Shown here piece by piece: positions 1 through 64,000 of a stretch of 64,000 nt of DNA; position 1 is the first letter of the stretch; every line of letters begins with the position of its first letter. The notes beneath the pieces are model-generated. The model did no database searches. It had not been told where the DNA came from and saw only the letters and a list, made by a program, of their open reading frames with translations. The position numbers were made by a program, and so were the translations under genes. Source of the DNA: Mobula hypostoma (Eukaryota); assembly GCF_963921235.1 (NCBI RefSeq), contig NC_086108.1, forward strand, positions 1,922,001 through 1,986,000, in the 5' to 3' direction.

Positions 1-665
1 GTGACCAAAACTGTACACAATACTCCAAATTTGGCCTCACCAATGCCTTATACAATTTCAACATTACATTCCAACTCCTGTTCTCAATGTTCTGATTTAT
101 AAAGGCCAGCATACCAAAAGCTTTCTTCACCACCCTATCCACATGAGATTCCACCTTCAGGGAACTATGCACCATTATTCCTAGATCCCTCTGTTCTACC
201 GCACTCTTCAATGCCCTACCATTTACCATGTATGTCTTATTTTGATTAGTCCTACCAAATTGTAGCACCTCACATTTATCAGCATTAAACTCCATCTGCC
301 ATCTTTCAGCCCACTCTTCTAACTGGCCTAAATCTCTCTGCAAGCTTTGAAAACCTACTTCATTATCCACAGCTCCACCTATCTTAGTATCATCTGCATA
401 CTTACTCATCCAATTTACCACCCCATCATCCAGATCATTAATGTATATGACAAACAACATTGGACCCAGTACAGATCCCTGAGGCACACCACTAGTCACC
501 GGCCTCCAATCTGACAAACAGTTATCCACCACTACTCTCTGGCATCTCCCATCCAGCCACTGCTGAATCCATTTTACTACTTCAATATTAATACCTAACA
601 ATTGAACCTTCCTAACTAACCTTCTGTGTGGAACCTTGTCAAAGGCCTTACTGAAGTCCATATAG
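1..665 (-). mobile_element. CR1-type LINE fragment (RT region), continues at 1293-1350 after a nested insertion
   Basis: Reverse complement encodes CR1 RT motifs (GVPQGSVLGP, ADD, VRPNLEYCVQFWS). The VDVVYMDF codons are split between 651-665 and 1293-1310. Confidence 0.85.
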
Positions 666-1292
666 TCATAGTCATACTTTATTGATCCCGGGAGAAATTG
701 GTTTTCGTTACAGTTGCACCATAAATAATTAAATAGTAATAAAACCATAAATAATTAAATAGTAATATGTAAATTATGCCAGGAAATAAGTCCAGGACCA
801 GCCTATTGGCTCAGGGTGTCTGACCCTCCAAAGGAGGAGTTGTAAAGTTTGATGGCCACAGGCAGGAATGACTTCCTATGACGCTTCGTGTTGCATCCCG
901 GTGGAATGAGTCTCTGGCTGAATGTACTCCTGTGCCCACCCAGTACATTATGTAGTGGATGGGAGACATTGTCCAAGATGGCATGCAACTTGGACAGCAT
1001 CCTCTTTTCAGACACCACCGTGAGAGAGTCCAGTTCCATCCCCACAACATCACTGGCCTTACGAATGAGTTTGTTGATTCTGTTGGTGTCTGCTACCCTC
1101 AGCCTGCTGCCCCAGCACACAACAGCAAACATGATAGCACTGGCCACCACAGACTCATAGAACATCCTCAGCATCGTCCGACAAATGTTAAAGGACCTCA
1201 GTCTCCTCAGGAAATAGAGACGGCTCTGACCCTTCTTGTAGACAGCCTCAGTGCAGACAGACCAGTCCAGTTGATTGTCAATTTGTATGCGT
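666..1292 (-). mobile_element. 5'-truncated Rex1/Babar-type LINE nested in CR1
   Basis: ORF 803-1309 has the Rex C-terminal signature KKGQSRLYFLRRLRSF...FYESVVASAIMFAVVCWG...SFLPVAIKLYN. Short (TATGAC)n tail; ATATAG duplicated at 660-665 and 1293-1298. Confidence 0.8.
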
Positions 1293-1413
1293 ATATAGAC
1301 AACATCCACTGCTTTACCCTCGTCAACTTTCCTAGTAACCTCTTCAAGTTACTTTCCTAGTAACAACATTTAATAGGCACTTAGATGGGCACGTGGACAG
1401 GAAAGGTTTACAG

Positions 1414-2067
1414 CAGGGGTTCCTAACCTTGGGTCTGTGAACTTAGATGAGAAACTACTTACATCTTTATTTTCACTGAAATTTAGCATTTCCTTCAATT
1501 ACGAATGTAGGCAACAAACCACAGTAGTATTGGCTGTACCTGTAGAAAACACCAATAGAAATCACATCACATTACAGTTGTTAAAAATATCAACGTATCA
1601 CTTATGTCAAGCTCAACACTACTTTGAAATTACAGTAGCTATTATTCTCACAGCTAGATCAAACCTGATCACAGTCCTTTGCTCTGCAGATGCATGTTTG
1701 ACGTAGCTGACCAACTATCGGGCAGCCCTGCAACTGGATGTCCAACATGACATGCGTGTTGGTTTGTCAACGGCCACCCCACAATTTAACGTTCTTACTC
1801 AATATAAGCAACAACTTTCTTCACACATTAAAAATAAAGGCTTAAATTTAACCTGCCTATATTTTAAATGTATAGTCTTGTTATTTAATGTGTTAATAAA
1901 GAAGCATATAAATTATTTTTTATTATTTTGGTAACTGTATTTCAATATAACTGGTGTTGCTTGTAATCCAATGTATTCTATTTGATACATTTAAATACAT
2001 TATTCTGAGAAGGGGGTCACCAGACTACCAAAAGGGTCCATGGCATGAAAGAGGTTGGGAACCTCTG
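1414..2067. mobile_element. hAT/Charlie-like non-autonomous DNA transposon
   Basis: Imperfect terminal inverted repeats CAGGGGTTCCTAACCT (1414) and AGGTTGGGAACCTCTG (2052-2067). It interrupts an old CR1 3' end; TSD not recognisable. Confidence 0.6.
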
Positions 2068-2904
2068 ATTCTGAAGGATTTAGGCCAGACATGGAAATAT
2101 CTCAAACGGGAATGTTGGTCAGCATGGGCGAGTTGGGCTGAAGGCCCTGCTTCCAAGCTGCATGAATCTATCGCACCTTTCACCCATCAGTCAGTGATAG
2201 AGGGAACTCAGCAGACAATTCACACACAGCACACTCCCACAAATCACGTTCAGCACGGATACACTTAGCAGATCCTACAGATGCTGGAGCCACTTCACCC
2301 TGAGAAAAAGTCTCTGGCTATCCACAAAATGCTGGAGGAACTCAGCAGGTCAGGCAGCATCTGTGGAGAGGGATAAACAGGCTGAAACCCTTGATCAGGA
2401 CTGGAAAGGAAGGGGGCAGAAGCCGGAGTAAGAAGGTGGCGGTGGTGTGAAGGTAGGAAGGAGGGAAGCTGGTGGGTGGGGAGGGGAGATGAGCTAAGAA
2501 GCTGGAGGGAGAAAGGAGGAGGTGGTAAAGGTTTTGTGGGTAAAAATGCCTTGTTAATGAGAGAGGTCAGAGGAGAAAGGCCAGACTGGTTCAAGGTGAC
2601 AGGAAGGTGACAGTAACTCAAATAACCACATGTTACAACAGTGGTGTGAAGAGGGGCCTCTCTGAACACTCAACATGTCAAACCTTGAAGTGGACGGGCT
2701 ACAGCAGCAGAAGATCACAAAACAACACTCAGTGACAATTTATCAGGTACAAACTGTACCTAATATAATGACCAAGGGGTACAGAACTTAGTGCAGGCCT
2801 TGATGATGTGCTGACCTTCCACCCTACTCTTCCCTCCCACACAACCCTCCATTTTCTATCACCCATGTGCCATCTAATGTATCAGTCTCTCCCACCACCC
2901 CCGG

Positions 2905-5405
2905 AGGGTACCAAAAGTTTCTTCAGATACATAAAGTGTAAAAGAGATGCAAGAGTGGATATCGGACTGCTGGAAAATGATGCTGGAGAGGTAGTAACGG
3001 AAGACAATAAATTGGCAGGTGAACTGAATAAGCATTTTGTCCCCACCTTCACTGTAGAAGACACTGGCAGTATGGTAGAAGTTCCAGGTGTCAGGGCTCA
3101 TGAAGTGTGTGAAACTCTCATAACTAGAGAAAAGGTTCTTGATAAACTGAAAGGTCTGAAGTAGATAAGTCTCCCGGACCAAATGATGTACATCCCAGAG
3201 ATCTGAAAGAGGTGGCTGAAGAGATTGTGGAAGCATTAGTAATGATCTTTCAAACTCCAAGGCAGAGTACAAAGTAAGTGGCAGGATACTTGGTAGTGTG
3301 GAGGAGCAGAGGGATCTGGGGGTACATGTCCACAGATCCCTGAAAGCTGCCTCACAGGTGGATAGGGTAGTTAAGAAAGCTTATGGGGTGTTAGTTTCAT
3401 AAGTCGAGGGATAGAGTTTAAGAGTCGCGATGTAATGATGCAGCTCTATAAAACACTGGTTAGGCCACACTTGGAGTACTGTGTCCAGTCCTGGTCGCCT
3501 CACTGTAGGAAGGATGTGGAAGCATTGGAAAGGGTACAGAGGAGATTTACCAGGATGCTGCCTGGTTTAGAGAGTATGCATTATGATCAGAGATTAAGGG
3601 AGCTAGGGCTTTACTCTTTGGAGAGAAGGAGGATGAGAGGAGACATGATAGAGGTATACAAGATAATAGGAGGAATAGATAGAGTGGATAGCCAGCGCCT
3701 CTTCCCACTGCTCAATACAAGAGGACATGGCTTTAAGGTAAGGGGTGGGAAGTTCAAGGGGGATATTAGAGGAAGGTTTTTTACTCAGAGAGTGGTTGGT
3801 GCGTGGAATGCACTGCCTGAGTCAGTGGTGGAGGCAGATACACTAGTGAAGTTTAAGAGATTACTAGACAGGTATATGGAGGAATTTAAGGTGGGGGGTA
3901 CATGGGAGGCAGGGTTTAAGGGTTGGTACAACATTGTGGGCTGAAGGGCCTGTACTGTGCTGTACTATTCTATGGTTCTATGGTTCAAGAATCACTAGAT
4001 TGATAATGGTTCCGGAATACTGGAAAATTGCAACTGTCACTCCAATCTTCAAGAAGGCAGAGAGGCAGAAGAAAGGAAATTATAGGCCAGTTAGTCTGAC
4101 CTCAGTGGTTGGGAAGATGTTGGAGAATATTATTAAGTATGGGTTCTCAGGGTACTTGGAGACACATGGTAAAATAGGCCGTAGTCAGCATGGTTTCCTC
4201 AAGAGAAATCTTGCCTGACAAATCTGTGGAAATTCTTTCAAAAAGTAACAAGCAGAATAGACAAAGGAGAATCAGTGGATGTTGTGTACTTGGGTTTTCA
4301 GAAGGCCTCTGACAAGGTGCCACACATGAGGCTGCCCAACAAGCTGTGAGCCTGTGGTATTACAGGAAAGATTCTAGCCTGGATAAAGGAGTGGCTGATT
4401 GGCAGGAGGCAAAGAGAGGGATTAAAGGGAGCTTTCTCTGGCAGGCTGCCAGTAACTAGTGGTATTCCACAAGGGTCTGTGTTGGGACAGATTCTTTTTA
4501 CAATATATGTCAATGATTAGGATGATGGAATTGATGGCTTTGTGGCAAAACTTGCAGATGATATGAAGATAGATGGAAGGGCAGGTAGATCTGAGGAAGT
4601 GGAGAAGGATTTAGACAGATTAGGAGAATGGGCAAAGAGGTGGCAGTGGCAGGAAATGTATGGCCATGTATTTTCGTAGAAGAAGTAAAAGCCTAGACTA
4701 TTTTCTAAATGGCGATAAAATTTAAAAATATGAGGTGTCCTCATGCAGGATTCCCTAAAGGTCAAACTGCAGGGTGAGTTGTTGGGGAGGAAGGCAAATG
4801 CAATGTTAGCATTCATTTTGAGAGGACTAAAATATAAAAGCAAGGAGTAATGTTGAGGCTTTATAAAGCACTGATGAGGCCTCACTTAGAGTGTTGTGAG
4901 CAGTTTTGGGCCCCTTATCAAAGAAAAGATGTGCTGACATTGGAGAGGGTCCAGAGAAGGTTCACGAAAATGATTCTGGGATTGAAAGGCTTATCATATG
5001 AGGAGTGTTTGATGGCTCTGGGCCTGTACACATTGGAACTTAGACGAATGAGGGGGGTGGGCTCAATAGAGTGGATGTGGAGAGGAGGTTTCTTATGGTG
5101 GAGGATTCTAAAACCAGAGGGGACAGCCTCAGAATAGAGGGACGTCCATTTAGAATGGAGATGAGGAGGAATTTCTTTAGCCAGAGAGTGGTGAAGCTGA
5201 GGAATTTGATCCCACTGGCGGCTATGGAGGCCAAGTCATTGAGTATACTTAAGGCAGAGGTTGATAGATTCCTGTTTGGTCAGGGTGTGAAGGGTTACGG
5301 GGAGGAGGTAGGATTCTGGAAAGATGGATCAGATCATGGTGAAATGGTGGAGCAGACTTGATGGGCTGAATGGCCAAATTCTGCTGCTATATCTTATGGT
5401 CTCAT
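2905..5405 (+). mobile_element. Degenerate CR1 LINE (ORF2 linker, RT, 3' end)
   Basis: Fragments KSFFRYIKCKR, NYRPVSLTSVVGK, LADD, RPHLECCEQFWAP, RRNFFSQRVV, with many stops and frameshifts. Confidence 0.85.
3254..3983 (+). mobile_element. Younger 5'-truncated CR1 nested in the older CR1
   Basis: ORF 3435-3944 is the CR1 ORF2 C-terminus; (TTCTATGG)n tail; TTCAA at 3249-3253 and 3984-3988, across which the host sequence rejoins. Confidence 0.85.
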
Positions 5406-5874
5406 GAACAATCAAACATATGAATACATAATATAATAAACTGCTGCTGGGAAACCCAGCGCAATGGTCTTCGGGGGCATGAAGCAACAGTGCAGAGTGT
5501 AACAGCTAGATGGTGCATCAGGCAGACCGAGACTGGTGGTGCCCACAGTTAAGGCTGGAGGCTGCGCGGCTTCACACTCACATTGAAATCTAGCACACAG
5601 CTTAACAAGAGTAGCATCTGTGGTGTTAGAAATGCGGGATATAAATTACAATCCAGAGGCAAGAGAGCACTCACTGTGTCTTGTTCATTCATTCATTCTG
5701 TGCTGTGTCGTATGACATGGGCGATCATGACCATGATTGTTCTTGGAAAGTTCTTCTACAGAAATTCTTCTGGGCAGTGTCTTTACAAGGCAAGTGACCG
5801 AGGTCATCATCAATGCTCTTCAGGGATTGCCTGTCTGGCGTCCGTGGTCACATAACCGGGATTTGTGACATTAC

Positions 5875-6119
5875 TTATTGAGATTCGATGTGAGATTGGC
5901 CTTTCCAGCCCTTCGAGTCGCACTAGCCAGCAACCCCCAATTTAATCCCAGCCTAATCACAGGACAATTTATAACGACCAATTGATCTACCAATCTATAC
6001 GTCTTTGGACTGCAGGAAGAAACCAGAGAACCCGGAGGAAACCCACATGGTCACGAGGAGAACGTACAGTCAGTGGCAGGAATTGGACCTCGGTCATCCA
6101 TACAGTAAAGCGTTGTGCA
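5875..6119 (-). mobile_element. HE1/V-SINE-like tRNA-derived SINE
   Basis: Reverse complement resembles the V-SINE core (GTTCTC...GTGGGTTTCCTCCGGGT). Related copies at about 20750-21020(-), 24900-25095(+), 36170-36720(-), 59330-59470(-), 62466-62690(+). Confidence 0.7.
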
Positions 6120-6664
6120 GACTCTTAGTGTGTCTAATGAAATAAGTAATATGGGGGAGTGCTGGGACAATACAGATTCAGACCAGTGTATCTGATTCTG
6201 TTGAACTGTGTCCTTTGTCCTCAGCACAGACATCACTCTGACAACCATGGGTCAACACAGCCTCCTTAAAGAGCAACACACACAGCAGAGGAGGCAACAG
6301 ACTGACACGTCAGAAAAACACGTCAGTCTGTGTTAAAGAGCAAGTCCAATTTACTGTTAGAATGCTGCATTGAAGGTTCAGGATTGTTTCTCATCTGTAG
6401 CGGATACTGGAAAACAGAAAAAACCACTGAGAGGCTGCACAAGAACATTTTGAGTGGAGTCTTAAAAGAACTGTGTCTGTTGCTAAAGCTTTGTGTCCTT
6501 GTGAACATCCTGTGTTTTTCCAATTAAAATTCCTAGTCTGCATAACTAAGAGTTATAGTTCTGGGCAGAATCCCTCATTAAAGTGAAAACACAGGGGCAC
6601 AAATGCGATGAATGTAGACGGATGAGCCACAAATCAAGAAAAAAAAGACATTATGAACTAACTC

Positions 6665-6927
6665 AGACACGAGGAAATCTGCAGATGCTGGAAACTCAAG
6701 CAGCACACACACAATGCTGGTGGAACACAGCAGGCCAGGCAGCATCTCTAGGAAGAGGTACAGTCGACATTTCGGACCAAGACCCTTCGTCAGGACTAAC
6801 TGAAAGAGGAGATAGTAACTCTTCTTTCAGTTAGTCCTGACGAAGGGTCTCAGCCCGAAACGTCGACTGTACCTCTTCCTATGGACGCTGCCTGGCCTGC
6901 TGCATTCCACCAGCATTGTGTGTGTGC
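6665..6927. mobile_element. Penelope-derived fold-back element (two inverted 3' termini), 14-bp TSD
   Basis: Arms are reverse complements centred near 6813 and match the terminus of the PLEs at 17960, 45600-45741 and 46830. TTATGAACTAACTC at 6651-6664 and 6928-6941. Confidence 0.9.
6833..6869 (+). ncRNA. Minimal type I hammerhead ribozyme motif
   Basis: AGTC-CTGACGA-A-GGG TCTCAG CCC-GAAA-CG-TC-GACT: conserved core CUGANGA/GAAA/UH, stem I AGTC:GACT, palindromic ACGT in place of stem III. Confidence 0.7.
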
Positions 6928-7479
6928 TTATGAACTAACTCCTTTGTTCTGCTAAGGACACACAAGTTGCTACGAGATATAAAGACAAGCTTTTCCCTTG
7001 TACCTCAGAGTTCCACACTCGTGGATTGTCTGTGATATCATGCTAAAATAAAAGATTCACTGCTCGCAGTCTGGTATCGAGCTTCATTTTAAAATTCCCT
7101 GACAAAGGGACCCGACTCTCTTTGATGTGTTTCCAAATAATAACTTTCCAAATTGAAAAAGGTTCGTCCTTTATTACAAAAGCAGTAAAGACAAACAATC
7201 TTGTAACGATAACAAAACAATGAAACTAAATTAGCGATGTAATGGTCTAATATTAGTTTGAATAGCATAACTAGGCCTTCTAATAGCATTCCAACTAGCA
7301 ATCTAGTTAATGTTCCAATGAAGTCCCAATTAGCAATCAACAAAAAAATGATCATTTCCCTGACTCACCCCCCCAACTAGACTAACCGACTAAGTATGAA
7401 AACATAATTGCTGTGTGCTCATTTGCTTCTTCCGCGCCCCAACCCACGTGACAGATTACGTAATAAATGCACTACAAAC

Positions 7480-8105
7480 TACAATACAGACAGAAAATAG
7501 GTACATGGTCCTGCATTGTCATTCATCAGTAGACAAGTGTAATGGAGAATGAAATGATTGTTACTCCGGATCTGATACACCATAAAGAAACACAATAAGA
7601 TAAAGAAAATAGTAAAAAAAAAACACAATAAATGTAAGTACGTAACATTATCTTGCAGCATAGACTGACGGTATGTCCATAAAGTGACGCTAGGCACAGG
7701 AGTGTCTGTACATGAGGTGACTGACAGGAAATGATAAAGTAGTGGTGGTTGGGGGTTGGATGGGTGGGTTAGTGGGTGGAGGTGTTGATCAGCCTTACTG
7801 CTTGATGAAAGTCATTGTTTTTGAGTCTGGTGGTCTGGCCCCATGAATTCTACACAGCCTCCTCCCTGTTGGGAGTGGGACAATCAGTCCCTGAACAGGA
7901 TGGGTGGCATCCTTCATGATATTGCTGGCTTTTTTCTGGCACCTTTCTGAATGTATGTCCTTGATAACAGGGAGGCTGGGGCCAGTGATGCATTGGACAG
8001 TTTAACTCTCTGTGGTAGAGCCCTCCTTTCACAGTATTGCAGCTTCCGTACCGCGCAGTGATGCAGCTTGCTAGGATGCTCTCAACTGCGCATCTGTAGA
8101 AGGTC
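7480..8105 (-). mobile_element. Rex1/Babar LINE 3' fragment
   Basis: ORF 7850-8107 TFYRCAVESILASCITARYG, typical of the Rex C-terminal domain. Confidence 0.7.
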
Positions 8106-8122
8106 AATGGTTCAATGCTTCC

Positions 8123-8411
8123 ATTTAATATCAGAGACTGTATCCAGTATACAGCCTGAAATTCTTACTCTTCACGGACAATTTAATATCAGAGACTGTA
8201 TCCAGTATACAGCCTGAAATTCTTACTCCTCACAGACAATTTAATATCAGAGACTGTATCCAGTATATAGCCTGAAATTCTTACTCTTCACGGACAATTT
8301 AATATCAGAGACTGTATATATTATACAGCCTGAAATTCTTATTCTTCACAGACAATTTAATATCAGAGACTGTATACAGTATGCCACCTGAAATTCATCT
8401 CTTCACAGACA
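8123..8411. repeat. 58-bp tandem repeat, 5 copies
   Basis: ATTTAATATCAGAGACTGTA... recurs at 8123, 8181, 8239, 8297, 8355. Confidence 0.95.
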
Positions 8412-9464
8412 TCCACAAAACAGAAAAAAAACAGAGAATGAATGACAGAAAATGTTAGAACCCCAAAGCCCCCTCCCTCCTCCAGTGCACAACAGTAGCA
8501 GAAGCACTGACCTCACCCCCTCCTCCTCCCCTCTTGCTCCAGCAAAAGCATCAGACCCCCCCACCACACGACAACAGCAAAGCCCCCCGAGACCATGATC
8601 TCGAGTCCATCAAAAACTACTGTCTATCCAACACTTCAACATCACAGACAGGCTCTCTCTCTCTCACTAACCTCTGTGAAGTCACCTCTCATCTTCCTGC
8701 AGGGAGAAAGAGAGATCACTCCTGCAACAGCTCGCTGTTTCGATGTTACAATCTGCCGTGCCACTTCCCCGAGTCCCCAGACTCGAGGACCGACAGGCCC
8801 TCACTCACCATCAAGAGAGAGGGAGGGAGAGAGTGATCGCTCCAGTGCAGGGGCTTTCCAAGAGCTGTGGACCCTGCCTGCTATCTCAATGTTTCAATTT
8901 CCCGCAATGCTTCAGTCAACTACATTGGCAAGGAACCGGGTCATCCACGGGGCTGCGCCCCAAAGGCGCACGTCTTCCATCTGCACCTGGAGAGAGCGAA
9001 ACGCCAGGCCACTCAGAGAGTCCCAGAGCCAGAACCATGTTGGAGCTGCAGCTGTAGATCGTGGACTCTGACAGGACCCCAGCCACTCGAAAGCAAAAGA
9101 GAGACACAGGAAGAGAAGAATTTAGTCATCTGGGTCTGTAAAAACTCCTAGAGCCATCTTTAACTCCTCCCATTCCTCCAATACACCACTCGTAAGTATT
9201 GATGTGCTAGTTCAGCTCTCTTTAACCTCCTCAGATACTGAAGCCACTGGTGAGACGATAAGAAAAAGATCTTTCATTTCTACAGTATACTTCATGAATC
9301 TTCAAAGTCCTGATGTGAATATTTTCATACAGACTGTGGATTTCTTCAAGGTGCCCACTACCTCTGTGTTTAAGCTGGATGGTGAGCTCCAATGTAGTAA
9401 TGTGATTATCAGGGTGATACTGACCACGTTATCTGTTACAGTTACAGGCTGAGGGTCCAGAGCT

Positions 9465-10150
9465 TCCCCTCAATATATGAGGATAGGTTGATCGAGCAAG
9501 GGCTTTTTTCTTTGGAGTGCAGGAAGATGAGAGGTGACTTCACAGAGGTGTATGTACAAGGTGATAAGAGGCATAGATCGAGCAGATAGCCAGAGACTTT
9601 TTCCCAGGGTGCCAATAGCTCATATTATGTTAAGTAACTTGCAAAGATCAAACGAATTCTAACAAAGACAGAGGAGTATGAAATGCAAGTCTAACTTCAT
9701 GTTTACTTTAAGCAAGGTACACACGTATCACATGGTTGCATAATGATGTATGCAGCTAACGTATTTATACATACAGTATAACCCACGATGAACAAGAAGG
9801 GTCAGACAACTAATATATATACAAAATTCCTCAAATGTTACAGAAATAATCTCTCACAGCTAATATCAGGGGTGATAATGATAAGGTGATTGGTGGAAAG
9901 TGCGGGGGGGATGTCAGAAATAGTTTTTTTTACACAGAGTGGTTGGTGTGTGGAACACACTGACAGGGTGGTGGTAGAGGGAGATACGTTAGGGACATTT
10001 AAGAGACTCTTGGGTAGGCAAGTAGATGATAGAAATCTGAAGGGCTCTGTGGGAGGGAAGGGTTAGATTGATGTGAGTGTAGGTTATAAGGTCAGCACCA
10101 CATCATGGGCTGAATGGCCTGTACTGCACCCTAGTGTTCTATGTTCTGTG
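9465..10150 (+). mobile_element. Old CR1 3' fragment interrupted by a ~230-bp insertion (about 9627-9857)
   Basis: CR1 3'-end motifs and TGTTCTA-type tail; AGCT(C/A)ATAT repeated either side of the insert. Confidence 0.65.
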
Positions 10151-10539
10151 TTTTACAGTACAGTGCTAATTTCATCCTTTACACAAACACAAGAGATTCT
10201 GCCGAGAGTGGAAAACAAAGGGCTGGAGGAACTCAGCAAGCAAGACAGCATCCATGGAGATGCAAAGGAGTTGACGCTTTGGACCAAGACACTCCATCAG
10301 GATTGGAAAGGAAGGGATCACAAGTTGTAGATTTGCCACTAGGAGTGCTACATCATTTTGTATATTTGGGAAGTACTCTCACACTCCCTTCAACGCCCAC
10401 CTACTGTTTCCCCATCTCCACTGCCTGCTGCACCCATTCATACACTCCTACAAACCAGCCAACAATCTACACTGTCCTTTCCTGTCAGATTCCACTGTCT
10501 GTGGCCCCCGTCACATCCACCTATCACCTCTCAGAATCG

Positions 10540-11210
10540 GTAACTATTCCCACTCTCCCTTCTCCATCAGATCACACCCCCTCACCTGGATCTACCCATC
10601 ACCCCCAGCTATTGTCACTATTGCCACTCTTTCTCCCTCTTTCAATCACTCCTCCTCTCCTGGACCCTCCCATCACCCCTCAGCCTCTGTCACTATTCCT
10701 ATTCTCCATTCTCCACGTGTCTATCACTCCTCCTAACCTGGATCCACCTATCACCTCCCAGACTCACCCTCCCTACCCCATCTGTCAATCAATCGCACTC
10801 TCCTGGATGCACCCATCACCTCTTAGCCCTTGTCACTATTCCCACACTCACTTCTGCGTCCGTATGTCACTTCTCCTCTCCTGTATCCACCCATCAACTT
10901 CCAGCCTCTGGCACTATTCCCACTCTCCCTTCTCCATGTCTCTATCACTCCTCCTCACCTGTATCATCCCACCACCTCCCAGCCTCTGTCACTATTCTTT
11001 GTCGTCCTTCTCCATCTGAGTATCACTCCTCCTCACCATGATCCACCATCTCCTCCCAACCTCTATCTCTATTCCCACTCTCCATTTCCATCTGCCTATC
11101 ACTCCTCCTCACCATGATCCACCATCTCCTCCCAGCCCCTGTCAATATTCCCAATCTCCCTTCTCCATGTCTATCACTGGCCCTCACCTGCATCCACCCA
11201 TCACCTCCTA
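10540..11210. repeat. Degenerate pyrimidine-rich tandem repeat (about 60-bp unit), probably from a PLE 3' region
   Basis: Recurring CTATCACTCCTCCTCACC-TGGATCCACCCATCACCTCCCAGCC...GTCACTATTCC. Confidence 0.6.
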
Positions 11211-11685
11211 CGTGTTGGCCTACTCCTTCTCTTCGCTCCCTTATATGAGCTATCTCCCCTCTACGTCTTCAATATTCGAAGTGCATTTATTATCACTGTA
11301 TACAAGCTTGATGTTCAGCTCCTTACAGGCATCATCTAAACATGGAAACACCATAGAACCCATTAAAATAAATAAGACTATCAAACACCCGATGTACAGA
11401 GAAAAATATATAATTGTACAAACGATACCAGTAACCAGGTATCATTCAGAACTGAAGTTGACAAAAGTAAGGCCACAGCTACCAAGCTAGATACCACTGC
11501 AGCCTGTCCTGGAGCCCGTTAGTTACAGGCCACGGCCTCAGTTCAGCGCAGAGACTAGTAAACCTCACAGTACCGTGAGCTGAACTGGCCCATTCCTCGC
11601 CTCTGGCCCCGTCACCCTGACCTTTTAAATCTAGCCTGGTGCTTAAATCGTTCAAACCTTTGGTCGTTCCGTGCTCTCAGGGCTG

Positions 11686-13206
11686 GACCCCACCGCCTCG
11701 ATTCACCTGTACCCAACCTTTCCAATTCAACATGCTCTGTGGCCTGGACCCTGCCGCCTCGATTCACCTGTACCCAACCTTTCCAATTCAACATGCTCTG
11801 TGGCCTGGACCCTGCTGCCTCGATTCAGCCTGTACCTGACTTTTCCAATTCAACATGCTCTGTGGCCTGGACCCTGCCGCCTCGATTCACCTGTACCCAA
11901 CTTTTCCAATTCAACATGCTCTGTGGCCTGGACCCTGCCGCCTCGATTCACCTGTTACCAACCTTTCCAATTCAACATGCTCTGTGGCCTGGACCCTGCT
12001 GCCTCGATTCAGCCTGTACCTGACTTTTCCAATTCAACATGCTCTGTGGCCTGGACCCTGCCGCCTCGATTCACCTGTTACCAACCTTTCCAATTCAACA
12101 TGCTCTGTGGCCTGGACCCTGCCGCCTCGATTCAGCCTGTACCTGACTTTTCCAATTCAACATGCTCTGTGGCCTGGACCCTGCCGCCTCGATTCACCTG
12201 TACCCAACCTTTCCAATTCAACATGCTCTGTGGCCTGGACCCTGCCGCCTCGATTCACCTGTTACCAACTTTTCCAATTCAACATGCTCTGTGGCCTGGA
12301 CCCTGCCGCCTCGATTCACCTGTACCCAACCTTTCCAATTCAACATGCTCTGTGGCCTGGACCCTGCCGCCTCGATTCAGCCTGTACCTGACTTTTCCAA
12401 TTCAACATGCTCTGTGGCCTGGACCCTGCTGCCTCGATTCAGCCTGTACCTGACTTTTCCAATTCAACATGCTCTGTGGCCTGGACCCTGCCGCCTCGAT
12501 TCACCTGTTACCAACCTTTCCAATTCAACATGCTCTGTGGCCTGGACCCTGCTGCCTCGATTCAGCCTGTACCTGACTTTTCCAATTCAACATGCTCTGT
12601 GGCCTGGACCCTGCTGCCTCGATTCAGCCTGTACCTGACTTTTCCAATTCAACATGCTCTGTGGCCTGGACCCTGCTGCCTCGATTCAGCCTGTACCTGA
12701 CTTTTCCAATTCAACATGCTCTGTGGCCTGGACCCTGCCGCCTCGATTCACCTGTTACCAACCTTTCCAATTCAACATGCTCTGTGGCCTGGACCCTGCT
12801 GCCTCGATTCAGCCTGTACCTGACTTTTCCAATTCAACATGCTCTGTGGCCTGGACCCTGCTGCCTCGATTCAGCCTGTACCTGACTTTTCCAATTCAAC
12901 ATGCTCTGTGGCCTGGACCCTGCCGCCTCGATTCACCTGTTACCAACCTTTCCAATTCAACATGCTCTGTGGCCTGGACCCTGCTGCCTCGATTCAGCCT
13001 GTACCTGACTTTTCCAATTCAACATGCTCTGTGGCCTGGACCCTGCTGCCTCGATTCAGCCTGTACCTGACTTTTCCAATTCAACATGCTCTGTGGCCTG
13101 GACCCTGCCGCCTCGATTCACCTGTTACCAACCTTTCCAATTCAACATGCTCTGTGGCCTGGACCCTGCCGCCTCGATTCAGCCTGTACCTGACTTTTCC
13201 AATTCA
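11686..13206. repeat. 61/62-bp minisatellite, about 25 units, with a higher-order 185-bp period
   Basis: Constant TTCCAATTCAACATGCTCTGTGGCCTGGACCCTG(C/T)GCCTCGATTCA plus three variant segments. Confidence 0.97.
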
Positions 13207-13334
13207 GCCTGGCACTTAAGTCGATGAAACCTCAGGTCTCTGCTCGCTCTTGGGCGCCGCATCACCTCATTTGTTCCACATCAAATTGCCTCCAAGGCCA
13301 AAGCAGCAATGACCAAACACTGCAACACAATAAA

Positions 13335-16300
13335 CATAGAAACATAGAAACATAGAAAACAGGTGCAGGAGTAGGCCATTCGGCCCTTCGAGCCTGCACC
13401 GCCATTTAATTATGATCATGGCTGATCATCCAACTCAGAACCCCGCCCCAGCCTTCCCTCCATACCCCCTGACCCCCATAGCCACAAGGGCCATATCTAA
13501 CTCCCTCTTAAATATAGCCAATGAACTGGCCTCAACAGTTTCCTGTGGCAGAGAATTCCACAGATTCACCACCCTCTGTGTGAAGAAGTTTTTCCTAATC
13601 TCGGTCCTAAAAGGCTTCCCCTCTATCCTCAAACTGTGACCCCTCGTTCTGGACTTCCCCAACATCGGGAACAATCTTCCTGCATCTAGCCTGTCCAATC
13701 CCTTTAGGATCTTATACGTTTCAATCAGATTCCCCCCTCAATCTTCTAAATTCCAACGAGTACAAGCCCAGTTCATCCAGTCTTTCTTCATATGAAAGTC
13801 CTGCCATCCCAGGAATCAATCTGGTGAACCTTCTTTGTACTCCCTCTATGGCAAGGATGTCTTTCCTCAGATTAGGGGACCAAAACTGCACACAATACTC
13901 CAGGTGTGGTCTCACCAAGGCCTTGTACAACTGCAGTAGTACCTCCCTGCTCCTGTACTCGAATCCTCTCGCTATAAATGCCAGCATACCATTCGCCTTT
14001 TTCACCGCCTGCTGTACCTGCATGCCCACTTTCAATGACTGGTGTATAATGACACCCAGGTCTCGTTGCACCTCCCCTTTTCCTAATCGGCCACCATTCA
14101 GATAATAATCTGTTTTTCTATTTTTGCCACCAAAGTGGATAACTTCACATTTATCCACATTAAATTGCATCTGCCATGAGTGTGCCCACTCACCCAACCT
14201 ATCCAAGTCACCCTGCATCCTCTTAGCATCCTCCTCACTGCTAACACTGCCACCCAGCTTCGTGTCATCCGCAAACTTGGAGATGCTGCATTTAATTCCC
14301 TCATCCAAGTCATTAATATATATTGTAAACAACTGGGGTCCCAGCACTGAGCCTTGCGGTACCCCACTAGTCACCGCCTGCCATTCTGAAAAGGTCCCGT
14401 TTATTCCCACTCTTTGCTTCCTGTCTGCTAACCAATTCTCCACCCACACCAATACCTTACCCCCAATACTGTGTGCTTTAAGTTTGCACACTAATCTCCT
14501 GTGTGGGACCTTGTCAAAAGCCTTTTGAAAATCCAAATATACCACATCCACTGGTTCTCCCCTATCCACTCTACTAGTTACATCCTCAAAAAATTCTATG
14601 AGATTCGTCAGACATGATTTTCCTTTCACAAATCCATGCTGACTTTGTCCGATCATTTCACCGCTTTCCAAATGTGCTGTTATCACATCCTTGATAACTG
14701 ACTCCAGCAGTTTCCCCACCACCGACGTTAGGCTAACCGGCCTATAATTCCCCGGTTTCTCTCTCCCTCCTTTTTTAAAAAGTGGGGTTACATTAGCCGC
14801 CCTCCAATCCTCAGGAACTAGTCCAGAATCTAACGAGTTTTGAAAAATTATCACTAATGCATCCACTATTTCTTGGGCTACTTCCTTAAGCACTCTAGGA
14901 TGCAGACCATCTGGCCCTGGGGATTTATCTGCCTTCAATCCCTTCAATTTACCTAACACCACTTCCCTACTAACATGTATTTCACTCAGTTCCTCCATCT
15001 CACTGGACCCTCTGTCCCGTACTATTTCTGGAAGATTATTTATGTCCTCCTTAGTGAAGACAGAACCAAAGTAATTATTCAATTGGTCTGCCATGTCCTT
15101 GCTCCCCATAATCAATTCACCTGTTTCTGTCTGCAGGGGACCTACATTTGTCTTTACCAGTCTTTTCCTTTTTACATATCTATAAAAGCTTTTACAGTCC
15201 GTTTTTATGTTCCCCGCCAGTTTTCTCTCATAATCTTTTTTCCCCTTCCTAATTAACCCCTTTGTCCTCCTCTGCTGAACTCTGAATTTCTCCCAGTCCT
15301 CAGGTGAGCCACTTTCTCTGGCTAATTTGTATGTTTCTTCTTTGGAATTGATACTATCCCTAATTTCTCTTGTCAGCCACGGGTGCACTACCTTCCTTGA
15401 TTTATTCTTTTGCCAAACTGGGATGAACAATTGTTTTTCATCCATGCAACCTTTAAATGCTTGCCATTGCATATCCACTGTCAATCCTTTAGGTGTCATT
15501 TGCCAGTCTATCTTAGCTAATTCACGTCTCATACCTTCAAAGTTACCCCTCTTTAAGTTCAGAACCTTTGTTTCTGAATTAACTATGTCACTCTCCATAT
15601 TAATGAAGAATTCCACCATATTATGGTCACTCTTACCCAAGGGGCCTCTCACGACAAGATCGCTAATTAACCCTTCCTCATTGCTCAAAACCCAGTCCAG
15701 AATAGCCTGCTCTCTAGTCGGTTCCTCGACTTGTTGGTTCAAAAAACCATCCCGCATACATTCCAAGAAATCCTCTTCCTCAGCACCTTTACCAATTTGG
15801 TTCACCCAGTCTACATGTAGATTGAAGTCACCCATTATAACTGCTGTTCCTTTATTGCACACATTTCTAATTTCCTGTTTAATACCATCTCCGACCTCAC
15901 TACTACTGTTAGGTGGCCTGTACAGAACTCCCACCAGCGTTTTCTGCCCCTTAGTGTTACGCAGCTCTACCCATATCGATTCCACATCTTCCCGGCTTAT
16001 GTCCTTCCTTTCTATTGCGTTAATCTCTTCTTTAACCAGCAACACCACCCCACCTCCCCTTCCTTCATGTCTATCCCTCCTGAATATTGAATATCCCTGA
16101 ACGTTGAGCTCCCATCCCTGGTCACCCTGGAGCCATGTCTCTGTGATCCCAACTATATCATAATCATTAATAACAAGCTGCACTTTCAATTCATCCACCT
16201 TATTACGAATGCTCCTTGCATTGACACACAAAGCCTTCAGGCGTTCTTTTACAACTCTTTTAGCCCTTGTAGAATTATGTTGAAAAGTGGCCCTTTTTAA

Positions 16301-16347
16301 TGCTTGCCCTGGATTTGTCGGCCTGCCACTTTTACTTTTCTCCTTTG
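13335..16347 (-). mobile_element. Young 5'-truncated CR1 LINE with near-intact ORF2 (APE endonuclease + RT)
   Basis: ORF 13721-16513: NARSIRNK, GITETWL, MGDFN, SDH (APE); YRPVSLTS, GVPQGSVLGP, FADD (RT). One extra base near 13730 shifts the C-terminus into ORF 13435-13698. (TTTCTATG)n tail at 13335-13358. Confidence 0.95.
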
Positions 16348-16558
16348 TAAAATGCTGGTGAACACAGCAGGCCAGGCAGCAATGACCAAACACTGCAACA
16401 CAATAAAATGCTGGTGAACACAGCAGGCCAGGCAGCAATGACCAAACACTGCAACACAATAAAATGCTGGTGAACACAGCAGGCCAGGCAGCAATGACCA
16501 AACACTGCAACACAATAAAATGCTGGTGAACACAGCAGGCCAGGCAGCAATGACCAAA
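16348..16558. repeat. 56-bp tandem repeat (about 3.7 copies), chimera of PLE terminus and flank
   Basis: AATGCTGGTGAACACAGCAGGCCAGGCAGC + AATGACCAAACACTGCAACACAATAA at 16351, 16407, 16463, 16519. Confidence 0.9.
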
Positions 16559-16570
16559 TAAATTGCCAGG

Positions 16571-16610
16571 ACAGTCCTGATGAAGGGTCTCGGCCCGAAA
16601 CGTCGACTGT
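16571..16610 (+). ncRNA. Minimal type I hammerhead ribozyme motif in a PLE terminus
   Basis: ACAGTC-CTGATGA-A-GGGT CTCG GCCC-GAAA-CG-TC-GACTGT; 6-bp stem I; predicted cleavage after C16604. Confidence 0.8.
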
Positions 16611-17049
16611 ACCTCTTCCTACAGACGCTGCCTGGCCTGCTGCGTTTACCAGGATTTTGTGTGTGTTGCTTAAACTTCCAGCATCTGCAGATTTTCTCGT
16701 GTTTGCATGACCAGACGCTGGCTCATTTCCCACTCCCATGGTACTTGGCCAGAATTCGAGTGTCTCTTTCCCTCCACAGATGCTGCCTGACCTGTTGAGA
16801 TCCTCTGGTATTTTGTCTGTTTCTACGTGTAATAGTTGTTTTGTATTGTCTGATTTTTCCAAAAGAATATGTGATTCCTAAAGTGCACTGTGATGTGTGA
16901 TCTGTATCAGCTGCTGCCCTGTCGGTATGTGTGAGTGACTGGGAATTCGGAGTGTTTACTGGTGTTGTTGCTGCTGTTTGTGTTCGATGCCTCAATATTC
17001 CGTTTCATATCAGGGCATACAATATAAACTGAAACACTTACAGCCAAGA

Positions 17050-17850
17050 AACCCCGAGAACGAACACACACCAGTCATCATAGAGGGATCAGAAGTGGAG
17101 AGATTGAGCAATTTCAAGTTCCTGGGTTTCAACATCTCTGAAGGGCTTTCCTGAGCCCAACACATTGATGGATGCAGCTACAAAGAAGACAACTACAGTG
17201 GCTATATTTCATCAGCAGTTTGAAGAGATTTGGTTTATCACCTAAACCACTCGAAAGCTTCTGTGGATGTACTGTGGAGAACATTTTCACTGGCTGCATC
17301 GCCGTTCGGTGTGGGGCGGGGAGGTGCACTGCACATCATGGGCACCAGCCTCCTCAGCGTCCAGGACATCTGCAAGGAGCGATGCCTGGAAAAGGTGGTG
17401 TCCATCATTGAGGACCCCGTCACCCAGGACAGGCCGTCTTCTCATTGCTACCGTCAGGGAGGAGCCTGAAGACATACACACAACAATTCAGGAACAGCTG
17501 AACCTGATTCTGCTCTGTTAAGGTTAAAGAGCCTCCTCCCCCCACAGCTTCCTACAGAGAATCTGGACTCCTTGTGGGAGGTTTTGGCTTGTTGCAATGG
17601 AAGTAGCAAACAGAGATAAACCCTCTGCCATCCTATTTCTAAATGGATATTGAACTCATGAACACCACCTCACTATGTTTTTATTTCTATTTTTGCACTA
17701 CTTATTTAACAGTCATATATATTTTATTTCTATTTATACTGACTCCAATTCACAGTTTCTATTATTATGTATTGCACTGTACTGCTGCTGCTATGTTCAA
17801 ACATTTCACAACATATGCAGATGATATTAAACCTGATTCTGATTCTGTTC
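17050..17850 (+). mobile_element. Degenerate Rex1/Babar LINE 3' part
   Basis: FKFLG, LYFISSLKRFGLS, CTVENIFTGCI motifs; (GATTCT)n tail near 17835-17846. Confidence 0.65.
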
Positions 17851-17959
17851 CCGTTCAAAGCAGTTATTCAAATACTGCAGTATTCTTTATCGTCATGTGG
17901 TGGCGCCACTGTCACACATTGTCTCCATCCCTTGAACGAGGTCAGTGCATCATTGCTCC

Positions 17960-19896
17960 ATACATCAAAGTTGCTGGTGAACGCAGCAGGCCAGGCAGCA
18001 TCTATAGGAAGAGGTGCAGTCGACGTTTCAGGCCGAGACCCTTCGTCAGGACTAACTGAAGGAAGAGTGAGTAAGGGATTTGAAAGTTGGAGGGGGAGGG
18101 GGAGATGCAAAATGATAGGAGAAGACAGGAGGAGGAGGGATAGAGCCGAGAGCTGGACAGGTGATAGGCAAAAGGGGATACGAGAGGATCATGGGACAGG
18201 AGGTCCGGGAAGAAAGACGGGGGGGGGTGACCCAGAGGATGGGCAAGAGGTATATTCAGAGGGACAGAGGGAGAAAAAGGAGAGTGAGAGAAAGAATGTG
18301 TGCATAAAAAAGAGTAACAGCTGGGGTACGAGGGGGAGGTGGGGCCTAGCGGAAGTTAGAGAAGTCAGTGTTCATGCCATCAGGTTGGAGGCTACCCAGA
18401 CGGAATACAAGGTGTTGTTCCTCCAACCTGAGTGTGGCTTCATCTTTACAGTAGAGGAGGCCGTGGATAGACATGTCAGAATGGGAATGGGATGTGGAAT
18501 TAAAATGTGTGGCCACTGGGAGATCCTGCTTTCTCTGGCGGACAGAGCGTAGATGTTCAGCAAAGCGGTCTCCCAGTCTGCGTCGGGTCTCACCAATATA
18601 TAAAAGGCCACATCGGGAGCACCGGACACAGTATATCACCCCAGTCGACTCACAGGTGAAGTGATGCCTCACCTGGAAGGACTGTTTGGGGCCCTGAATG
18701 GTGGTAAGGGAGGAAGTGTAAGGGCATGTGTAGCACTTGTTCCGCTTACACGGATAAGTGCCAGGAGGGAGATCAGTGGGGAGGGATGGGGGGGACGAAT
18801 GGACAAGGGAGTTGTGTAGGGAGCGATCCCTGCGGAATGCAGAGAGAGGCGGGGAGGGAAAGATGTGCTTAGTGGTGGGATCCCGTTGGAGGTGGTGGAA
18901 GTTACGGAGAATAATATGTTGGACCCGGAGGCTGGTGGGGTGGTAGGTGAGGACCAGGGGAATCCTATTCCTAGTGGGGTGGTGGGAGGATGGAGTGAGA
19001 GCAGATGTACGTGAAATGGGGGAGATGCGTTTAAGAGCAGAGTTGATAGTGGAGGAAGGGAAGCCCCTTTCTTTAAAAAATGAAGACATCTCCCTCGTCC
19101 TAGAATGAAAAGCCTCATCCTGAGAGCAGATGCGGCGGAGACGGAGGAATTGCGAGAAGGGGATGGCGTTTTTGCAAGAGATAGGGTGAGAAGAGGAATA
19201 GTCCAGATAGTTGTGAGAGTCAGTAGGCTTATAGTAGACATCAGTGGATAAGCTGTCTCCAGAGACAGAGACAGAAAGATCTAGAAAGGGGAGGGAGGTG
19301 TCAGAAATGGACCAGGTAAACTTGAGGGCAGGGTGAAAGTTGGAGGCAAAGTTAATAAAGTTAACGAGTTCTGCATGCGTGCAGGAAGCAGCGCCAATGC
19401 AGTCGTCGATGTAGCGAAGGAAAAGTGGGGGACAGATACCAGAATAGGCACGGAACATAGATTGTTCCACAAACCCAACAAAAAGGCAGGCATAGCTAGG
19501 ACCCATACGGGTGCCCATAGCTACACCTTTAGTTTGGAGGAAATGGGAGGAGCAAAAGGAGAAATTATTAAGAGTAAGGACTAATTCTGCTAGACGGAGC
19601 AGAGTGGTGGTAGAGGGGAACTGATTAGGTCTGGAATCCAAAAAGAAGCGTAGAGCTTTGAGACCTTCCTGATGGGGGATGGAAGTATATAAGGACTGGA
19701 CATCCATGGTGAAAATAAAGCGGTGGGGGCCAGGGAACTTAAAATCATCGAAAAGTTTAAGAGCGTGAGAAGTGTCACGAACATAGGTCGGAAGGGATTG
19801 AACAAGGGGTGATAAAACAGTGTCGAGGTATGCAGAAACGAGTACGACAACAATTGTCTCAGCTTGCTCCTGCCCCACCGAACTCGTTTCTGCATA
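17960..19896 (-). mobile_element. Penelope-like element (Neptune-type), 5'-truncated: RT + GIY-YIG endonuclease, hammerhead motif at 18018-18053
   Basis: ORF 18346-19926: MDVQSLYTSIP, GVAMGTRMGPSYA, RYIDD, Cys-rich linker PCKRNKCYTC, VIYCVRCSRCGLLYIGET. The first ~28 aa of the listed ORF come from the inverted segment and flank. Confidence 0.93.
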
Positions 19897-20285
19897 GTAC
19901 AACACAGTACAGGCCCTTCGGCCCACAATGTTGCGCCGACTCTCAAACCCTGCCTCCCATATAAGCCCCCACCTTAAATTCCTCCATATACCTGTCTAGT
20001 AGTCTCACTGAGAGTCCGAGAGTCATAGAAAAGTACAGCACAGAACGGGACCTTCAGCCCATCTAGTCTGTGCAGAACCATTTAAACTGCCTACTCCCAT
20101 CGATTTGCACCAGGCGCATAACCTTCCATGTATCTATTCAAACTCCTCTTAAACGTTGAAATCGAACTTACATGCACCACTTGTGCTGGCAACTCGTTCC
20201 ACACTCTCACCACCCTTTGAGTGAATAAATTTCCCCCCATGTTCCCCTTAAACCTATCACCTTTCACCTTTAACTCATGGACCAC
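19897..20285 (-). mobile_element. Two short CR1 3'-end fragments
   Basis: Reverse complements of CR1 3' UTR (GTGGGCCGAAGGGCCTGTACTGTG) and FTQRVVRVWNELP. Confidence 0.65.
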
Positions 20286-20604
20286 TCTTAGTCTGGCGTC
20301 TATCCTTTGACCTGTCTACCAAGAGCCAAAGCATAAAGCCCTGACTCCTGCCAACATAGCTCTCTTGGTCATTGAGGCCGCAAGCCTCCAAACCCTATGA
20401 CAAGGTTGTGTTCTTCTTGGAGGTGAGCCTGTATAGGTAGTGTTATAAAGCGTTACACTGTGCTACCAAGCCACTATCCAGTAGTTGGGTGGGTAGTTCA
20501 TTCCTTTCTTGGGGCTCTCCTGCATCAGTTGTAGAAAAATACAGCACGTAAACAGGCCCTTTGGCTCACTGAGTCCTTGCTATAAACCACAGTTCACTCT
20601 AGAC

Positions 20605-20678
20605 CAGGGGTACCCAACCTTTTTATGCCATGGGCCCATTAACTGAGCAGTCCTTGGAGCCCAGGTGGAGAACCGCTG
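20605..20678. mobile_element. Tiny hAT/Charlie-like MITE
   Basis: CAGGGGTACCCAACCT ... AGGTGGAGAACCGCTG; degenerate 8-bp TSD CTCTAGAC/TTCTATAC. A related piece lies at about 40865-40927. Confidence 0.55.
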
Positions 20679-21514
20679 TTCTATACCATCAGATATAAGA
20701 GCAGAATCAGGCCATTTGTCCCATTGAGTCTGCTCCAATCACATCTATTTTATTTATTTATTGAGATATAGTGCAGAATAGCTCCTGCTGGCTCTTCGAG
20801 CTGCACTGCCCAGCAATCCCTGATTTAATCACAGGACAATTTACAGTGACCAATTAACCCACGAACCGGTATGTCTTTGGACTGTGGGAGGAAACCAGGG
20901 CACCAGAGGAAACCCACACTGTCACGGGGAGAACATACAAACTCGTTGCAGGCAGTGGCAGGAATTGAACCCAGGTTTCCTGTACTGTAAAGCGTTGTGC
21001 TGACCACTACACTACCGTGTCACCCTTTCATCCCTGTTCTCCTTGTATTTCTTAATCTCCCTGACCAATCATGAAACATCAACCTCTGCCCTAAATCACA
21101 CAATGACTTGGCCCCCACAGCTGTCCATGGCAATGCTTTCCCCCTCTGACTGAAGAAATTCCTCCTCATTTCTGCTCTAAAGGAATGTCCCTTAATTGTG
21201 AGGCTGCGCCTATGGGTCCCAGACTCTCCCTCGAAAGGAAACGTTCTCTCCACGTCTGCAACCATCCCGCACAAATCCCATTTCATTCTCCCCAAGTTCC
21301 TGTTGACTCTCCCCGCACCTCCCCGCCCCAGATTCTACCACTCACTCATGCACTGGGGGCAACTTGTAACGGGGCTTGTCACAGTCAAGGGATCTTGGGA
21401 TAGGAGCGTGATGGAGGCAGTTTGTAGGGTTAGGTTTGAGTGGAGGTAGGTGGGACGATGCAGAAGACCAGGTCGGCATGGACGAGATGGAATGAAGGGC
21501 CTGCATCAGTGTTG

Positions 21515-23120
21515 TATATCAGAATCAAGTTTTATATCACAGGCAGCAGCACATTGCAATACATAATAATAAAAAATGTGAATTACGGTAAGATATATAT
21601 ATATAATAGTTAAATTATATAAGTAGTACACAAAGCACTGAGGCAGTGTTCACGGGTTCAATGTCCATTCAGAAATTTGGTGGCACAGAGGAAGAAGCTG
21701 TTCCTGCATTGTTGAGTGTGTGTCTTCAGGCTCCTGTACCTCCTCCCTGATGGTAACAATGAGAACAAGGCTTGGCCTGGGTGATTGGGGGGGGGGGTCG
21801 TTCATGATGGATGCCACCCTGGAGATGTCCTGGATACTGGGGAGTCCAGTGCCCATGATGGAGCTGACTAAACTTACAACTCTCTGCAGCTTCCTTCGAT
21901 GCTGTGCAGTACACACCCCCCACTCCCCAACTCCCCCTCCAGACCAGATGATGATGATGATGATGATGATGCAGCCAGTCAGAATGGTCTCCACAGTACA
22001 TCTGTAGAAATTTGCGAGTGTTTTTGGTGAGGTGCCAAATCTCCTCAAACTTCTGATGAAGTATAGCCACTGTTGTGCCTTCTGTGACGGGGTCCTGAAT
22101 TACCCCTATGAACTGTGCTCGTTTACCCCTATTCACTGTGCTTTTGAAAAGAGAGAGAGAGAGTTATTTAACACTAACAACTTGTTTTGAAAAGAGAGAG
22201 AGAGAAATGAAGACTGCTCCCAGGTTGTTATACTTTCCTCAAGGACATCGCCTGCTTGCATTTCTTACACAGAGAGAGGAAGGAGGAGTTATTTGAATGA
22301 CAGCTGGTATCCAGTACGGTAAGATAAATGGGAGGTCAGATGATATAGACCTCGGACACATATTTTGGACACTGAATGAGTATTGTTGTGCCCGCAGGAA
22401 AAGTGGGTTTTTGGAGGATCGATCAGGTGGATCGATCAGTCACTCTTGCAATGGAAAGGAAAGGGATTGACTGGTGGGGATTTGTTCATGTGCCCACCCT
22501 CGCCTGGGTGATAGCTCCACCACAGAAAACTGGTCCCTTTTGTTGTGGTCACAGTCGGTGACTTTTAAAGGATTTCAAAGGACAACGAGAAGATCGATGG
22601 TGTCAGCTCAACTGAAGACTAAAATCTCTCCCTCTCTCTCGCTCCATCACTACTGAACTCAATACCACGAACTGAACTGAACTGAACTTTACTCATCATC
22701 GTAAGACTGTATCTTTTTACCCCTAGACTTAAAGAAGCTTGACTTTCATATATTTCCACACTTACTGCTTTACTTACTTATATATATAATCATTGCTAAC
22801 CTGTTTGATTTATCTACATTTAATTTACTGTATTGCATAGTTACTAATAAATATCATTAGTTAATAACAATACTGGACTCCAAAGTGTTTTCTATTTCTG
22901 CTGGTTCTTTACTCCCGGCGCCGGGTACGTGACACTTCTTTGTAGTAGCATTGATATGTTGGGACAAGGTGAGATCCTCAGAGATGTTCACACCCAGGAA
23001 CTTGAAATTGCTCATTCTTGCCCTTTCTGAAGTCCACAATCAGTTCTTTGGTCTTACTGATGTTGAGTGCAAGGTTGTTGCTGTAACAGCAGTCAACCAG
23101 CTGATTTATCTTGCTCCTGT
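21515..23120 (-). mobile_element. Rex1/Babar LINE 3' part interrupted by a solo LTR
   Basis: FKFLGVNISEDL (22857-23039) and RRFGTSPKTLANFYRCTVETILTGCI (21650-22048); (GAT)n expansion at about 21947-21971. Confidence 0.75.
22083..22934 (+). mobile_element. Solo LTR (Gypsy-like), 852 bp
   Basis: Starts TGTGACG, ends CGTGACA; 4-bp TSD CTTC (22079-22082, 22935-22938); AATAAA near 22846. Confidence 0.8.
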
Positions 23121-23648
23121 ATAATAATTACTCTTTAATTAATCGCCATTAATGTCTGTGGGATCTTGCTGTACACAGATTGGTTTGACAGATTTGCTCC
23201 CTAACTCTTGGACCTGAAGTGTTAACTGTTTTCCTCTTCACTAAGGTGCTGCCTGACCTGCTGAGAGTTTCCAACATTTTCCTGCTTCTCTTTAAGATTC
23301 CAATCATCTGCGGCAATTTGATTTTCAAGTTGTTTTCTTCTGGTTTTAAACACAAGAGATTCTGCAGATGTTGGAAATCCAGAGTCACTCACACAAAATG
23401 CTGCAGGAACTCAAAGTTCAAAGTACCTTTATTATTGGAGTATACAATCTCGGGATTTGTCTTCCTGCAGACAGCCACAGAACAAAGAAACACAATAGGA
23501 CGCATTTTAAAAACACACACCAAGACCAGCAAATACCCATTGTGCAAAAACAAAACAAGTCATGCAAGCAATAAAGAAAAGTAAACAAGTAACACACAGT
23601 ACACAAACCGCAGAGTCCCTGAAAGTGGGGCCACAGCCATGGAGACAG

Positions 23649-23850
23649 ATCAGACCAGGAGGCCGATGGCTGCAGGTCAGACCAGGAGGCCGATGGCTGC
23701 AGGTCAGACCAGGAGGCCGATGGCTGCAGGAGGACCAGGAGGCCGTTGGCTGCAGGTCAGACCAGGAGGCCGATGGCTGCAGGAGGACCAGGAGGCCGTT
23801 GGCTGCAGGTCAGACCTGGAGGCCGATGGCTGGAGGCCGATGGCTGCAGG
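23649..23850. repeat. 24/27-bp tandem repeat
   Basis: CAGGTCAGACCAGGAGGCCGATGGCTG repeated about 7-8 times with variants. Confidence 0.9.
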
Positions 23851-25479
23851 CCACAGCCGCAGAGCCAGTCTGGTGCTGCAGGTGGACCAGATTAGTCCTG
23901 ATGTGAATAAACCTCAAAGAAAAGTGAGCTGAAACTGATTTGTGCTGCGCCCTCAGCCCCGATGCCCAACACTTTCAATTACTGTACTTAAATCAGCCAA
24001 ATTTCAGTTTGTTTTTTTCCCTTCGGGCTCGAGAACTACAGTTCAATCCAGCCCCAGCTCCACTCCAGCAACTGGCACCATGCCACACCTGCACCTTCGA
24101 GAGTCCAGTCCACCGAATCACCCAGGACTCCGCCAAAAAGGCCGGGCTCCCAAAGAGAAGCCAGCGGCTGCAGATTGCAGTGACTGCAGTCCAGGAAAAG
24201 GGTCATCAATAGAATAGCTAGGAGTTTCGTTTGCTGCCTGTAAAGCATCCCTGTGTCTCGCCAGTGCCACCATGGTAGCATAACAGCTAGCCTGACGCGG
24301 TTGCAGCTCGGAGTGTCCCGGAATTCAGAGATCAGCCTGGGTGCCGTTCTGTAAGGAGCCAGTTGCTTCCGGATGAAAGTGTCTGAGTGTGACGGTCTCT
24401 TTCTGCCTCTCTCTCACTGTTCCCAGAGGAAAGTCCTTGTGTTCCAATGGTCTCTCTGTCTCCCCCCACCGCCGCCCCCGATGCTTTTGGAGGATGGTGC
24501 CGGAGGACGGAGCCCTGGGTCTGGTTTAATCGATGCAGTTTGTGGACTGGATTCTGTAGTTCACATTAGGATGAGTTTTCGGTTTGTGGTCACTCTCTTT
24601 TTGTTGCTATTCTGTGTGATTTTGAATGGGGGCAGCCTGCAGATAACGAATGGCACAGCACCAGACTGGACTGAACTGAGCTGAACTTAGTATGCCTGGA
24701 CTCTCTCGATGAGTTTGTGGTTCTGTGTTTTGTTACCTGTTTTTCACTGTTTTTTTTACCGTTTGCGCGACTTGTTTTTTCGTGCGTATGTGGGAGGGGG
24801 TTTACGGCTGCCATGCTTTTCTGTGTTTCATAGCTGTCTGTGGGAAGATGAAGCTTAGGGTCGTGTCCCTTCATACAGACTTTGATCAATCCTTTCAAAT
24901 TCTGAACCTCCTCCCTGTGGAATGTGTGTGTCTTCTCCGGGTGCTCCTGCTTCCTCCCACGTTTGGGTAGATTAATTTGGTCATTGTAAATAATTCTGAG
25001 ATTAGGCTAGGCTTAACTGGGTTTGTTGGTGATGGCTGGGGTGGTGTGGCTTGAAGTGCCAGAGGGCCGACTCTGCACTGTATCGCTAAATAAAATAAAC
25101 AGAGCTGAGGCAACTTCGATGGTGGGAAATTAACAGTCAGCGATTCTGGCCAAGACCCTTCGTCATGAGTCCTGATGGCCTGTAACGTCCACTGTTTATT
25201 CCTCTCTGAGGCGAGGTCCTCTTTTTACAAGCAATTGCAACACTGTACCAGCAGAGGGAGCAATGAGCTCACTTTAAACAATAAACACAAGTGATTTCAG
25301 ATGGTGGAATCGGAAAATCTGACTCTGAAAGAAGAAATAACTGGCTGGAGGAGCTCAGCAGGTCAAACGGCATCTGTAGGGGAAGGAATTACCAGGAAGG
25401 TCCTCATACAGGGTTCAACGATTCCCTTTCTCCCAGAAATTATGCGGATTGATTGGCTGCTTCAGAGGCTGGTATACAG

Positions 25480-25815
25480 TACAACCAAGAAGGACGCTAC
25501 TTTAACTGGGACACCGCAGACTAGGCAAACACCAGAATATTTAGAAGCGTGGTTCTCTTCTGATAACTCTGTAAACAAACATATTGAAATAAACACCATT
25601 ATCGAACCCCTGAGACCCAAAGAAATGCGAGCTAACTGGATGATTGAACAATCAGGACCGGGGCAAGTGAACGGAGGTGGGAGGGAGGGGGCATATAAAC
25701 TCAAATGCTCCCAGAGAGAAACACCAACAACTGTGCACTGAGGACATCATCTCAACTGGTGATGAAACGTCCGCAAGCTAATTGTCAAGCTCGGTGGCCA
25801 GTGAAACATCCAACG
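25480..25815 (+). mobile_element. 3' end of a second Penelope family (Poseidon-like)
   Basis: EYLEAWFSSDNSVNKHIEINTIIEPLR resembles a PLE GIY-YIG C-terminus and is followed by a hammerhead motif. Confidence 0.6.
25734..25775 (+). ncRNA. Minimal hammerhead ribozyme motif (second family)
   Basis: TGCA-CTGAGGA-C-ATCATC TCAACT GGTGAT-GAAA-CG-TC-CGCA; stem I has one mismatch. Confidence 0.6.
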
Positions 25816-25889
25816 TAAGCGAATGTCAGGGTTGAATACTGCATGTATACTTTGATAATAAATGTGCTTTGAGTCGTTGAACAATTCAA

Positions 25890-26508
25890 ATTCGAGTACA
25901 GGAGCAGGGAGGTACTACTGCAGTTGTACAAGGCCTTGGTGAGACCACACCTGGAGTATTGTGTGCAGTTTTGGTCCCCTAATCTGAGGAAAGACATCTT
26001 TGCCATAGAGGGAGTACAAAGAAGGTTCACCAGATTGATTCCTGGGATGGCAGGACTTTCATATGAAGAAAGACTGGATGAACTGGGCTTGTACTCGTTG
26101 GAATTTAGAAGATTGAGGGGGGATCTGATTGAAACGTATAAGATCCTAAAGGGATTGGACAGGCTAGATGCAGGAAGATTGTTCCCGATGTTGGGGAGGT
26201 CTAGAACGAGGGGTCACAGTTTGAGGATAGAGGGGAAGCCTTTTAGGACCGAGGTTAGGAAAAACTTCTTCACACAGAGAGTGGTGAATCTGTGGAATTC
26301 TCTGCCACAGCAAACTGTTGAGGCCAGTTCATTAGCTATGTTTAAAAGGAAGTTAGATATGGCCCTTGTGGCTACAGGGGTCAGGGGGTATGGAGGGAAG
26401 GCTGGGTTCTGAGTTGGATGATCAGCCATGATCATAATAAATGGCGGTGCAGGCTCGAAGGGCCGAATGGCCTACTCCTGCACCTATTTTCTATGTTTCT
26501 ATGTTTCT
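25890..26508 (+). mobile_element. 5'-truncated CR1, same young family as 13335-16347
   Basis: ORF 25924-26412 is nearly identical to the C-terminus of the 13-16 kb element; (TTTCTATG)n tail. Confidence 0.92.
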
Positions 26509-28797
26509 AAATGTGCAGGAAGCTGCAGATCGTAGTGGACTGAGCTCAGTACCTCCCTCCCCACTCAGTGGTATCTTAAGCAGGAGCTGCCTCCATCATA
26601 TCTTCTTGCAGCTCTGGAGGTAGAGGCCCAAAAGTTGAGGTTGTAAGTCTGGGCCAGAGATGGGAGGTTGGAGACCGGATGTTTGTGAGGTTGAAAGTCC
26701 AAGGCCAAGGGCTAGAGGCCCTGAGGCAGCCTGTCTGTGTGTGTCACGGGACACAGACAAGTGGGTCACAGTCAGGAGGGGAAAGGGGAAGAGTCAAGTA
26801 CCAGAGAGTACCCCTGTGGCTGTCCCTCTTAACAATAAGTACTCCTGTTTGAGTACTGTTGGGGGGGGACAGCCTACCTGGGGGAAGCAACAGTGGCCGT
26901 GCCTCTGCCACAGAGTCTGGCCCTGTGGCTCAGAAGGGTAAGGAAAGGAAGAGGATGGCAGCAATGATAGGGGACTCTATAGTTAGGGGGTCAGACAGGC
27001 GATTCTGTGGACGCAGGAAAGAAACTCGGATGGTAGTTTGCCTCCCAGGTGCCAGGGTCTGGAATGTCTCAGATCGCGTCCAAGATATCCTGCAGTGGGA
27101 GGGAGAACAGCCAGAGGTAATGGTACATATTGGTTCCAATGACATAGGTAGGAAAAGGGAAGGAGGTCCTGAAAACAGACTACAGGGAGTTAGGAAAGAA
27201 GCTGAGAACCAGAACCACAAGGGTAGTAATCTCGGGATTACTGCCTGTGCCATGTGACAGTGAGAGTAGGAATAGAGTGAGGTGGAGGATAAATGCGTGG
27301 CTGAGGGATTGGAGCAGGGGGCAGGGATTCAGATTTCTGGTTCATTGGGACCTCTTTTGATGGATTGCACTTGAATCCCAGAGAGACCAAGATCCTGGCG
27401 GGAAGGTTTGCTAAGGCTACTGGGGAGAGTTTAAACTAGAATTGCTGGGGGGTGGGAACCGAACTGAAGAGACGGAGGAAGAGGCGGTTGGCTCACAAAT
27501 AGAGAAAGCTTGGAGACAGTGTGAGAGGGAGAATAGGCAGGTGATAGAGAAGGGTCGCGCTCAGACTGAAGGTTTGAGATGTGTCTATTTTAACGCAAGG
27601 AATGTTAAAGCGGATGAGCTTAGTATTTGGATCAGTATTTGGAGATATGATGTGGTGGCCATTACAGAGACTTGGATGTCTCAGAGGCAGGGATGGTTAC
27701 TTCAAGTGCCAGGTTTTAGATGTTTCAGAAAGGACAGGGAGGGAGGCAAAAGAGGTGGGGGTGTGGCACTGTTGATCAGAGATAGTGTCATGGCTGCAGA
27801 AAAGGTGGACACCATGGAGGGATTGTCTACGGAGTCTCTGTGGATGGAGGTTAGGAACAGGAAGGGGTCAATAACTTTACTGGGTGTTTTTTTATAGACC
27901 ACCCGATAGTAACAGGGATATCGAGGAGCAGATAGGGAAACAGATCCTGGAAAGGAGTAATAATAACAGGGATGTTGCGGTGGGAGATTTTAATTTCCCA
28001 AATATGGATTGGCATCTCCCTAGAGCAAGGGTTTTAGGATGGGGTGGAGTTTGTTAGGTGTGTTCAGGAAGGTTTCCTGACACAATATGTAGATAAGCCT
28101 ACAAGAGGAGAGGCTGTGCTTGATCTGGTATTGGGAAATGAACATGGTCAGGTGTCAGATCTCTCAGTGGGAGAGCATTTTGGAGATAGTGATCACAATT
28201 CTATCTCCTTTACGATAGCATTGGAGAGAGATAGGAACAGACAAGTTAGAAAAGCGTTTAATTGCAGTAAGGGGAATTATGAGGCTATCAGGCAGGAAAT
28301 TGGAGGCTTAAATTGGAAACAGATGTTCTCAGGGAAAAGTACAGAAGAAATGTGGCAAATATTCAGAGGATATTTGTGTGGAGTTCTGCATAGGTACGTT
28401 CCAATGAGACAGGGAAGTTATGGTAGGGTACAGGAACCGTGGTGTACAAAGGCTGTAATAAATCTAGTCAAGAAGAAAAGAAAAGCTTACAAAAGGTTCA
28501 GAGAGCTAGGTGATGTTAGAGATCAAGGAGATTATAAGGCTAACAGGAAGGAGCTCAAGAAGGAAATTAGGAGAGCCAGAAGGGTCCATGGGAAGGACTT
28601 GGCAGGCAGGATTAAGGAAAACCCCAAGGCATTCTACAATTATGTGAAGAGCAAGAGGATGGCTGGAGTGGCTGAGTTGGCTTGACTGGAAGCTGGCTGT
28701 GTTTTGCTTGATGCCTGAATGTGGTTCGGAACCTGTTGAGGGAAAGAGAGTGGGGAAGGAACGGAAATTGCTGGGAGGGGGTCGTGTGGGTCCGGTA

Positions 28798-30021
28798 ATG
28801 GCGGACAAGATAAGAGGCGGGGTTGAGGGAAAGAAAGTGGAGAAGGAGAGGGATAGAGACTTGGGACCAGAGGTAGGCAGCTGGGGAGAGGTGGATTATT
28901 GTGAAGGGAGAAATAAAGGGAATGAGGAGGTAGTGAGGGGTCGGATGAATAAAAACCAAGACAAAGGGAATAAAAGAATAAGAAATGATAGTGGAGAAAG
29001 CTCTGAAAGTGAGGAAGATGAACAAGCTCAGAGAGGAGGTGTTGTCATAATTAGGTTTAATGAGAAGGCTCAGGGACATATGAAGAAAATTAACCCGTTT
29101 GTGCTAACAACAACTCTGACAAATAAGATAGGGGAAATAGTATTTGCAAAAGTCCTTAATGATGGCAACTTGTTGGTAAGATGTGCGAATGAGGAACAAC
29201 TTGAGAAAGCACTCAAGCTAAAAGAGATAGGAAAATGCAAGGTGGAATACACTGGGAGGGTGGGAGCACAAAACAGTGGTTGTAAAGAAGTGATTACAGG
29301 GATACCAATGAGTATAAATATGGAGGAGATAAAGAGGAATATCAAAGGAGGGAAAGTAATGAATGTTCAAAGACTGAAAACAACAAAGGAGGGAGTGAAA
29401 AAGGAAAGTGAATCTGTATTGATTGAAATTGAAGAAGAAAGAGTGCCAAGGAAGGTGTTCCTGGGTTTCATAAGTTACCCAGTAAGGGTGTATGTGCCAA
29501 AGCCACTGAGGTGCTATAATTGTCAAAGGTTTGGACACGTGGCTAAAAACTGTAAAAGGCAGAGGAGATGTGCTAGATGTGGGGGTGATCATGAATATGG
29601 AAAGTGCGGAACAGGAGTTCAACCAAAATGCTGCAATTGTGGAGGAGCTCATAATGTGGCATATAGTGGGTGTGAGGTTGTGAGACGGGAGACTAAAATT
29701 CAAGAAATAAGAGTGAAAAGAAAGATCACTTATGCAGAAGCTGTAAGAATGTCAAGAGAACAGAATAATGTTCCTAATGAACAGGGAGCAATAGGGATAC
29801 GAGAGATGCAACAAAGAACAAATGACAGGATTCATGTAGACAAAAAGGCTCTAGTAACATTCATTGCAGGAGTGATTAATAGTACTGCTGAGGTAAAGTC
29901 AAAAAGTGACAAAATTCAGCTGGTGTTAAAAGCAGCAGTAAACCATTTAGGGTTAGTAGGACTGACATGGGAGGAAGTGAGGGAGAACCTCAGTAATCAG
30001 TCAAGCCAGGAAGTGTCATGA
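28798..30021 (+). CDS. LINE ORF1p, gag-like protein with three zinc knuckles (open frame)
   Basis: PLRCYNCQRFGHVAKNC, CARCGGDH...C, CCNCGGAH...C; ATG at 28798; the stop overlaps the ORF2 ATG (ATGA at 30018). Confidence 0.85.
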   Translation: MADKIRGGVEGKKVEKERDRDLGPEVGSWGEVDYCEGRNKGNEEVVRGRMNKNQDKGNKRIRNDSGESSESEEDEQAQRGGVVIIRFNEKAQGHMKKINPFVLTTTLTNKIGEIVFAKVLNDGNLLVRCANEEQLEKALKLKEIGKCKVEYTGRVGAQNSGCKEVITGIPMSINMEEIKRNIKGGKVMNVQRLKTTKEGVKKESESVLIEIEEERVPRKVFLGFISYPVRVYVPKPLRCYNCQRFGHVAKNCKRQRRCARCGGDHEYGKCGTGVQPKCCNCGGAHNVAYSGCEVVRRETKIQEIRVKRKITYAEAVRMSREQNNVPNEQGAIGIREMQQRTNDRIHVDKKALVTFIAGVINSTAEVKSKSDKIQLVLKAAVNHLGLVGLTWEEVRENLSNQSSQEVS

Positions 30022-33000
30022 GTTGGTTAATACTAATTATGGTGATTCTTTTACAATGGAATGCAGGGAGCTTACTGGCCAATAGCCAGGAATTCAAGCA
30101 CTTTATTAAAGAAATGGTTGTAAAACCGGATGTAGTGTGTATTCAGGAAACTTGGTTGAAACCAACTTTAGACTTTGTGGTATATGGGTATATAATGATA
30201 AGGAAAGATAGAAATCTAGGGGGAGGAGGGGGTTGTGCTATGTTAATCAAGCAAGGTATACCATATAGGGTACTGGAAAAAGGAGATGATCAGGAATACA
30301 TAGTGGTGGAAGTGTGGGAGAGAGGGGAGGGAGTGGTTATAATTAACTACTACAATCCTTGTAAAAGGTTGGATTTGGACAGCCTATTAAAGATACAAGG
30401 ACAAAACAGACATAAAGTAGTGTGGTGTGCAGATTTCAATGCTCATAGCACAATATGGGGGGATCAGATTACAGATCCAAATGGGAAGGTAATTGAAGAT
30501 TTGATGGAAGAAAGGAATTTGGTGTGTATGAATGATGGTAGCGGCACAAGGATAGATATAACCACAGGAACAGAGTCAGTGTTAGATATTACGTTAGTGT
30601 CTAATACCTTGGCTGGCATTAGTAACTGGGGAGTTTGGACTGCTTCAACAGTAGGCAGTGATCACTACCCAGTTTTGTGTTCAGTGGGTGAAAGAGTTGA
30701 AGTAAGACCAGGTGGCAGAACCCCAAAGTGGGTGTTTGGAAAAGCAGATTGGGGTAAGTTCCAGAAGTTGAGTGAAGAAGGGTTGACAGAGATTGATATT
30801 TCTGGAAAGGTAGATGAGAGGATGGGAGGAGATAGAAGGGAATGGGAATATCCAGTAATGATATCTGAGGAGGAAACTGCAGTCTCCAGTAGGGATAAGG
30901 CTGAGGTCATGGCCAAGTCATTTGTACTGATACACAGTTCAGAAAATTTGTCTGAAGAAGGGAGAAGAAGAAGGGAAAGAATAATGAGCCAACACCCACG
31001 TGTGTTAAGCAGGAGGGAAGGAACAGATGATATAATTGATGATCCATTTACGTTGGCAGAAATGGTGAGAGCAATAAAGAGATCGAGACCAACCTCCCCA
31101 GGGAAAGATCTGATATGCTCTATGATGCTAAAAAATCTAGGAGAAGGAGCACTCCTGAAGTTGCTGCATTTTTATAACAGAGTGTGGGAGGAGGGAAGAT
31201 TACCAAGTGCATGGAAAGAAGCAGTAGTAATTCCAATAAGGAAGCCTGGCAAGGATCTGTCAAAACCCACTAGCTACAGACCAATTGCATTAACATCAAG
31301 TATATGTAAGATAATGGAAAGGATGATAACAGAAAGGTTATCATATGAGCTTGAGAAAAGGGGAATGCTGGCAAGTTATCAGAGTGGTTTTAGAAAGGGA
31401 AGGAATTCCATGGACTCAGCGATTATGTTAGAGACTGAAATAAGGAAGGCCCAGGCAAATAGAGAGTCAGTAGTGGCAGTGTTCTTTGACATTGAAAAAG
31501 CCTATGATATGATGTAGAAGGAAGGATTATTAATTAAACTGCACAAGATGGGGGTTGGTGGGAGAGTTTTTAATTGGATTAAAGATTTTTTGTTTGGTAG
31601 AAAAATTCAAGTTCGGATTGGATCAGAATTATCAAAACAGTACATAGTGGAAAATGGCACACCTCAAGGTAGTGTGATTAGCCTGTTACTTTTCATCATT
31701 ATGATCAATGATGTCTTCACAAAGGTACCAGTGGATATAGGTAGGTCACTGTTTGCGGATAATGGGGCCTTGTGGAAAAGAGGCAGGAACATGGACCATA
31801 TAATCAGGGAACTACAAGAAGCAATTGATGAAGTGGTGGAGTGGGGTTATGATTGGGGATGTAGATTTTCAGTAGACAAAACTCAAACTGTATTTTTTAC
31901 CAGGAAGAGGGTTGAGGTAGGGAAGAAGTTAAGGATGTATGGGGTTGAATTAGAAAGGGTTGCATCATTTAAATTTCTGGGAGTTATATTAGATTCACGA
32001 TTAACATGGGCAGACCATATCAGGAAAGTTGAGGAGAAATGTAAAAAAGTAATAAATGTGATGAGATGTTTGACTGGTAGGGAATGGGGAGCAAGTTGTT
32101 CAGCTTTGAAGAGAATGTATGTGGCTTTAGTAAGATCTGTATTGGATTATGGAAATATAGTATATGGATCAGCAGCTAGGTCTCTTATAAGGAAGCTGGA
32201 TGTGATTCAGGCTCAGGCCTTGAGAGTGTGCAGTGGGGCTTTTAAAACGTCACCAGTGTCAGCCCTACAGGTAGAAATGGGAATAATGCCTTTGGAACTA
32301 AGAAGGATGCAACTGATGGCAAACTACTGGGTTAACTTGCAGGGGCACAATGATTCTCACCCTACTAAAGGAGTGTTGCAGGAGTGCTGGGAAAATGGAA
32401 GGTTTCAGAGGGATACCTTTAGTCTGGTAGGGAATGATATTGCGAAAGAATGTGGAGTATTTGATCTGAGGATAAGTCCTTCAGTAGTTTACCCAGTTGT
32501 AGCTCCATGGAAGCTTGTATGGCCTGACATAGACTGGCATTTGTTAGAGGTAAAAAGGAAAGAAAGATATAAAACAGATTTGGTAAATGCATTTAACTGT
32601 CATGTGATGGAAAAGTATAGTGATTATACTCACATTTATACGGATGGTGCGAAGGAACCTGAAACAGGAGTGATAGGGTTTGGGGTGGTAATACCAGCAA
32701 AAGAAATTGGAATCAGCAGAAGAACATCTAATAAGTTAGGGGTGTTTACAGTGGAGATGCTGGCGGTGTTGGTTGCGTTGCAATGGGTGCAGAAAGCCAG
32801 ACAGCCAAAGCATTGATATGTTCAGATTCATCCTCAGTTCTAGCAAGTTTAAGGTCTTTTCACACAAACAGTCGGCAAGATGTACTTTATGAAGTCCTTC
32901 AGTTAGTTACAAGAATTGCAAATCAGGGAGGTCAGGTAAAATTTCTATGGGTTCCAGCACATGTAGGGGTGAAGGGGAATGAGAGGGTGGATGAGTTGGC

Positions 33001-33487
33001 AAAGAGGGCGTTAAAGAAAGAAAATGTGGAAATGCACATTAGTATCAGTAAAGCAGAGGTTAAGTGTGTAATCTGGGAAAAAGTCAACCGAATGTGGCAA
33101 GAAAGATGGGACGGGAAGGGGAAAGGGAGGCATTTATATCAAATACAAAAGAGTGTTGCAGTTACTAGGGTAGGTAATGGATACAGAAGAGAGGAAACTG
33201 TGTGGACTAGGTTAAGGCTGGGGCACTGTGCATTAAACAAAACATTGAAAATGATAGAGAAACACCAGACAGGATTGTGTGAGGAATGTCAGGAAGAGGA
33301 GTCAGTAGAACATGTAGTTCTGAGTTGCAGGAAGTATGGGATACAGAGAGAGATGATGAGAAATAAATTAAGGGAGTTGGGGATGCAGGAATTCACATTA
33401 AAAGGGTTGCTGGGCATGGGTGAGAGAGCACAAGTCCAGGTATTTTTAGCGTTTTTAAGGGGTACAGGGGTTTTTTATAGAATATGA
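30018..33487 (+). pseudogene. LINE ORF2 (APE-RT-RNase H-Cys motif), disrupted
   Basis: LQWN, IQETW, ADFNAH, GSDH; YRPIALTS, GTPQGSVIS, FADN; IYTDGAK, SDS, WVPAHVGVKGNERVDELAK; RLRLGH..CEEC..H..C. In-frame TAG at 31515 and a frameshift near 32800. Confidence 0.9.
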
Positions 33488-34725
33488 CGAATAAACAGGA
33501 ATAGGATACTAGGATGGTCAAAGATGGGAGGGTGAAGTGTAGGTTTGTGTGTGTGTGTGTGTGATTGGGTGAAGGGATTTAGAATGTATGTCTAGTGCAC
33601 ATTCTGGAGCAGAGGGTGGCGGTAATGCACCATTAAGCTGGATGTCAACCGCCGTAAAACAAGATACAGACAGACAGACAGAGCAAGAGGATAAGATGTG
33701 AAAGAATAGAACCTACCAAGTGTGACGGTGGGAAAGTGTGTATGGAACCGGAGGAGATAGCGGAGGTACTTAATGAATACTTTGCTTCAGTATTCACTAT
33801 GGAAAAGGATCTTGGTGATTGTAGTGATGACTTGCAGCAGACTGAAAAGCTTGAGCATATAGACATTAAGAAAGAGGATGTGCTGGAGCTTTTGGAAAGC
33901 ATCAAGTTGGATAAATCACCGGGACCGGATGGGATGTACCCCAGGCTACTGTGGGAGGTGAGGGAGGAGATTGCTGAGCCTCTGGTGATGATCGTTGCAT
34001 CATCAATGGGGACGGGAGAGGTTGCGGATGTTGTTCCTTTATTCAAGAAAGGGAGTAGAGATAGCCCAGGAAATTATAGACTAGTGAGTCTTACCTCAAT
34101 GGTTGGTAAGTTGATGGAGAAGATCCTGAGAGGCAGGATTTATCAACATTTGGAGAGGCATAATATGATCAGGAATAGTCAGCATGGCGTTGTCAAAGGC
34201 AGGTTGTGCCTTACGAGCCTGATTGAATTTTTTGAGGATGTGACTAAACACGTTGATGAAGGTAGAGTAGCAGATGTAGTGTATATGGATTTCAGCAACG
34301 CATTTGACAAGGTACCCCATGCAAGGCTTATTGAGAAAGTAAGGAGGCATGGGATCCAAGGGGACATTGCTTTGTGGATCCAGAACTGACTTGCCCACAG
34401 AAGGCAAAGAGTAGTTGTAGATGGGTCATATTCTGCATGGAGGTCGGTGACCAGTGGTGTGCCTCAGGGATCTGTTCTGGGACCCTTACTCTTCGTGATT
34501 TTTATAAATGACCTGGATGAGGAAGTGGAGGGATGGGTTAGTAAGTTTGCTGATGACAGAAAGGTTGGGGGTGTTGTGGATAGTGTGGAGGGCTGTCAGA
34601 GGTTACAGCAGGGCATTGATAGGATGCAAAACTGGGCTGAGAAGTGGTAGATGGAGTTCAACCCAGATAAGTGTGAGGTGGTTCATTTTGGTAGGTCAAA
34701 TATGATGGCTGAATATAGTATTAAT

Positions 34726-35407
34726 TTAGATTAGATTTAGATTATGAGGACACTCAGTCCTCGTTTATTGTCATTTAGAAATGCATGCATTAAAAAATGA
34801 TACAATGTTCCTCCGGTATGACATCACAGAAACGCAAGACAGACCAAGACTAAAACTGACAAAACCACATAATTATAACCTATAGTTACAACCGTGCAAA
34901 GCAATACCGTAATTTGATAAGAGCAGACCATGGGCACGGTAAAAAAAAGTCTCAAGGTCCTGATAGCCCCAACATCTCACGCTGATGGTAGAAGGGAGAA
35001 ACTGTCCCTGCCATGAACCTCCAGCTGCAAGCTTGCCGATGCAGCATCCTGGAAGCACCTGACCACAGTCTGACTCTGAGTCCGTCCAAAAACTTCGAGC
35101 CTCCGACCAGCCCTCTGACACCGAGCACCGAGCACCATCTCTGCCGAGCGCTTTGACCCCGGCCCCGGCCACGAATCAACTGACAAAGCCAAAGATTCAG
35201 GGCCTTCCCTCCAGAGATTTCGGATCACACATTAGCAGCGGCAGCGAAGCGGGCATTTCAGAAGTTTCACCAGATGTTCCTCCATGCTTTCACGTCTGTC
35301 TCCATCAAATCAGGATTGTGCACAGCACCCTACTTGACAGATTACAGATATTCATCACCGGAGAGGCCGCGCGCGCTGTGTCGTGCCGCCATCTTCTCCT
35401 CCTCCGG
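34726..35407 (-). mobile_element. Non-autonomous ~680-bp retroelement inserted in CR1
   Basis: The CR1 sequence resumes at 35408. The minus strand begins near GAAGATGGCGGC and ends with AATAAA plus an (AATCT)n-like tail; no coding homology seen. Confidence 0.55.
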
Positions 35408-36284
35408 AGACTGTTGGCAGTGTGGAGGATCAGAGGAATCTTGGGGTCCGAGTCCATAGGACACTCAAAGCAGCTGCGCAGGTTGACTCTGTGGTTAAAA
35501 AGCATACGGTGTATTGGCCTTCATCAGTCGTGGAATTGAATTTAGGAGCTGAGAGGTAATGTTGCAGCTATATAGGACCCTGGTCAGATCCCACTTGGAG
35601 TACTGTGCTCAGTTCTGGTCGCCTCACTACGGGAAGGATGTGGAAACCATAGAAAGGGTGCAGAGGAGATTTACAAGGATGTTGCCTGGATTGGGGAGCA
35701 TGCCTTATGAGAATAGGTTGAGTGAACTCAGCCTTTTCTCCTTGGAGCGACAGAGGATGAGAGGTGACCTGATAGAGGTGTATAAGATGATGAGAGGCAT
35801 TGATCATGTGGATAGTCAGAGGCTTTTTCCCAGGTCTGAAATGGTTGCCACAAGAGGACACAGGTTTAAGGTGCTGGGGAGTAGGTACAGAGGAGATGTC
35901 AGGGGTAAGTTTTTTACTCAGAGTGGTGAGTGTGTGGAATGGGCTGCCGGTGATGGTGGTGGAGGTGGATACAATAGGGTCTTTTAAGAGACATTTAGAT
36001 AGGTACATGGAGCTTAGTAAAATAGAGGGCTATAGGTAAGCCTAGTAATTTCTAAGGTGGGGGCATGTTCGGCACAGCTTTGTGGGCAAAGGGCCTGTAT
36101 TGTGCTGTAGGCTTTCTATGTTTCTATGTGTGTGAGGGGTGGATAAGGAGGTTCTGTTTATCTATCTATCTATTTATTTATTTATCATTTAGTGAGATAC
36201 AGTGTAGAATAGGCCCTTCTGGCCGTTCATGCCTTGCCACCCAGCAAATGCCCTGTTTAATCATAGCCAAGTCACAGGATGATT

Positions 36285-36538
36285 GGGTACAGAGAAGACG
36301 TCAGGGGTAAGATTTTTACTCAGAGAGTGGTGAGTGTGTGGAATGGGCTGCCGATGACGGTGGTGGAGGCGGATACAATAGGGTCTTTTAAGAGACTCCT
36401 GGACAGGTATATGAAGATCAGTAAAATAGACGGCTATGGGTAACCCTAGGTAATTTCTCAGGTAAGGACATGTTCAGCACAGCATTGTGGGCCGAAGGGC
36501 CTGTATTGTGCTGTAGGATTTCTGTGTTTCTGTTTCTG
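36285..36538 (+). mobile_element. Short CR1 3' end inserted in an HE1-like SINE
   Basis: Closely matches 35884-36126; SINE halves at about 36170-36280 and 36541-36720. Confidence 0.75.
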
Positions 36539-38254
36539 TGATCTACAATGATCAATTAACCTACCTACTGTAGGCAGTTTAATTGATCATTGTAGATCAT
36601 CTTTGGACTGTGGGAGGAAACCCACGCGATCACAGGGAGAACGTACAAACTCCTTACAGGCAGTAGTGGGAATTGAACCCTGGTTGCCTGCGCTGTAAAG
36701 TGTTGTGCTGACCACTGCGCCTTTTGCTGGTGTTATCGTGTTCTGTTCTGTTGTCCTGAAGTTGTTAATGCTTGTATTGTTGTGTGTCGAATGTTGTGGG
36801 TATGCTACATTGGTACCTGAAAGTGTGGCTGCCCCCAGCGCATCCTTGGTTGTGTAGATTGTTAAAGTAAACAATTTATTTCATTATATATTTTGACGTA
36901 CGCATGATAAATAACTAACTCCGAGTCCAAATCTAAATTCCTTTGGACTGGACGTACAGTAACGTGAAGCCCCACACCATCAGGTTCAAGACCAGCTACT
37001 TCTCTCCAGCCATTCAGTTCATGAACCAACCTGCACAACCCTAATCTCTGCACTTTACTAACACTATAATCACTTAGCACTCAAATGAACTTTCTTTTCT
37101 TTTCCTAATTGTGTTCTTCCTTGGAAAAACTGTCTACAATTTATGTTTCATTTTTGTTTTCCTTGTGACAGTGGCTTATCTGATGCTATGTACCGATGAT
37201 ACTGCTGCAATTAAGCTTTTCATTGCGCTTGACCGTAGACGTCCCTGTGCTTATTACGATAAACTCGACCTTGGCTTTGACTTTGCTTGTTCTGCTGAGT
37301 TCTTCCAGCAGATTGTTTGTTACTGTACATGACATGCTGCCTGTGGTCCCTGCTTACTTATTGCCAGTAAAGACACAGATATCTACACTGGGGATCCTCA
37401 GCAAGTGTTTGGTTGTGAGCTGGTGTTTTCGCCACGTAGAAAGGAAATGCTTTTATAAATAAACCTGTGGTCAGTTCACTTGTCTGGACTGGTTTCTCTT
37501 AACTGTGAGGGGATCACAGAGCCTTTCTCAGTAAATTTTTAAAGTTTAAAGATTAGCTTCTAGTTGTCACGTGTAAGTTATGGGTGTTGGGGTGGAGATA
37601 CATCTCTACCAAAGGAGGTATAAGGAGCTCTTCTCTCCACTAACCTGCAGGTCACCCTCGGGCGAGGTGTAGCACCTGATTAGGGCCCTCCCCCCACCTA
37701 CCCCGATCAGGGTCACGTGAAGCCATGGGAGCAGATGGTGGATGGTCGTATGAGCAGCTGGTACATATGACAAGTCCTGGTTATGTGACCATGGACGCCA
37801 GGCAGACAATCTCTGAAGAGTATTGATAATGGCTGGGGTCACTCTCTTGTAAAGACACTGCCCAGAAGAAGGCAATGGCAAATCACTTCTGTAGAAAAAT
37901 TTTTCAAGAACAATCATGGTCATGGAAAGACCATGATCACCCATGTCATACAACATGGCATGTAATGATGATGTCATACGACATGGCACATAATGATGAT
38001 TACATCGAAACAGTAAAACATACAGTGAAATGTGTTGTTTGTGTCAACTATCAACACTGTCGTAGGATGTGCTAACCTATGGGCAAAGGGAGTCGACAAG
38101 CCAGGTAGGTGTCAAACCTACAACCTTCTGATCCATAATAAGACATGTTACACTGACAATGAAGATTTTGCTTCCTGAATACTTTTGTGTGTATCTTATA
38201 AAATCACCATGAGATTTCACTATCACACACCATTTTTTGAAATCACCTATGTTT

Positions 38255-38900
38255 GTTATTTCAATTCATAATTCAAGTCAGAATAACTGATGCCAAGATT
38301 AAGGCAGGCATTTTTATTGGTCCACAAATCAAACAGGTCATTAATGACAGGCAATTTGAAGAACTTCTTGTGGGACTGGAGAAAATCACATGGAAGGCAT
38401 TCAAGGATGTTGTTGAACATTTTCTTGGCAGCTACAGAGCACCAAACTACGTGCAGCTGACAACATGCTTCAAGCACACAAAACCATGAAGTGCAACATG
38501 TCACTAAAGATTCATTTTCTGAATTCCAATTTAGACTTCTTCCCTGCAAATCTTGGCGTTGTCAGTGACGAGCACGGTGAAAGGTTTCACCAGGACATTG
38601 CGGTCATGGAGAAACGGTCTCAGGGCAACTGGAATCCATCAGTGCTGGCTGATTATTGTTGGACACTTAAACAAGAAGCCTCAGACACTGAGTACAAATG
38701 AAAATCATCAACAAAACATTGTTAGCTGAGTTGACTATTGCAAAGCGTCAGCACTGTTATGCAATTAAACACATTATATTCAATAAAAGTTAATTTCTTG
38801 TTTCTCCAAAACTCCTATGTGATACAAGTAGTCTGAAATTATATTTGTGTTCAGCTTCAAGCAGTCTATCATAAACAAAAAATAATTTCAAGGAACCAAC
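38255..38900 (+). mobile_element. Chapaev3-like (CMC) DNA transposase C-terminal fragment
   Basis: AKIKAGIFIGPQIK...WKAFKDVVEHFLG and MSLKIHFLNSNLDFFPANLGVVSDEHGERFHQDIAVMEKR..GNW...LADYCW, split by a frameshift near 38460. Confidence 0.7.
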
Positions 38901-39074
38901 GTTAGTGTCCCTCACCAGGGAAACCCCCCCTCAATCGGGCCATCCTAATTGGGTGGCACACAATCCTCCAATCTCTTATCTTCAACAGTAACCCAATCAA
39001 GCAGCTTGCAGAGAACAGCACAAACGATCACACACGGAACAGCATAACAGTAAAAAAAAAAGAACCAGAACATT

Positions 39075-39535
39075 ACACTTATAACTCAAGTCCTCCAGAC
39101 CCAGCAACATCCTTGTAAATTTACTCTACACTTTCAATCTTATTTACATTTTTCCTGTAGGTAGGTGACCAAAACTCCACACAATACTCCAGATTAGATC
39201 TCACCAATGTCTTATACAACATCAGCATAACATCCCATACATCCCATCTCCTGTACTCAGTGCTTTGATTTATGAAGGCCAACGTGCCAAAAGCTTTCTT
39301 TACAACCCTATCTACCTGTGATGCCACTTTCAAGGAACTATAGATCTGTATTCCCAGATCCCTCTGTTCTACCACATTCCTCAGTGCTACCACTTTCCAT
39401 GTAAGTCCTACCCTCATTTGGTCCCGCCAAAGTGCAACACCTCAAACACTTGTCTGCATTAAACTCCACCTGCCAATTTTGCATCTGGTCCAGATCCAGA
39501 TGCAAGCTCTGACCGTCTTCCTCACTGTCCACAGG
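39075..39535 (-). mobile_element. CR1 RT C-terminal fragment
   Basis: EQRDLGIQIYSSLKVASQVDRVVKKAFG, VRSNLEYCVEFWSP. Confidence 0.8.
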
Positions 39536-39559
39536 TTTGCTGATTCAGTTTACAAATGT

Positions 39560-40170
39560 TTATCAAAAGTCAGGAGGTTATGTTCCAACTTTATAAAACT
39601 CTGGTTTGGTCACATCTGGAGTATTGCACACAGTTCTGGTCACCCCACTATAGGAAGGATGTCGAGGCTTTACAGAGGGTGCAGAAGAGGTTTACCAGGA
39701 TGCTGTCTGGTTTTGAGGGCATGTGCTATCACGAGAGACTGGATAAACTTGGGTTGTTTTCTCTGGAGTGTCGGAGGCTGAGGGGAGATCTGAATGAGGT
39801 TTACAAGATTATGAGAGGCAGATCAAGTGGACAGAGAGTATCTGTTTCCCAGGGTAGAAAGGTCTAATACTAAAGGGCATGCATTGAAGATGGGGGTGGG
39901 GTAGGTTGAAGGGGGATGTGAGGGGTAAGTTTTTTACTCAAAGAGTGGTGGATGTCTGGAATGTGCTGCCTGGTCTGGTGGTAGAGGCAAATACATTAGA
40001 GGTTTTTAAGAGACGTTTGGATAGGCACGTGGATGTGAGGAAGATGGAAGGATGTGGACATGGTGTAGGGAGGAAGAATTCATGTTTGGGTGTTTTTGAT
40101 TTGCTTTTTAGCTGGTTCAGCACAACACTGTGGGCCGAATGGCCTGTTCCTGAGCTGTACTCTTCTATGT
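39560..40170 (+). mobile_element. CR1 3' fragment
   Basis: LYKTLVWSHLEYCTQFWSPHYRKD, RGKFFTQRVV, 3' UTR. Confidence 0.8.
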
Positions 40171-42264
40171 TTGCAAACTACAGTTTCCGTGGTAAAATTC
40201 TTGATTGTCAGTTCTCCACCTTCATTTACTTGGACATATTTTATTATTTACTACTGAACTTAAACTGCTGCAGTTTCTTATCCAAATGTTTACCTCCTGT
40301 TAAATGTAAACAGACACCATCAAAACACTCCCTGGATAGCAGCACCCTCCCTGCGGGGTGTCCCAAGTGACTCAGCTGATAATGAGAAGAATTTAAAACA
40401 ATTAACTTTGAGGGAATGTCCTGGGTTGCATTCTGCACGCTGGCCTGAGTCACCATTTGTGAAATGGGAAACTGATTGTGCTTTGCATTTTTGCACGCTG
40501 AGTCCCTGGGGGTTGTACACAGGAATAGGAATGTACACGTAAACCGGCCGTGCCTGGGCATGACCAGAGGCCAGGAGGAAGCCAATTCTAACAGGGGCTG
40601 GGCTGACCAACCCCACCATTGCTGGAGAGTGTGGAGGTTACAGACTCATACAGCACAGAAACTGGCCCTTTGGCCCAAATGGTCCATGCTGACTTACATT
40701 CAGAGTCAGGTTTAATATCACTGAACTGACACACAAAATGCTGGGGGAGCTCAGCATCGATGGAGAGAAATAGACAGTTGACTGGATCAGATTTGGGCCG
40801 AGACCCTTCATCATCATCATCTAAGTTAGTCTTATTTGCTCGCATTTGGTCCATATCCCTCTCAAGTTGAGCCATGGACCAAAACCATAAAGCAAGGAGT
40901 TGATGGGCCCAAGGTTGGGCACCCCTGCTCCAAACCTTCCCGATCCATATGTCTGCCTCAGCCAGCTCATTCCAAATACACACCGCTCTCTGGGTGAACA
41001 AATCTCTCCCTAATCACCTTTAAACCTGTGAGCTCCAGTTCTTGATTCCAGGCCTGGGGTAAAGACTGTGTGCTTTCACCCTTAGTGGTTTTATACACCT
41101 TCAGAGATGCACACCTCTGAATCCTATGCTCCAAGGAAAACGGTCCCAACCTGCTCAAGAAAACCCTCTTCAGCACACAGCTGGGTTTTTAATTTTGTTA
41201 AAGCTGGTGGTGGTAATGGGGATAAGCTCCCACTACCTACTAAATGCTCCCAATGACGTGCACCTCAAATAGCCTCTGACAACCAGCTCCTGGCCTTCAC
41301 GTGAGCCCGACAGAACCATTTCTACTGACGAGGGGTGTTACTGGCACTTTAAAACCAGTCACTTCGGGCAGATGGGGCTCATCAGCCGTGGTTGCCAGCT
41401 CAACCAGGAAAAGGAAAACTGACTGGCAACTCCTGCGACACCGCTCGTGCCAAGCTGTTCTGGTCTCTACTGTTCCTTTGGGTTCACCAGCTGTGTGGAG
41501 AAGGGGAGTTTGCTATGTGGGCAACAGCTTGCTCTCCATATCGAACTGCCCTGGCTTGTGTATCTAGACAGTTAGGATGCAACGTCCGTGGTCGACCCTG
41601 ACTGATGTAGGCCTTTGAGTTCCAACAACATTAAAAAAAGAAAAATTAATATTGACCATTGTTACAAAAACCACAAGGTTCAACAACAGCTTCTTCCCTA
41701 CCACCATCGGGTCTTGCACTGATCTGCAAACAAGTCCTGATGAAGGGTCTCAGCCCAAAATACCGGCTGTTTAGTTCTTTCCATAGATGCTACCCAAGCT
41801 AATGAGCTCCTCCAGCATTTTGTGTATGTTACTGTAAGGAGAAGTTAAATGTGATTCCTCCCTGGTACATGCTAAAATGCAATGGAAGTCTGTAAGGTGA
41901 AGTGCTGTTCGCCTGGAGTGGGATTGTTCGGAGAAAGTACACAGGAACCAATCCGCAGCAATGTTTTGAGAAAGTTAAGGGAGTTCAAGTCTATAGCCAT
42001 AACAGTGGAAAATGGTGCAATTCATGTTTTTTCACCGCAAGGCAAGGTCTTTGTGCAGGAGCAGGTACCAACTGCATGGAAAAGTACCAGTGTAAGGGGT
42101 TTTAAGAGGTAGAATTGGGGACCTCCTTGTTGCAAGAGAAGAGAGTTTTGTCCAAGGCTAGGTCACAGCTTGTGACTAGTGCTATGATAAGGAACAGTAC
42201 ATCGAAGAGAGTCAGAGTACATCGAATTGGAGTTAGACGGACTTGGAGAGAGGAGAGGCTGCGT

Positions 42265-42790
42265 GTATATTAAACAGTTAAATTATATAATTGGTGCAAA
42301 AAGTTAGTGAGGTAGTGTTCATGGTTCAGTGTCCATTCAGAAATCAGAGGGGAAGGAGCCGTTGAGTGTGTGTCTTCAGGCTCCTGTACCTCCTCCCTGA
42401 TGGTAACGGTGAGAGCAAGCCGTGACCTGGGTGGTGAGGGTGCTTAACGATGGACACCACCTTGCTAAGGCATGAGTCCTCGAAGGTCCTCGTGATGGAG
42501 CTGACTGAGTTCACAACCCTCTGCAGCTTACTTCAATCCTGTGCAGTAGCCCCCCACCCCCCCACCGCCATACCAGATGGTGATGCAGCCAGGGAGAATG
42601 CTCTGTGGACGTTTTTGAGTGCTGATAAAATATAGCTGCCGTGGCCTCCTTTATAACTGCATCGATATGGTGCGCCCAGGATACGTCCTCAGAAACAGCG
42701 AAACCCAGGAAGCTGCAACTACTCACTCTCTCCACTTCTGATCCCTCAATCAGGGACATCTCTGTTGGCATTCTCGAGGTCAGCTCACTT
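42265..42790 (-). mobile_element. Degenerate Rex1/Babar fragment
   Basis: IEGSEVERVSS..FLGFAVSEDVSWAHH; similar to 21515-23120. Confidence 0.6.
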
Positions 42791-42851
42791 AGACCATGAT
42801 GAGTATTATTTTCATTTCTGTACTGCTACTATTTACTACTGTAGAGATTTA

Positions 42852-43092
42852 AGCAACACACATCAAAGTTGCTGGTGAACGCAGCAGGCCAGGCAGCATC
42901 TCTAGGAAGAGGCACAGTCGACGTTTCAGGCCGAGACCCTTCGAAGGTCTGAATGAGTCCCGATGAAGGGTCTCGGCCCGAAACGATGACTGTACCTCTT
43001 CCTAGAGATGCTGCCTGGCCTGCTGCGTTCACCAGCAACTTTGATGTGTGTTGCTTGAAATTCCAACATCTGCAGAATTCCTGTTGTTTGCG
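42852..43092. mobile_element. Penelope-derived fold-back element, 14-bp TSD (1 mismatch)
   Basis: Inverted arms centred near 42950; ACTGTAGAGATTTA (42838-42851) and ACCGTAGAGATTTA (43093-43106). Confidence 0.88.
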
Positions 43093-43180
43093 ACCGTAGA
43101 GATTTATTTTATTTTAGTGTTGTATTTGTGCTAGTTCTATTAAAGAGTATTCTTGTGGCCTTGAACACATGTGTCATCTC

Positions 43181-45741
43181 AAGCAACACACATCAAAGTT
43201 GCTGGTGAACGCAGCAGGCCAAGCAGCATCTCTAGGAAGAGGTACAGTCAACGTTTCGGGCCGAGACCCTTCATCGGGACTAACTGAAGGAAGAGTGAGT
43301 AAGGGATTTGAAAGCTGGAGGGGGAGGGGGAGATGCAAAATGATAGGAGAAGACAGGAGGGGGAGGGATAGAGCCGAGAGCTGGACAGGTGATAGGCAAA
43401 AGGGGATACGAGAGGATCATGGGACAGGAGGTCCGGGAAGAAAGATGGGGGGGGGTGGTGACCCAGAGGATGGGCAAGAGGTATATTCAGAGGGACAGAG
43501 GGAGAAAAAGGAGAGTGAGAGAAAGAATGTGTGCATAAAAATGAGTAACAGATGGGGTACAAGGGGGAGGTGGGGCATTAGCGGAAGTTAGAGAAGTCAA
43601 TGTTCATGCCATCAGGTTGGAGGCTACCCAGACGGAATATAAGGTGTTGTTCCTCCAACCTGAGTGTGGCTTCATCTTTACAGTAGAGGAGGCCGTGGAT
43701 AGACATGTCAGAATGGGAATGGGATGTGGAATTAAAATGTGTGGCAACTGGGAGATTCTGCTTTCTCTGGCGGACAGAGCGTAGATATTCAGCAAAGCGG
43801 TCTCCCAGTCTGCGTCGGGTCTCACCAATATATAAAAGGCCACATCGGGAGCACCGGACGCAGTATATCACCCCAGTCGACTCACAGGTGAAGTGATGCC
43901 TCACCTGGAAGGACTGTTTGGGGCCCTGAATGGTGGTGAGGGAGGAAGTGTAAGGGCATGTGTAGCACTTGTTCCGCTTACACGGATAAGTGCCAGGAGG
44001 GAGATCAGTGGGGAGGGATGGGGGGGACGAATGGACAAGGGAGTTGTGTAGGGAGCGATCCCTGCGGAATGCAGAGAGAGGGGGGGAGGGAAAGATGTGC
44101 TTAGTGGTGGGATCCCGTTGGAGGTGGCGGAAGTTACGGAGAATAATATGTTGGACCCGGAGGCTGGTGGGGTGGTAGGTGAGGACCAGGGGAACCCTAT
44201 TCCTAGTGGGGTGGCGGGAGGATGGAGTGAGAGCAGATGTACGTGAAATGGGGGAGATGCGTTTAAGAGCAGAGTTGATAGTGGAGGAAGGGAAGCCCCT
44301 TTCTTTAAAAAATGAAGACATCTCCCTCGTCCTAGAATGAAAAGCCTCATCCTGAGAGCAGATGCGGCGGAGACGGAGGAATTGCGAGAAGGGGATGGCG
44401 TTTTTGCAAGAGACAGGGTGAGAAGAGGAATAGTGACTCTCACAGCTATCTGGACTATTCCTCTTCTCACCCTATCTCTTGCAAAAACGCCATCCCCTTC
44501 TCGCAATTCCTCCGTCTCCGCCGCATCTGCTCTCAGGATGAGGCTTTTCATTCTAGGACGAGGGAGATGTCTTCATTTTTTAAAGAAAGGGGCTTCCCTT
44601 CCTCCACTATCAACTCTGCTCTTAAACGCATCTCCCCCATTTCACGTACATCTGCTCTCACTCCATCCTCCCACCACCCCACTAGGAATAGGGTTCCCCT
44701 GGTCCTCACCTACCACCCCACCAGCCTCCGGGTCCAACATATTATTCTCTGTAACTTCCGCCACCTCCAACGGGATCCCACCACTAAGCACATCTTTCCC
44801 TCCCCCCCTCTCTCTGCATTCCGCAGGGATCGCTCCCTACACAACTCCCTTGTCCATTCGTCCCCCCCATCCCTCCCCACTGATCTCCCTCCTGGCACTT
44901 ATCCATGTAAGCGGAACAAGTGCTACACATGCCCTTACACTTCCTCCCTTACCACCATTCAGGGCCCCAAACAGTCCTTCCAGGTGAGGCATCACTTCAC
45001 CTGTGAGTCGACTGGGGTGATATACTGCGTCCGGTGCTCCCAATGTGGCCTTTTATATATTGGTGAGACCCGACGCAGACTGGGAGACTGCTTTGCTGAA
45101 CATCTACGCTCTGTCCGCCAGAGAAAGCAGAATCTCCCAGTGGCCACACATTTTAATTCCACATCCCATTCCCATTCTGACATGTCTATCCACGGCCTCC
45201 TCTACTGTAAAGATGAAGCCACACTCAGGTTGGAGGAACAACACCTTATATTCCGTCTGGGTAGCCTCCAACCTGATGGCATGAACATTGACTTCTCTAA
45301 CTTCCGCTAGGCCCCACCTCCCCCTCGTACCCCATCTGTTACTCTTTTTTATGCACACATTCTTTCTCTCACTCTCCTTTTTCTCCCTCTGTCCCTCTGA
45401 ATATACCTCTTGCTCATCCTCTGGGTCACCCCCCACCCCCCCATCTTTCTTCCCGGACCTCCTGTCCCATGATCCTCTCGTATCCCCTTTTGCCTATCAC
45501 CTGTCCAGCTCTTGGCTCTATCCCTCCCCCTCCTGTCTTCTCCTATCATTCTGGATCTCCCCCTCCCCCTCCCACTTTCAAATCCCTTACTCACTCTTCC
45601 TTCAGTTAGTCCTGACGAAGGGTCTCGGCCTGAAACGTCGACTGCGCCTCTTCCTAGAGATGCTGCCTGGCCTGCTGCGTTCACCAGCAACTTTGATGTG
45701 TGTTGCTTGAATTTCCAGCATCTGCAGAATTCCTGTTGTTT
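43181..45741. mobile_element. 2.56-kb fold-back Penelope insertion (two inverted copies of the GIY-YIG/3' half), 14-bp TSD
   Basis: ORFs 43578-44321(-) and 44567-45310(+) are near-identical 247-aa products; symmetry centre about 44433-44452; ACATGTGTCATCTC at 43167-43180 and 45742-45755. Confidence 0.95.
45608..45643 (+). ncRNA. Minimal hammerhead ribozyme motif in PLE 3' terminus
   Basis: AGTC-CTGACGA-AGG GTCTCGG CCT-GAAA-CG-TC-GACT. The same motif lies on the minus strand at 18018-18053 and 46931-46966. Confidence 0.75.
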
Positions 45742-46829
45742 ACATGTGTCATCTCCCTTTGTTTGCGAATATTTGGGAGAAAACCCTGAAATGAACCAGG
45801 AAAGAACACATGGTGAATTTTTAAATCATTTTTGTTTACAGTTACATTATTGTGGAATGCATCTCTGTGATCTAGTGTTGTTGTATTTATTCTGTTGTGT
45901 AACTTTTGTTAATGTAGGTTTATATTTGTAATGTGCTGTTGCTGCTGCAGAAAAGCTCATTAACATGCCGTTTATACCTTGGCGATAAACTTGTACTTGA
46001 AATGTAGCCAGTTCACCAATAAATTCTGCAACTAAAATATTTTAACGTTGGTCCCTTGTTCCTTTCTGATTCATCACCAAGAGGTTTCCACAAACAAAGG
46101 AGGCACTGTACACATGGAAAATGCTGTAAGAAATCACTTTAATAGTTATATAAAGAATGTAGAAAGAAAGAGAGTTAATAATGTTAAAAGATAAAATTAT
46201 ACTATCAACCAGTTCCCTAAGCCACTACACACAATGACCTGCCAGACGGAACTGCAGATGCCAACAGGTTTTCTACACACTTTCTCTCTCTCTGCCTCTC
46301 TCTCCCCTCTTTCTTTCCCTCTCTCTCCCCTCTTTCTTTCCCTCTCTCTCTTCCCCCTCCCTCTTTTTCTGTCTCTCGGTCTCTCCTCTCTCACTCACTC
46401 TCTTTCTCTCTGCCTGTCTGTCTCTCAGTCTCTCGAAGTCCTTATTGCCAGCTCTTACCATTAGTCACAATCCTGCCTAAAGGAAGATAACCCCTTGTAC
46501 AAAGAAATCGCCCCTTTTTATACCCTCCAATACCGTTTTCTCGAATCCTTTTCCAGACAAATACAATTGTCACCATTATCTACTCTCAAGGCTGTACACT
46601 GGCACTCACTCTCAGTTCTCTGAACAAGGCTGAGGTCTGGTTCCCTTGTACTTTCTCAAAACATTCCCACGTCCCAGACTAACACCAATTTGTCTAACAA
46701 CTTCCATTTTGTGTTACACATTTTCACATTTGACCATATTCCAAAGAGGAGTCGAATTTAACTCTTTCCTTACAAATGCGCAACAGGTCAGGCAGCAACT
46801 CTGGAAAGAAAGCCAACATCTCGATACAT

Positions 46830-47815
46830 CGCAAACACGAGGAAATCTGCAGATGCTGGAAATTCAGGCAACACACATCAAAGTTGCTGATGAACGCAGC
46901 AGGCCAGGCAGCATCTCTAGGAAGAGGTACAGTCGACGTTTCAGGCCGAGACCCTTCGTCAGGACTAACTGAAGGAAGAGTTAGTAAGAGATTTGAAAGT
47001 TGGAGGGGGAGGGGGAGATCCAAAATGATAGGAGAAGACAGGAGGGGGAGGGATGGAGCCAAGAGCTGGACAGGTGATTGGCAAAAGGAATACGAGAGGA
47101 TCATGGGACAGGAGGCCCAGGGAGAAGGAAAAGGGGGAGGGGGGGAAAATCCAGAGGATGGAGAGCAGGCAAGGAGTTATAGCGAGAGGGGCAGAGGGAG
47201 AAAAAAGAGAGAGAGGAAAAAGGGGGGGGGGGAATAAATAAATAAATAAATAAATAATGGATGGGGTACGAAGGGGATTAATGGAAGTTTAAGAAGTCAA
47301 TGTTCATGCCATCAAGTTGGAAGCTACCCAGACAGAATATAAGGTGTTGTTCCTCCAACCTGAGTGTGGCTTCATCTTTACAGTAGAGGAGGCCGTGGGT
47401 AGACATGTCAGAATGGGAATGGGATGTGGAATTAAAATGTGTGGCCGCTGGGAGATCCTGCTTTCTCTGGCGGACAGAGCGTAGGTGTTCAGCAAAGTGG
47501 TCTCCCAGTCTGTGTCGGGTCTTGCCAATGTATAGAAGGCTGCATCGGGAGCACCAGACGCAGTATATCACCCCAGTCGACTCACAGGTGAAGTGTCGCC
47601 TCACCTGGAAGGACTGTTTGGGGCCCTGAATGGTGGTAAGGGAGGAAGTGTAAGGGCATGTGTAGCACTTGTTCCGCTTACAAGGGTAAGTGCCAGGAGG
47701 GAGATCAGTGGGGAGGGATGGGAGGGATGAATGGACAAGGGAGTCGCGTAGGGAGTGATCCCCGGGGAAAGCAGAAAGAAGGGAGGAGGGAAAGATGTGC
47801 TTAGTGGTGGAATCC
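46830..47815 (-). mobile_element. 5'-truncated Penelope element (GIY-YIG + 3' terminus)
   Basis: ORF 47278-47604 VIYCVWCSRCSLLYIGKT; possible TSD CTCGATACAT/CTTGATACAT (46820-46829, 47816-47825). Confidence 0.88.
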
Positions 47816-48024
47816 CTTGATACATTGGTTTATTATGGTCACATGTACCAAGAACAGAGAAAAATTGTCATCCATACAGATCATATCAACACAGCCATTC
47901 GCTGAGGTAGTACAAGAAATGGGAAACAATAACAGAATGCAGAATAAGTGTTACGGTCACAGAGGAAGTACAGTGCAGGCAGACAGTAGGGTCAAAGTCA
48001 TAATGAGATAAATTGTGAGGTTAA

Positions 48025-48860
48025 TGGTGCCATGACAACTTCTCACTCAACTTCAAGAAAACCAAAGAGCTCACAGAAACTGGAGGTCAGGTGGAAGCGT
48101 AACTTTAAATTCCTCAGTGTTATCATTCAGAGAAACTGTCTTGGGACCGGCACGTAAGTATCATTACAAAGAAAGCACGTCAGCAGCACCTGTACTTTCT
48201 TAGAAGTTTTCATAGATTTAGCATGACATCTAAAACTTTGGCAAACTTCTACAGATGTGCAGTGGAGAGTGTACTGACTGGCTGCGTCACATCCTGGTAA
48301 GGAAACACCAATGCCCTTGAATGGAAAATCCTGCAGCAAGCAGTGGATGCAGCCCAGTCCATCATGGGTGAGGCCCTCCCCAGTATTGAGCACATCTACT
48401 TGATGTACTGTTGCAGGAAAACAATGTTCATCATCGGACCCCCACCATTCAGACCATGCTTGCTTATCGCTGCCGCCATCGCGGAGGAGGTACAGGAGCC
48501 TCAGGACTCACACCATCAGCTTCAGGAACAGTTATTATCCCTCGATCAGCGTGGATAACCTCACTCACCTCAACTCTGAATTGACTCCACAACCCACGCA
48601 CTCACTTTCGAGGACTCGTCAACTCACACTATTATTTATTTGTTTATTATTTTGTTCTTTGTTTTGTATTTGCACAATTTGCTGTCTTTTGCACACATTG
48701 TTAGTCCGTCTTTGTGTGCAGGTTTTCATTGATTCTTTTGTGTTACTTTGCCCGTAGGAAAGTGAATCCCAGGGTAGTATATGGTGCCGTGTATGTACTT
48801 TGTTACCCTAAATGCCAGCAGCATGATGATGATAATAAATTGACTTTGAACTTTGAACTC
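48025..48860 (+). mobile_element. Degenerate Rex1/Babar LINE 3' part
   Basis: LYFLRSFHRFSMTSKTLANFYRCAVESVLTGC; AATAAA followed by an (ACTTTGA)n tail. Confidence 0.7.
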
Positions 48861-49364
48861 GAGCCCATCTTATCCTACAGGAGGACCATTCAAAAGGCCG
48901 TTAACAGCGGGAGCCTGCTGGTATTTCCTTTCAAACATTTCTATGTTCTGCCCGATGGGAGGGGGAGAATGTCCAGGCAAAGTCGGGTCTCCGATGAGGC
49001 TGGCTGCTCTACTGAGGCAGTGAGAAGTACAGACGGGGTCCATGGAGGTGCTGATCTGTGTCCACAGCTCTCTCCAGTTTCCTGCACTCTGTAACCCCTT
49101 GCCGCCATTTTCCTACAGGGAAGGAATGGTCCTATCCAAACGCTCTCTGAATGTGACCCTAGGCCAACATCTTGTGGTTAGCAGTATGTCTTCTGATGGG
49201 CCAAATGGATTGTGATGGTTGAAGAATGTGATTTACCCCCTTCTACCCCTTCCCCCTTCACAAGAGGCAGCTGGGATCTTTATTAACCTCATCCTTTCTG
49301 AACAAGATATCTCAGCGCACGTCATATAAACATGAAAGTTTGCCCTTCGGCCCATCGAGTCTGA

Positions 49365-49765
49365 CCTGCCGTTCTTCCTTATCTCTGTTCCAAAGAGAAG
49401 ATCTTCAATTCTGAGGCTGTGCTCTTTGGTCCCTCTAGATTCCCCTGCTGTAGAAGACATGCTCTCCACAGCCAGTACTGAGGCCTTTCAACATTCAATG
49501 GAGATCCCTCCTGCCCCCCCCCTCCCAATTCTTCTGAACTCCAGCGAGTACAGGCCCAAAGCCATCAGATACATCAATCCTTTCATTCTGGGGGACAATT
49601 CTCATGAACCTCCACTGGACCCTCTCCAATTCCATCACGTACTTTCTCAGAAACCGCTCAGGACACTCCAAGTGCAGTCTGACCAATGCCTTATAAAGCT
49701 TCAGCATTACAGCCTTGCTTTTATATTCTAGACTTCTCTAAATGAATATTAACATTGCAATTCCA
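49365..49765 (-). mobile_element. CR1 3' fragment immediately upstream of the IkB promoter
   Basis: MLKLYKALVRLHLEC...LERVQWRF. Confidence 0.65.
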
Positions 49766-49899
49766 CTGAATTTAAAATATCTGCTGTAAAAAATTATTAG
49801 TTTGTAATGAAAGGAGACTTTTATAATTAAAAGTTTTAAAAACGTTAAAGGCTCTGAAAACAAACTTATGAATGAAGGTTTCAAGTTTGGATTTTTTTT

Positions 49900-50168
49900 T
49901 AAGTCTCCAACAGGGGAAATTGGGAAAAAGGAAATTTGTTTTTTTTTTGTTACAAAGTACAGTAATATAATTAGTCACATTCAGAAAGCACCCGGAGTCA
50001 CATGCTGGGTATTCCCCAGGTTAAAATTGGCCTGGAGAGGCGGGGTTAGAATGATAACGTCTGAGTGCGGTTCCACTTACGAAATCAGCCTCATTTTAGC
50101 AAAGTGTTCAGGAGCTTCGCACGTAGAGCCAGAGCTACTCGTGGTGGTAAACATCGGCTTTTGCCACA
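49900..50168 (+). promoter_or_regulatory. Putative promoter/5' UTR of the NFKBIA-like gene, with a kappaB-like site and GC box
   Basis: GGGTATTCCCC at 50007-50017 (minus strand GGGAATACCC fits GGGRNNYYCC loosely), GAGGCGGGG near 50037-50045, CpG-rich sequence leading into the ATG. TSS not determinable. Confidence 0.6.
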
Positions 50169-50422
50169 ATGGCCGAACTCTCCATCAATTTCAGGCGGCC
50201 CCATGAGTTTGACAGAAGTCGCGCTCATAAGCAGGGCAAGGGGCTGGACGCCAAAACCGGGCTGGAGGCCGAGCGACTGGACAGCGGCATTGACTCCATG
50301 CCGGAGGGCAGCGTGAGCAGCGTTACCGACCAAATGGACAACCTCAGTGTCAACTGTCAGAGCGGGGAAGAGCCGGCACCGTCCCACAACTGGACACAGT
50401 TCAGGAGTGAGGACGATGATAC
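50169..50422 (+). CDS. NFKBIA: NF-kappaB inhibitor alpha-like (IkBa), coding exon 1 of 6
   Basis: MAELS...ERLDSGIDSM (IKK/beta-TrCP degron, 50280-50297), NES-like VTDQMDNLSV, ends SEDDD(T); donor GTGAGT at 50423, phase 2. Confidence 0.9.
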
Positions 50423-53400
50423 GTGAGTCTTCAACTTTCATTACAGCGCCCTCCTCCCCGCTTTGATGCAGAGGGTCCCAACTTTTCATGCGCGCAACCC
50501 CCCCCCCACCAGCAGCAGTATGATGTAAAGGGTTCCAACTTTTGATGCAGCGCGCCCCCTCCTTCCCCCGCCTTGATACAACTTATCTTGAAGCAGATGC
50601 TATGCGTGGCATTTAAGAAACTTTTTGGGCAACTCAATAGGCAGGGATGCGGGGATATGGATCCTGTAGAGAGAGCGCGAATCAGTTAAAGTTATGATGG
50701 TCTGCACAGCCATTGTGGGCCGAATGGCCGGTTTCTGTCCCGATGAACGGCCGTCACGTCGACTCTTTGTTCATCTCCATAGATGCTGCCTGACCTGCTG
50801 AGTTCACCCAGCGTTTTGTGTGTTTCTGTGCTGTGTCTACTTTTTTTCTACAATATATCTTTTTGATATTACCTATCTTTTGATGCACGCCGATACCCAC
50901 AAATGATTAAATACAGGCTTGGGAATATAAAAAAAGATGCATTTCTAAATCTTAAAATTGAATTTGTAGCTCAGATTGAGGGTTCTTGCATTGGAAGAGT
51001 TTTTTGTTAAACATTGGAATTTTCCCCACTCGGTTAAGCTGACTAGTTACGCTCTCCGCCCGTTATCTGCAAATTAAGACAGTGAGTGGGGGTCCTTGAC
51101 ACGACCTCGGTTTGTCCGTCGACAGCACCGCAGAAAATGCAGCAGACCCTCATTCACGCACTCTGGTCTTGGGAACATGCCCCGTCCCCCAGCCGAAGCT
51201 GGAGACCAGCCCGCAATCATCTGGCGATCACCACGAGCCCCTGATACTGGCCGTCATTCTAGTCTGATCTGCTTCTGACCGCAGCACCACAAGAGTTCTC
51301 ATCTGTGTCGTGGAGGGATATAGGCATGGTGTAGGTGGAGGGATTGGTGTTTGGGTGTTTCTGATTTGCTGTGCGCGACATTACGGGCCGAATGGCCCGT
51401 CCCTGCGCCGTACTCTTTGTTCTAGGTTAGTAACAAGTGTGATGTGTGTGGCTTTGGAAGAATTGAAATCTTCAAACACTTTGGACAAGCGGTGGGGGCG
51501 GACAATGGAATCTACGTGGGGTTGACTCAGTATGAGTGAGTGTGTGTAAGGGGAGAGAGTGAGAGTGGGGAGGGGGGTTAAGGGAAGTTTAATCTCCCAA
51601 AGTAACACACACAATGCTAGAAGAACTCAGCAGGTCAGACAGCATGCAAAGGTCCACGGACACCTCGGTTAACGGTCGGGGTTCGTGGTAAGATGCAAGG
51701 CTGAAACCTCCCCACTGGGGAAATGACGCTTCGAGCCGAGACCCTTCTTCAAGTCCTGAAACGTTGACTGGAACTCTTTTCCATAGATGCTGCCAGACCT
51801 GCTGAGTTCCTCCAGCATCTTGTGTGTGTGTGTGTTGCTTTGGATTTCCAGCGTTTGCAGAGTTCCTCCTGTTTCCAATCTAGACTGGGGAACCTGCGGT
51901 TGACAGACTAATTAAATCTGCACATTCCAAGCCTGCTGACCGGTGTTTCTTCACTTCCCGGTCTCCTGTTTTATCGCGTGGAGCAATACCATGAAGGGAG
52001 GGCTCCGTGGAAACCCTGGGGAGGAAAATAAGGGAGCCAGCCAGACCCGCAACTCCCCGGTGCAGCTAACGCTTAAATGACCGCTCTCGGACAATAGGAA
52101 GTAACCCGGCTCTGCAGCTGGAAATTCCTCCATCAAGTCACCCACCCTGGTCTCCTCACTTCGCTTCCCATCCGGCTACTTTTGTTTTGCTAAAACTGCA
52201 TTTTAAAAAAAACTACAAAGAAATGAAGAAGGAAATCAGGACAATTTGCAATCCCCTTCCTTCTGCGATCTGCAAATTCCCGATCACGACTCGGGGGGCG
52301 TGGGGGGTAGGGGTATTAAGTGAGTCTTCTCGCTGCCTCCTAATTCGGAGCGTCGATGTCTGTTTGCGAACAAACTCCAAACTCCAGTTGCCTGCTGGAA
52401 AGAGACCTCCTCACCTTTTGAAAAAGAACTGCAGTTCTGGCAGAAAAAAGATGCAGCGGAGGGGACGCGAAATGAAGAGACGCCGGGATCATCTGATAGA
52501 GGGTATTTACAACTACTGACCCGTTTGGGAAGGCGAACTTGAGGGCCGAGCCAAGTAAAACGGAAGAGTGAAGGAAAGGGAATTTTCTTTACCCGGAGAG
52601 CGGTGAGAATGAGGAAGCTGATGCAATGGGAAGTGGCTGAAGTGTGATACAGATGTATTTAACGGCAAGTTGGAGCGACATTGCGATTGGGGCCGATAAT
52701 AAGACAGTGGGGGAGGGGATGCCAGCATCATGAGGCAAGGGCCGAATGGTCTCCACCACAATCAGCTTTGTGTCGCGTTAACCGTGCGTGGAAATCACTG
52801 TTCTTCATAAAGTCCAAGGAAGTTTTCCCTTAGGCAAAAAGTGTTGGGGAAATCCCGGTACTTTTTTTGGAAAAGAAGGAAGAGTATCTTTGCTCTAGTG
52901 TGTGTGTTTCTGTGTGTGTGTGTGTGTGTGTGTCTGTGTGTGTCTGGATGTGTGTGTGTTTCTGTGTGTGTGTGTGTGTCTGTGTGTTTGTGTGTGTGAT
53001 GTCTGTACACAGAGACGGGAGGGGGAAGCGGGTGTAAAAGAGATCTACGCGCGCTCTCACGCAGGATTAGTCAGAATTTCTGCCTGGCTGCTGCCGACCT
53101 AAACTGGTAAATAAATATTTGCTGATGTCCCCACCCTGCTGAACGACCAGTTGTAACGGGAACCCGCTGGGACCTTGGGCATGAATTCCGCGTGAATGCC
53201 CGGTATTCCAAACCTTCCGACCCACCCCAGGGATTAATTGAGGGATATTCCTGGCGAGATTTGGCTCTATTTCAAAGCGGGGTGTAAACTTATTTTTATT
53301 TTGAAAGCCGACCTTTGGGGAAACCCCATTGGAAATATTTAGATTCCAATGTAAATAGGGCTGGGGGGTGGGGGGGTGGGTGGGGGTGGAATGACTGCCT

Positions 53401-53899
53401 CGTCCTTCACAGGACACCGAAAGAATTACCAATGCTAAAATTAGCCCCTTCCTCCCTCGTAGCCTGGATTAACCCACCACAGGCCTATCAAGCATCTGCT
53501 TTGGGATCATGCTTTGCAAACTTCCCGCCAAGACCAGTGCCATCATCAAACAAGAGGGTGGAACCCAGCGGGTCTGTGGAGGGACACGGACAGTCGTCTA
53601 CAGATGCTGCCCAACCTGCTGAGTTTTCAAGCCTGTGCTTTGCTCAGGATAACCACCATAAACTGCAGGTGTTGGAAACCTTGGGCAACACGCACTAACC
53701 ACTCAGCAGGTCAGGCAGCATCAATGGAGAGAGTAAACTGTGGTCGTTTCCAGCTGGGACCCTTCCTCAGGACTGGAAGCAGAGGGGGAAGAAGTAGAAA
53801 CAGAAAGGCGGACTCTTCACAGACCTCTGTAGATGCTGCCTGACCTGACGGGCATTTTGTGTGTGCTGCTCCTGGTTCTCAGCAATTGCGAGATCTCTC

Positions 53900-54570
53900 C
53901 AGGGTATCAGTAACTGGTTACCTGAATTGACTTTATTTCTTACATCCTGCATATACATGAGTAAAAATCTTCATGTTACATCTCCGTTCAAATGTGCACT
54001 TATTGTAATTTATAATAAATATTATGTACAACAGGACAGTCAATATAACATAGAAATAAAATTGTATCAGCATGAATTAATCAGTCTGATGGCCTGGTGG
54101 AAGAAGCTGTCCTGGAGCCCGTTGGTTCTGGTTTTTATGCTGCGGTACCGTTTCCCGGATGGTAGCAGCTGGAACAGTTTGTGGTTGGGGTGACTTGGGT
54201 CCCCAGTGATCCTTTGGGTCCATTTTACACACCTGTCTCTGTGAATGTCCTGAATGGTGGGAAGTTCACATCTACAGATGCGCTGGGCTGTCCACACCAC
54301 TCTCTGCAGAGTCCTGCGATTGAGGGAAGTACAGTTCCCACACCAGGCAGTGATGCAGACAGTCAGGATGCTCTCAGTTATGCCCTTGTAGAAGTCATTA
54401 GAATTTGGGAGCCCATACCAAATTTCCTCAACCGTCTGAGGTGAAAGAGGCGCTGTTGTGCATTTTCACCACACAGCCGGTGTGTACAGACCACGTGAGA
54501 TCCTTGGTGATGTGTGTGCTGAGGAACTTAAAGCTGTCCACCCTCTCAAACCCAGATCCATTCATGTCAA
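53900..54570 (-). mobile_element. Rex1/Babar LINE 3' part (intron 1)
   Basis: ERVDSFKFLSTHITKDLTWS; HPNHKLFQLLPSGKRYRSIKTRTNGLQDSFFHQAIRLIN. Confidence 0.8.
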
Positions 54571-54704
54571 TAGTTATTATTGTCACATGTACAGTGGTTT
54601 TTTTTGTTTGCATGTTGTCCATTCTTCCTAGAGTTAGTTCATTCATTCTCCCAGAACTGGGAGGTCAAATTTCTCACCCACTGCTTTTCTATAGCACTTT
54701 TTAA

Positions 54705-55512
54705 AGTGAGGACAGCAAATGCGATGTTAGCATTCATTTCAAGAGGAATATAAAAGCAAGGATGTAATGTTGAGGCTTTATAAGGCGCTGGTGAGACCGC
54801 ACTTGGAGTACTGTGAACAGTTTTGGGCCTCTTATCTGATAAATAATATGCTGACATTGGAGAGGGTTCAAAGGAGGTTCACAGAAATGATTCTGGGATT
54901 GAAAGGCTTGTCATATGAGGAGCATTTGATGGCTCTGGGCCTGTACTCACTAGAATTCACAAGCGTCAGGCGTGACCTAATTGAAACCTGTTGAATGTTG
55001 AAAGGCCTTGACAGAGTGGATGTGGGGAGGATGTTTCCTATGGTGGGGGAGTCTAAGATCGGAAGACACAGCCTCAGAATAGAAGGGTATCTTCTTAGAA
55101 CCGAGATGAGGAGGGATTACTTTAGCCAGAGAGTGGTTATCAGATAGTCTATCAACCTCTGCCTTAAATATACTCAATGACTTGGCTTCCACAGCCTCCC
55201 GTGGTAACGAATTCCACAAATTCACCACTCTCTGGCTAAAGAAATTCCTCCTCATCTTTGTTCTAAAAGGACATCCCACTATTCTGAGGCTGTGTCCTCT
55301 CATCCTAGATTCACCCACCGTAGGAAATGTCTTCTCCACATTCACTCTACTGAGACCTTTCAACGTTCGATGTTTCAGTGAGGTTTCCCCTCATTCTTCT
55401 GAACTCCGGCGAATACAGGCCCAGAGCCATCAAATGCTCTTCAGGTGTCAAGCCTTTCAATCCCAGAATCATTTCCGTGAACCTCCTCTGAACCTTTTCC
55501 AATGTCAGCATA
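54705..55512. mobile_element. Two CR1 3' fragments of one family in inverted orientation (+ 54705-55138; - 55147-55512)
   Basis: MLTLE(R/K)VQRRFTEMILGLKGL..EEHLMALGLYS is encoded on both strands. Confidence 0.85.
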
Positions 55513-55703
55513 AAGACTGACAAACAACTGGTGTGTAAAGGACAGATTGTGCACATTTAATAAGTAATTAATAAACTGGATGATTAGGGAACATCAATGA
55601 TTAGATGGATAAATTTTTTTTTAATTTTAAATTTAAAAAATTGACAACATGAGTTGCAAAGTCCTTGAAAGTGAGTCTGTAGGTTGTGGAATCAGTTCAG
55701 AGT

Positions 55704-56165
55704 TGTGGTGAGTGAAGTTATCCACACTGGTTCAGGAGCCTGATGGTTGTGGGGTAATAACTGTTCCTGAACCTGCTGGTGTGGGACCTGAGGCTCATTG
55801 TGGGGAGTGAAGTTATCCACATTGATTTGGGAGCCTGATGGTTGAAGAGTAATAACTGTTCCTGAACCTGGTGGTGTGGGACCTGAGGCTCATTGTGGTG
55901 AGTGATGTTATCCACACTGGTTCAGGAGCCTGATGGTTGTGGGGTAATAACTGTTCCTGAACCTGGTGGTGTGGGACCTGAGGCTCATTGTGGTGAGTGA
56001 AGTTATCCACACTGGTTCAGGAGCCTGATGGTTGTGGGGTAATAACTGTTCCTGAACCTGGTGGTGTGGGACCTGAGGCTCATTGTGGTGAGTGAAGTTA
56101 TCCACACTGGTTCAGGAGCCTGATGGTTGTGGGGTAATAACTGTTTCTGAACCTGGTGGTGTGGG
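55704..56165. repeat. 95-bp tandem repeat (about 4.8 copies) derived from a Rex LINE 3' coding end
   Basis: Period 95; the minus strand reads RSHTTRFRNSYYPTTIRLLN. Confidence 0.93.
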
Positions 56166-56940
56166 TTTGTTCTCTTTCAACAAAGGTGATTTAATTGAGG
56201 TGTGTAAAATTACAAGAGGCAGGGACGGGGTGACACATGGCAGAGAAGGAAGGAAGTTTAGGTAAATTGGTGATTCAAGTTCAAGTATATTGTTGTCAAA
56301 AGTGAACATACCCAGAGTATAAATGTCATTAGAATTATCTTTTTGCAGTAGCAACTCTCTCCATAACAAGAAGGGACAAACATAAGTTAATGTAAATATA
56401 AGTGATGTAAGTAAAGCGAGGATACGGAAATGTGCTCTCGTGTTCGGAGACTTGGGCTCTGGCTCTGGCAGTAAAGCCAGAAACCCTCTTCACGCATCTA
56501 CAAACAACCTTATTGAGCACACGTAGAACTGTCACCCAAATGCCCCAGTTTGTAACCAGCAGGGTCCCTTGATGGGGCCGAACAGCCTCCTTTCTCATAA
56601 ATCCGAGCCTCCACGTTGCTGTACGAATCTTGTTGCAGAGGATAGGCCATAAGGAAGTTCTTCTGGATTTAACAGATCCCTTTTGAACTTCCTTTTCAAC
56701 GTTGTGAAACCAATGGGGCCTTTTTACAGTAAGAATTGATTCAGGAAATTCCCTTTGCTCTTGGTGAGGTGAAAGCGATTCTCTCTCAGACTCTTCGTGC
56801 TTTACGGCTGCTGGGTAGGCTGGAAATGCTTACTCACTCCTCCATACAAGGGCTGCCTGCATACTTACAGAACTTCCTGCCCTGCCCACGGTTGCTCTTT
56901 GCCCCTCTCTAATTTTTCTCTTTTTTAAAATTTCATTCAG

Positions 56941-57040
56941 GTTCCTTCACCTGGCCATTCTGCACAATTACCCAGATATTGCCATCTTCCTCGTGAGGTC
57001 TAACACGTCTGTCATGGACCTCCGCAACTCGTCCCAACAG
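56941..57040 (+). CDS. NFKBIA: NFKBIA-like exon 2 (ankyrin repeat 1)
   Basis: Pyrimidine tract + CAG acceptor; (T)FLHLAILHNYPDIAIFLVRSNTSVMDLRNSSQQ; donor GTGAGT. Confidence 0.92.
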
Positions 57041-57632
57041 GTGAGTTTGTCCTGCACACCTTACATGCCCCACCATATTCACCAGTCAGCTTCTGGGAGC
57101 TGGAGGGGGGGCGGTGGGAGGGGTCCACAGATCCATGATCTCTGGCAATTATCTACAGATGTACCATGGACAGCATTCTGACTGGATGTTCACAACCTGG
57201 TGGGGCACAGGATCAGGGAAAAAGCTGCAGAGGGCCGTAAGTTCAGCCTGCTCCATTGCGGACAGTAGCCTCTCCACCTTCGAGTACATCATCAGAAGGA
57301 GATGGCATCCATCATTCAGGACCCTCACATGCTGTCTTTTTATTACTCGCATCAGGGACGAGGTACAGGAGCCTAAAGGAACACACTTGATTTGCTAACT
57401 AGAAGACCACAATCCATGTGGATTGGAGGTCACTGATAACCAACACTGGCTGTCCACAGGGGTGCGTGCTTAGCCCACTGCCCTACTCTCTCTACAGCCA
57501 TGACTGTGTGGCCAGGCACAGCTCAAACACCATCTGTAAACTTGCCGAAGATACACCCATTGTTGGCAGAATTTCGGATGGTGACAAACGGTTGCTTTTT
57601 CTAATTTGTTCCCTCTTTTTCCTCTTCTCCAG

Positions 57633-57849
57633 TGTCCGCTGCACTTGTCAGTTATCATGGGTCTGCCGGCGGTGACCAGGGAGCTGGCGCAGGCAGGTGC
57701 CGACCTGGAGTGCACAGACAACCTGGGCAACACGGCCCTGCATCTGGCCTGTGAGCAGGAAAGCCTGGAGTGCATGGACTCGCTCCTCAATCCAACCCTG
57801 ACCAGAACCGGGAGCCAGCGCCAAGACCTAGAAAAGCGCAATTACAATG
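57633..57849 (+). CDS. NFKBIA: NFKBIA-like exon 3 (ankyrin repeats 2-3)
   Basis: CPLHLSVIMG...GADLECTDNLGNTALHLACEQ...NYN(G); CAG acceptor, GTACGT donor, phase 1. Confidence 0.93.
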
Positions 57850-58921
57850 GTACGTATTGGCTTGTCTGCTGCATCAAGGGGGAGGTGTACGAGGCCAGGA
57901 TGACTGGCTTTATCTTTATTAGATTTATATGTACACCATATTCCTATCTACGGAATTTCTATTACCTGGATTATAAAGGACATAGACTTTTCAGATTCAG
58001 ATTTACTATCACTGATATATAGATAGTGAATTCTGTTGAGATGAAGGATTTTGGCCTGAAACATCAACTATTCATTCTTCTCCATGGATGCTGCCTGACC
58101 TGCTGAGTTCCTCCAGCATTTGGTGTGTACTCCTCTGGATTTCCAGCATCTGCAGAACCTCTTGTGTTTCTGTTAGTGAAGCGTATTGTCTGTGTCAATG
58201 AGAACTACAGTCTGAGGATTACACTGGGGGCAGCTCGCAACTGTTGCCATGCCTCTGGTGCTGACACAGCAAGCCCACAGCCCACTAGCTCCAAACCAGA
58301 GGGAGGAAACCCCTGCGATCACAGGGAGAGCATTCACCCTGACCCTGACCCTGATCCTGACCCTAACCCTGACCCCCATCTTACAGTTGGCATGCTCTGT
58401 CATCTTTGGGGTTTTTCCGGGGGTCAAGTTTTAATTCTTAATGATCATTTATTTTAACATTTAAACAAAGATCCAGACATTTGAAACCGAGTGAAGAGCT
58501 AAGAAGCAAAGCAGAGATTTAATGAAAGAAAAGAAAATATTGTGCCTTTGAAAAATCCATCACCATTATAATCCAGATAAGAGATATTCCGTAGATAAGA
58601 GTAAACCTACCTACATTGCACAATTCCATCATGTGGGTAATTGTGAACGGTGAGCCAAAGAGAAATGAGAAACAGTTCTGTAGCTGATACACGGCTTTAT
58701 GACAGTAAGTGGGAACGAACTATCACTTACTGTGAAAAATACAAGTTTGTTAAAAGGTATAAATTATGATTAAGCTACGACTTTAGTCTCACATTAATTC
58801 AGCTAATACGTTATAAAAAATATTAACAACAATGGATTCCAAGAGCGCTGTGAAGCATTGTGCTAACCACAATACTGCCTCAATGAATCAAATACTAAAA
58901 CAGTTCCCATTGTGGTTACAG

Positions 58922-59010
58922 GCTACACGTGTCTACACATTGCAGTGATGAGAGGACATTATGAAGCTGTTCAGAAACTGCTAGATTCAGGAGCCAACAT
59001 TAACACTCAG
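58922..59010 (+). CDS. NFKBIA: NFKBIA-like exon 4 (ankyrin repeat 4), 89 nt
   Basis: (G)YTCLHIAVMRGHYEAVQKLLDSGANINTQ; CAG/GTATGA boundaries; absent from the ORF track. Confidence 0.92.
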
Positions 59011-59692
59011 GTATGAGTTTTTTCCAACGATACCTGTAGAGGTGTCTGTACGACAGCACAGTTATTTTCCACTCGAGAGATACGGGTGGCACTGATTTAC
59101 TATCATTTACTCATCCCTTATGCAGAAGATGGGGAGCCACCAACCTCAGTCCCTGGAGAAGATGCTCCCAACATTCTGTTGGGTCAGAATTCCCAGGAAC
59201 TACTTTAAAAGAAGGAGATAAACCCTCTTTTTTTGAATGGGTTCCATGGTGTTTCTTTGTTTCTTGGCTGTCTGTGGGAAGACAAATCTCAGGGTTGTAT
59301 ACTGCATACGTACTTTGAAACTTTGAGTGCCTTTGGACTGAGAGGAAACCCATGTGGTCACGGGGAGAACATACAAACTCCTTGCAGATAGTAGCAGCGG
59401 CAATTGAAGCCCGATCCTGCCCCTGGCATGCTGTAAAGCATTACGCAAACTGCTACACTACCATAGCCGTTGCTGGCTGCTCCATGAGTTTCTGTTTGAT
59501 AGTAACCTCGGGATGGAGGTGGAACTGTATGGCACTGAGGGGAGGTGGTGACCATCCCACTTCCTGAAGATGGCTTAAGTTTGTTGAGTTCTTTTGTCAA
59601 ATGCACAAGCACAGTGAGGTACAGGTACAATGAAAAAGACTTGCAGCAGCATCACAGGGACAAAGGGACAGATAACACACAGAAAATACAGC

Positions 59693-60520
59693 ACGTGTGT
59701 GTGTGTACGTGTGTGTGTGTGTACGCGCGTGTGTGTGTGTACGTGTGTGTGTGTGTGTACGTGTGTGTGTGTACGTGTGTGTGTATACACGTGTGTGTGT
59801 GCGTGTGTATGTGTGTGTGTGTGTACATGTGTGTGTGTATGTGTGTGTGTGTACGTGTGTGTGCGTGTGTGTGTGTGTACATGTGTGTGTACGTGTGTGT
59901 GTACGTGTGTGTGTGTGTACGCGTGTGTGTGTGTGTACGTGTGTGTGTGTGTGTACGTGTGTGTGTGTGTACGTGTGTGTGTGTACGTGTGTGTGTATAC
60001 ACGTGTGTGTGCGTGTGTATGTGTGTGTGTGTGTACATGTGTGTGTACGTGTGTGTGTACGTGTGTGTGCGTGTGTGTGTGTGTACATGTGTGTGTACGT
60101 GTGTGTGTACGTGTGTGTGTACGTGTGTGTGTGTGTACGTGTGTGTGTGTACACGTGTGTGTGTGCGTGTGTACGAGTGTGTGTGCGTGTGTGTGTATAC
60201 ACGTGTGTGTGCGTGTGCATGTGTGCGTGTGTGTGTGCGTGTGTACGTGTGTGTGTGTACGTGTGTGTGTGTGTGTACGTGTGTGTGTGTAAGTGTGTGT
60301 GTACGTGTGTGTGTGTACGTGTGTGTGTGTGTACGTGTGTGTGTGTGTGTGTACGTGTGTGTGTGTGTACGTGTGTGTGTGTGTGTGTGTACGTGTGTGT
60401 GTGTGTACGTGTGTGTGTACGTGTGTGTGTACGTGTGTGTGTGTACGTGTGTGTGTGTGTGTACGTGTGTGTGTGTGTGTGTACGTGTGTGTGTGTGCGT
60501 GTACGTGTGTGTGTGTATGT
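59693..60520. repeat. ~830-bp compound (GT)n microsatellite punctuated by AC/GC/AT
   Basis: Near-continuous purine-pyrimidine alternation in intron 4; a shorter GT tract lies at about 52897-52998. Confidence 0.98.
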
Positions 60521-62031
60521 ATAGCAAGGGCATCTGAGACTTTTGCACTGTACTGTGGTAATGTTATGTATTGCACTGTACTGCTGCCACACAAACAACA
60601 AATTTCATGACGTGTGAGTGATGATAAAGCTGATTTTGATCTGGGTCTCTATTGAAAGTGGAAAGGGGCAGGGAGAGGGGAATCGTGGTTGGGAAAAGGG
60701 GAAGTGGGAGGGAAGGGAGTGAGAAGCATCAGAGAGACATTCTGTGATGATCAATAAACCAATTGTTTGGAATCAAATGACTTTGCCTGGTGTCTCAGGG
60801 CTGGCTGTGTCTGCACCCACGCCACCCTGCCCCTGGCACTCCCTCTCTGCCACCTGTCCCACTCCCCTCTTGTGGAACAATGACTGAACATTCCCAACAT
60901 AATTTGTCCTACCAGATTTACAAACTCTCTCTCCACTTCACATTGACAAATGCTGTATAAACGTCTGAGGCACCCGAGATACATGTGCCAAAGACTTCTG
61001 CAGAGTACGGTCCATCAGACATAAGTTAGACAAGACAGTGAATTCGTGCTAATGCTTGGAGGTGTTTGGGGTCTTACTGTACGCAGGCACCAATGTCAGC
61101 CCCAGGAAGGAACTTCCGTTTGTACAGTTCCCTCTCTTGAGGTGTCTCAAGCTTTTGGCAACCAGTAAGATTCAGATTCATGTATTTATCACAAGTACAT
61201 CAGAATACACAATGAAATGTGCCATTTGTGGTAGCAACCAACACAACCTGAGGATGTGACGCCACACATTGAGGTGCTTACATAACATGCATGCCCACAA
61301 CATTCAGCAGAACAACACTAGCAAAAGCACAAAACAAGTTCCTTCTACCCCACCCACCCGGTCACGCACATCCCCAGTCCAGGACAGGCCCCTCCAGACT
61401 TCCATCCGGTCTCCGAGGTGTCCCAGGTTAATCTGCTGTGTGATGAACTGAGGCTGCGGCTGTGGCCTGCTCTAGCTAATTTGAACTTCGTGTCTGTGGA
61501 CTCACTTTCGTTCTGAGTGCTGTTGCTTGCTCTTACTGTTTACACAATTTGTTTTTTCTCCCCCTCTCTCTGTACATTGGATGTTTGCTGAATTTTTTAA
61601 TGGGTTCTTTTGCATTTCTCTGTTTCGTCGCTGCCTGTAAGGAGATGAATCTCAAGGAAATATGATGTTTAGATAATTTGATAATAAATACACTTTGAAC
61701 TTCGAATTAATCTTTCAGACTGGATTCTAAGTTCATGTATGTTATCACAAACTACTTTGACAATCATTTTCTTGTGGGCATTTACAGGAAAATAAAACAA
61801 TATAGAATTTTATACATAAACAAAGACTGACAAATGACCAATCTACAAAAGAAGACAAGCTAGTCAATTGTTTTTGAAATGCACACATAACTCCCCCCGC
61901 TCCACCTGGAACTGGTGCCTTCAGAGGGGAGGGGTGATGTGTTGCAGAGGCGAGGAGGTGGGGGGCGAATCTCTCAGATCCGGCAGTACCTCTGCCTTCA
62001 GAGTTGTTCATGGTCCTCTCCCTTTCAACAG

Positions 62032-62292
62032 GAACCGAACAGTGGGAGAACCCCCTTGCACTTGGCGGTCGAGTTCCAGCGCCGCGACGTGGTGCAGCTC
62101 CTCATCGAACGCGGAGCGGACGTGAACCGACTGATGTACAACAGCTGCACGGCCTTCCACCTCACCGCCGGCCGGCCAGACCTGGAGATCCAGAACCGGC
62201 TGTTCAAGCTGACCGACTCCTTGCTGATCCCACTGTACGAACCCTCGGACTCGGAGTCCGAGGCGGACTGCGATACCCAGTCGGACTGTGAT
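62032..62292 (+). CDS. NFKBIA: NFKBIA-like exon 5 (ankyrin repeats 5-6 + PEST)
   Basis: EPNSGRTPLHLAVEFQ...GADVNRLMYN...GRPDLEIQ...EPSDSESEADCDTQSDCD; CAG/GTGAGT boundaries. Confidence 0.94.
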
Positions 62293-62465
62293 GTGAGTGT
62301 TGACTTTGCTGTGCTCTGATCCGGGGGGGGCGCAGGGGGGGTGGTCTTTGATGTGATGAAATGGCCTGAGGTGTTTTGCAGGGATTTCCTCTAACAAACT
62401 CCAAGTGAGCTGTTGACTCTGCTCTCTCAGACCAATAGTCTGGGTTCTCATCCTGTGACCTTTGA

Positions 62466-62690
62466 TGGGGCAGCACGATAACGTAATGGCCAGCACAGCA
62501 CTTTACAGTACCGGCAGCTCAGGTTCAATCCCCGTCACTGCCTGTATGTTCACCCTGTGACCGTGCGGATTTCCTCCGGGTGCTCTGGTTTCCTCCCACA
62601 GTCCAGTGACGTGCTGATTGGTAGGTGAATTGGCCATTGTAAATCGGGGATTTGTGTGTGGCATGGCTCGAAGGGCCAGAAGGTCTCTCG
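62466..62690 (+). mobile_element. HE1/V-SINE-like SINE in intron 5
   Basis: B-box-like GGTTCAATCCC near 62522, then GATTTCCTCCGGGTGCTCTGGTTTCCTCCCACAGTCC. Confidence 0.7.
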
Positions 62691-63206
62691 ATAATTCAAC
62701 AGAAGCCAGAATACAAAGGTGGGGGAGGGAAAAGAGTACAAGCTGGCAGGTGATAGGTGAGACCAGGTGAGGGGGGAATGAAGTAAGAAGCTGGCAGGTG
62801 ATAGGTGAGACCAGGTGAGGGGGGAATGAAGTAAGAAGCTGGGAGGTGATAGGTAGAAGAAGGAGGAATCTGATAGGAGAGGAGAGTAGGTCACAGGGGA
62901 AAGAGAAGGAGGAGGGGTACCAGAGGGAGGCGATGGGCAGGTGAGGACAGGCGGTGAATGAGGAACTAACATGGGGAATAGCAAAAGAGGGGAGGAAGAA
63001 GAAATTACTGGAAACTAGAAAAATAACAACCAGATCATTTGTTTGCGAGAGAAGTCTTGGCCTGGATTCCTCTTTATTTTTCCGGGACACTGCACTGAAC
63101 CATTAGGCAAGGTGTCAACCTCAACTCCCATCCTCCAGTAATGTAGCACTCCAGAGAATTCAGGTAAAGTAGTGATGCTAACAGTTCTCTGGTCTGTGTT
63201 TTACAG

Positions 63207-63257
63207 GTGCCTTTGGATTACGATGACCTTCAGATAGGAGGCCACTCTCTCCACTGA
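63207..63257 (+). CDS. NFKBIA: NFKBIA-like exon 6 (C-terminus, stop)
   Basis: TTTTACAG acceptor; VPLDYDDLQIGGHSLH*, matching the IkBa YDD..GG tail. Spliced CDS 972 nt = 323 aa, with all phases consistent. Confidence 0.88.
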   Translation: MPLDYDDLQIGGHSLH

Positions 63258-64000
63258 ACAATATCGTGGACCTTCTCAGCCCAACTCTGATAGCGATCGT
63301 GTCATCAAAGTGGAACCACCAGCAGACACCGTACTTTCCAGGCTCGATCACAGACCCTCCCGCTCTTCCTTTGAGTGTGAGAGAGAGAGAGAGAGAGACT
63401 CGACAGACTCACGTTCAAGCACAGCAGGTCGTTCCCTCCTGTCAGTGGGGCTCAGGGTGTGGAGTGAGGTTGGCTGAAACTGACGAGGGGCTGAATGGAC
63501 ACGCGTGCAGAAAGCTGGCAGGCAAGGACAACCCAGCCAGTTCCCCAAGCTTGTCACTTGAAGCTGTCTTTCTCCACCTACTCAACCCTTCAACAGCAGC
63601 TCATTCTGCACCTTTGCTGGACATTGGATATGTATGAACTGACAAGCGGGATTTTGGGTGGGAATGCAGAACTCCTTCTCCCCAGCCCTCCTACCTTGAA
63701 CCCTTGTGTTATCAGGCACGTGGGTAGTCTACCCAGGCTGAGAGTTGTCAGGTCCAAGCCGCAATGGTGGACGTTCATTGGGATTTGGATTGGTCTCACC
63801 TTGGCCAGCATCTCTTCTGGAAGTGTAGATGGAAGTCTACAAGGAAGTGAGGGACTCAGCGATCTAGTTCTGCTGCACCTTGGGCCTGGGCGGTACACTG
63901 CCTTCACATGTTATGCAGAGAAGCCACAGAGGACCAGTGGTGGATGGGGGTCCAGGGCTCCCCCGCATTTCTCCTGTGCCCCTGATCCTGGTGTGCTGGG

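Follow-up and report, generated by a model that had tools for sequence, protein, structure and literature searches.

The window, by which we mean the whole 64-kb stretch of DNA analyzed, holds copies el1 to el6 (Table 1) of a retrotransposon that is, judged from its sequence, an endonuclease-bearing (EN+) PLE of the Neptune/Nematis type. Inverted-repeat comparison of the window confirmed the inverted arms that an earlier note on this DNA had reported for el1, el2, and el3, and identified a fourth two-armed copy, el4 (13309-16720), which had been overlooked. In el6 (17959-19897) the second end is missing, and no target site duplication (TSD) is left. No full-length copy, consisting of an ORF with flanking direct pLTRs, was found in the 64-kb window.

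Table 1. Coordinates of the PLE copies and associated features in the window.
Feature	Position	Strand	Remark
el1 left TSD copy	6651..6664		14 bp
el1 tailed arm	6665..6817	-	PLE 3' end antisense; minimal hammerhead degenerate
el1 tail-less arm	6815..6927	+	38 nt short; minimal hammerhead motif intact
el1 right TSD copy	6928..6941		
el4 left TSD copy	13309..13322		
el4 tail-less arm start	13323..13334	-	Interrupted by later LINE
CR1-type LINE	13335..16349	-	Later insertion within el4; type from translation, not from a library scan
el4 repeated arm pieces	16350..16549	-	Three identical 56-bp units, then fourth arm piece
el4 centre	16550..16571		Built of own left-flank pieces (TSD start; 13283-13290)
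el4 tailed arm	16572..16706	+	Minimal hammerhead motif intact
el4 right TSD copy	16707..16720		12/14
el6 tail-less arm	17959..19844	-	5'-truncated; carries longest ORF piece
el6 ORF piece	18346-19830		RT, CX4CxxC linker, GIY-YIG with CCHH
el6 unique centre and mirror-arm stub	19845..19897	+	15-nt stub, then LINE end
el2 left TSD copy	42838..42851		
el2 tail-less arm	42852..42943	-	37 nt short; truncation inside hammerhead
el2 centre	42944..42954		Short self-copy (fold-back) signature
el2 tailed arm	42955..43092	+	Hammerhead core and cleavage triplet both changed
el2 right TSD copy	43093..43106		13/14
el3 left TSD copy	43167..43180		
el3 tail-less arm	43181..44434	-	Endonuclease-coding end and 3' UTR; 33 nt short
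el3 tailed arm	44435..45741	+	Minimal hammerhead motif intact near 45606-45645
el3 right TSD copy	45742..45755		
el5 single-armed tailed copy	46820..47825	-	5'-truncated

Identity of the element and its hammerhead motifs

The PLE origin proposed earlier was upheld by a single ORF in which the RT precedes a C-terminal GIY-YIG endonuclease, as is characteristic of EN+ PLEs, and by protein relatives (1000 at E <= 1e-30), the best named of which are from Mobula (88-93%) and Hypanus (78-87%). The profile matches to the two domains were weak (RVT_1, E 4.6e-5; GIY-YIG, E 4.3e-4) and fell below curated Pfam cut-offs. The linker between RT and endonuclease, C361-x4-C366-x2-C369, fits the CX2-5CxxC pattern described for Neptune and Nematis (Craig, 2021, PMC8557442), and a CxxC is located within the VIY...YIG motif of the endonuclease. 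Residues C404, C407, and H448 are invariant, and H426 and H442 nearly so, which is also typical of EN+ PLEs, as are the inverted 5'-truncated copy and the optional 30-40-bp tail.

A further EN+ PLE feature, a minimal hammerhead in the terminal repeat, was identified by a descriptor scan, with the core kept in six of eight matches; we regard these motifs as putative ribozymes. As in the minimal hammerheads known from metazoan PLEs and non-LTR retrozymes (Cervera and de la Pena, 2014, PMC4209133; Li et al., 2026, 10.64898/2026.07.22.740005), the motif has the type I minimal form, positions 15.2-16.2 are palindromic, and one base ahead of stem II is left unpaired. An Rfam scan at the gathering threshold gave no matches, and the descriptor scan detected an intact minimal hammerhead on neither arm of el2. 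The arms stop 24-52 nt upstream of the ribozyme cut, and a turn at the cut was therefore rejected.

Every older, degenerate relative listed in the earlier note was matched by a profile of the terminus, which had 31 matches in the window and none in five shuffles. A search of viral contigs and metagenome contigs with the terminus pattern returned no matches.

Target site duplications and the tail-less end

All four two-armed copies of the window are flanked by a 14-bp TSD. Its two copies are identical in el1 and el3 (inserts of 263 and 2561 bp, respectively), match at 13 of 14 positions in el2 (insert of 241 bp) and at 12 of 14 in el4, where both mismatches are transitions; in el1, el2, and el3 the direct repeat ends at exactly 14 on either side. 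Among random window pairs, chance repeats of at least 14 were rare (1/3000, 0/3000, and 3/3000 with zero, one, and two mismatches), so that the 14-bp TSDs reported for the first three insertions are real. None of three old candidate pairs in the window had a credible TSD.

The claim that TSD length is strictly constant did not hold. The single-armed el5 has a direct repeat of 7 bp if exact, or 10 bp with one CpG-type mismatch, and distant relatives of the same layout on metagenome contigs (L007, L040, and L043) have TSDs of 16, 13, and 13 bp, respectively, against a background of 1/300. These are three of seven testable inverted pairs; the other four (L001, L013, L019, and L056) had no TSD of at least 13 bp. 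The arms of the three are very unequal, the loci were chosen for a long ORF match, and all three have 1-2 nt of microhomology at the tail-less junction.

It is improbable, in our judgment, that four TSDs of 14 bp were drawn by chance, in a small sample, from a broad length distribution that reflects no particular nick geometry. The short repeat of el5 and the TSDs of 8, 9, and 10 bp in rotifer PLEs (Arkhipova, 2013, PMC3846280) would be in keeping with such a distribution, but all seven credible two-armed TSDs lie within 13-16 bp, in families that are only ~50% identical in protein. What stands of the earlier claim is a preferred stagger near 14 nt, and the narrow TSD length likely records the spacing of the two strand cuts made by the enzyme.

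The stereotyped second end was also confirmed: the tail is present on one arm alone, and the other arm stops 33-38 nt before the tail end (38, 37, 33, and 38 nt short in el1, el2, el3, and el4). At the tail-less junctions of these copies, target and element share microhomology of 1, 1, 2, and 1 nt. The 5' end-points of paired arms lie within about 2, 9, 20, and 1 nt of one another in el1, el2, el3, and el6, and in el3 the tailed arm reaches ~20 nt beyond the 5' limit of its mirror arm. In el1 a natural imperfect palindrome lies where the two arms overlap by ~3 nt; the arms of el4 are not matched in length (~50 nt apart). In the predicted fold of the terminus, which was not significant (z-scores of -0.78 to 0.53), both start sites lie on the 3' side of small stems.

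An assembly artefact was rejected on the grounds of the 2-10% divergence between arms and of the flanking TSDs. The contigs of four runs were mapped to 41900-44430, a region swamped by 360,700 family matches; no empty-site joint was present among the 15 joints listed (3259 more), and one X1 contig crosses the left junction of el2 without differences, although X1 may itself be the sample from which this sequence came.

Templates of the arms and origin of the centres

The two arms of el3 differ from each other at 26/1253 sites, comparable to their differences from el6 (27/1244 and 22/1244). At 43335 and 43315 the arms have different alleles, each of them frequent in the family (the other allele makes up 72 and 65% of depth, respectively, in X1). 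These arm alleles suggest that two RNA templates may have supplied the arms, a picture that gene conversion at a later time could also produce; the similar lengths of the paired arms point to fold-back copying. Differences between the el3 arms are concentrated in the outer 400 nt (17/403 vs. 9/830 elsewhere, P = 0.001). The excess is partly seen in the comparisons with el6 (P = 0.012 and 0.10) and may reflect only a more variable UTR.

The alternative of pure fold-back from one template, in which only the tailed end is primed for reverse transcription, the cDNA copies itself, the tail-less end is a join to the second DNA end, and the arm differences arise by later mutation and gene conversion, appears to us unlikely. 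It would fit the matched 5' end-points of four of five pairs, the allele at 43757 that is common to both el3 arms and rare in the family (at most 5% of depth in four runs), and, as conversion predicts, the near-identity of the el2 tailed arm and the el3 tail-less arm (2/101 differences, 88 bp apart); self-priming is also the explanation preferred for inverted junctions by Arkhipova (2013, PMC3846280). However, it offers no reason for the second end to be always 33-38 nt short, at a point that serves as a second start site in vitro (Frangieh, 2024, PMC11167929), and the allele differences seen across the family at 43315 and 43335 are outside the stretch convertible by el2.

The centres of el1, el2, and el4 have nothing in common, and every centre in the window differs. 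That of el4 matches its own flank over 9 nt that follow, in register, a microhomology of 6 nt (P ~0.02) and over a further 8 nt (P ~0.03), and that of el6 has an 8-nt match to its own flank (P ~0.04); no significant flank match was found for the centre of el2. The 56-bp unit of el4 is composed of 40 nt of tail-less arm, local flank, and TSD, including the copy's own TSD-arm junction, and its tandem has no hammerhead.

The earlier note had suggested that the ~250-bp hairpins could be MITE-like, ribozyme-bearing units and had set the comparison of spacers as a check, which found no common spacers among el1, el2, and el4. That they are non-autonomous units of a MITE or retrozyme kind, transcribed and reinserted whole, we consider highly unlikely: el1 and el2 are of similar size, minimal hammerhead motifs are present in el1 and el4, and one joint (42939 to 43061) is above single-copy depth, with one contig each in two organisms, so that a few multi-copy hairpins are possible, but el2 has no intact ribozyme, el1 and el2 are of different subfamilies (13-16 differences in ~90 nt), the el4 centre derives from its own locus, and hairpins of ~240 bp to 2.56 kb obey the same end rule. 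Moreover, none of the joints listed is dominant, and there is no site where many molecules start or stop, contigs being a blunt test of this. At the scale of the window we found no set of near-identical units with a common interior, as expected of MITEs, and the terminal inverted repeats are asymmetric, their ends differing by 33-38 nt. In non-LTR retrozymes (Li et al., 2026, 10.64898/2026.07.22.740005), units that each contain a complete hammerhead are arranged head-to-tail in tandem, whereas the arms here are head-to-head. Most likely, the hairpins were assembled afresh at each landing site, not copied as mini-elements, and in annotation they belong under PLE insertion products and not under MITEs.

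Proposed integration route and published PLEs

We consider it quite probable that these are 5'-truncated, head-to-head EN+ PLE insertions assembled at the landing site via nicks ~14 nt apart, two start sites, and a central join of cDNAs; the sample for this mechanism is small (n = 4 two-armed copies). The enzyme would nick the two strands ~14 nt apart, presumably leaving 14-nt 3' overhangs, a polarity inferred because it yields a duplication with both ends primed. The two 3' ends would then serve as primers for reverse transcription, each at its own start site; at the tail-less end, priming is probably internal and involves 1-2 bp of pairing. The two short cDNAs would meet in the middle, joined by fold-back or by repair synthesis with templated inserts. 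The likeliest template use would be a hybrid, in which one cDNA folds back and copies itself, so that the arms are matched in length, and the outer part of the other arm comes from a second cDNA made on another RNA; this detail depends on one rare allele (43757). Failure of second-end priming would leave one arm only, within a duplication trimmed to a shorter length, as in el5.

The architecture itself is a known insertion style, and the advance is modest. Inverted truncated arms with a one-sided tail of 30-40 nt are already in print (Arkhipova, 2013, PMC3846280; Craig, 2021, PMC8557442), the tail has been identified as the gap between two reverse-transcription start sites, and the second of these sites explains the stereotyped second end (Frangieh, 2024, PMC11167929). 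Pen2a_Av of Adineta vaga (PMC3846280) likewise has an inverted terminal copy, one TSD round the whole unit, microhomology joins, and a tail (31 bp) on one inverted repeat, its inverted pLTR being 37 bp shorter; its clade is Perere-related, its type of TSD is 8-10 bp and not 14, and the accessible part of that account, unlike the present analysis, contains no minimal hairpin series or template analysis. PLEs in general (PMC8557442) share the 5' truncation, the adjacent inverted 5'-truncated copy, and a 30-40-bp tail that is often at one end only, but their TSD length is called variable, with no clade-specific mode in the accessible text, whereas it is narrow here, and their microsatellite target bias is absent from the four sites here.

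The closest biochemical comparison is with PAc, a Poseidon element of Anolis from another clade (PMC11167929), which also has a hammerhead in the pLTR and two internal start sites with a tail-sized gap. In vitro, the PLE protein cuts and extends both strands, and a dimer is predicted. For PAc no difference in start site between the strands and no reliance on homology are reported and, in the accessible text, no nick spacing is given; each genomic pair here, in contrast, has a single tail, with 1-2 nt of identity at the tail-less end. A literature search for a 14-bp PLE TSD or a description from sharks or rays found none in titles and the starts of abstracts, most subscription papers and Repbase/Dfam entries being outside its scope.

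How PLEs complete integration is stated to be an open question (PMC8557442; PMC11167929), and the 13-16-bp duplication, the rule of one tail per insertion, and the mixed-template arms are numbers that are directly checkable in vitro. As a tentative generalization, which we think possible but rather less than even in likelihood, Neptune-type PLEs may integrate through a two-headed complex whose geometry is fixed across families only ~50% identical in protein, with nicks 13-16 nt apart, an obligatory split into a distal-start end and an internal-start end that pairs over 1-2 bp, and two different RNAs, with a fold-back copy of the first cDNA as the bridge between them. If this is true, the two-armed insertions of ray genomes, numbering in the thousands, would be a readable in vivo record of PLE second-strand synthesis.

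Two-armed insertions of a Penelope-like retrotransposon

The three two-armed (head-to-head) insertions of a Penelope-like element (PLE) described in the earlier note, el1, el2 and el3, were recovered at their reported places, each within a 14-bp target-site duplication (TSD). These direct repeats end at 14 bp on both sides with no extension possible, and among 3000 random window pairs only 1, 0 and 3 reached at least 14 at zero, one and two mismatches, respectively. A fourth two-armed copy, el4, was found in addition, its tail-less arm broken by a LINE that we take, from its translation, to be of CR1 type. As the earlier note had held, only one arm bears the full 3′ tail, the mirror arm of el1, el2, el3 and el4 stopping short by 38, 37, 33 and 38 nt. 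Every older relative named there was likewise matched by a terminus profile, which gave 31 matches in the window and none in five shuffles; no credible TSD was found in any of three old candidate pairs tested.

Coordinates and direct repeats of PLE copies in the window and of distant relatives
Feature	Position	Direct repeat	Remarks
el1 TSD pair	6651-6664/6928-6941	14 bp, exact	
el2 TSD pair	42838-42851/43093-43106	14 bp, one transition	
el3 TSD pair	43167-43180/45742-45755	14 bp, exact	
el4 TSD pair	13309-13322/16707-16720	12/14 match	
el4 tail-less arm	begins 13323, continues from 16350		broken by LINE
el4 tailed arm	last base 16706		
el5	46830-47815	7 bp; 10 bp with one CpG-type mismatch	single-armed young copy
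el6	17959-19897	no TSD	young tail-less arm; mirror a 15-nt stub, then LINE end
L007 (relative)		16 bp, exact	tail on one arm only, offset 58
L040 (relative)		13 bp, exact	tail on one arm only, offset 55
L043 (relative)		13 bp, exact	tail on one arm only, offset 64

The reading frame of el6 has reverse transcriptase and GIY-YIG Pfam matches, both weak, together with a CX4CxxC linker and a CCHH motif. Because these features fit the definitions of Craig et al. (2021; PMC8557442), we class the element from its sequence as an endonuclease-bearing PLE of Neptune/Nematis type, the label covering both clades. Among named proteins the best matches come from Mobula (88-93%) and Hypanus (78-87%), which makes a myliobatiform ray the probable host. 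Copies are very numerous: in one run, 360,700 contigs matched a stretch of 2.5 kb, one in which other repeats are present too. The terminus has a minimal type I hammerhead motif, as outlined by Cervera and de la Pena (PMC4209133), with the core kept in six of eight descriptor matches.

The el2 and el3 insertions (42838-45755) are just 60 bp apart, and their tails carry a common variant absent from el1, el4 and el5; together with the cross-wise arm matches, this suggests that they inserted in a single episode or were converted locally. The young copies el5 and el4 lie in or adjoin older PLE termini (46779-46829; 16740-16820), which hints that insertion may be targeted to the vicinity of the element's own repeats. 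Elsewhere in the window are tandem arrays (periods ~62 bp and ~95 bp) and a long GT-rich microsatellite (11644-13236, 55703-56177, 59595-60600), as well as ankyrin-repeat exons (57585-58022, 61891-62319), judged from their translations to be presumably of an IkappaB-family-like host gene.

Origin of the arms and hairpin centres

Since the target is duplicated and both ends are extended, nicking would leave 14-nt 3′ overhangs, from which each arm would be cDNA reading outward from a different start site. According to Frangieh et al. (2024; PMC11167929), the protein of another PLE, a predicted dimer, cuts and extends both strands, and reverse transcription begins at two internal sites, the interval between them corresponding to the tail. 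At every tail-less junction (4/4 in the window, 3/3 in relatives) the end of the target is identical over 1-2 nt to the element sequence that comes next, which suggests primer pairing at the internal start site; such pairing would account for the 33-38-nt jitter.

The evidence as to template points both ways. Two RNA templates are favoured because the el3 arms are mismatched at 26 of 1253 sites, not fewer than either arm and el6, and carry alternative alleles, both family-wide, at 43335 and 43315, and because arms are alike cross-wise (differences: el2 tailed vs el3 tail-less, 2/101; el2 tail-less vs el3 tailed, 1/92), more so than within el2 and el3 (5/92 and 7/101). On the other side, the nearly equal 5′ arm end-points in el1, el2, el3 and el6, and an allele at 43757 that both el3 arms have and no more than 5% of family depth carries, favour a single cDNA having been copied near the centre. 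A hybrid reconciles these findings most simply: folding back, the first cDNA would be copied, and this copy would pair with another cDNA whose synthesis was primed at the opposite end. Against it, the arms of el4 and of relatives are unequal in length, the outer excess of arm differences is in part a UTR effect, and gene conversion may have produced the arm-allele pattern. We regard two-ended assembly de novo at the landing site as quite probable and, granted that, hold the hybrid detail tentatively, at somewhat under an even chance.

The suggestion that the ~250-bp forms are MITE-like, ribozyme-bearing units did not survive comparison at window scale. Copies el1 and el2 belong to different subfamilies (13-16 differences per ~90 nt) and their centres are unrelated in sequence: the turn of el1 is a natural imperfect palindrome with arms overlapping by ~3 nt, and the centre of el2 is a 7-nt self-copy with a few additional bases and no significant match to its own flank. 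Nor does el2 have an intact hammerhead, one arm ending within the motif and the other having an altered core and cleavage triplet. In el3 the arms are joined directly with a 1-nt overlap and 20 nt of asymmetry, the centre of el6 matches its own flank over 8 nt (P ~0.04), and that of el4 holds two flank-derived pieces (P ~0.02 and ~0.03).

The short arm of el4 runs for 40 nt and then re-enters the target via a 6-nt microhomology just upstream of the TSD, hence three identical 56-bp units (16350-16549), each with the TSD-arm junction of el4's own locus. Their content can only be of local origin, and since a tandem requires a double-stranded template, its growth probably followed insertion. In effect, the PLE insertion seeded a small satellite at its TSD-arm junction. 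Among 15 contig joints listed (3259 further) there were many kinds, none dominant; one joint was found, at raised depth, in each of two organisms, which means that hairpins may occasionally be multi-copy.

Duplication length and comparison with known PLEs

The earlier note had held the 14-bp TSD to be constant, which is true of el1-el4 and not of el5 or el6. The short el5 repeat would fit trimming before end-joining, the unprimed overhang having lost bases at its tip in this one case. The distant relatives comprised 90 loci, 79 of them on metagenome contigs and 11 on genome contigs, with protein identity mostly of 40-60%. Seven of these loci have an inverted terminal pair whose two flanks are both present, L006 being excluded as its left flank is absent. 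Three of the seven have exact repeats (background 1/300), and in the other four (L001, L013, L019, L056) no repeat of at least 13 bp was found.

In the related loci L040 (367-373) and L043 (5618-5625) the tailed arm starts with TTAGGG-like letters directly after the TSD, letters that may belong to the tail of the family. At L037:3032-3463 a hairpin of 406 bp resembles the PLE pairs in having an exact 13-bp TSD and an extension of 47 nt on one side; its arms are tRNA-derived (ARAGORN: tRNA-Thr at 3118-3191), and, on its sequence, it may be a tRNA-derived SINE mobilised by PLE machinery. A perfect-looking ~100-bp palindrome lies between 12-bp repeats with one mismatch at L048:5601-5721; no hammerhead was found in either hairpin. 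Matches to PLE-type reading frames in contigs titled bacterial or archaeal MAGs (L080-L090) probably reflect animal sequence that ended up in the bins of those assemblies.

The feature is real and mostly known: described PLEs (PMC8557442, PMC3846280) share with the window insertions an inverted truncated copy, a one-sided tail and a single TSD. Our literature search, confined largely to openly available papers, found no mention of a 14-bp TSD mode and no account of such insertions in rays. Rotifer PLEs, according to Arkhipova et al. (2013; PMC3846280), have TSDs of 8-10 bp, in contrast to 14 bp in the two-armed window copies. Given these and the relatives' repeats of 16, 13 and 13 bp or none, the fair statement is a narrow TSD peak near 14 for Neptune/Nematis-type PLEs, not a constant length. 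Duplications made by L1 and Alu likewise have their commonest length near 15 bp; with a 3′ stagger of 13-15 nt, the two nicks lie on the same helix face, one turn apart. A length of ~14 is thus unsurprising, yet consistent with two coupled active sites.

Follow-up and report, generated by a model that had tools for sequence, protein, structure and literature searches.

The window considered here, a 64-kb stretch of Mobula hypostoma DNA (contig NC_086108.1) analysed at its full length, contains fragments of a Penelope-like element (PLE), and one terminal-repeat (pLTR) fragment of this element displays a minimal type I hammerhead motif at positions 16571-16610 of the forward strand. The motif, its carrier copies, and the related fold-backs are distributed as follows:

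16571..16610 (+): minimal type I hammerhead motif, with a 6-bp stem I, the full core, and a 4-bp stem II closed by G10.1-C11.1; helix III is absent
16573..16706 (+): short solo pLTR fragment with a long tail and no ORF; its start lies at the 5′ edge of stem I, its end ~102 nt past the predicted cut
16349..16549 (-): inverted left arm, a 56-bp tandem array without a ribozyme, spanning only ~+22 to +64 past the cut
17959..19845 (-): 5′-truncated PLE, putatively Neptune-type, with the stop at 18346, a ~300-nt pyrimidine-rich UTR, an intact hammerhead (core 18049-18022), and a short tail
46830..47817 (-): 3′ end of a 5′-truncated PLE, with an intact hammerhead (core 46962-46935) and a long tail
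41733..41833 (+): older, decayed short pLTR fragment with G12A and U16.1C
6664..6928 (no strand assigned): head-to-head fold-back of two pLTR fragments (cores 6793- and 6837+), with one long and one short tail and a 14-bp target-site duplication
42851..43093 (no strand assigned): head-to-head fold-back A, whose left arm is without the CTGA half of the core and whose right arm has U4C and U16.1A, with an 11-bp target-site duplication
43179..45743 (no strand assigned): head-to-head fold-back B, two ~1.25-kb arms that are 97.7% identical and hold PLE endonuclease fragments, with a 14-bp target-site duplication
Other old fragments: 2403-, 10304-, 25108-25206, 40814-, 50737+, 51600-51876, 53783-, and 58039+

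Architecture and Copies of the Motif

The 5′ strand of stem I (16571-16576) is followed by the core CTGATGA (16577-16583), stem II with its loop (16585-16596), GAAA (16597-16600), CG, TC (16603-16604), and the 3′ strand of stem I (16605-16610), with the predicted cut at 16604/16605. Between A9 and stem II lies one extra unpaired A at 16584 (A9a), which was missing from the preliminary description of this DNA. Stem III is indeed reduced to the palindrome ACGT, as that description had it; the palindrome is present in all five intact copies and dimer pairing is possible. Helix I has 5-6 bp and helix II 4 bp in the intact copies, pair 10.1-11.1 is G-C at 16577+ and 6837+ and G-U at the other three, and the extra A between 9 and 10.1 is found in 16/16 aligned copies. 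Six of the eight young copies retain the full set of 11 core positions together with the extra base and the palindrome.

The pattern CTGANGA-N7..20-GAAA-S-N-T-H occurs six times in the window, whereas 100 dinucleotide shuffles gave a mean of 0.23 and a maximum of 2; five of the six are the copies named in the preliminary description (cores 6837+, 16577+, 18049-, 45612+, and 46962-; the minus-strand numbers 18018 and 46931 first given are the low coordinates of those copies). The five fit a minimal type I hammerhead in the places where they had been reported, while the sixth match, at 25738, belongs to a different sequence family. A structure-aware descriptor that includes stem II returned seven sites (shuffle mean 0.105, maximum 1, 200 shuffles), namely the same five copies, 6793-, and 25738+, whereas the Rfam covariance scan found no hammerhead family among 35 matches with E up to 10; the Rfam models presumably expect helix III. 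Rfam matches to microRNA families over the fold-backs, with scores far under the gathering thresholds, were discarded as hairpin artefacts. The four copies described as decayed also exist: 6793- keeps all 11 core positions, with C15.2U and a weaker stem II, 41733 carries G12A and U16.1C, 42960+ carries U4C and U16.1A, and 43277- carries U4C. The proposal that minimal type I hammerheads built to need a dimer lie in PLE terminal repeats is supported, and the motif is a real member of a published hammerhead class, new only as a ray family. All copy counts refer to the 64-kb window.

The Carrier Element

The PLE ORF at 18349-19995 (-) encodes a reverse transcriptase (RT) with YIDD, a CX4CX2C linker, and a GIY-YIG domain with CCHH (two Cys and two His). 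Pfam matches to RVT_1 (E=4.6e-5) and GIY-YIG (E=4.8e-4) both fall below the Pfam cut-offs; the ORF has 1026 homologues at E<=1e-20, and its PLE-homologous part spans 19842 to 18358. The best labelled relatives of the protein are from Mobula hypostoma (88-93% identity) and Hypanus sabinus (78-87%), followed by sharks (62-71%). A CX2-5CxxC linker between RT and endonuclease is described in PMC8557442 as a Neptune trait that is absent in Penelope and Poseidon, and the carrier seems to be a Neptune-type PLE, an assignment made by the linker and CCHH traits. The hammerheads 18049-, 43277-, 45612+, and 46962- sit ~300 nt after the end of the PLE ORF, and 16577+ is a solo fragment of the same terminal repeat, 86-92% identical to the other copies.

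Three database proteins, P0001, P0004, and P0022, are named after host genes yet consist largely of PLE ORF. In P0022, from the zebra shark, the UTR is read through into a peptide that resembles a translation of the hammerhead region, which hints that the motif may occupy an equivalent place in sharks.

Other Repeats in the Window

A second minimal hammerhead with a 6-bp stem II, an extra C, and the ACGT palindrome lies in 25431-25795 (+), with its core at 25738; the first pair of its stem I is mismatched, and the motif follows the end of a decayed ORF. This ORF remnant had no Pfam match and no homologue, and the Atlas gave a weak GIY-YIG lead for it (0.83, 17% of members); the element looks like another PLE family.

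The 56-bp array at 16349-16549 has a further partial unit at ~13303-13334, to the left of a LINE that has inserted into the array. This young, 5′-truncated LINE (13335-16347, -), which we take to be CR1-like from its traits, comprises endonuclease and RT, stays open for ~870 codons, and ends in an 8-bp microsatellite tail. A 965-aa stop-to-stop frame, considered as a fusion gene, was rejected, since it is the LINE frame reading on into the 56-bp array. Another LINE, at 28038-33487 (+), contains a zinc knuckle, endonuclease, RT, and RNase H and is interrupted by stops. Tandem arrays occupy 8123-8411 (~58 bp), 10515-11208 (~76), 11672-13206 (~61), and 55703-56165 (~95).

Predicted Folding and Conservation

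In the predicted fold of the five intact copies, G5-A6-Y7-G8 pairs with C15.2-G16.2-U16.1-C17 to give a closed rod, 2.2-4 kcal/mol below the open core; for the 16571 copy, this rod has a frequency of 0.64 and z = -1.9. An active dimer can be drawn in which stems I are swapped and ACGU forms a 4-bp helix, but two rods are preferred by the energy model, in which tertiary contacts are left out (for 16577+, dimer -23.3 vs two rods -28.8 kcal/mol). When three long copies were folded in their own UTR context, the probability P of stems I and II was 1e-3 to 1e-5. According to these models, the monomer is likely to be dormant or inactive on its own, and the predictions would agree with weak, assisted cleavage.

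Core conservation is modest. Matching cells in 16 copies number 151/173 in the core, 112/128 in stem II, 106/115 in stem I, 153/208 in the spacer, and 263/294 in the tail motif; the core lies above the adjacent spacer (P=0.0009) and not above the tail motif (P=0.55), in a comparison that is weak, the copies being kin to one another and having been retrieved by homology. In the eight old copies alone, core vs spacer gives P=0.32, and U4C occurs in three of the 16 copies. The copy 25738+, with the same core, extra base, and palindrome but a different stem II, would offer better support for core conservation than this tally.

Insertion Ends and the Predicted Cut

It had been proposed that cleavage after GTC defines the RNA end, and for the RNA that was inserted this is not supported. 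A ribozyme-only profile has 19 matches, 18 of which continue past the cut into the downstream repeat (two of these for only 17-28 nt), and the exception, 51751-, breaks exactly at C17 and, after ~79 foreign bases, resumes at +20. In the 16 aligned copies, which were selected to span the motif, the 3′ ends lie at +61 to +75 (six copies), +102 to +104 (seven), +88 to +90 (two), and +28 (one), so that ribozyme-bearing copies mostly reach ~+63 or ~+103 nt past the cut. These are the two tail ends known for PLEs. Contigs of runs X1 and X5, from two studies, have heterogeneous loose ends at the equivalents of +102 to +106 and, in X5, also of +66, and none at the cut, among the 24 of 2428 rows listed; such contigs cannot display RNA ends. 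Since the copies run past the cut, the insertion template was either uncut or religated, and insertions made from a circle formed by cutting and religation would look the same in the DNA as those from an uncut template.

For an anole PLE, PMC11167929 describes reverse transcription from two internal start sites, both lying downstream of the ribozyme. There, the ribozyme cleaves only with protein present, core mutants insert normally, cleavage being dispensable for insertion in vitro, and no RNA-seq reads are reported to begin or end at the cut.

Among candidates that were dropped, an apparent 9-bp target-site duplication at 51.7 kb was ruled out, since the left arm continues. The 84 tail-motif loci in metagenomes contained no hammerhead with the repeat (best profile 18.6 bits) and were put down to chance, and a tail-motif scan of viral contigs gave 0 loci.

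Head-to-Head Fold-Backs

Seven fold-backs were inspected (6664-6928, 16349-16706, 25108-25206, 42851-43093, 43179-45743, 51600-51876, and 53659-53894), and all seven are head-to-head, i.e., joined at their 5′ ends. In three of them, the ends can be placed by target-site duplications (14, 11, and 14 bp), and each of the four young ones has one long and one short tail. An inverted 5′-truncated copy with a tail on one end, head-to-head being the commonest arrangement, is described for PLEs in PMC8557442 and PMC3846280. The statement that each strand of a fold-back carries a ribozyme is correct for 6664-6928 and for 43179-45743, where one arm has U4C (cores 43277-, with U4C, and 45612+, intact), and fails for the 16571 copy and for 42851-43093. 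In the old fold-back 51600-51876, the left arm is the one interrupted at C17 by ~79 foreign bases, and the right arm has lost stem II via a deletion between two short direct repeats.

Fold-backs A and B, which have separate target-site duplications, are 85 bp from each other, and their variants are crossed: the right arm of A and the left arm of B share U4C, U7, C11.1, and U17, while C7, U11.1, C17, and G at +7 are common to the left arm of A and the right arm of B. Such crossing suggests that each insertion drew on two different RNA templates or that gene conversion took place.

The preliminary description also suggested that the fold-backs could act as a co-transcriptional switch, in which the ribozyme would have a brief time to cut until an antisense arm made later silences it. 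However, as the 5′ ends of the arms are joined, transcription reaches the antisense arm first on either strand, and the ribozyme would be masked from the moment of its synthesis. In read-through RNA of the three arms tested (6837+, 6793-, and 42960+), P of stems I and II is ~1e-21 to 1e-44 from 6 nt past the cut, in equilibrium foldings at growing lengths that include the inactive rod and are not kinetic simulations, and for fold-back B a duplex of 213 bp between its ends is predicted, at -448 kcal/mol. A transcript from the centre of fold-back 6664-6928 does behave in the direction of a switch, with P peaking at 0.56-0.72 just past the cut and then falling to 0.001-0.006; nevertheless, for a monomer without helix III this time window would be insufficient unless a partner were present. 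The ribozyme-first order is found only between separate insertions, namely 16577+ and 18049- (~1.3 kb), 45612+ and 46962- (~1.1 kb), and 42960+ and 43277-, and with 29 fragments tallied in 64 kb such opposite-strand neighbours would be expected. Moreover, the arms display random decay, with no sign of selection on their arrangement. A switch within the fold-backs is not supported by the order of the arms or by the predicted folds, and as an explanation of the motif it seems highly improbable. In the 16571 copy, the inverted arm misses the ribozyme; P of the stems is 0.69-0.92 with the arm and 0.005-0.23 without it at >=30 nt past the cut.

The 5′ Edge of the Motif

From the 29 fragments, nine that reach, or seem to reach, further upstream were set aside, and in ten of the remaining 20 the truncated 5′ start falls in a 9-base interval at the stem I 5′ edge (16573, 25168, 25170, 40814, 41733, 42956, 50737, 51753, 51755, and 58039), while one of the 20 starts within 4 bases of the cut. 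The pile-up has a naive P=3e-5, for an interval picked after viewing the starts, starts read by hand, and fold-back partners that are non-independent; moreover, old subfamilies with another UTR could mimic truncation in this tally. Fold-back junctions account for six of the ten starts, and a short duplication flanks two.

The pile-up could be caused by a hairpin in the cDNA at which synthesis terminates, by a transcription start, or by a splice acceptor at this place. On a tentative reading, to which only a rather low probability is given, the hairpin, or a transcription start or splice acceptor at its 5′ edge, would set the cDNA stop and the joining site of fold-backs; the motif would then contribute to insertion by its structure, as a boundary, rather than by cleavage. 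At 45586-45611 (+) and 46990-46963 (-), a branch-point-like word, a pyrimidine tract, and an AG lie directly upstream of stem I and overlap it, which we take as a possible splice acceptor or initiator. The splice-acceptor idea itself was dropped, as no supporting joint was present among the 15 listed of 451 and no donor was convincing.

Relation to Known Elements

The minimal hammerhead defined for metazoan PLEs (Cervera and De la Pena 2014, PMC4209133) is described there as a type I motif with helix III absent, palindromic 15.2-16.2, an extra base at 9/10.1, a short helix I, and a pLTR location, mostly in solo copies of truncated elements, and in all these traits the ray motif is the same. 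It differs in a helix II of 4 bp instead of the 7-8 bp of the Schistosoma families and in G-U at 10.1-11.1 in three of the five intact copies. Its opening parts name no cartilaginous fish; they report opposite-strand pairs 100-700 bp apart, uncleaved monomers, and weakly cleaved dimers, and the dimer model, including the dimer cleavage of Lunse et al., is reviewed in PMC6765202. The function of PLE hammerheads is termed unclear in PMC8557442.

As in Poseidon PAc of Anolis carolinensis (Frangieh et al. 2024, PMC11167929), the ray hammerhead lies upstream of two preferred insertion ends, the tail is on one end, and insertions span the cut site; in contrast with PAc, the ray element has the cysteine linker of Neptune, which is absent in Poseidon. 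With the Neptune-clade insertion units described in PMC8557442 and PMC3846280 it shares the C-terminal GIY-YIG with CCHH, CX2-5CxxC, strong 5′ truncation, the adjacent inverted copy, the one-sided tail of 30-40 bp, and target-site duplications, and it differs from them in that no full-length or tandem pLTR-ORF-pLTR copy lies within the 64-kb window. Animal non-LTR retrozymes (bioRxiv 10.64898/2026.07.22.740005) likewise carry type I hammerheads derived from PLE repeats and are reported in one chondrichthyan genome, but they are head-to-tail arrays with a ribozyme per unit, whereas the only related array here (56 bp) is without one. No array of at least two consecutive tandem units with a complete hammerhead in each, by which retrozymes are recognized, is present in the window. 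The literature search, in main texts, returned no paper on this ray family (figures or supplements may list cartilaginous-fish motifs), two exact strings from the window matched no paper in it, and a look-up by sequence gave no look-alike.

Proposed Mechanism and Alternatives

The reading that probably accounts best for the locus is that of a minimal type I hammerhead in the repeat of a Neptune-type PLE, dormant when single, whose insertions arise from uncut RNA. The reverse transcriptase would start ~63 or 103 bases downstream of the cut and copy straight through it, and the copies in the window would be 5′-truncated dead ends, with the fold-back ribozymes masked as soon as they are made. By analogy with published PLEs, weak cleavage would need two copies pairing via the ACGU palindrome, e.g., in a tandem source transcript, or the help of an element protein, and would trim tandem transcripts while remaining dispensable for insertion.

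The same intact motifs inside insertions would also be obtained if both hammerheads of a tandem transcript were cleaved, the product were closed into a circle by religation, and reverse transcription then ran over the junction, as proposed in PMC4209133 and PMC6765202, and the copy that breaks exactly at the cut (51751-) is what a cut template might give. However, among the 20 truncated copies just one has its 5′ start no more than 4 nt from the cut, and circular templates are considered rather unlikely. Less likely still, the motif may be a catalytically dead relic, kept by overlap with a promoter, a splice acceptor, a protein-binding hairpin, or an ORF start. Conservation of the core does not exceed that of the tail motif, three of 16 copies have U4C, stems I and II have a P of only 1e-3 to 1e-5 in their own UTR context, and a branch-point-like word, a pyrimidine tract, and an AG lie just upstream, all of which would suit a relic, as would the Drosophila virilis intron that ends at helix I according to PMC4209133. 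Nevertheless, six of the eight young copies keep every core position together with the extra base and the palindrome, the unrelated element at 25738 retains the core with another stem II, a natural U4C variant is reported to keep enough activity in vivo (PMC3088659), and no GT..AG joint is found among the 15 joints listed of 451. Uncut templates copied through a hammerhead that is dormant on its own remain the favoured explanation.

The motif adds a ray family to the published class of PLE hammerheads. Moreover, if the pile-up of 5′ starts at the edge of stem I holds genome-wide, the motif may have a role in insertion that is not proposed in the cited papers.

Follow-up and report, generated by a model that had tools for sequence, protein, structure and literature searches.

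Tailed and tail-less arms paired head to head in a palindromic Penelope-like insertion and in the family to which it belongs

The 64-kb window (the whole stretch of DNA analysed, 64,000 nucleotides) contains a palindromic insertion made of two near-identical, 5'-truncated copies of a Penelope-like element, which stand head to head with both element 3' ends outward at one 14-bp target-site duplication. One arm ends in a 33-nt tail and the other stops at an inner, tail-less site. The layout itself is already published for these elements, as described in PMC8557442 and PMC3846280; what the present analysis adds is a rule obtained from a census of the family, namely strict pairing of one tailed with one tail-less arm, either of which can be the longer. 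As the origin of such pairs we consider it fairly probable that both target nicks prime copying, one per start site, on RNA of one source, and that the two cDNAs are then joined at the centre.

Structure of the insertion

The following features were assigned, those marked (translation) from the translated reading frames.

43167–43180, no strand: left target-site duplication, 14 bp, whose last 2 bases fit the element too
43181–44434, minus strand: left arm, a 5'-truncated Penelope-like copy with RT thumb, Zn-finger linker, GIY-YIG endonuclease and 3' UTR, ending at the inner, tail-less 3' site
43245–43282, minus strand: minimal-hammerhead-like motif of the left arm, core altered at 43276 and 43250
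43578–44434, minus strand: C-terminal ORF remnant of the left arm, open, without start and without RT core (translation)
44434/44435–45741, plus strand: right arm, a 5'-truncated Penelope-like copy ending at the outer, tailed 3' site
44435–44453, plus strand: central spacer, 19 nt, element sequence of the right arm only
44435–45310, plus strand: C-terminal ORF remnant of the right arm, open (translation)
44906–44932, plus strand: CX4CX2C linker of the right arm (translation)
45017–45064, plus strand: GIY-YIG core (VIY...YIG with CxxC) of the right arm (translation)
45607–45644, plus strand: minimal-hammerhead-like motif of the right arm, with CUGAnGA, stem II, GAAAC-GUC and an open stem I
45709–45741, plus strand: tail, 33 nt, right arm only (sequence comparison)
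45742–45755, no strand: right target-site duplication, 14 bp, whose first 2 bases fit the element too

The insert between the two duplications measures 2561 bases, in agreement with the 2.56-kb palindrome of the original prediction, and comparison of the window with itself, for which a self dot-plot had been suggested, gave a single inverted match across 43179–45710. The arms, described beforehand as near-identical, about 1.25 kb long and 5'-to-5', align over 1258 columns, of which 26 are substitutions and 3 are gaps (97.7% identity), and the same alignment bore out the predicted stop of the left arm. Base 44434 at the centre is common to both arms (a 1-base overlap), and the tailed right arm is longer than the left by 20 bases. 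The 19-nt spacer does belong to one arm only, with coordinates one base to the right of the 44434–44452 first given, and the extra terminal bases of the right arm, first put at about 35, number 33. The spacer is read through uninterrupted by a copy of the same element family at 17959–19846.

The 14-mer that was predicted to bracket the whole structure perfectly is identical at its two positions, which are its only occurrences on either strand of the window; the chance of such a match is about 3.5e-9 per given place, or 1.4e-6 allowing 400 offsets. With one duplication round the whole and no second one at the centre, the view that the palindrome arrived in a single integration event is upheld. 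In both arms, translation shows an RT thumb ahead of the CX4CX2C linker and places a histidine pair, the stop and the 3' UTR downstream of the GIY-YIG core with its CxxC. Judged by its reading frames, which have neither start nor RT core, the insert is dead.

Element family and clade

A genome search with the right arm returned 6087 first-look candidates, and the best 39 other copies are 98–99% alike. The sibling L046 (L046:2429-6290), 97.7–97.8% alike to the arms, is a full-length family copy with a 344-nt pseudo-LTR, a 1016-codon stop-free frame, a 3' UTR and a tail. Its 1016-aa frame matched the Pfam families RVT_1 (E 3.9e-5) and GIY-YIG (E 2e-4), in each case narrowly missing the curated cut-off; this copy and the element motifs in the arms sustain the identification of the palindrome as Penelope-like. 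Pfam gave no matches on the 294-aa remnant of the right arm, though the motifs can be read directly in its translation. Partial tandems of the pseudo-LTR occur in L046, L082, L106, L111 and L116.

An ORF with RT and C-terminal GIY-YIG, a pseudo-LTR, 5' truncation, an inverted 5' copy and a one-sided tail together point to an endonuclease-bearing Penelope-like element (for a general description of these elements see PMC8969392). Since a CX2-5CxxC linker between RT and endonuclease indicates Neptune or Nematis (PMC8557442), and only Neptune and Poseidon are reported from vertebrates in the accessible text of bioRxiv 10.64898/2026.07.22.740005, the family is probably a young Neptune-type element, a placement made by linker and vertebrate clade distribution. 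It is like the Neptune clade in the order of RT, CX2-5CxxC linker and C-terminal GIY-YIG with CCHH, and in the partial pseudo-LTR tandem of L046, but unlike it in that the palindrome site shows no microsatellite targeting.

Minimal hammerhead motifs are known in Penelope-like elements (PMC4209133). In the studied insertion the minimal-hammerhead-like motif of the terminal repeat is preserved in the right arm and altered in the left, and its cleavage is putative. Hammerhead stems I and II appeared on folding of the 3' end, which gave no stability beyond that of shuffled sequences (z -0.40, 0.45 and -0.89), and an Rfam scan of the window, hammerhead-like motif included, returned no matches.

The junctions in other sequence data

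Contigs from organism A, possibly the source (2 of 2 runs, one sample), span the tail, the duplication and the flank with no differences, which argues at the right junction that the structure is not an assembly artefact, as had been maintained. A search for the empty allele, also proposed beforehand, found no empty-site contig among the organism A contigs compared (7 of 7 and 8 of 8, one sample). For the related organism B (2 runs, one sample), there is a contig of 1002 nt whose match begins precisely at the first duplicated base, 45742; over 319 flank bases it shows 5–6 differences from organism A. Another 101 letters of this contig have no fit to the element tail. Their number would be accounted for by the 73 unique left-flank bases together with a short stretch of the adjoining repeat, and the contig is thus consistent with an empty site. 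The divergence of the flanks between the two organisms (5–6 of 319) and that of the arms (2.1%) are not decisive for dating.

Reads of all 4 runs were swamped over the palindrome by family copies and yielded nothing locus-specific. Loose peaks of read ends were seen at 45741, the end of the tail, in all 4 runs, and at 45707–45708 in the organism B runs. A search with the unique right flank listed no RNA data set containing it, and run X13, guessed to be RNA, had no depth over 45761–46059; neither result has a bearing either way on transcription, dsRNA or editing.

Census of the family

The census comprised 133 other loci in four samples of best-scoring matches, which are not random draws: A) 39 of the 39 other top matches of the right arm; B) 21 of the 39 other full matches of the left arm; C) 37 matches of a tailed 322-nt query, the own locus and 2 already sampled loci being left out; and D) 36 loci matching a tail-neutral 290-nt query, with the own locus and 2 already sampled ones left out and 2 matches falling in one locus. 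Reference positions were counted along L046 from base 2773. An arm ending at or after reference 3500 was called tailed, the tail-less ends lying mostly at 3465–3487, and a partner was defined as an inverted 3' arm beginning at most 70 bases from the 5' end, with L037 assigned by hand.

The head-to-head layout proved routine in this family, being present in about half of the sampled copies (A, 15/39; B, 9/21; C, 19/37; D, 20/36; total, 63/133), and the rarity implied by the original prediction is not supported. Of the 58 single-piece pairs, 8 have arms that overlap by at least 1 kb, one of these 8 being among the 73 short-query loci; the studied pair is accordingly one of several long ones.

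One tailed and one tail-less arm were found in 61 of the 63 pairs, the 2 exceptions being without a duplication; for sample D, mixed pairing was seen in 19 of 20 pairs against 9.8 expected (P 2e-5). Exact duplications of 13–15 bp flank 51 of the 63 pairs, and 55 have at least 12 bp. Once the 2 same-class pairs and the 5 multi-piece ones are left out, 56 single-piece mixed pairs remain. They divide evenly: in 28 the tailed arm exceeds its partner in length, and in 28 the tail-less arm does, by up to 2.2 kb; the corresponding numbers in the short-query samples are 16 and 20. Centres lie at most 50 bases from symmetry in 9 of these 56 pairs, compared with 3.7 by permutation (P 0.008), and this near-symmetric excess looks as if both polymerases had reached one RNA end.

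The 70 solo copies divide into 59 tailed and 11 tail-less ones. The existence of the latter, of which only 4 of 11 have an exact duplication of at least 8 bases, means that the inner site is used without a partner. The mean target overlap is 1.4 bases at tailed ends (n=51) and 1.5 at tail-less ends (n=52), and an A stands six bases outside 33 of 55 tailed and 29 of 55 tail-less ends (background 0.29), the flank bias being a hint only, as the register in which it is counted shifts with the target overlap. Tailed and tail-less ends agree in target overlap and resemble each other in flank bias, as two ends primed in the same way would.

Several further copies are worth noting. A miniature palindrome of the same family and layout lies at 42844–43093, 73 bases left of the studied one, with a tail-less left arm, a tailed right arm and a 13-bp duplication containing 1 mismatch. 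A second and older one, at 6664–6930 (85–92% to the reference), has its left arm tailed and its right arm tail-less, and an exact 14-bp duplication. In L037 (G000:C21:69785764-69794049) a miniature palindrome is nested in the main arm of a larger pair, while in L106 and L111 the inverted arm precedes the pseudo-LTR and a full-length unit. L151 (G000:C64:54645452-54653952) is a young and nearly perfect palindrome: its arms show 0 differences over the 592 bases compared, and the gap at its centre is about 2 bases wide. The young tail-less copy at 17959–19896 (1.9 kb) carries a 44-nt inverted 5' piece that is not a 3' arm, and no duplication was found around it.

Allele history

At family-polymorphic non-CpG columns up to reference 3200, arms of one pair were discordant 9 times, against 69.7 expected for random partners, whereas in the last 265 compared bases (reference 3200–3465) there were 68 discordances against 163.9; both counts leave out the studied pair. 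In the 57 pairs with at least 200 shared bases, 74 of 835 comparisons were discordant (223 expected), and the private rate was 0.64%. The few discordant alleles up to reference 3200 indicate one source for the arm bodies. The last few hundred bases of pairs are often patchy, and some of the columns involved may reflect recurrent mutation. A discordant 3' block fixed on one arm class, as by a pseudo-LTR jump, was considered and rejected: by eye, it is the tail-less arm that carries the block in L050 and the tailed one that does so in L176.

The studied arms differ at 4 of 18 family-polymorphic non-CpG columns, with 3.5 expected for random partners. Over reference 2230–3080 they show 4 non-CpG differences in 787 positions; there, none of 100 other copies is closer to the left arm than its partner and 1 is equal, and on the right arm's side 8 copies are closer and 24 equal. 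Over reference 3081–3465 there are 9 non-CpG differences in 334 positions, and copies closer than the partner number 155 of 185 for the left arm and 66 of 185 for the right. We infer that, in one arm, the last 400 nt or so were acquired from another haplotype of the family, via a template switch or later gene conversion.

Origin of the palindrome

If both nicks prime copying, as we favour, the element endonuclease would cut the two strands of the target with a 14-base stagger. Reverse transcription would then be primed by each nick, using the outer (tailed) start site in one case and the inner (tail-less) site in the other. Both cDNAs would halt after about 1.25–1.3 kb, and their halted ends would be joined, overlapping by one base. 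The template of both primings was probably a single source; the simplest case is one RNA read twice, the alternative being two RNAs from one expressed copy. The inner site may be used first and the still-free 33-nt tail second, with the second polymerase displacing the first cDNA. Penelope-like enzymes presumably leave their template RNA intact. Reading one RNA twice, inner site first, would be the simplest account of the strict pairing and of the excess of symmetric centres. We advance only tentatively, with more reserve than conviction, that one RNA is read twice and that the start sites are fixedly divided between the nicked strands, about half of all insertions being born as one-tailed palindromes; since the 3' discordance is above what identical birth predicts, this reading would need added switching or conversion.

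The two-nick model is read from finished insertions rather than intermediates, and its in vitro support comes from another clade. In vitro, the purified protein of the Poseidon-clade element PAc (Poseidon of Anolis, Frangieh et al. 2024, PMC11167929) cuts both target strands and extends them, initiating at two neighbouring 3' sites that delimit the tail, as they would here; besides the difference in clade, the main text of that paper does not derive head-to-head pairs. Since the strands showed no difference in start site in vitro (PMC11167929), strict tailed/tail-less pairing is not predicted by that activity alone. In L1 twin priming (PMC9148063) both overhangs likewise prime on element RNA and the inversion lies inside one duplication, but the halves are different parts of the RNA and form no palindrome, whereas here the primings would be 33 bases apart at the 3' end and the arms overlap almost fully. 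An L1-type twin-priming structure, which needs non-overlapping halves, was rejected for the studied arms with their overlap of about 1250 bases; the mechanism may work like L1 twin priming without being that structure.

The elements of Craig et al. 2021 (PMC8557442) and Arkhipova et al. 2013 (PMC3846280) share with the present family a head-to-head inverted copy at the 5' end, a tail at one end, a unit enclosed in one short duplication and a hammerhead-like motif near the 3' end, PMC8557442 describing a 5'-truncated, inverted copy next to the element's 5' end and a tail of 30–40 bp on one side. They differ in that the rotifer duplications are 8–10 bp and the arms about 200 bp, versus mostly 13–15 bp and 1.25 kb here, and the accessible text of the two papers gives no pairing counts. 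No model of two primings at separate start sites was found for Penelope elements in the literature searched, older subscription papers and supplements being outside its scope.

Fold-back by self-priming (PMC3846280), in which a tail-primed cDNA folds at its 3' end and copies itself until the endonuclease trims it at the inner site, with unequal arms arising by later deletions at the unstable centre, is in our judgement unlikely. It yields one tailed and one tail-less end by construction and explains shared alleles, near-symmetric centres (9/56) and the 0 differences in 592 bases of L151; the studied pair, too, has the nested geometry, its tailed arm being longer, and in the coding part the partner is the left arm's nearest relative (0 of 100 copies closer, 1 equal). 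However, 28 of 56 pairs have a tail-less arm that exceeds the tailed one in length; a simple fold-back cannot make these pairs, and each would require a second, later deletion. Moreover, the studied centre offers 1 base only as a fold-back primer, solo tail-less copies exist (11/70), and the studied arms differ at polymorphic columns as random partners do (4 of 18; 3.5). Of the two mechanisms first proposed, fold-back as stated is therefore not supported by the 28 of 56 pairs, while template switching stays among the candidates.

Still less probable, in our estimate, is a jump of the polymerase from the sense RNA to an antisense RNA or DNA of the same source, ending at the inner site. Such a jump permits either arm to be longer and alleles to be shared, antisense templates were proposed for these elements in the discussion of PMC3846280, and the patchy discordance indicates that switching or conversion happens. 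Against it, the tail-less end has the target overlap and flank bias of the tailed end, as if primed alike, and both sites are starts of RT on sense RNA in vitro, as reported in PMC11167929.

That two independent insertions, or later recombination between copies, united the arms is very improbable: the family is abundant (6087 first-look candidates) and the 3' parts of the studied pair represent different haplotypes, but there is one duplication round the whole and none at the centre, the organism B contig has no element at the right junction, and the one-duplication layout recurs in 55 of 63 pairs. An assembly or fold-back read artefact can practically be dismissed, for although assemblies are known to be at risk from long inverted repeats (PMC8557442), the arms differ by 26 substitutions, several at alleles common to other copies, the structure is bracketed by a 14-bp duplication and by unique sequence left and right, and contigs of 2 of 2 organism A runs contain the right junction without differences.

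As one of many, the single locus has little weight by itself. How Penelope-like elements make inverted structures and a one-sided tail is posed as an open question in PMC8557442, and the census bears on it, since the strict pairing of tailed with tail-less arms, whichever of them is the longer, constrains the mechanism sharply. One RNA read twice, if true, would replace the self-priming explanation and explain the purpose of the tail.

Genomic neighbourhood

The predicted position of the palindrome, about 4.4 kb upstream of an innate-immune regulator, was borne out. An IkB-like gene on the plus strand (50169–62319) has its start codon at 50169, 4414 bases past the right duplication, ankyrin exons at about 57585–58022 and 61891–62319, and an acidic tail; the IkB-alpha chain 1ikn_D aligned with it over 85 of 88 residues (E 1.6e-23). 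Its first exon contains what we take to be a DSGxxS-type degron.

For arms of such identity and spacing a hairpin or the predicted cruciform is plausible, and this potential would hold equally for many other loci in this genome. None of the results pointed to a cruciform, to dsRNA or to an influence of the palindrome on the IkB-like gene. A genome rich in such palindromes is a place to measure the persistence of near-perfect inverted repeats in a vertebrate germ line.

Other repeats were noted in the window. An older tailed copy of the family (88%), inverted relative to the right arm, lies at 46830–47816, between the palindrome and the IkB-like gene. Another repeat has a self-inverted stretch at 54847–55512 (75% identity), inverted copies of another repeat at 13337–13964 and 25890–26509 are 96.7% alike, and a tandem array of units of about 61 bp occupies 11672–13206.
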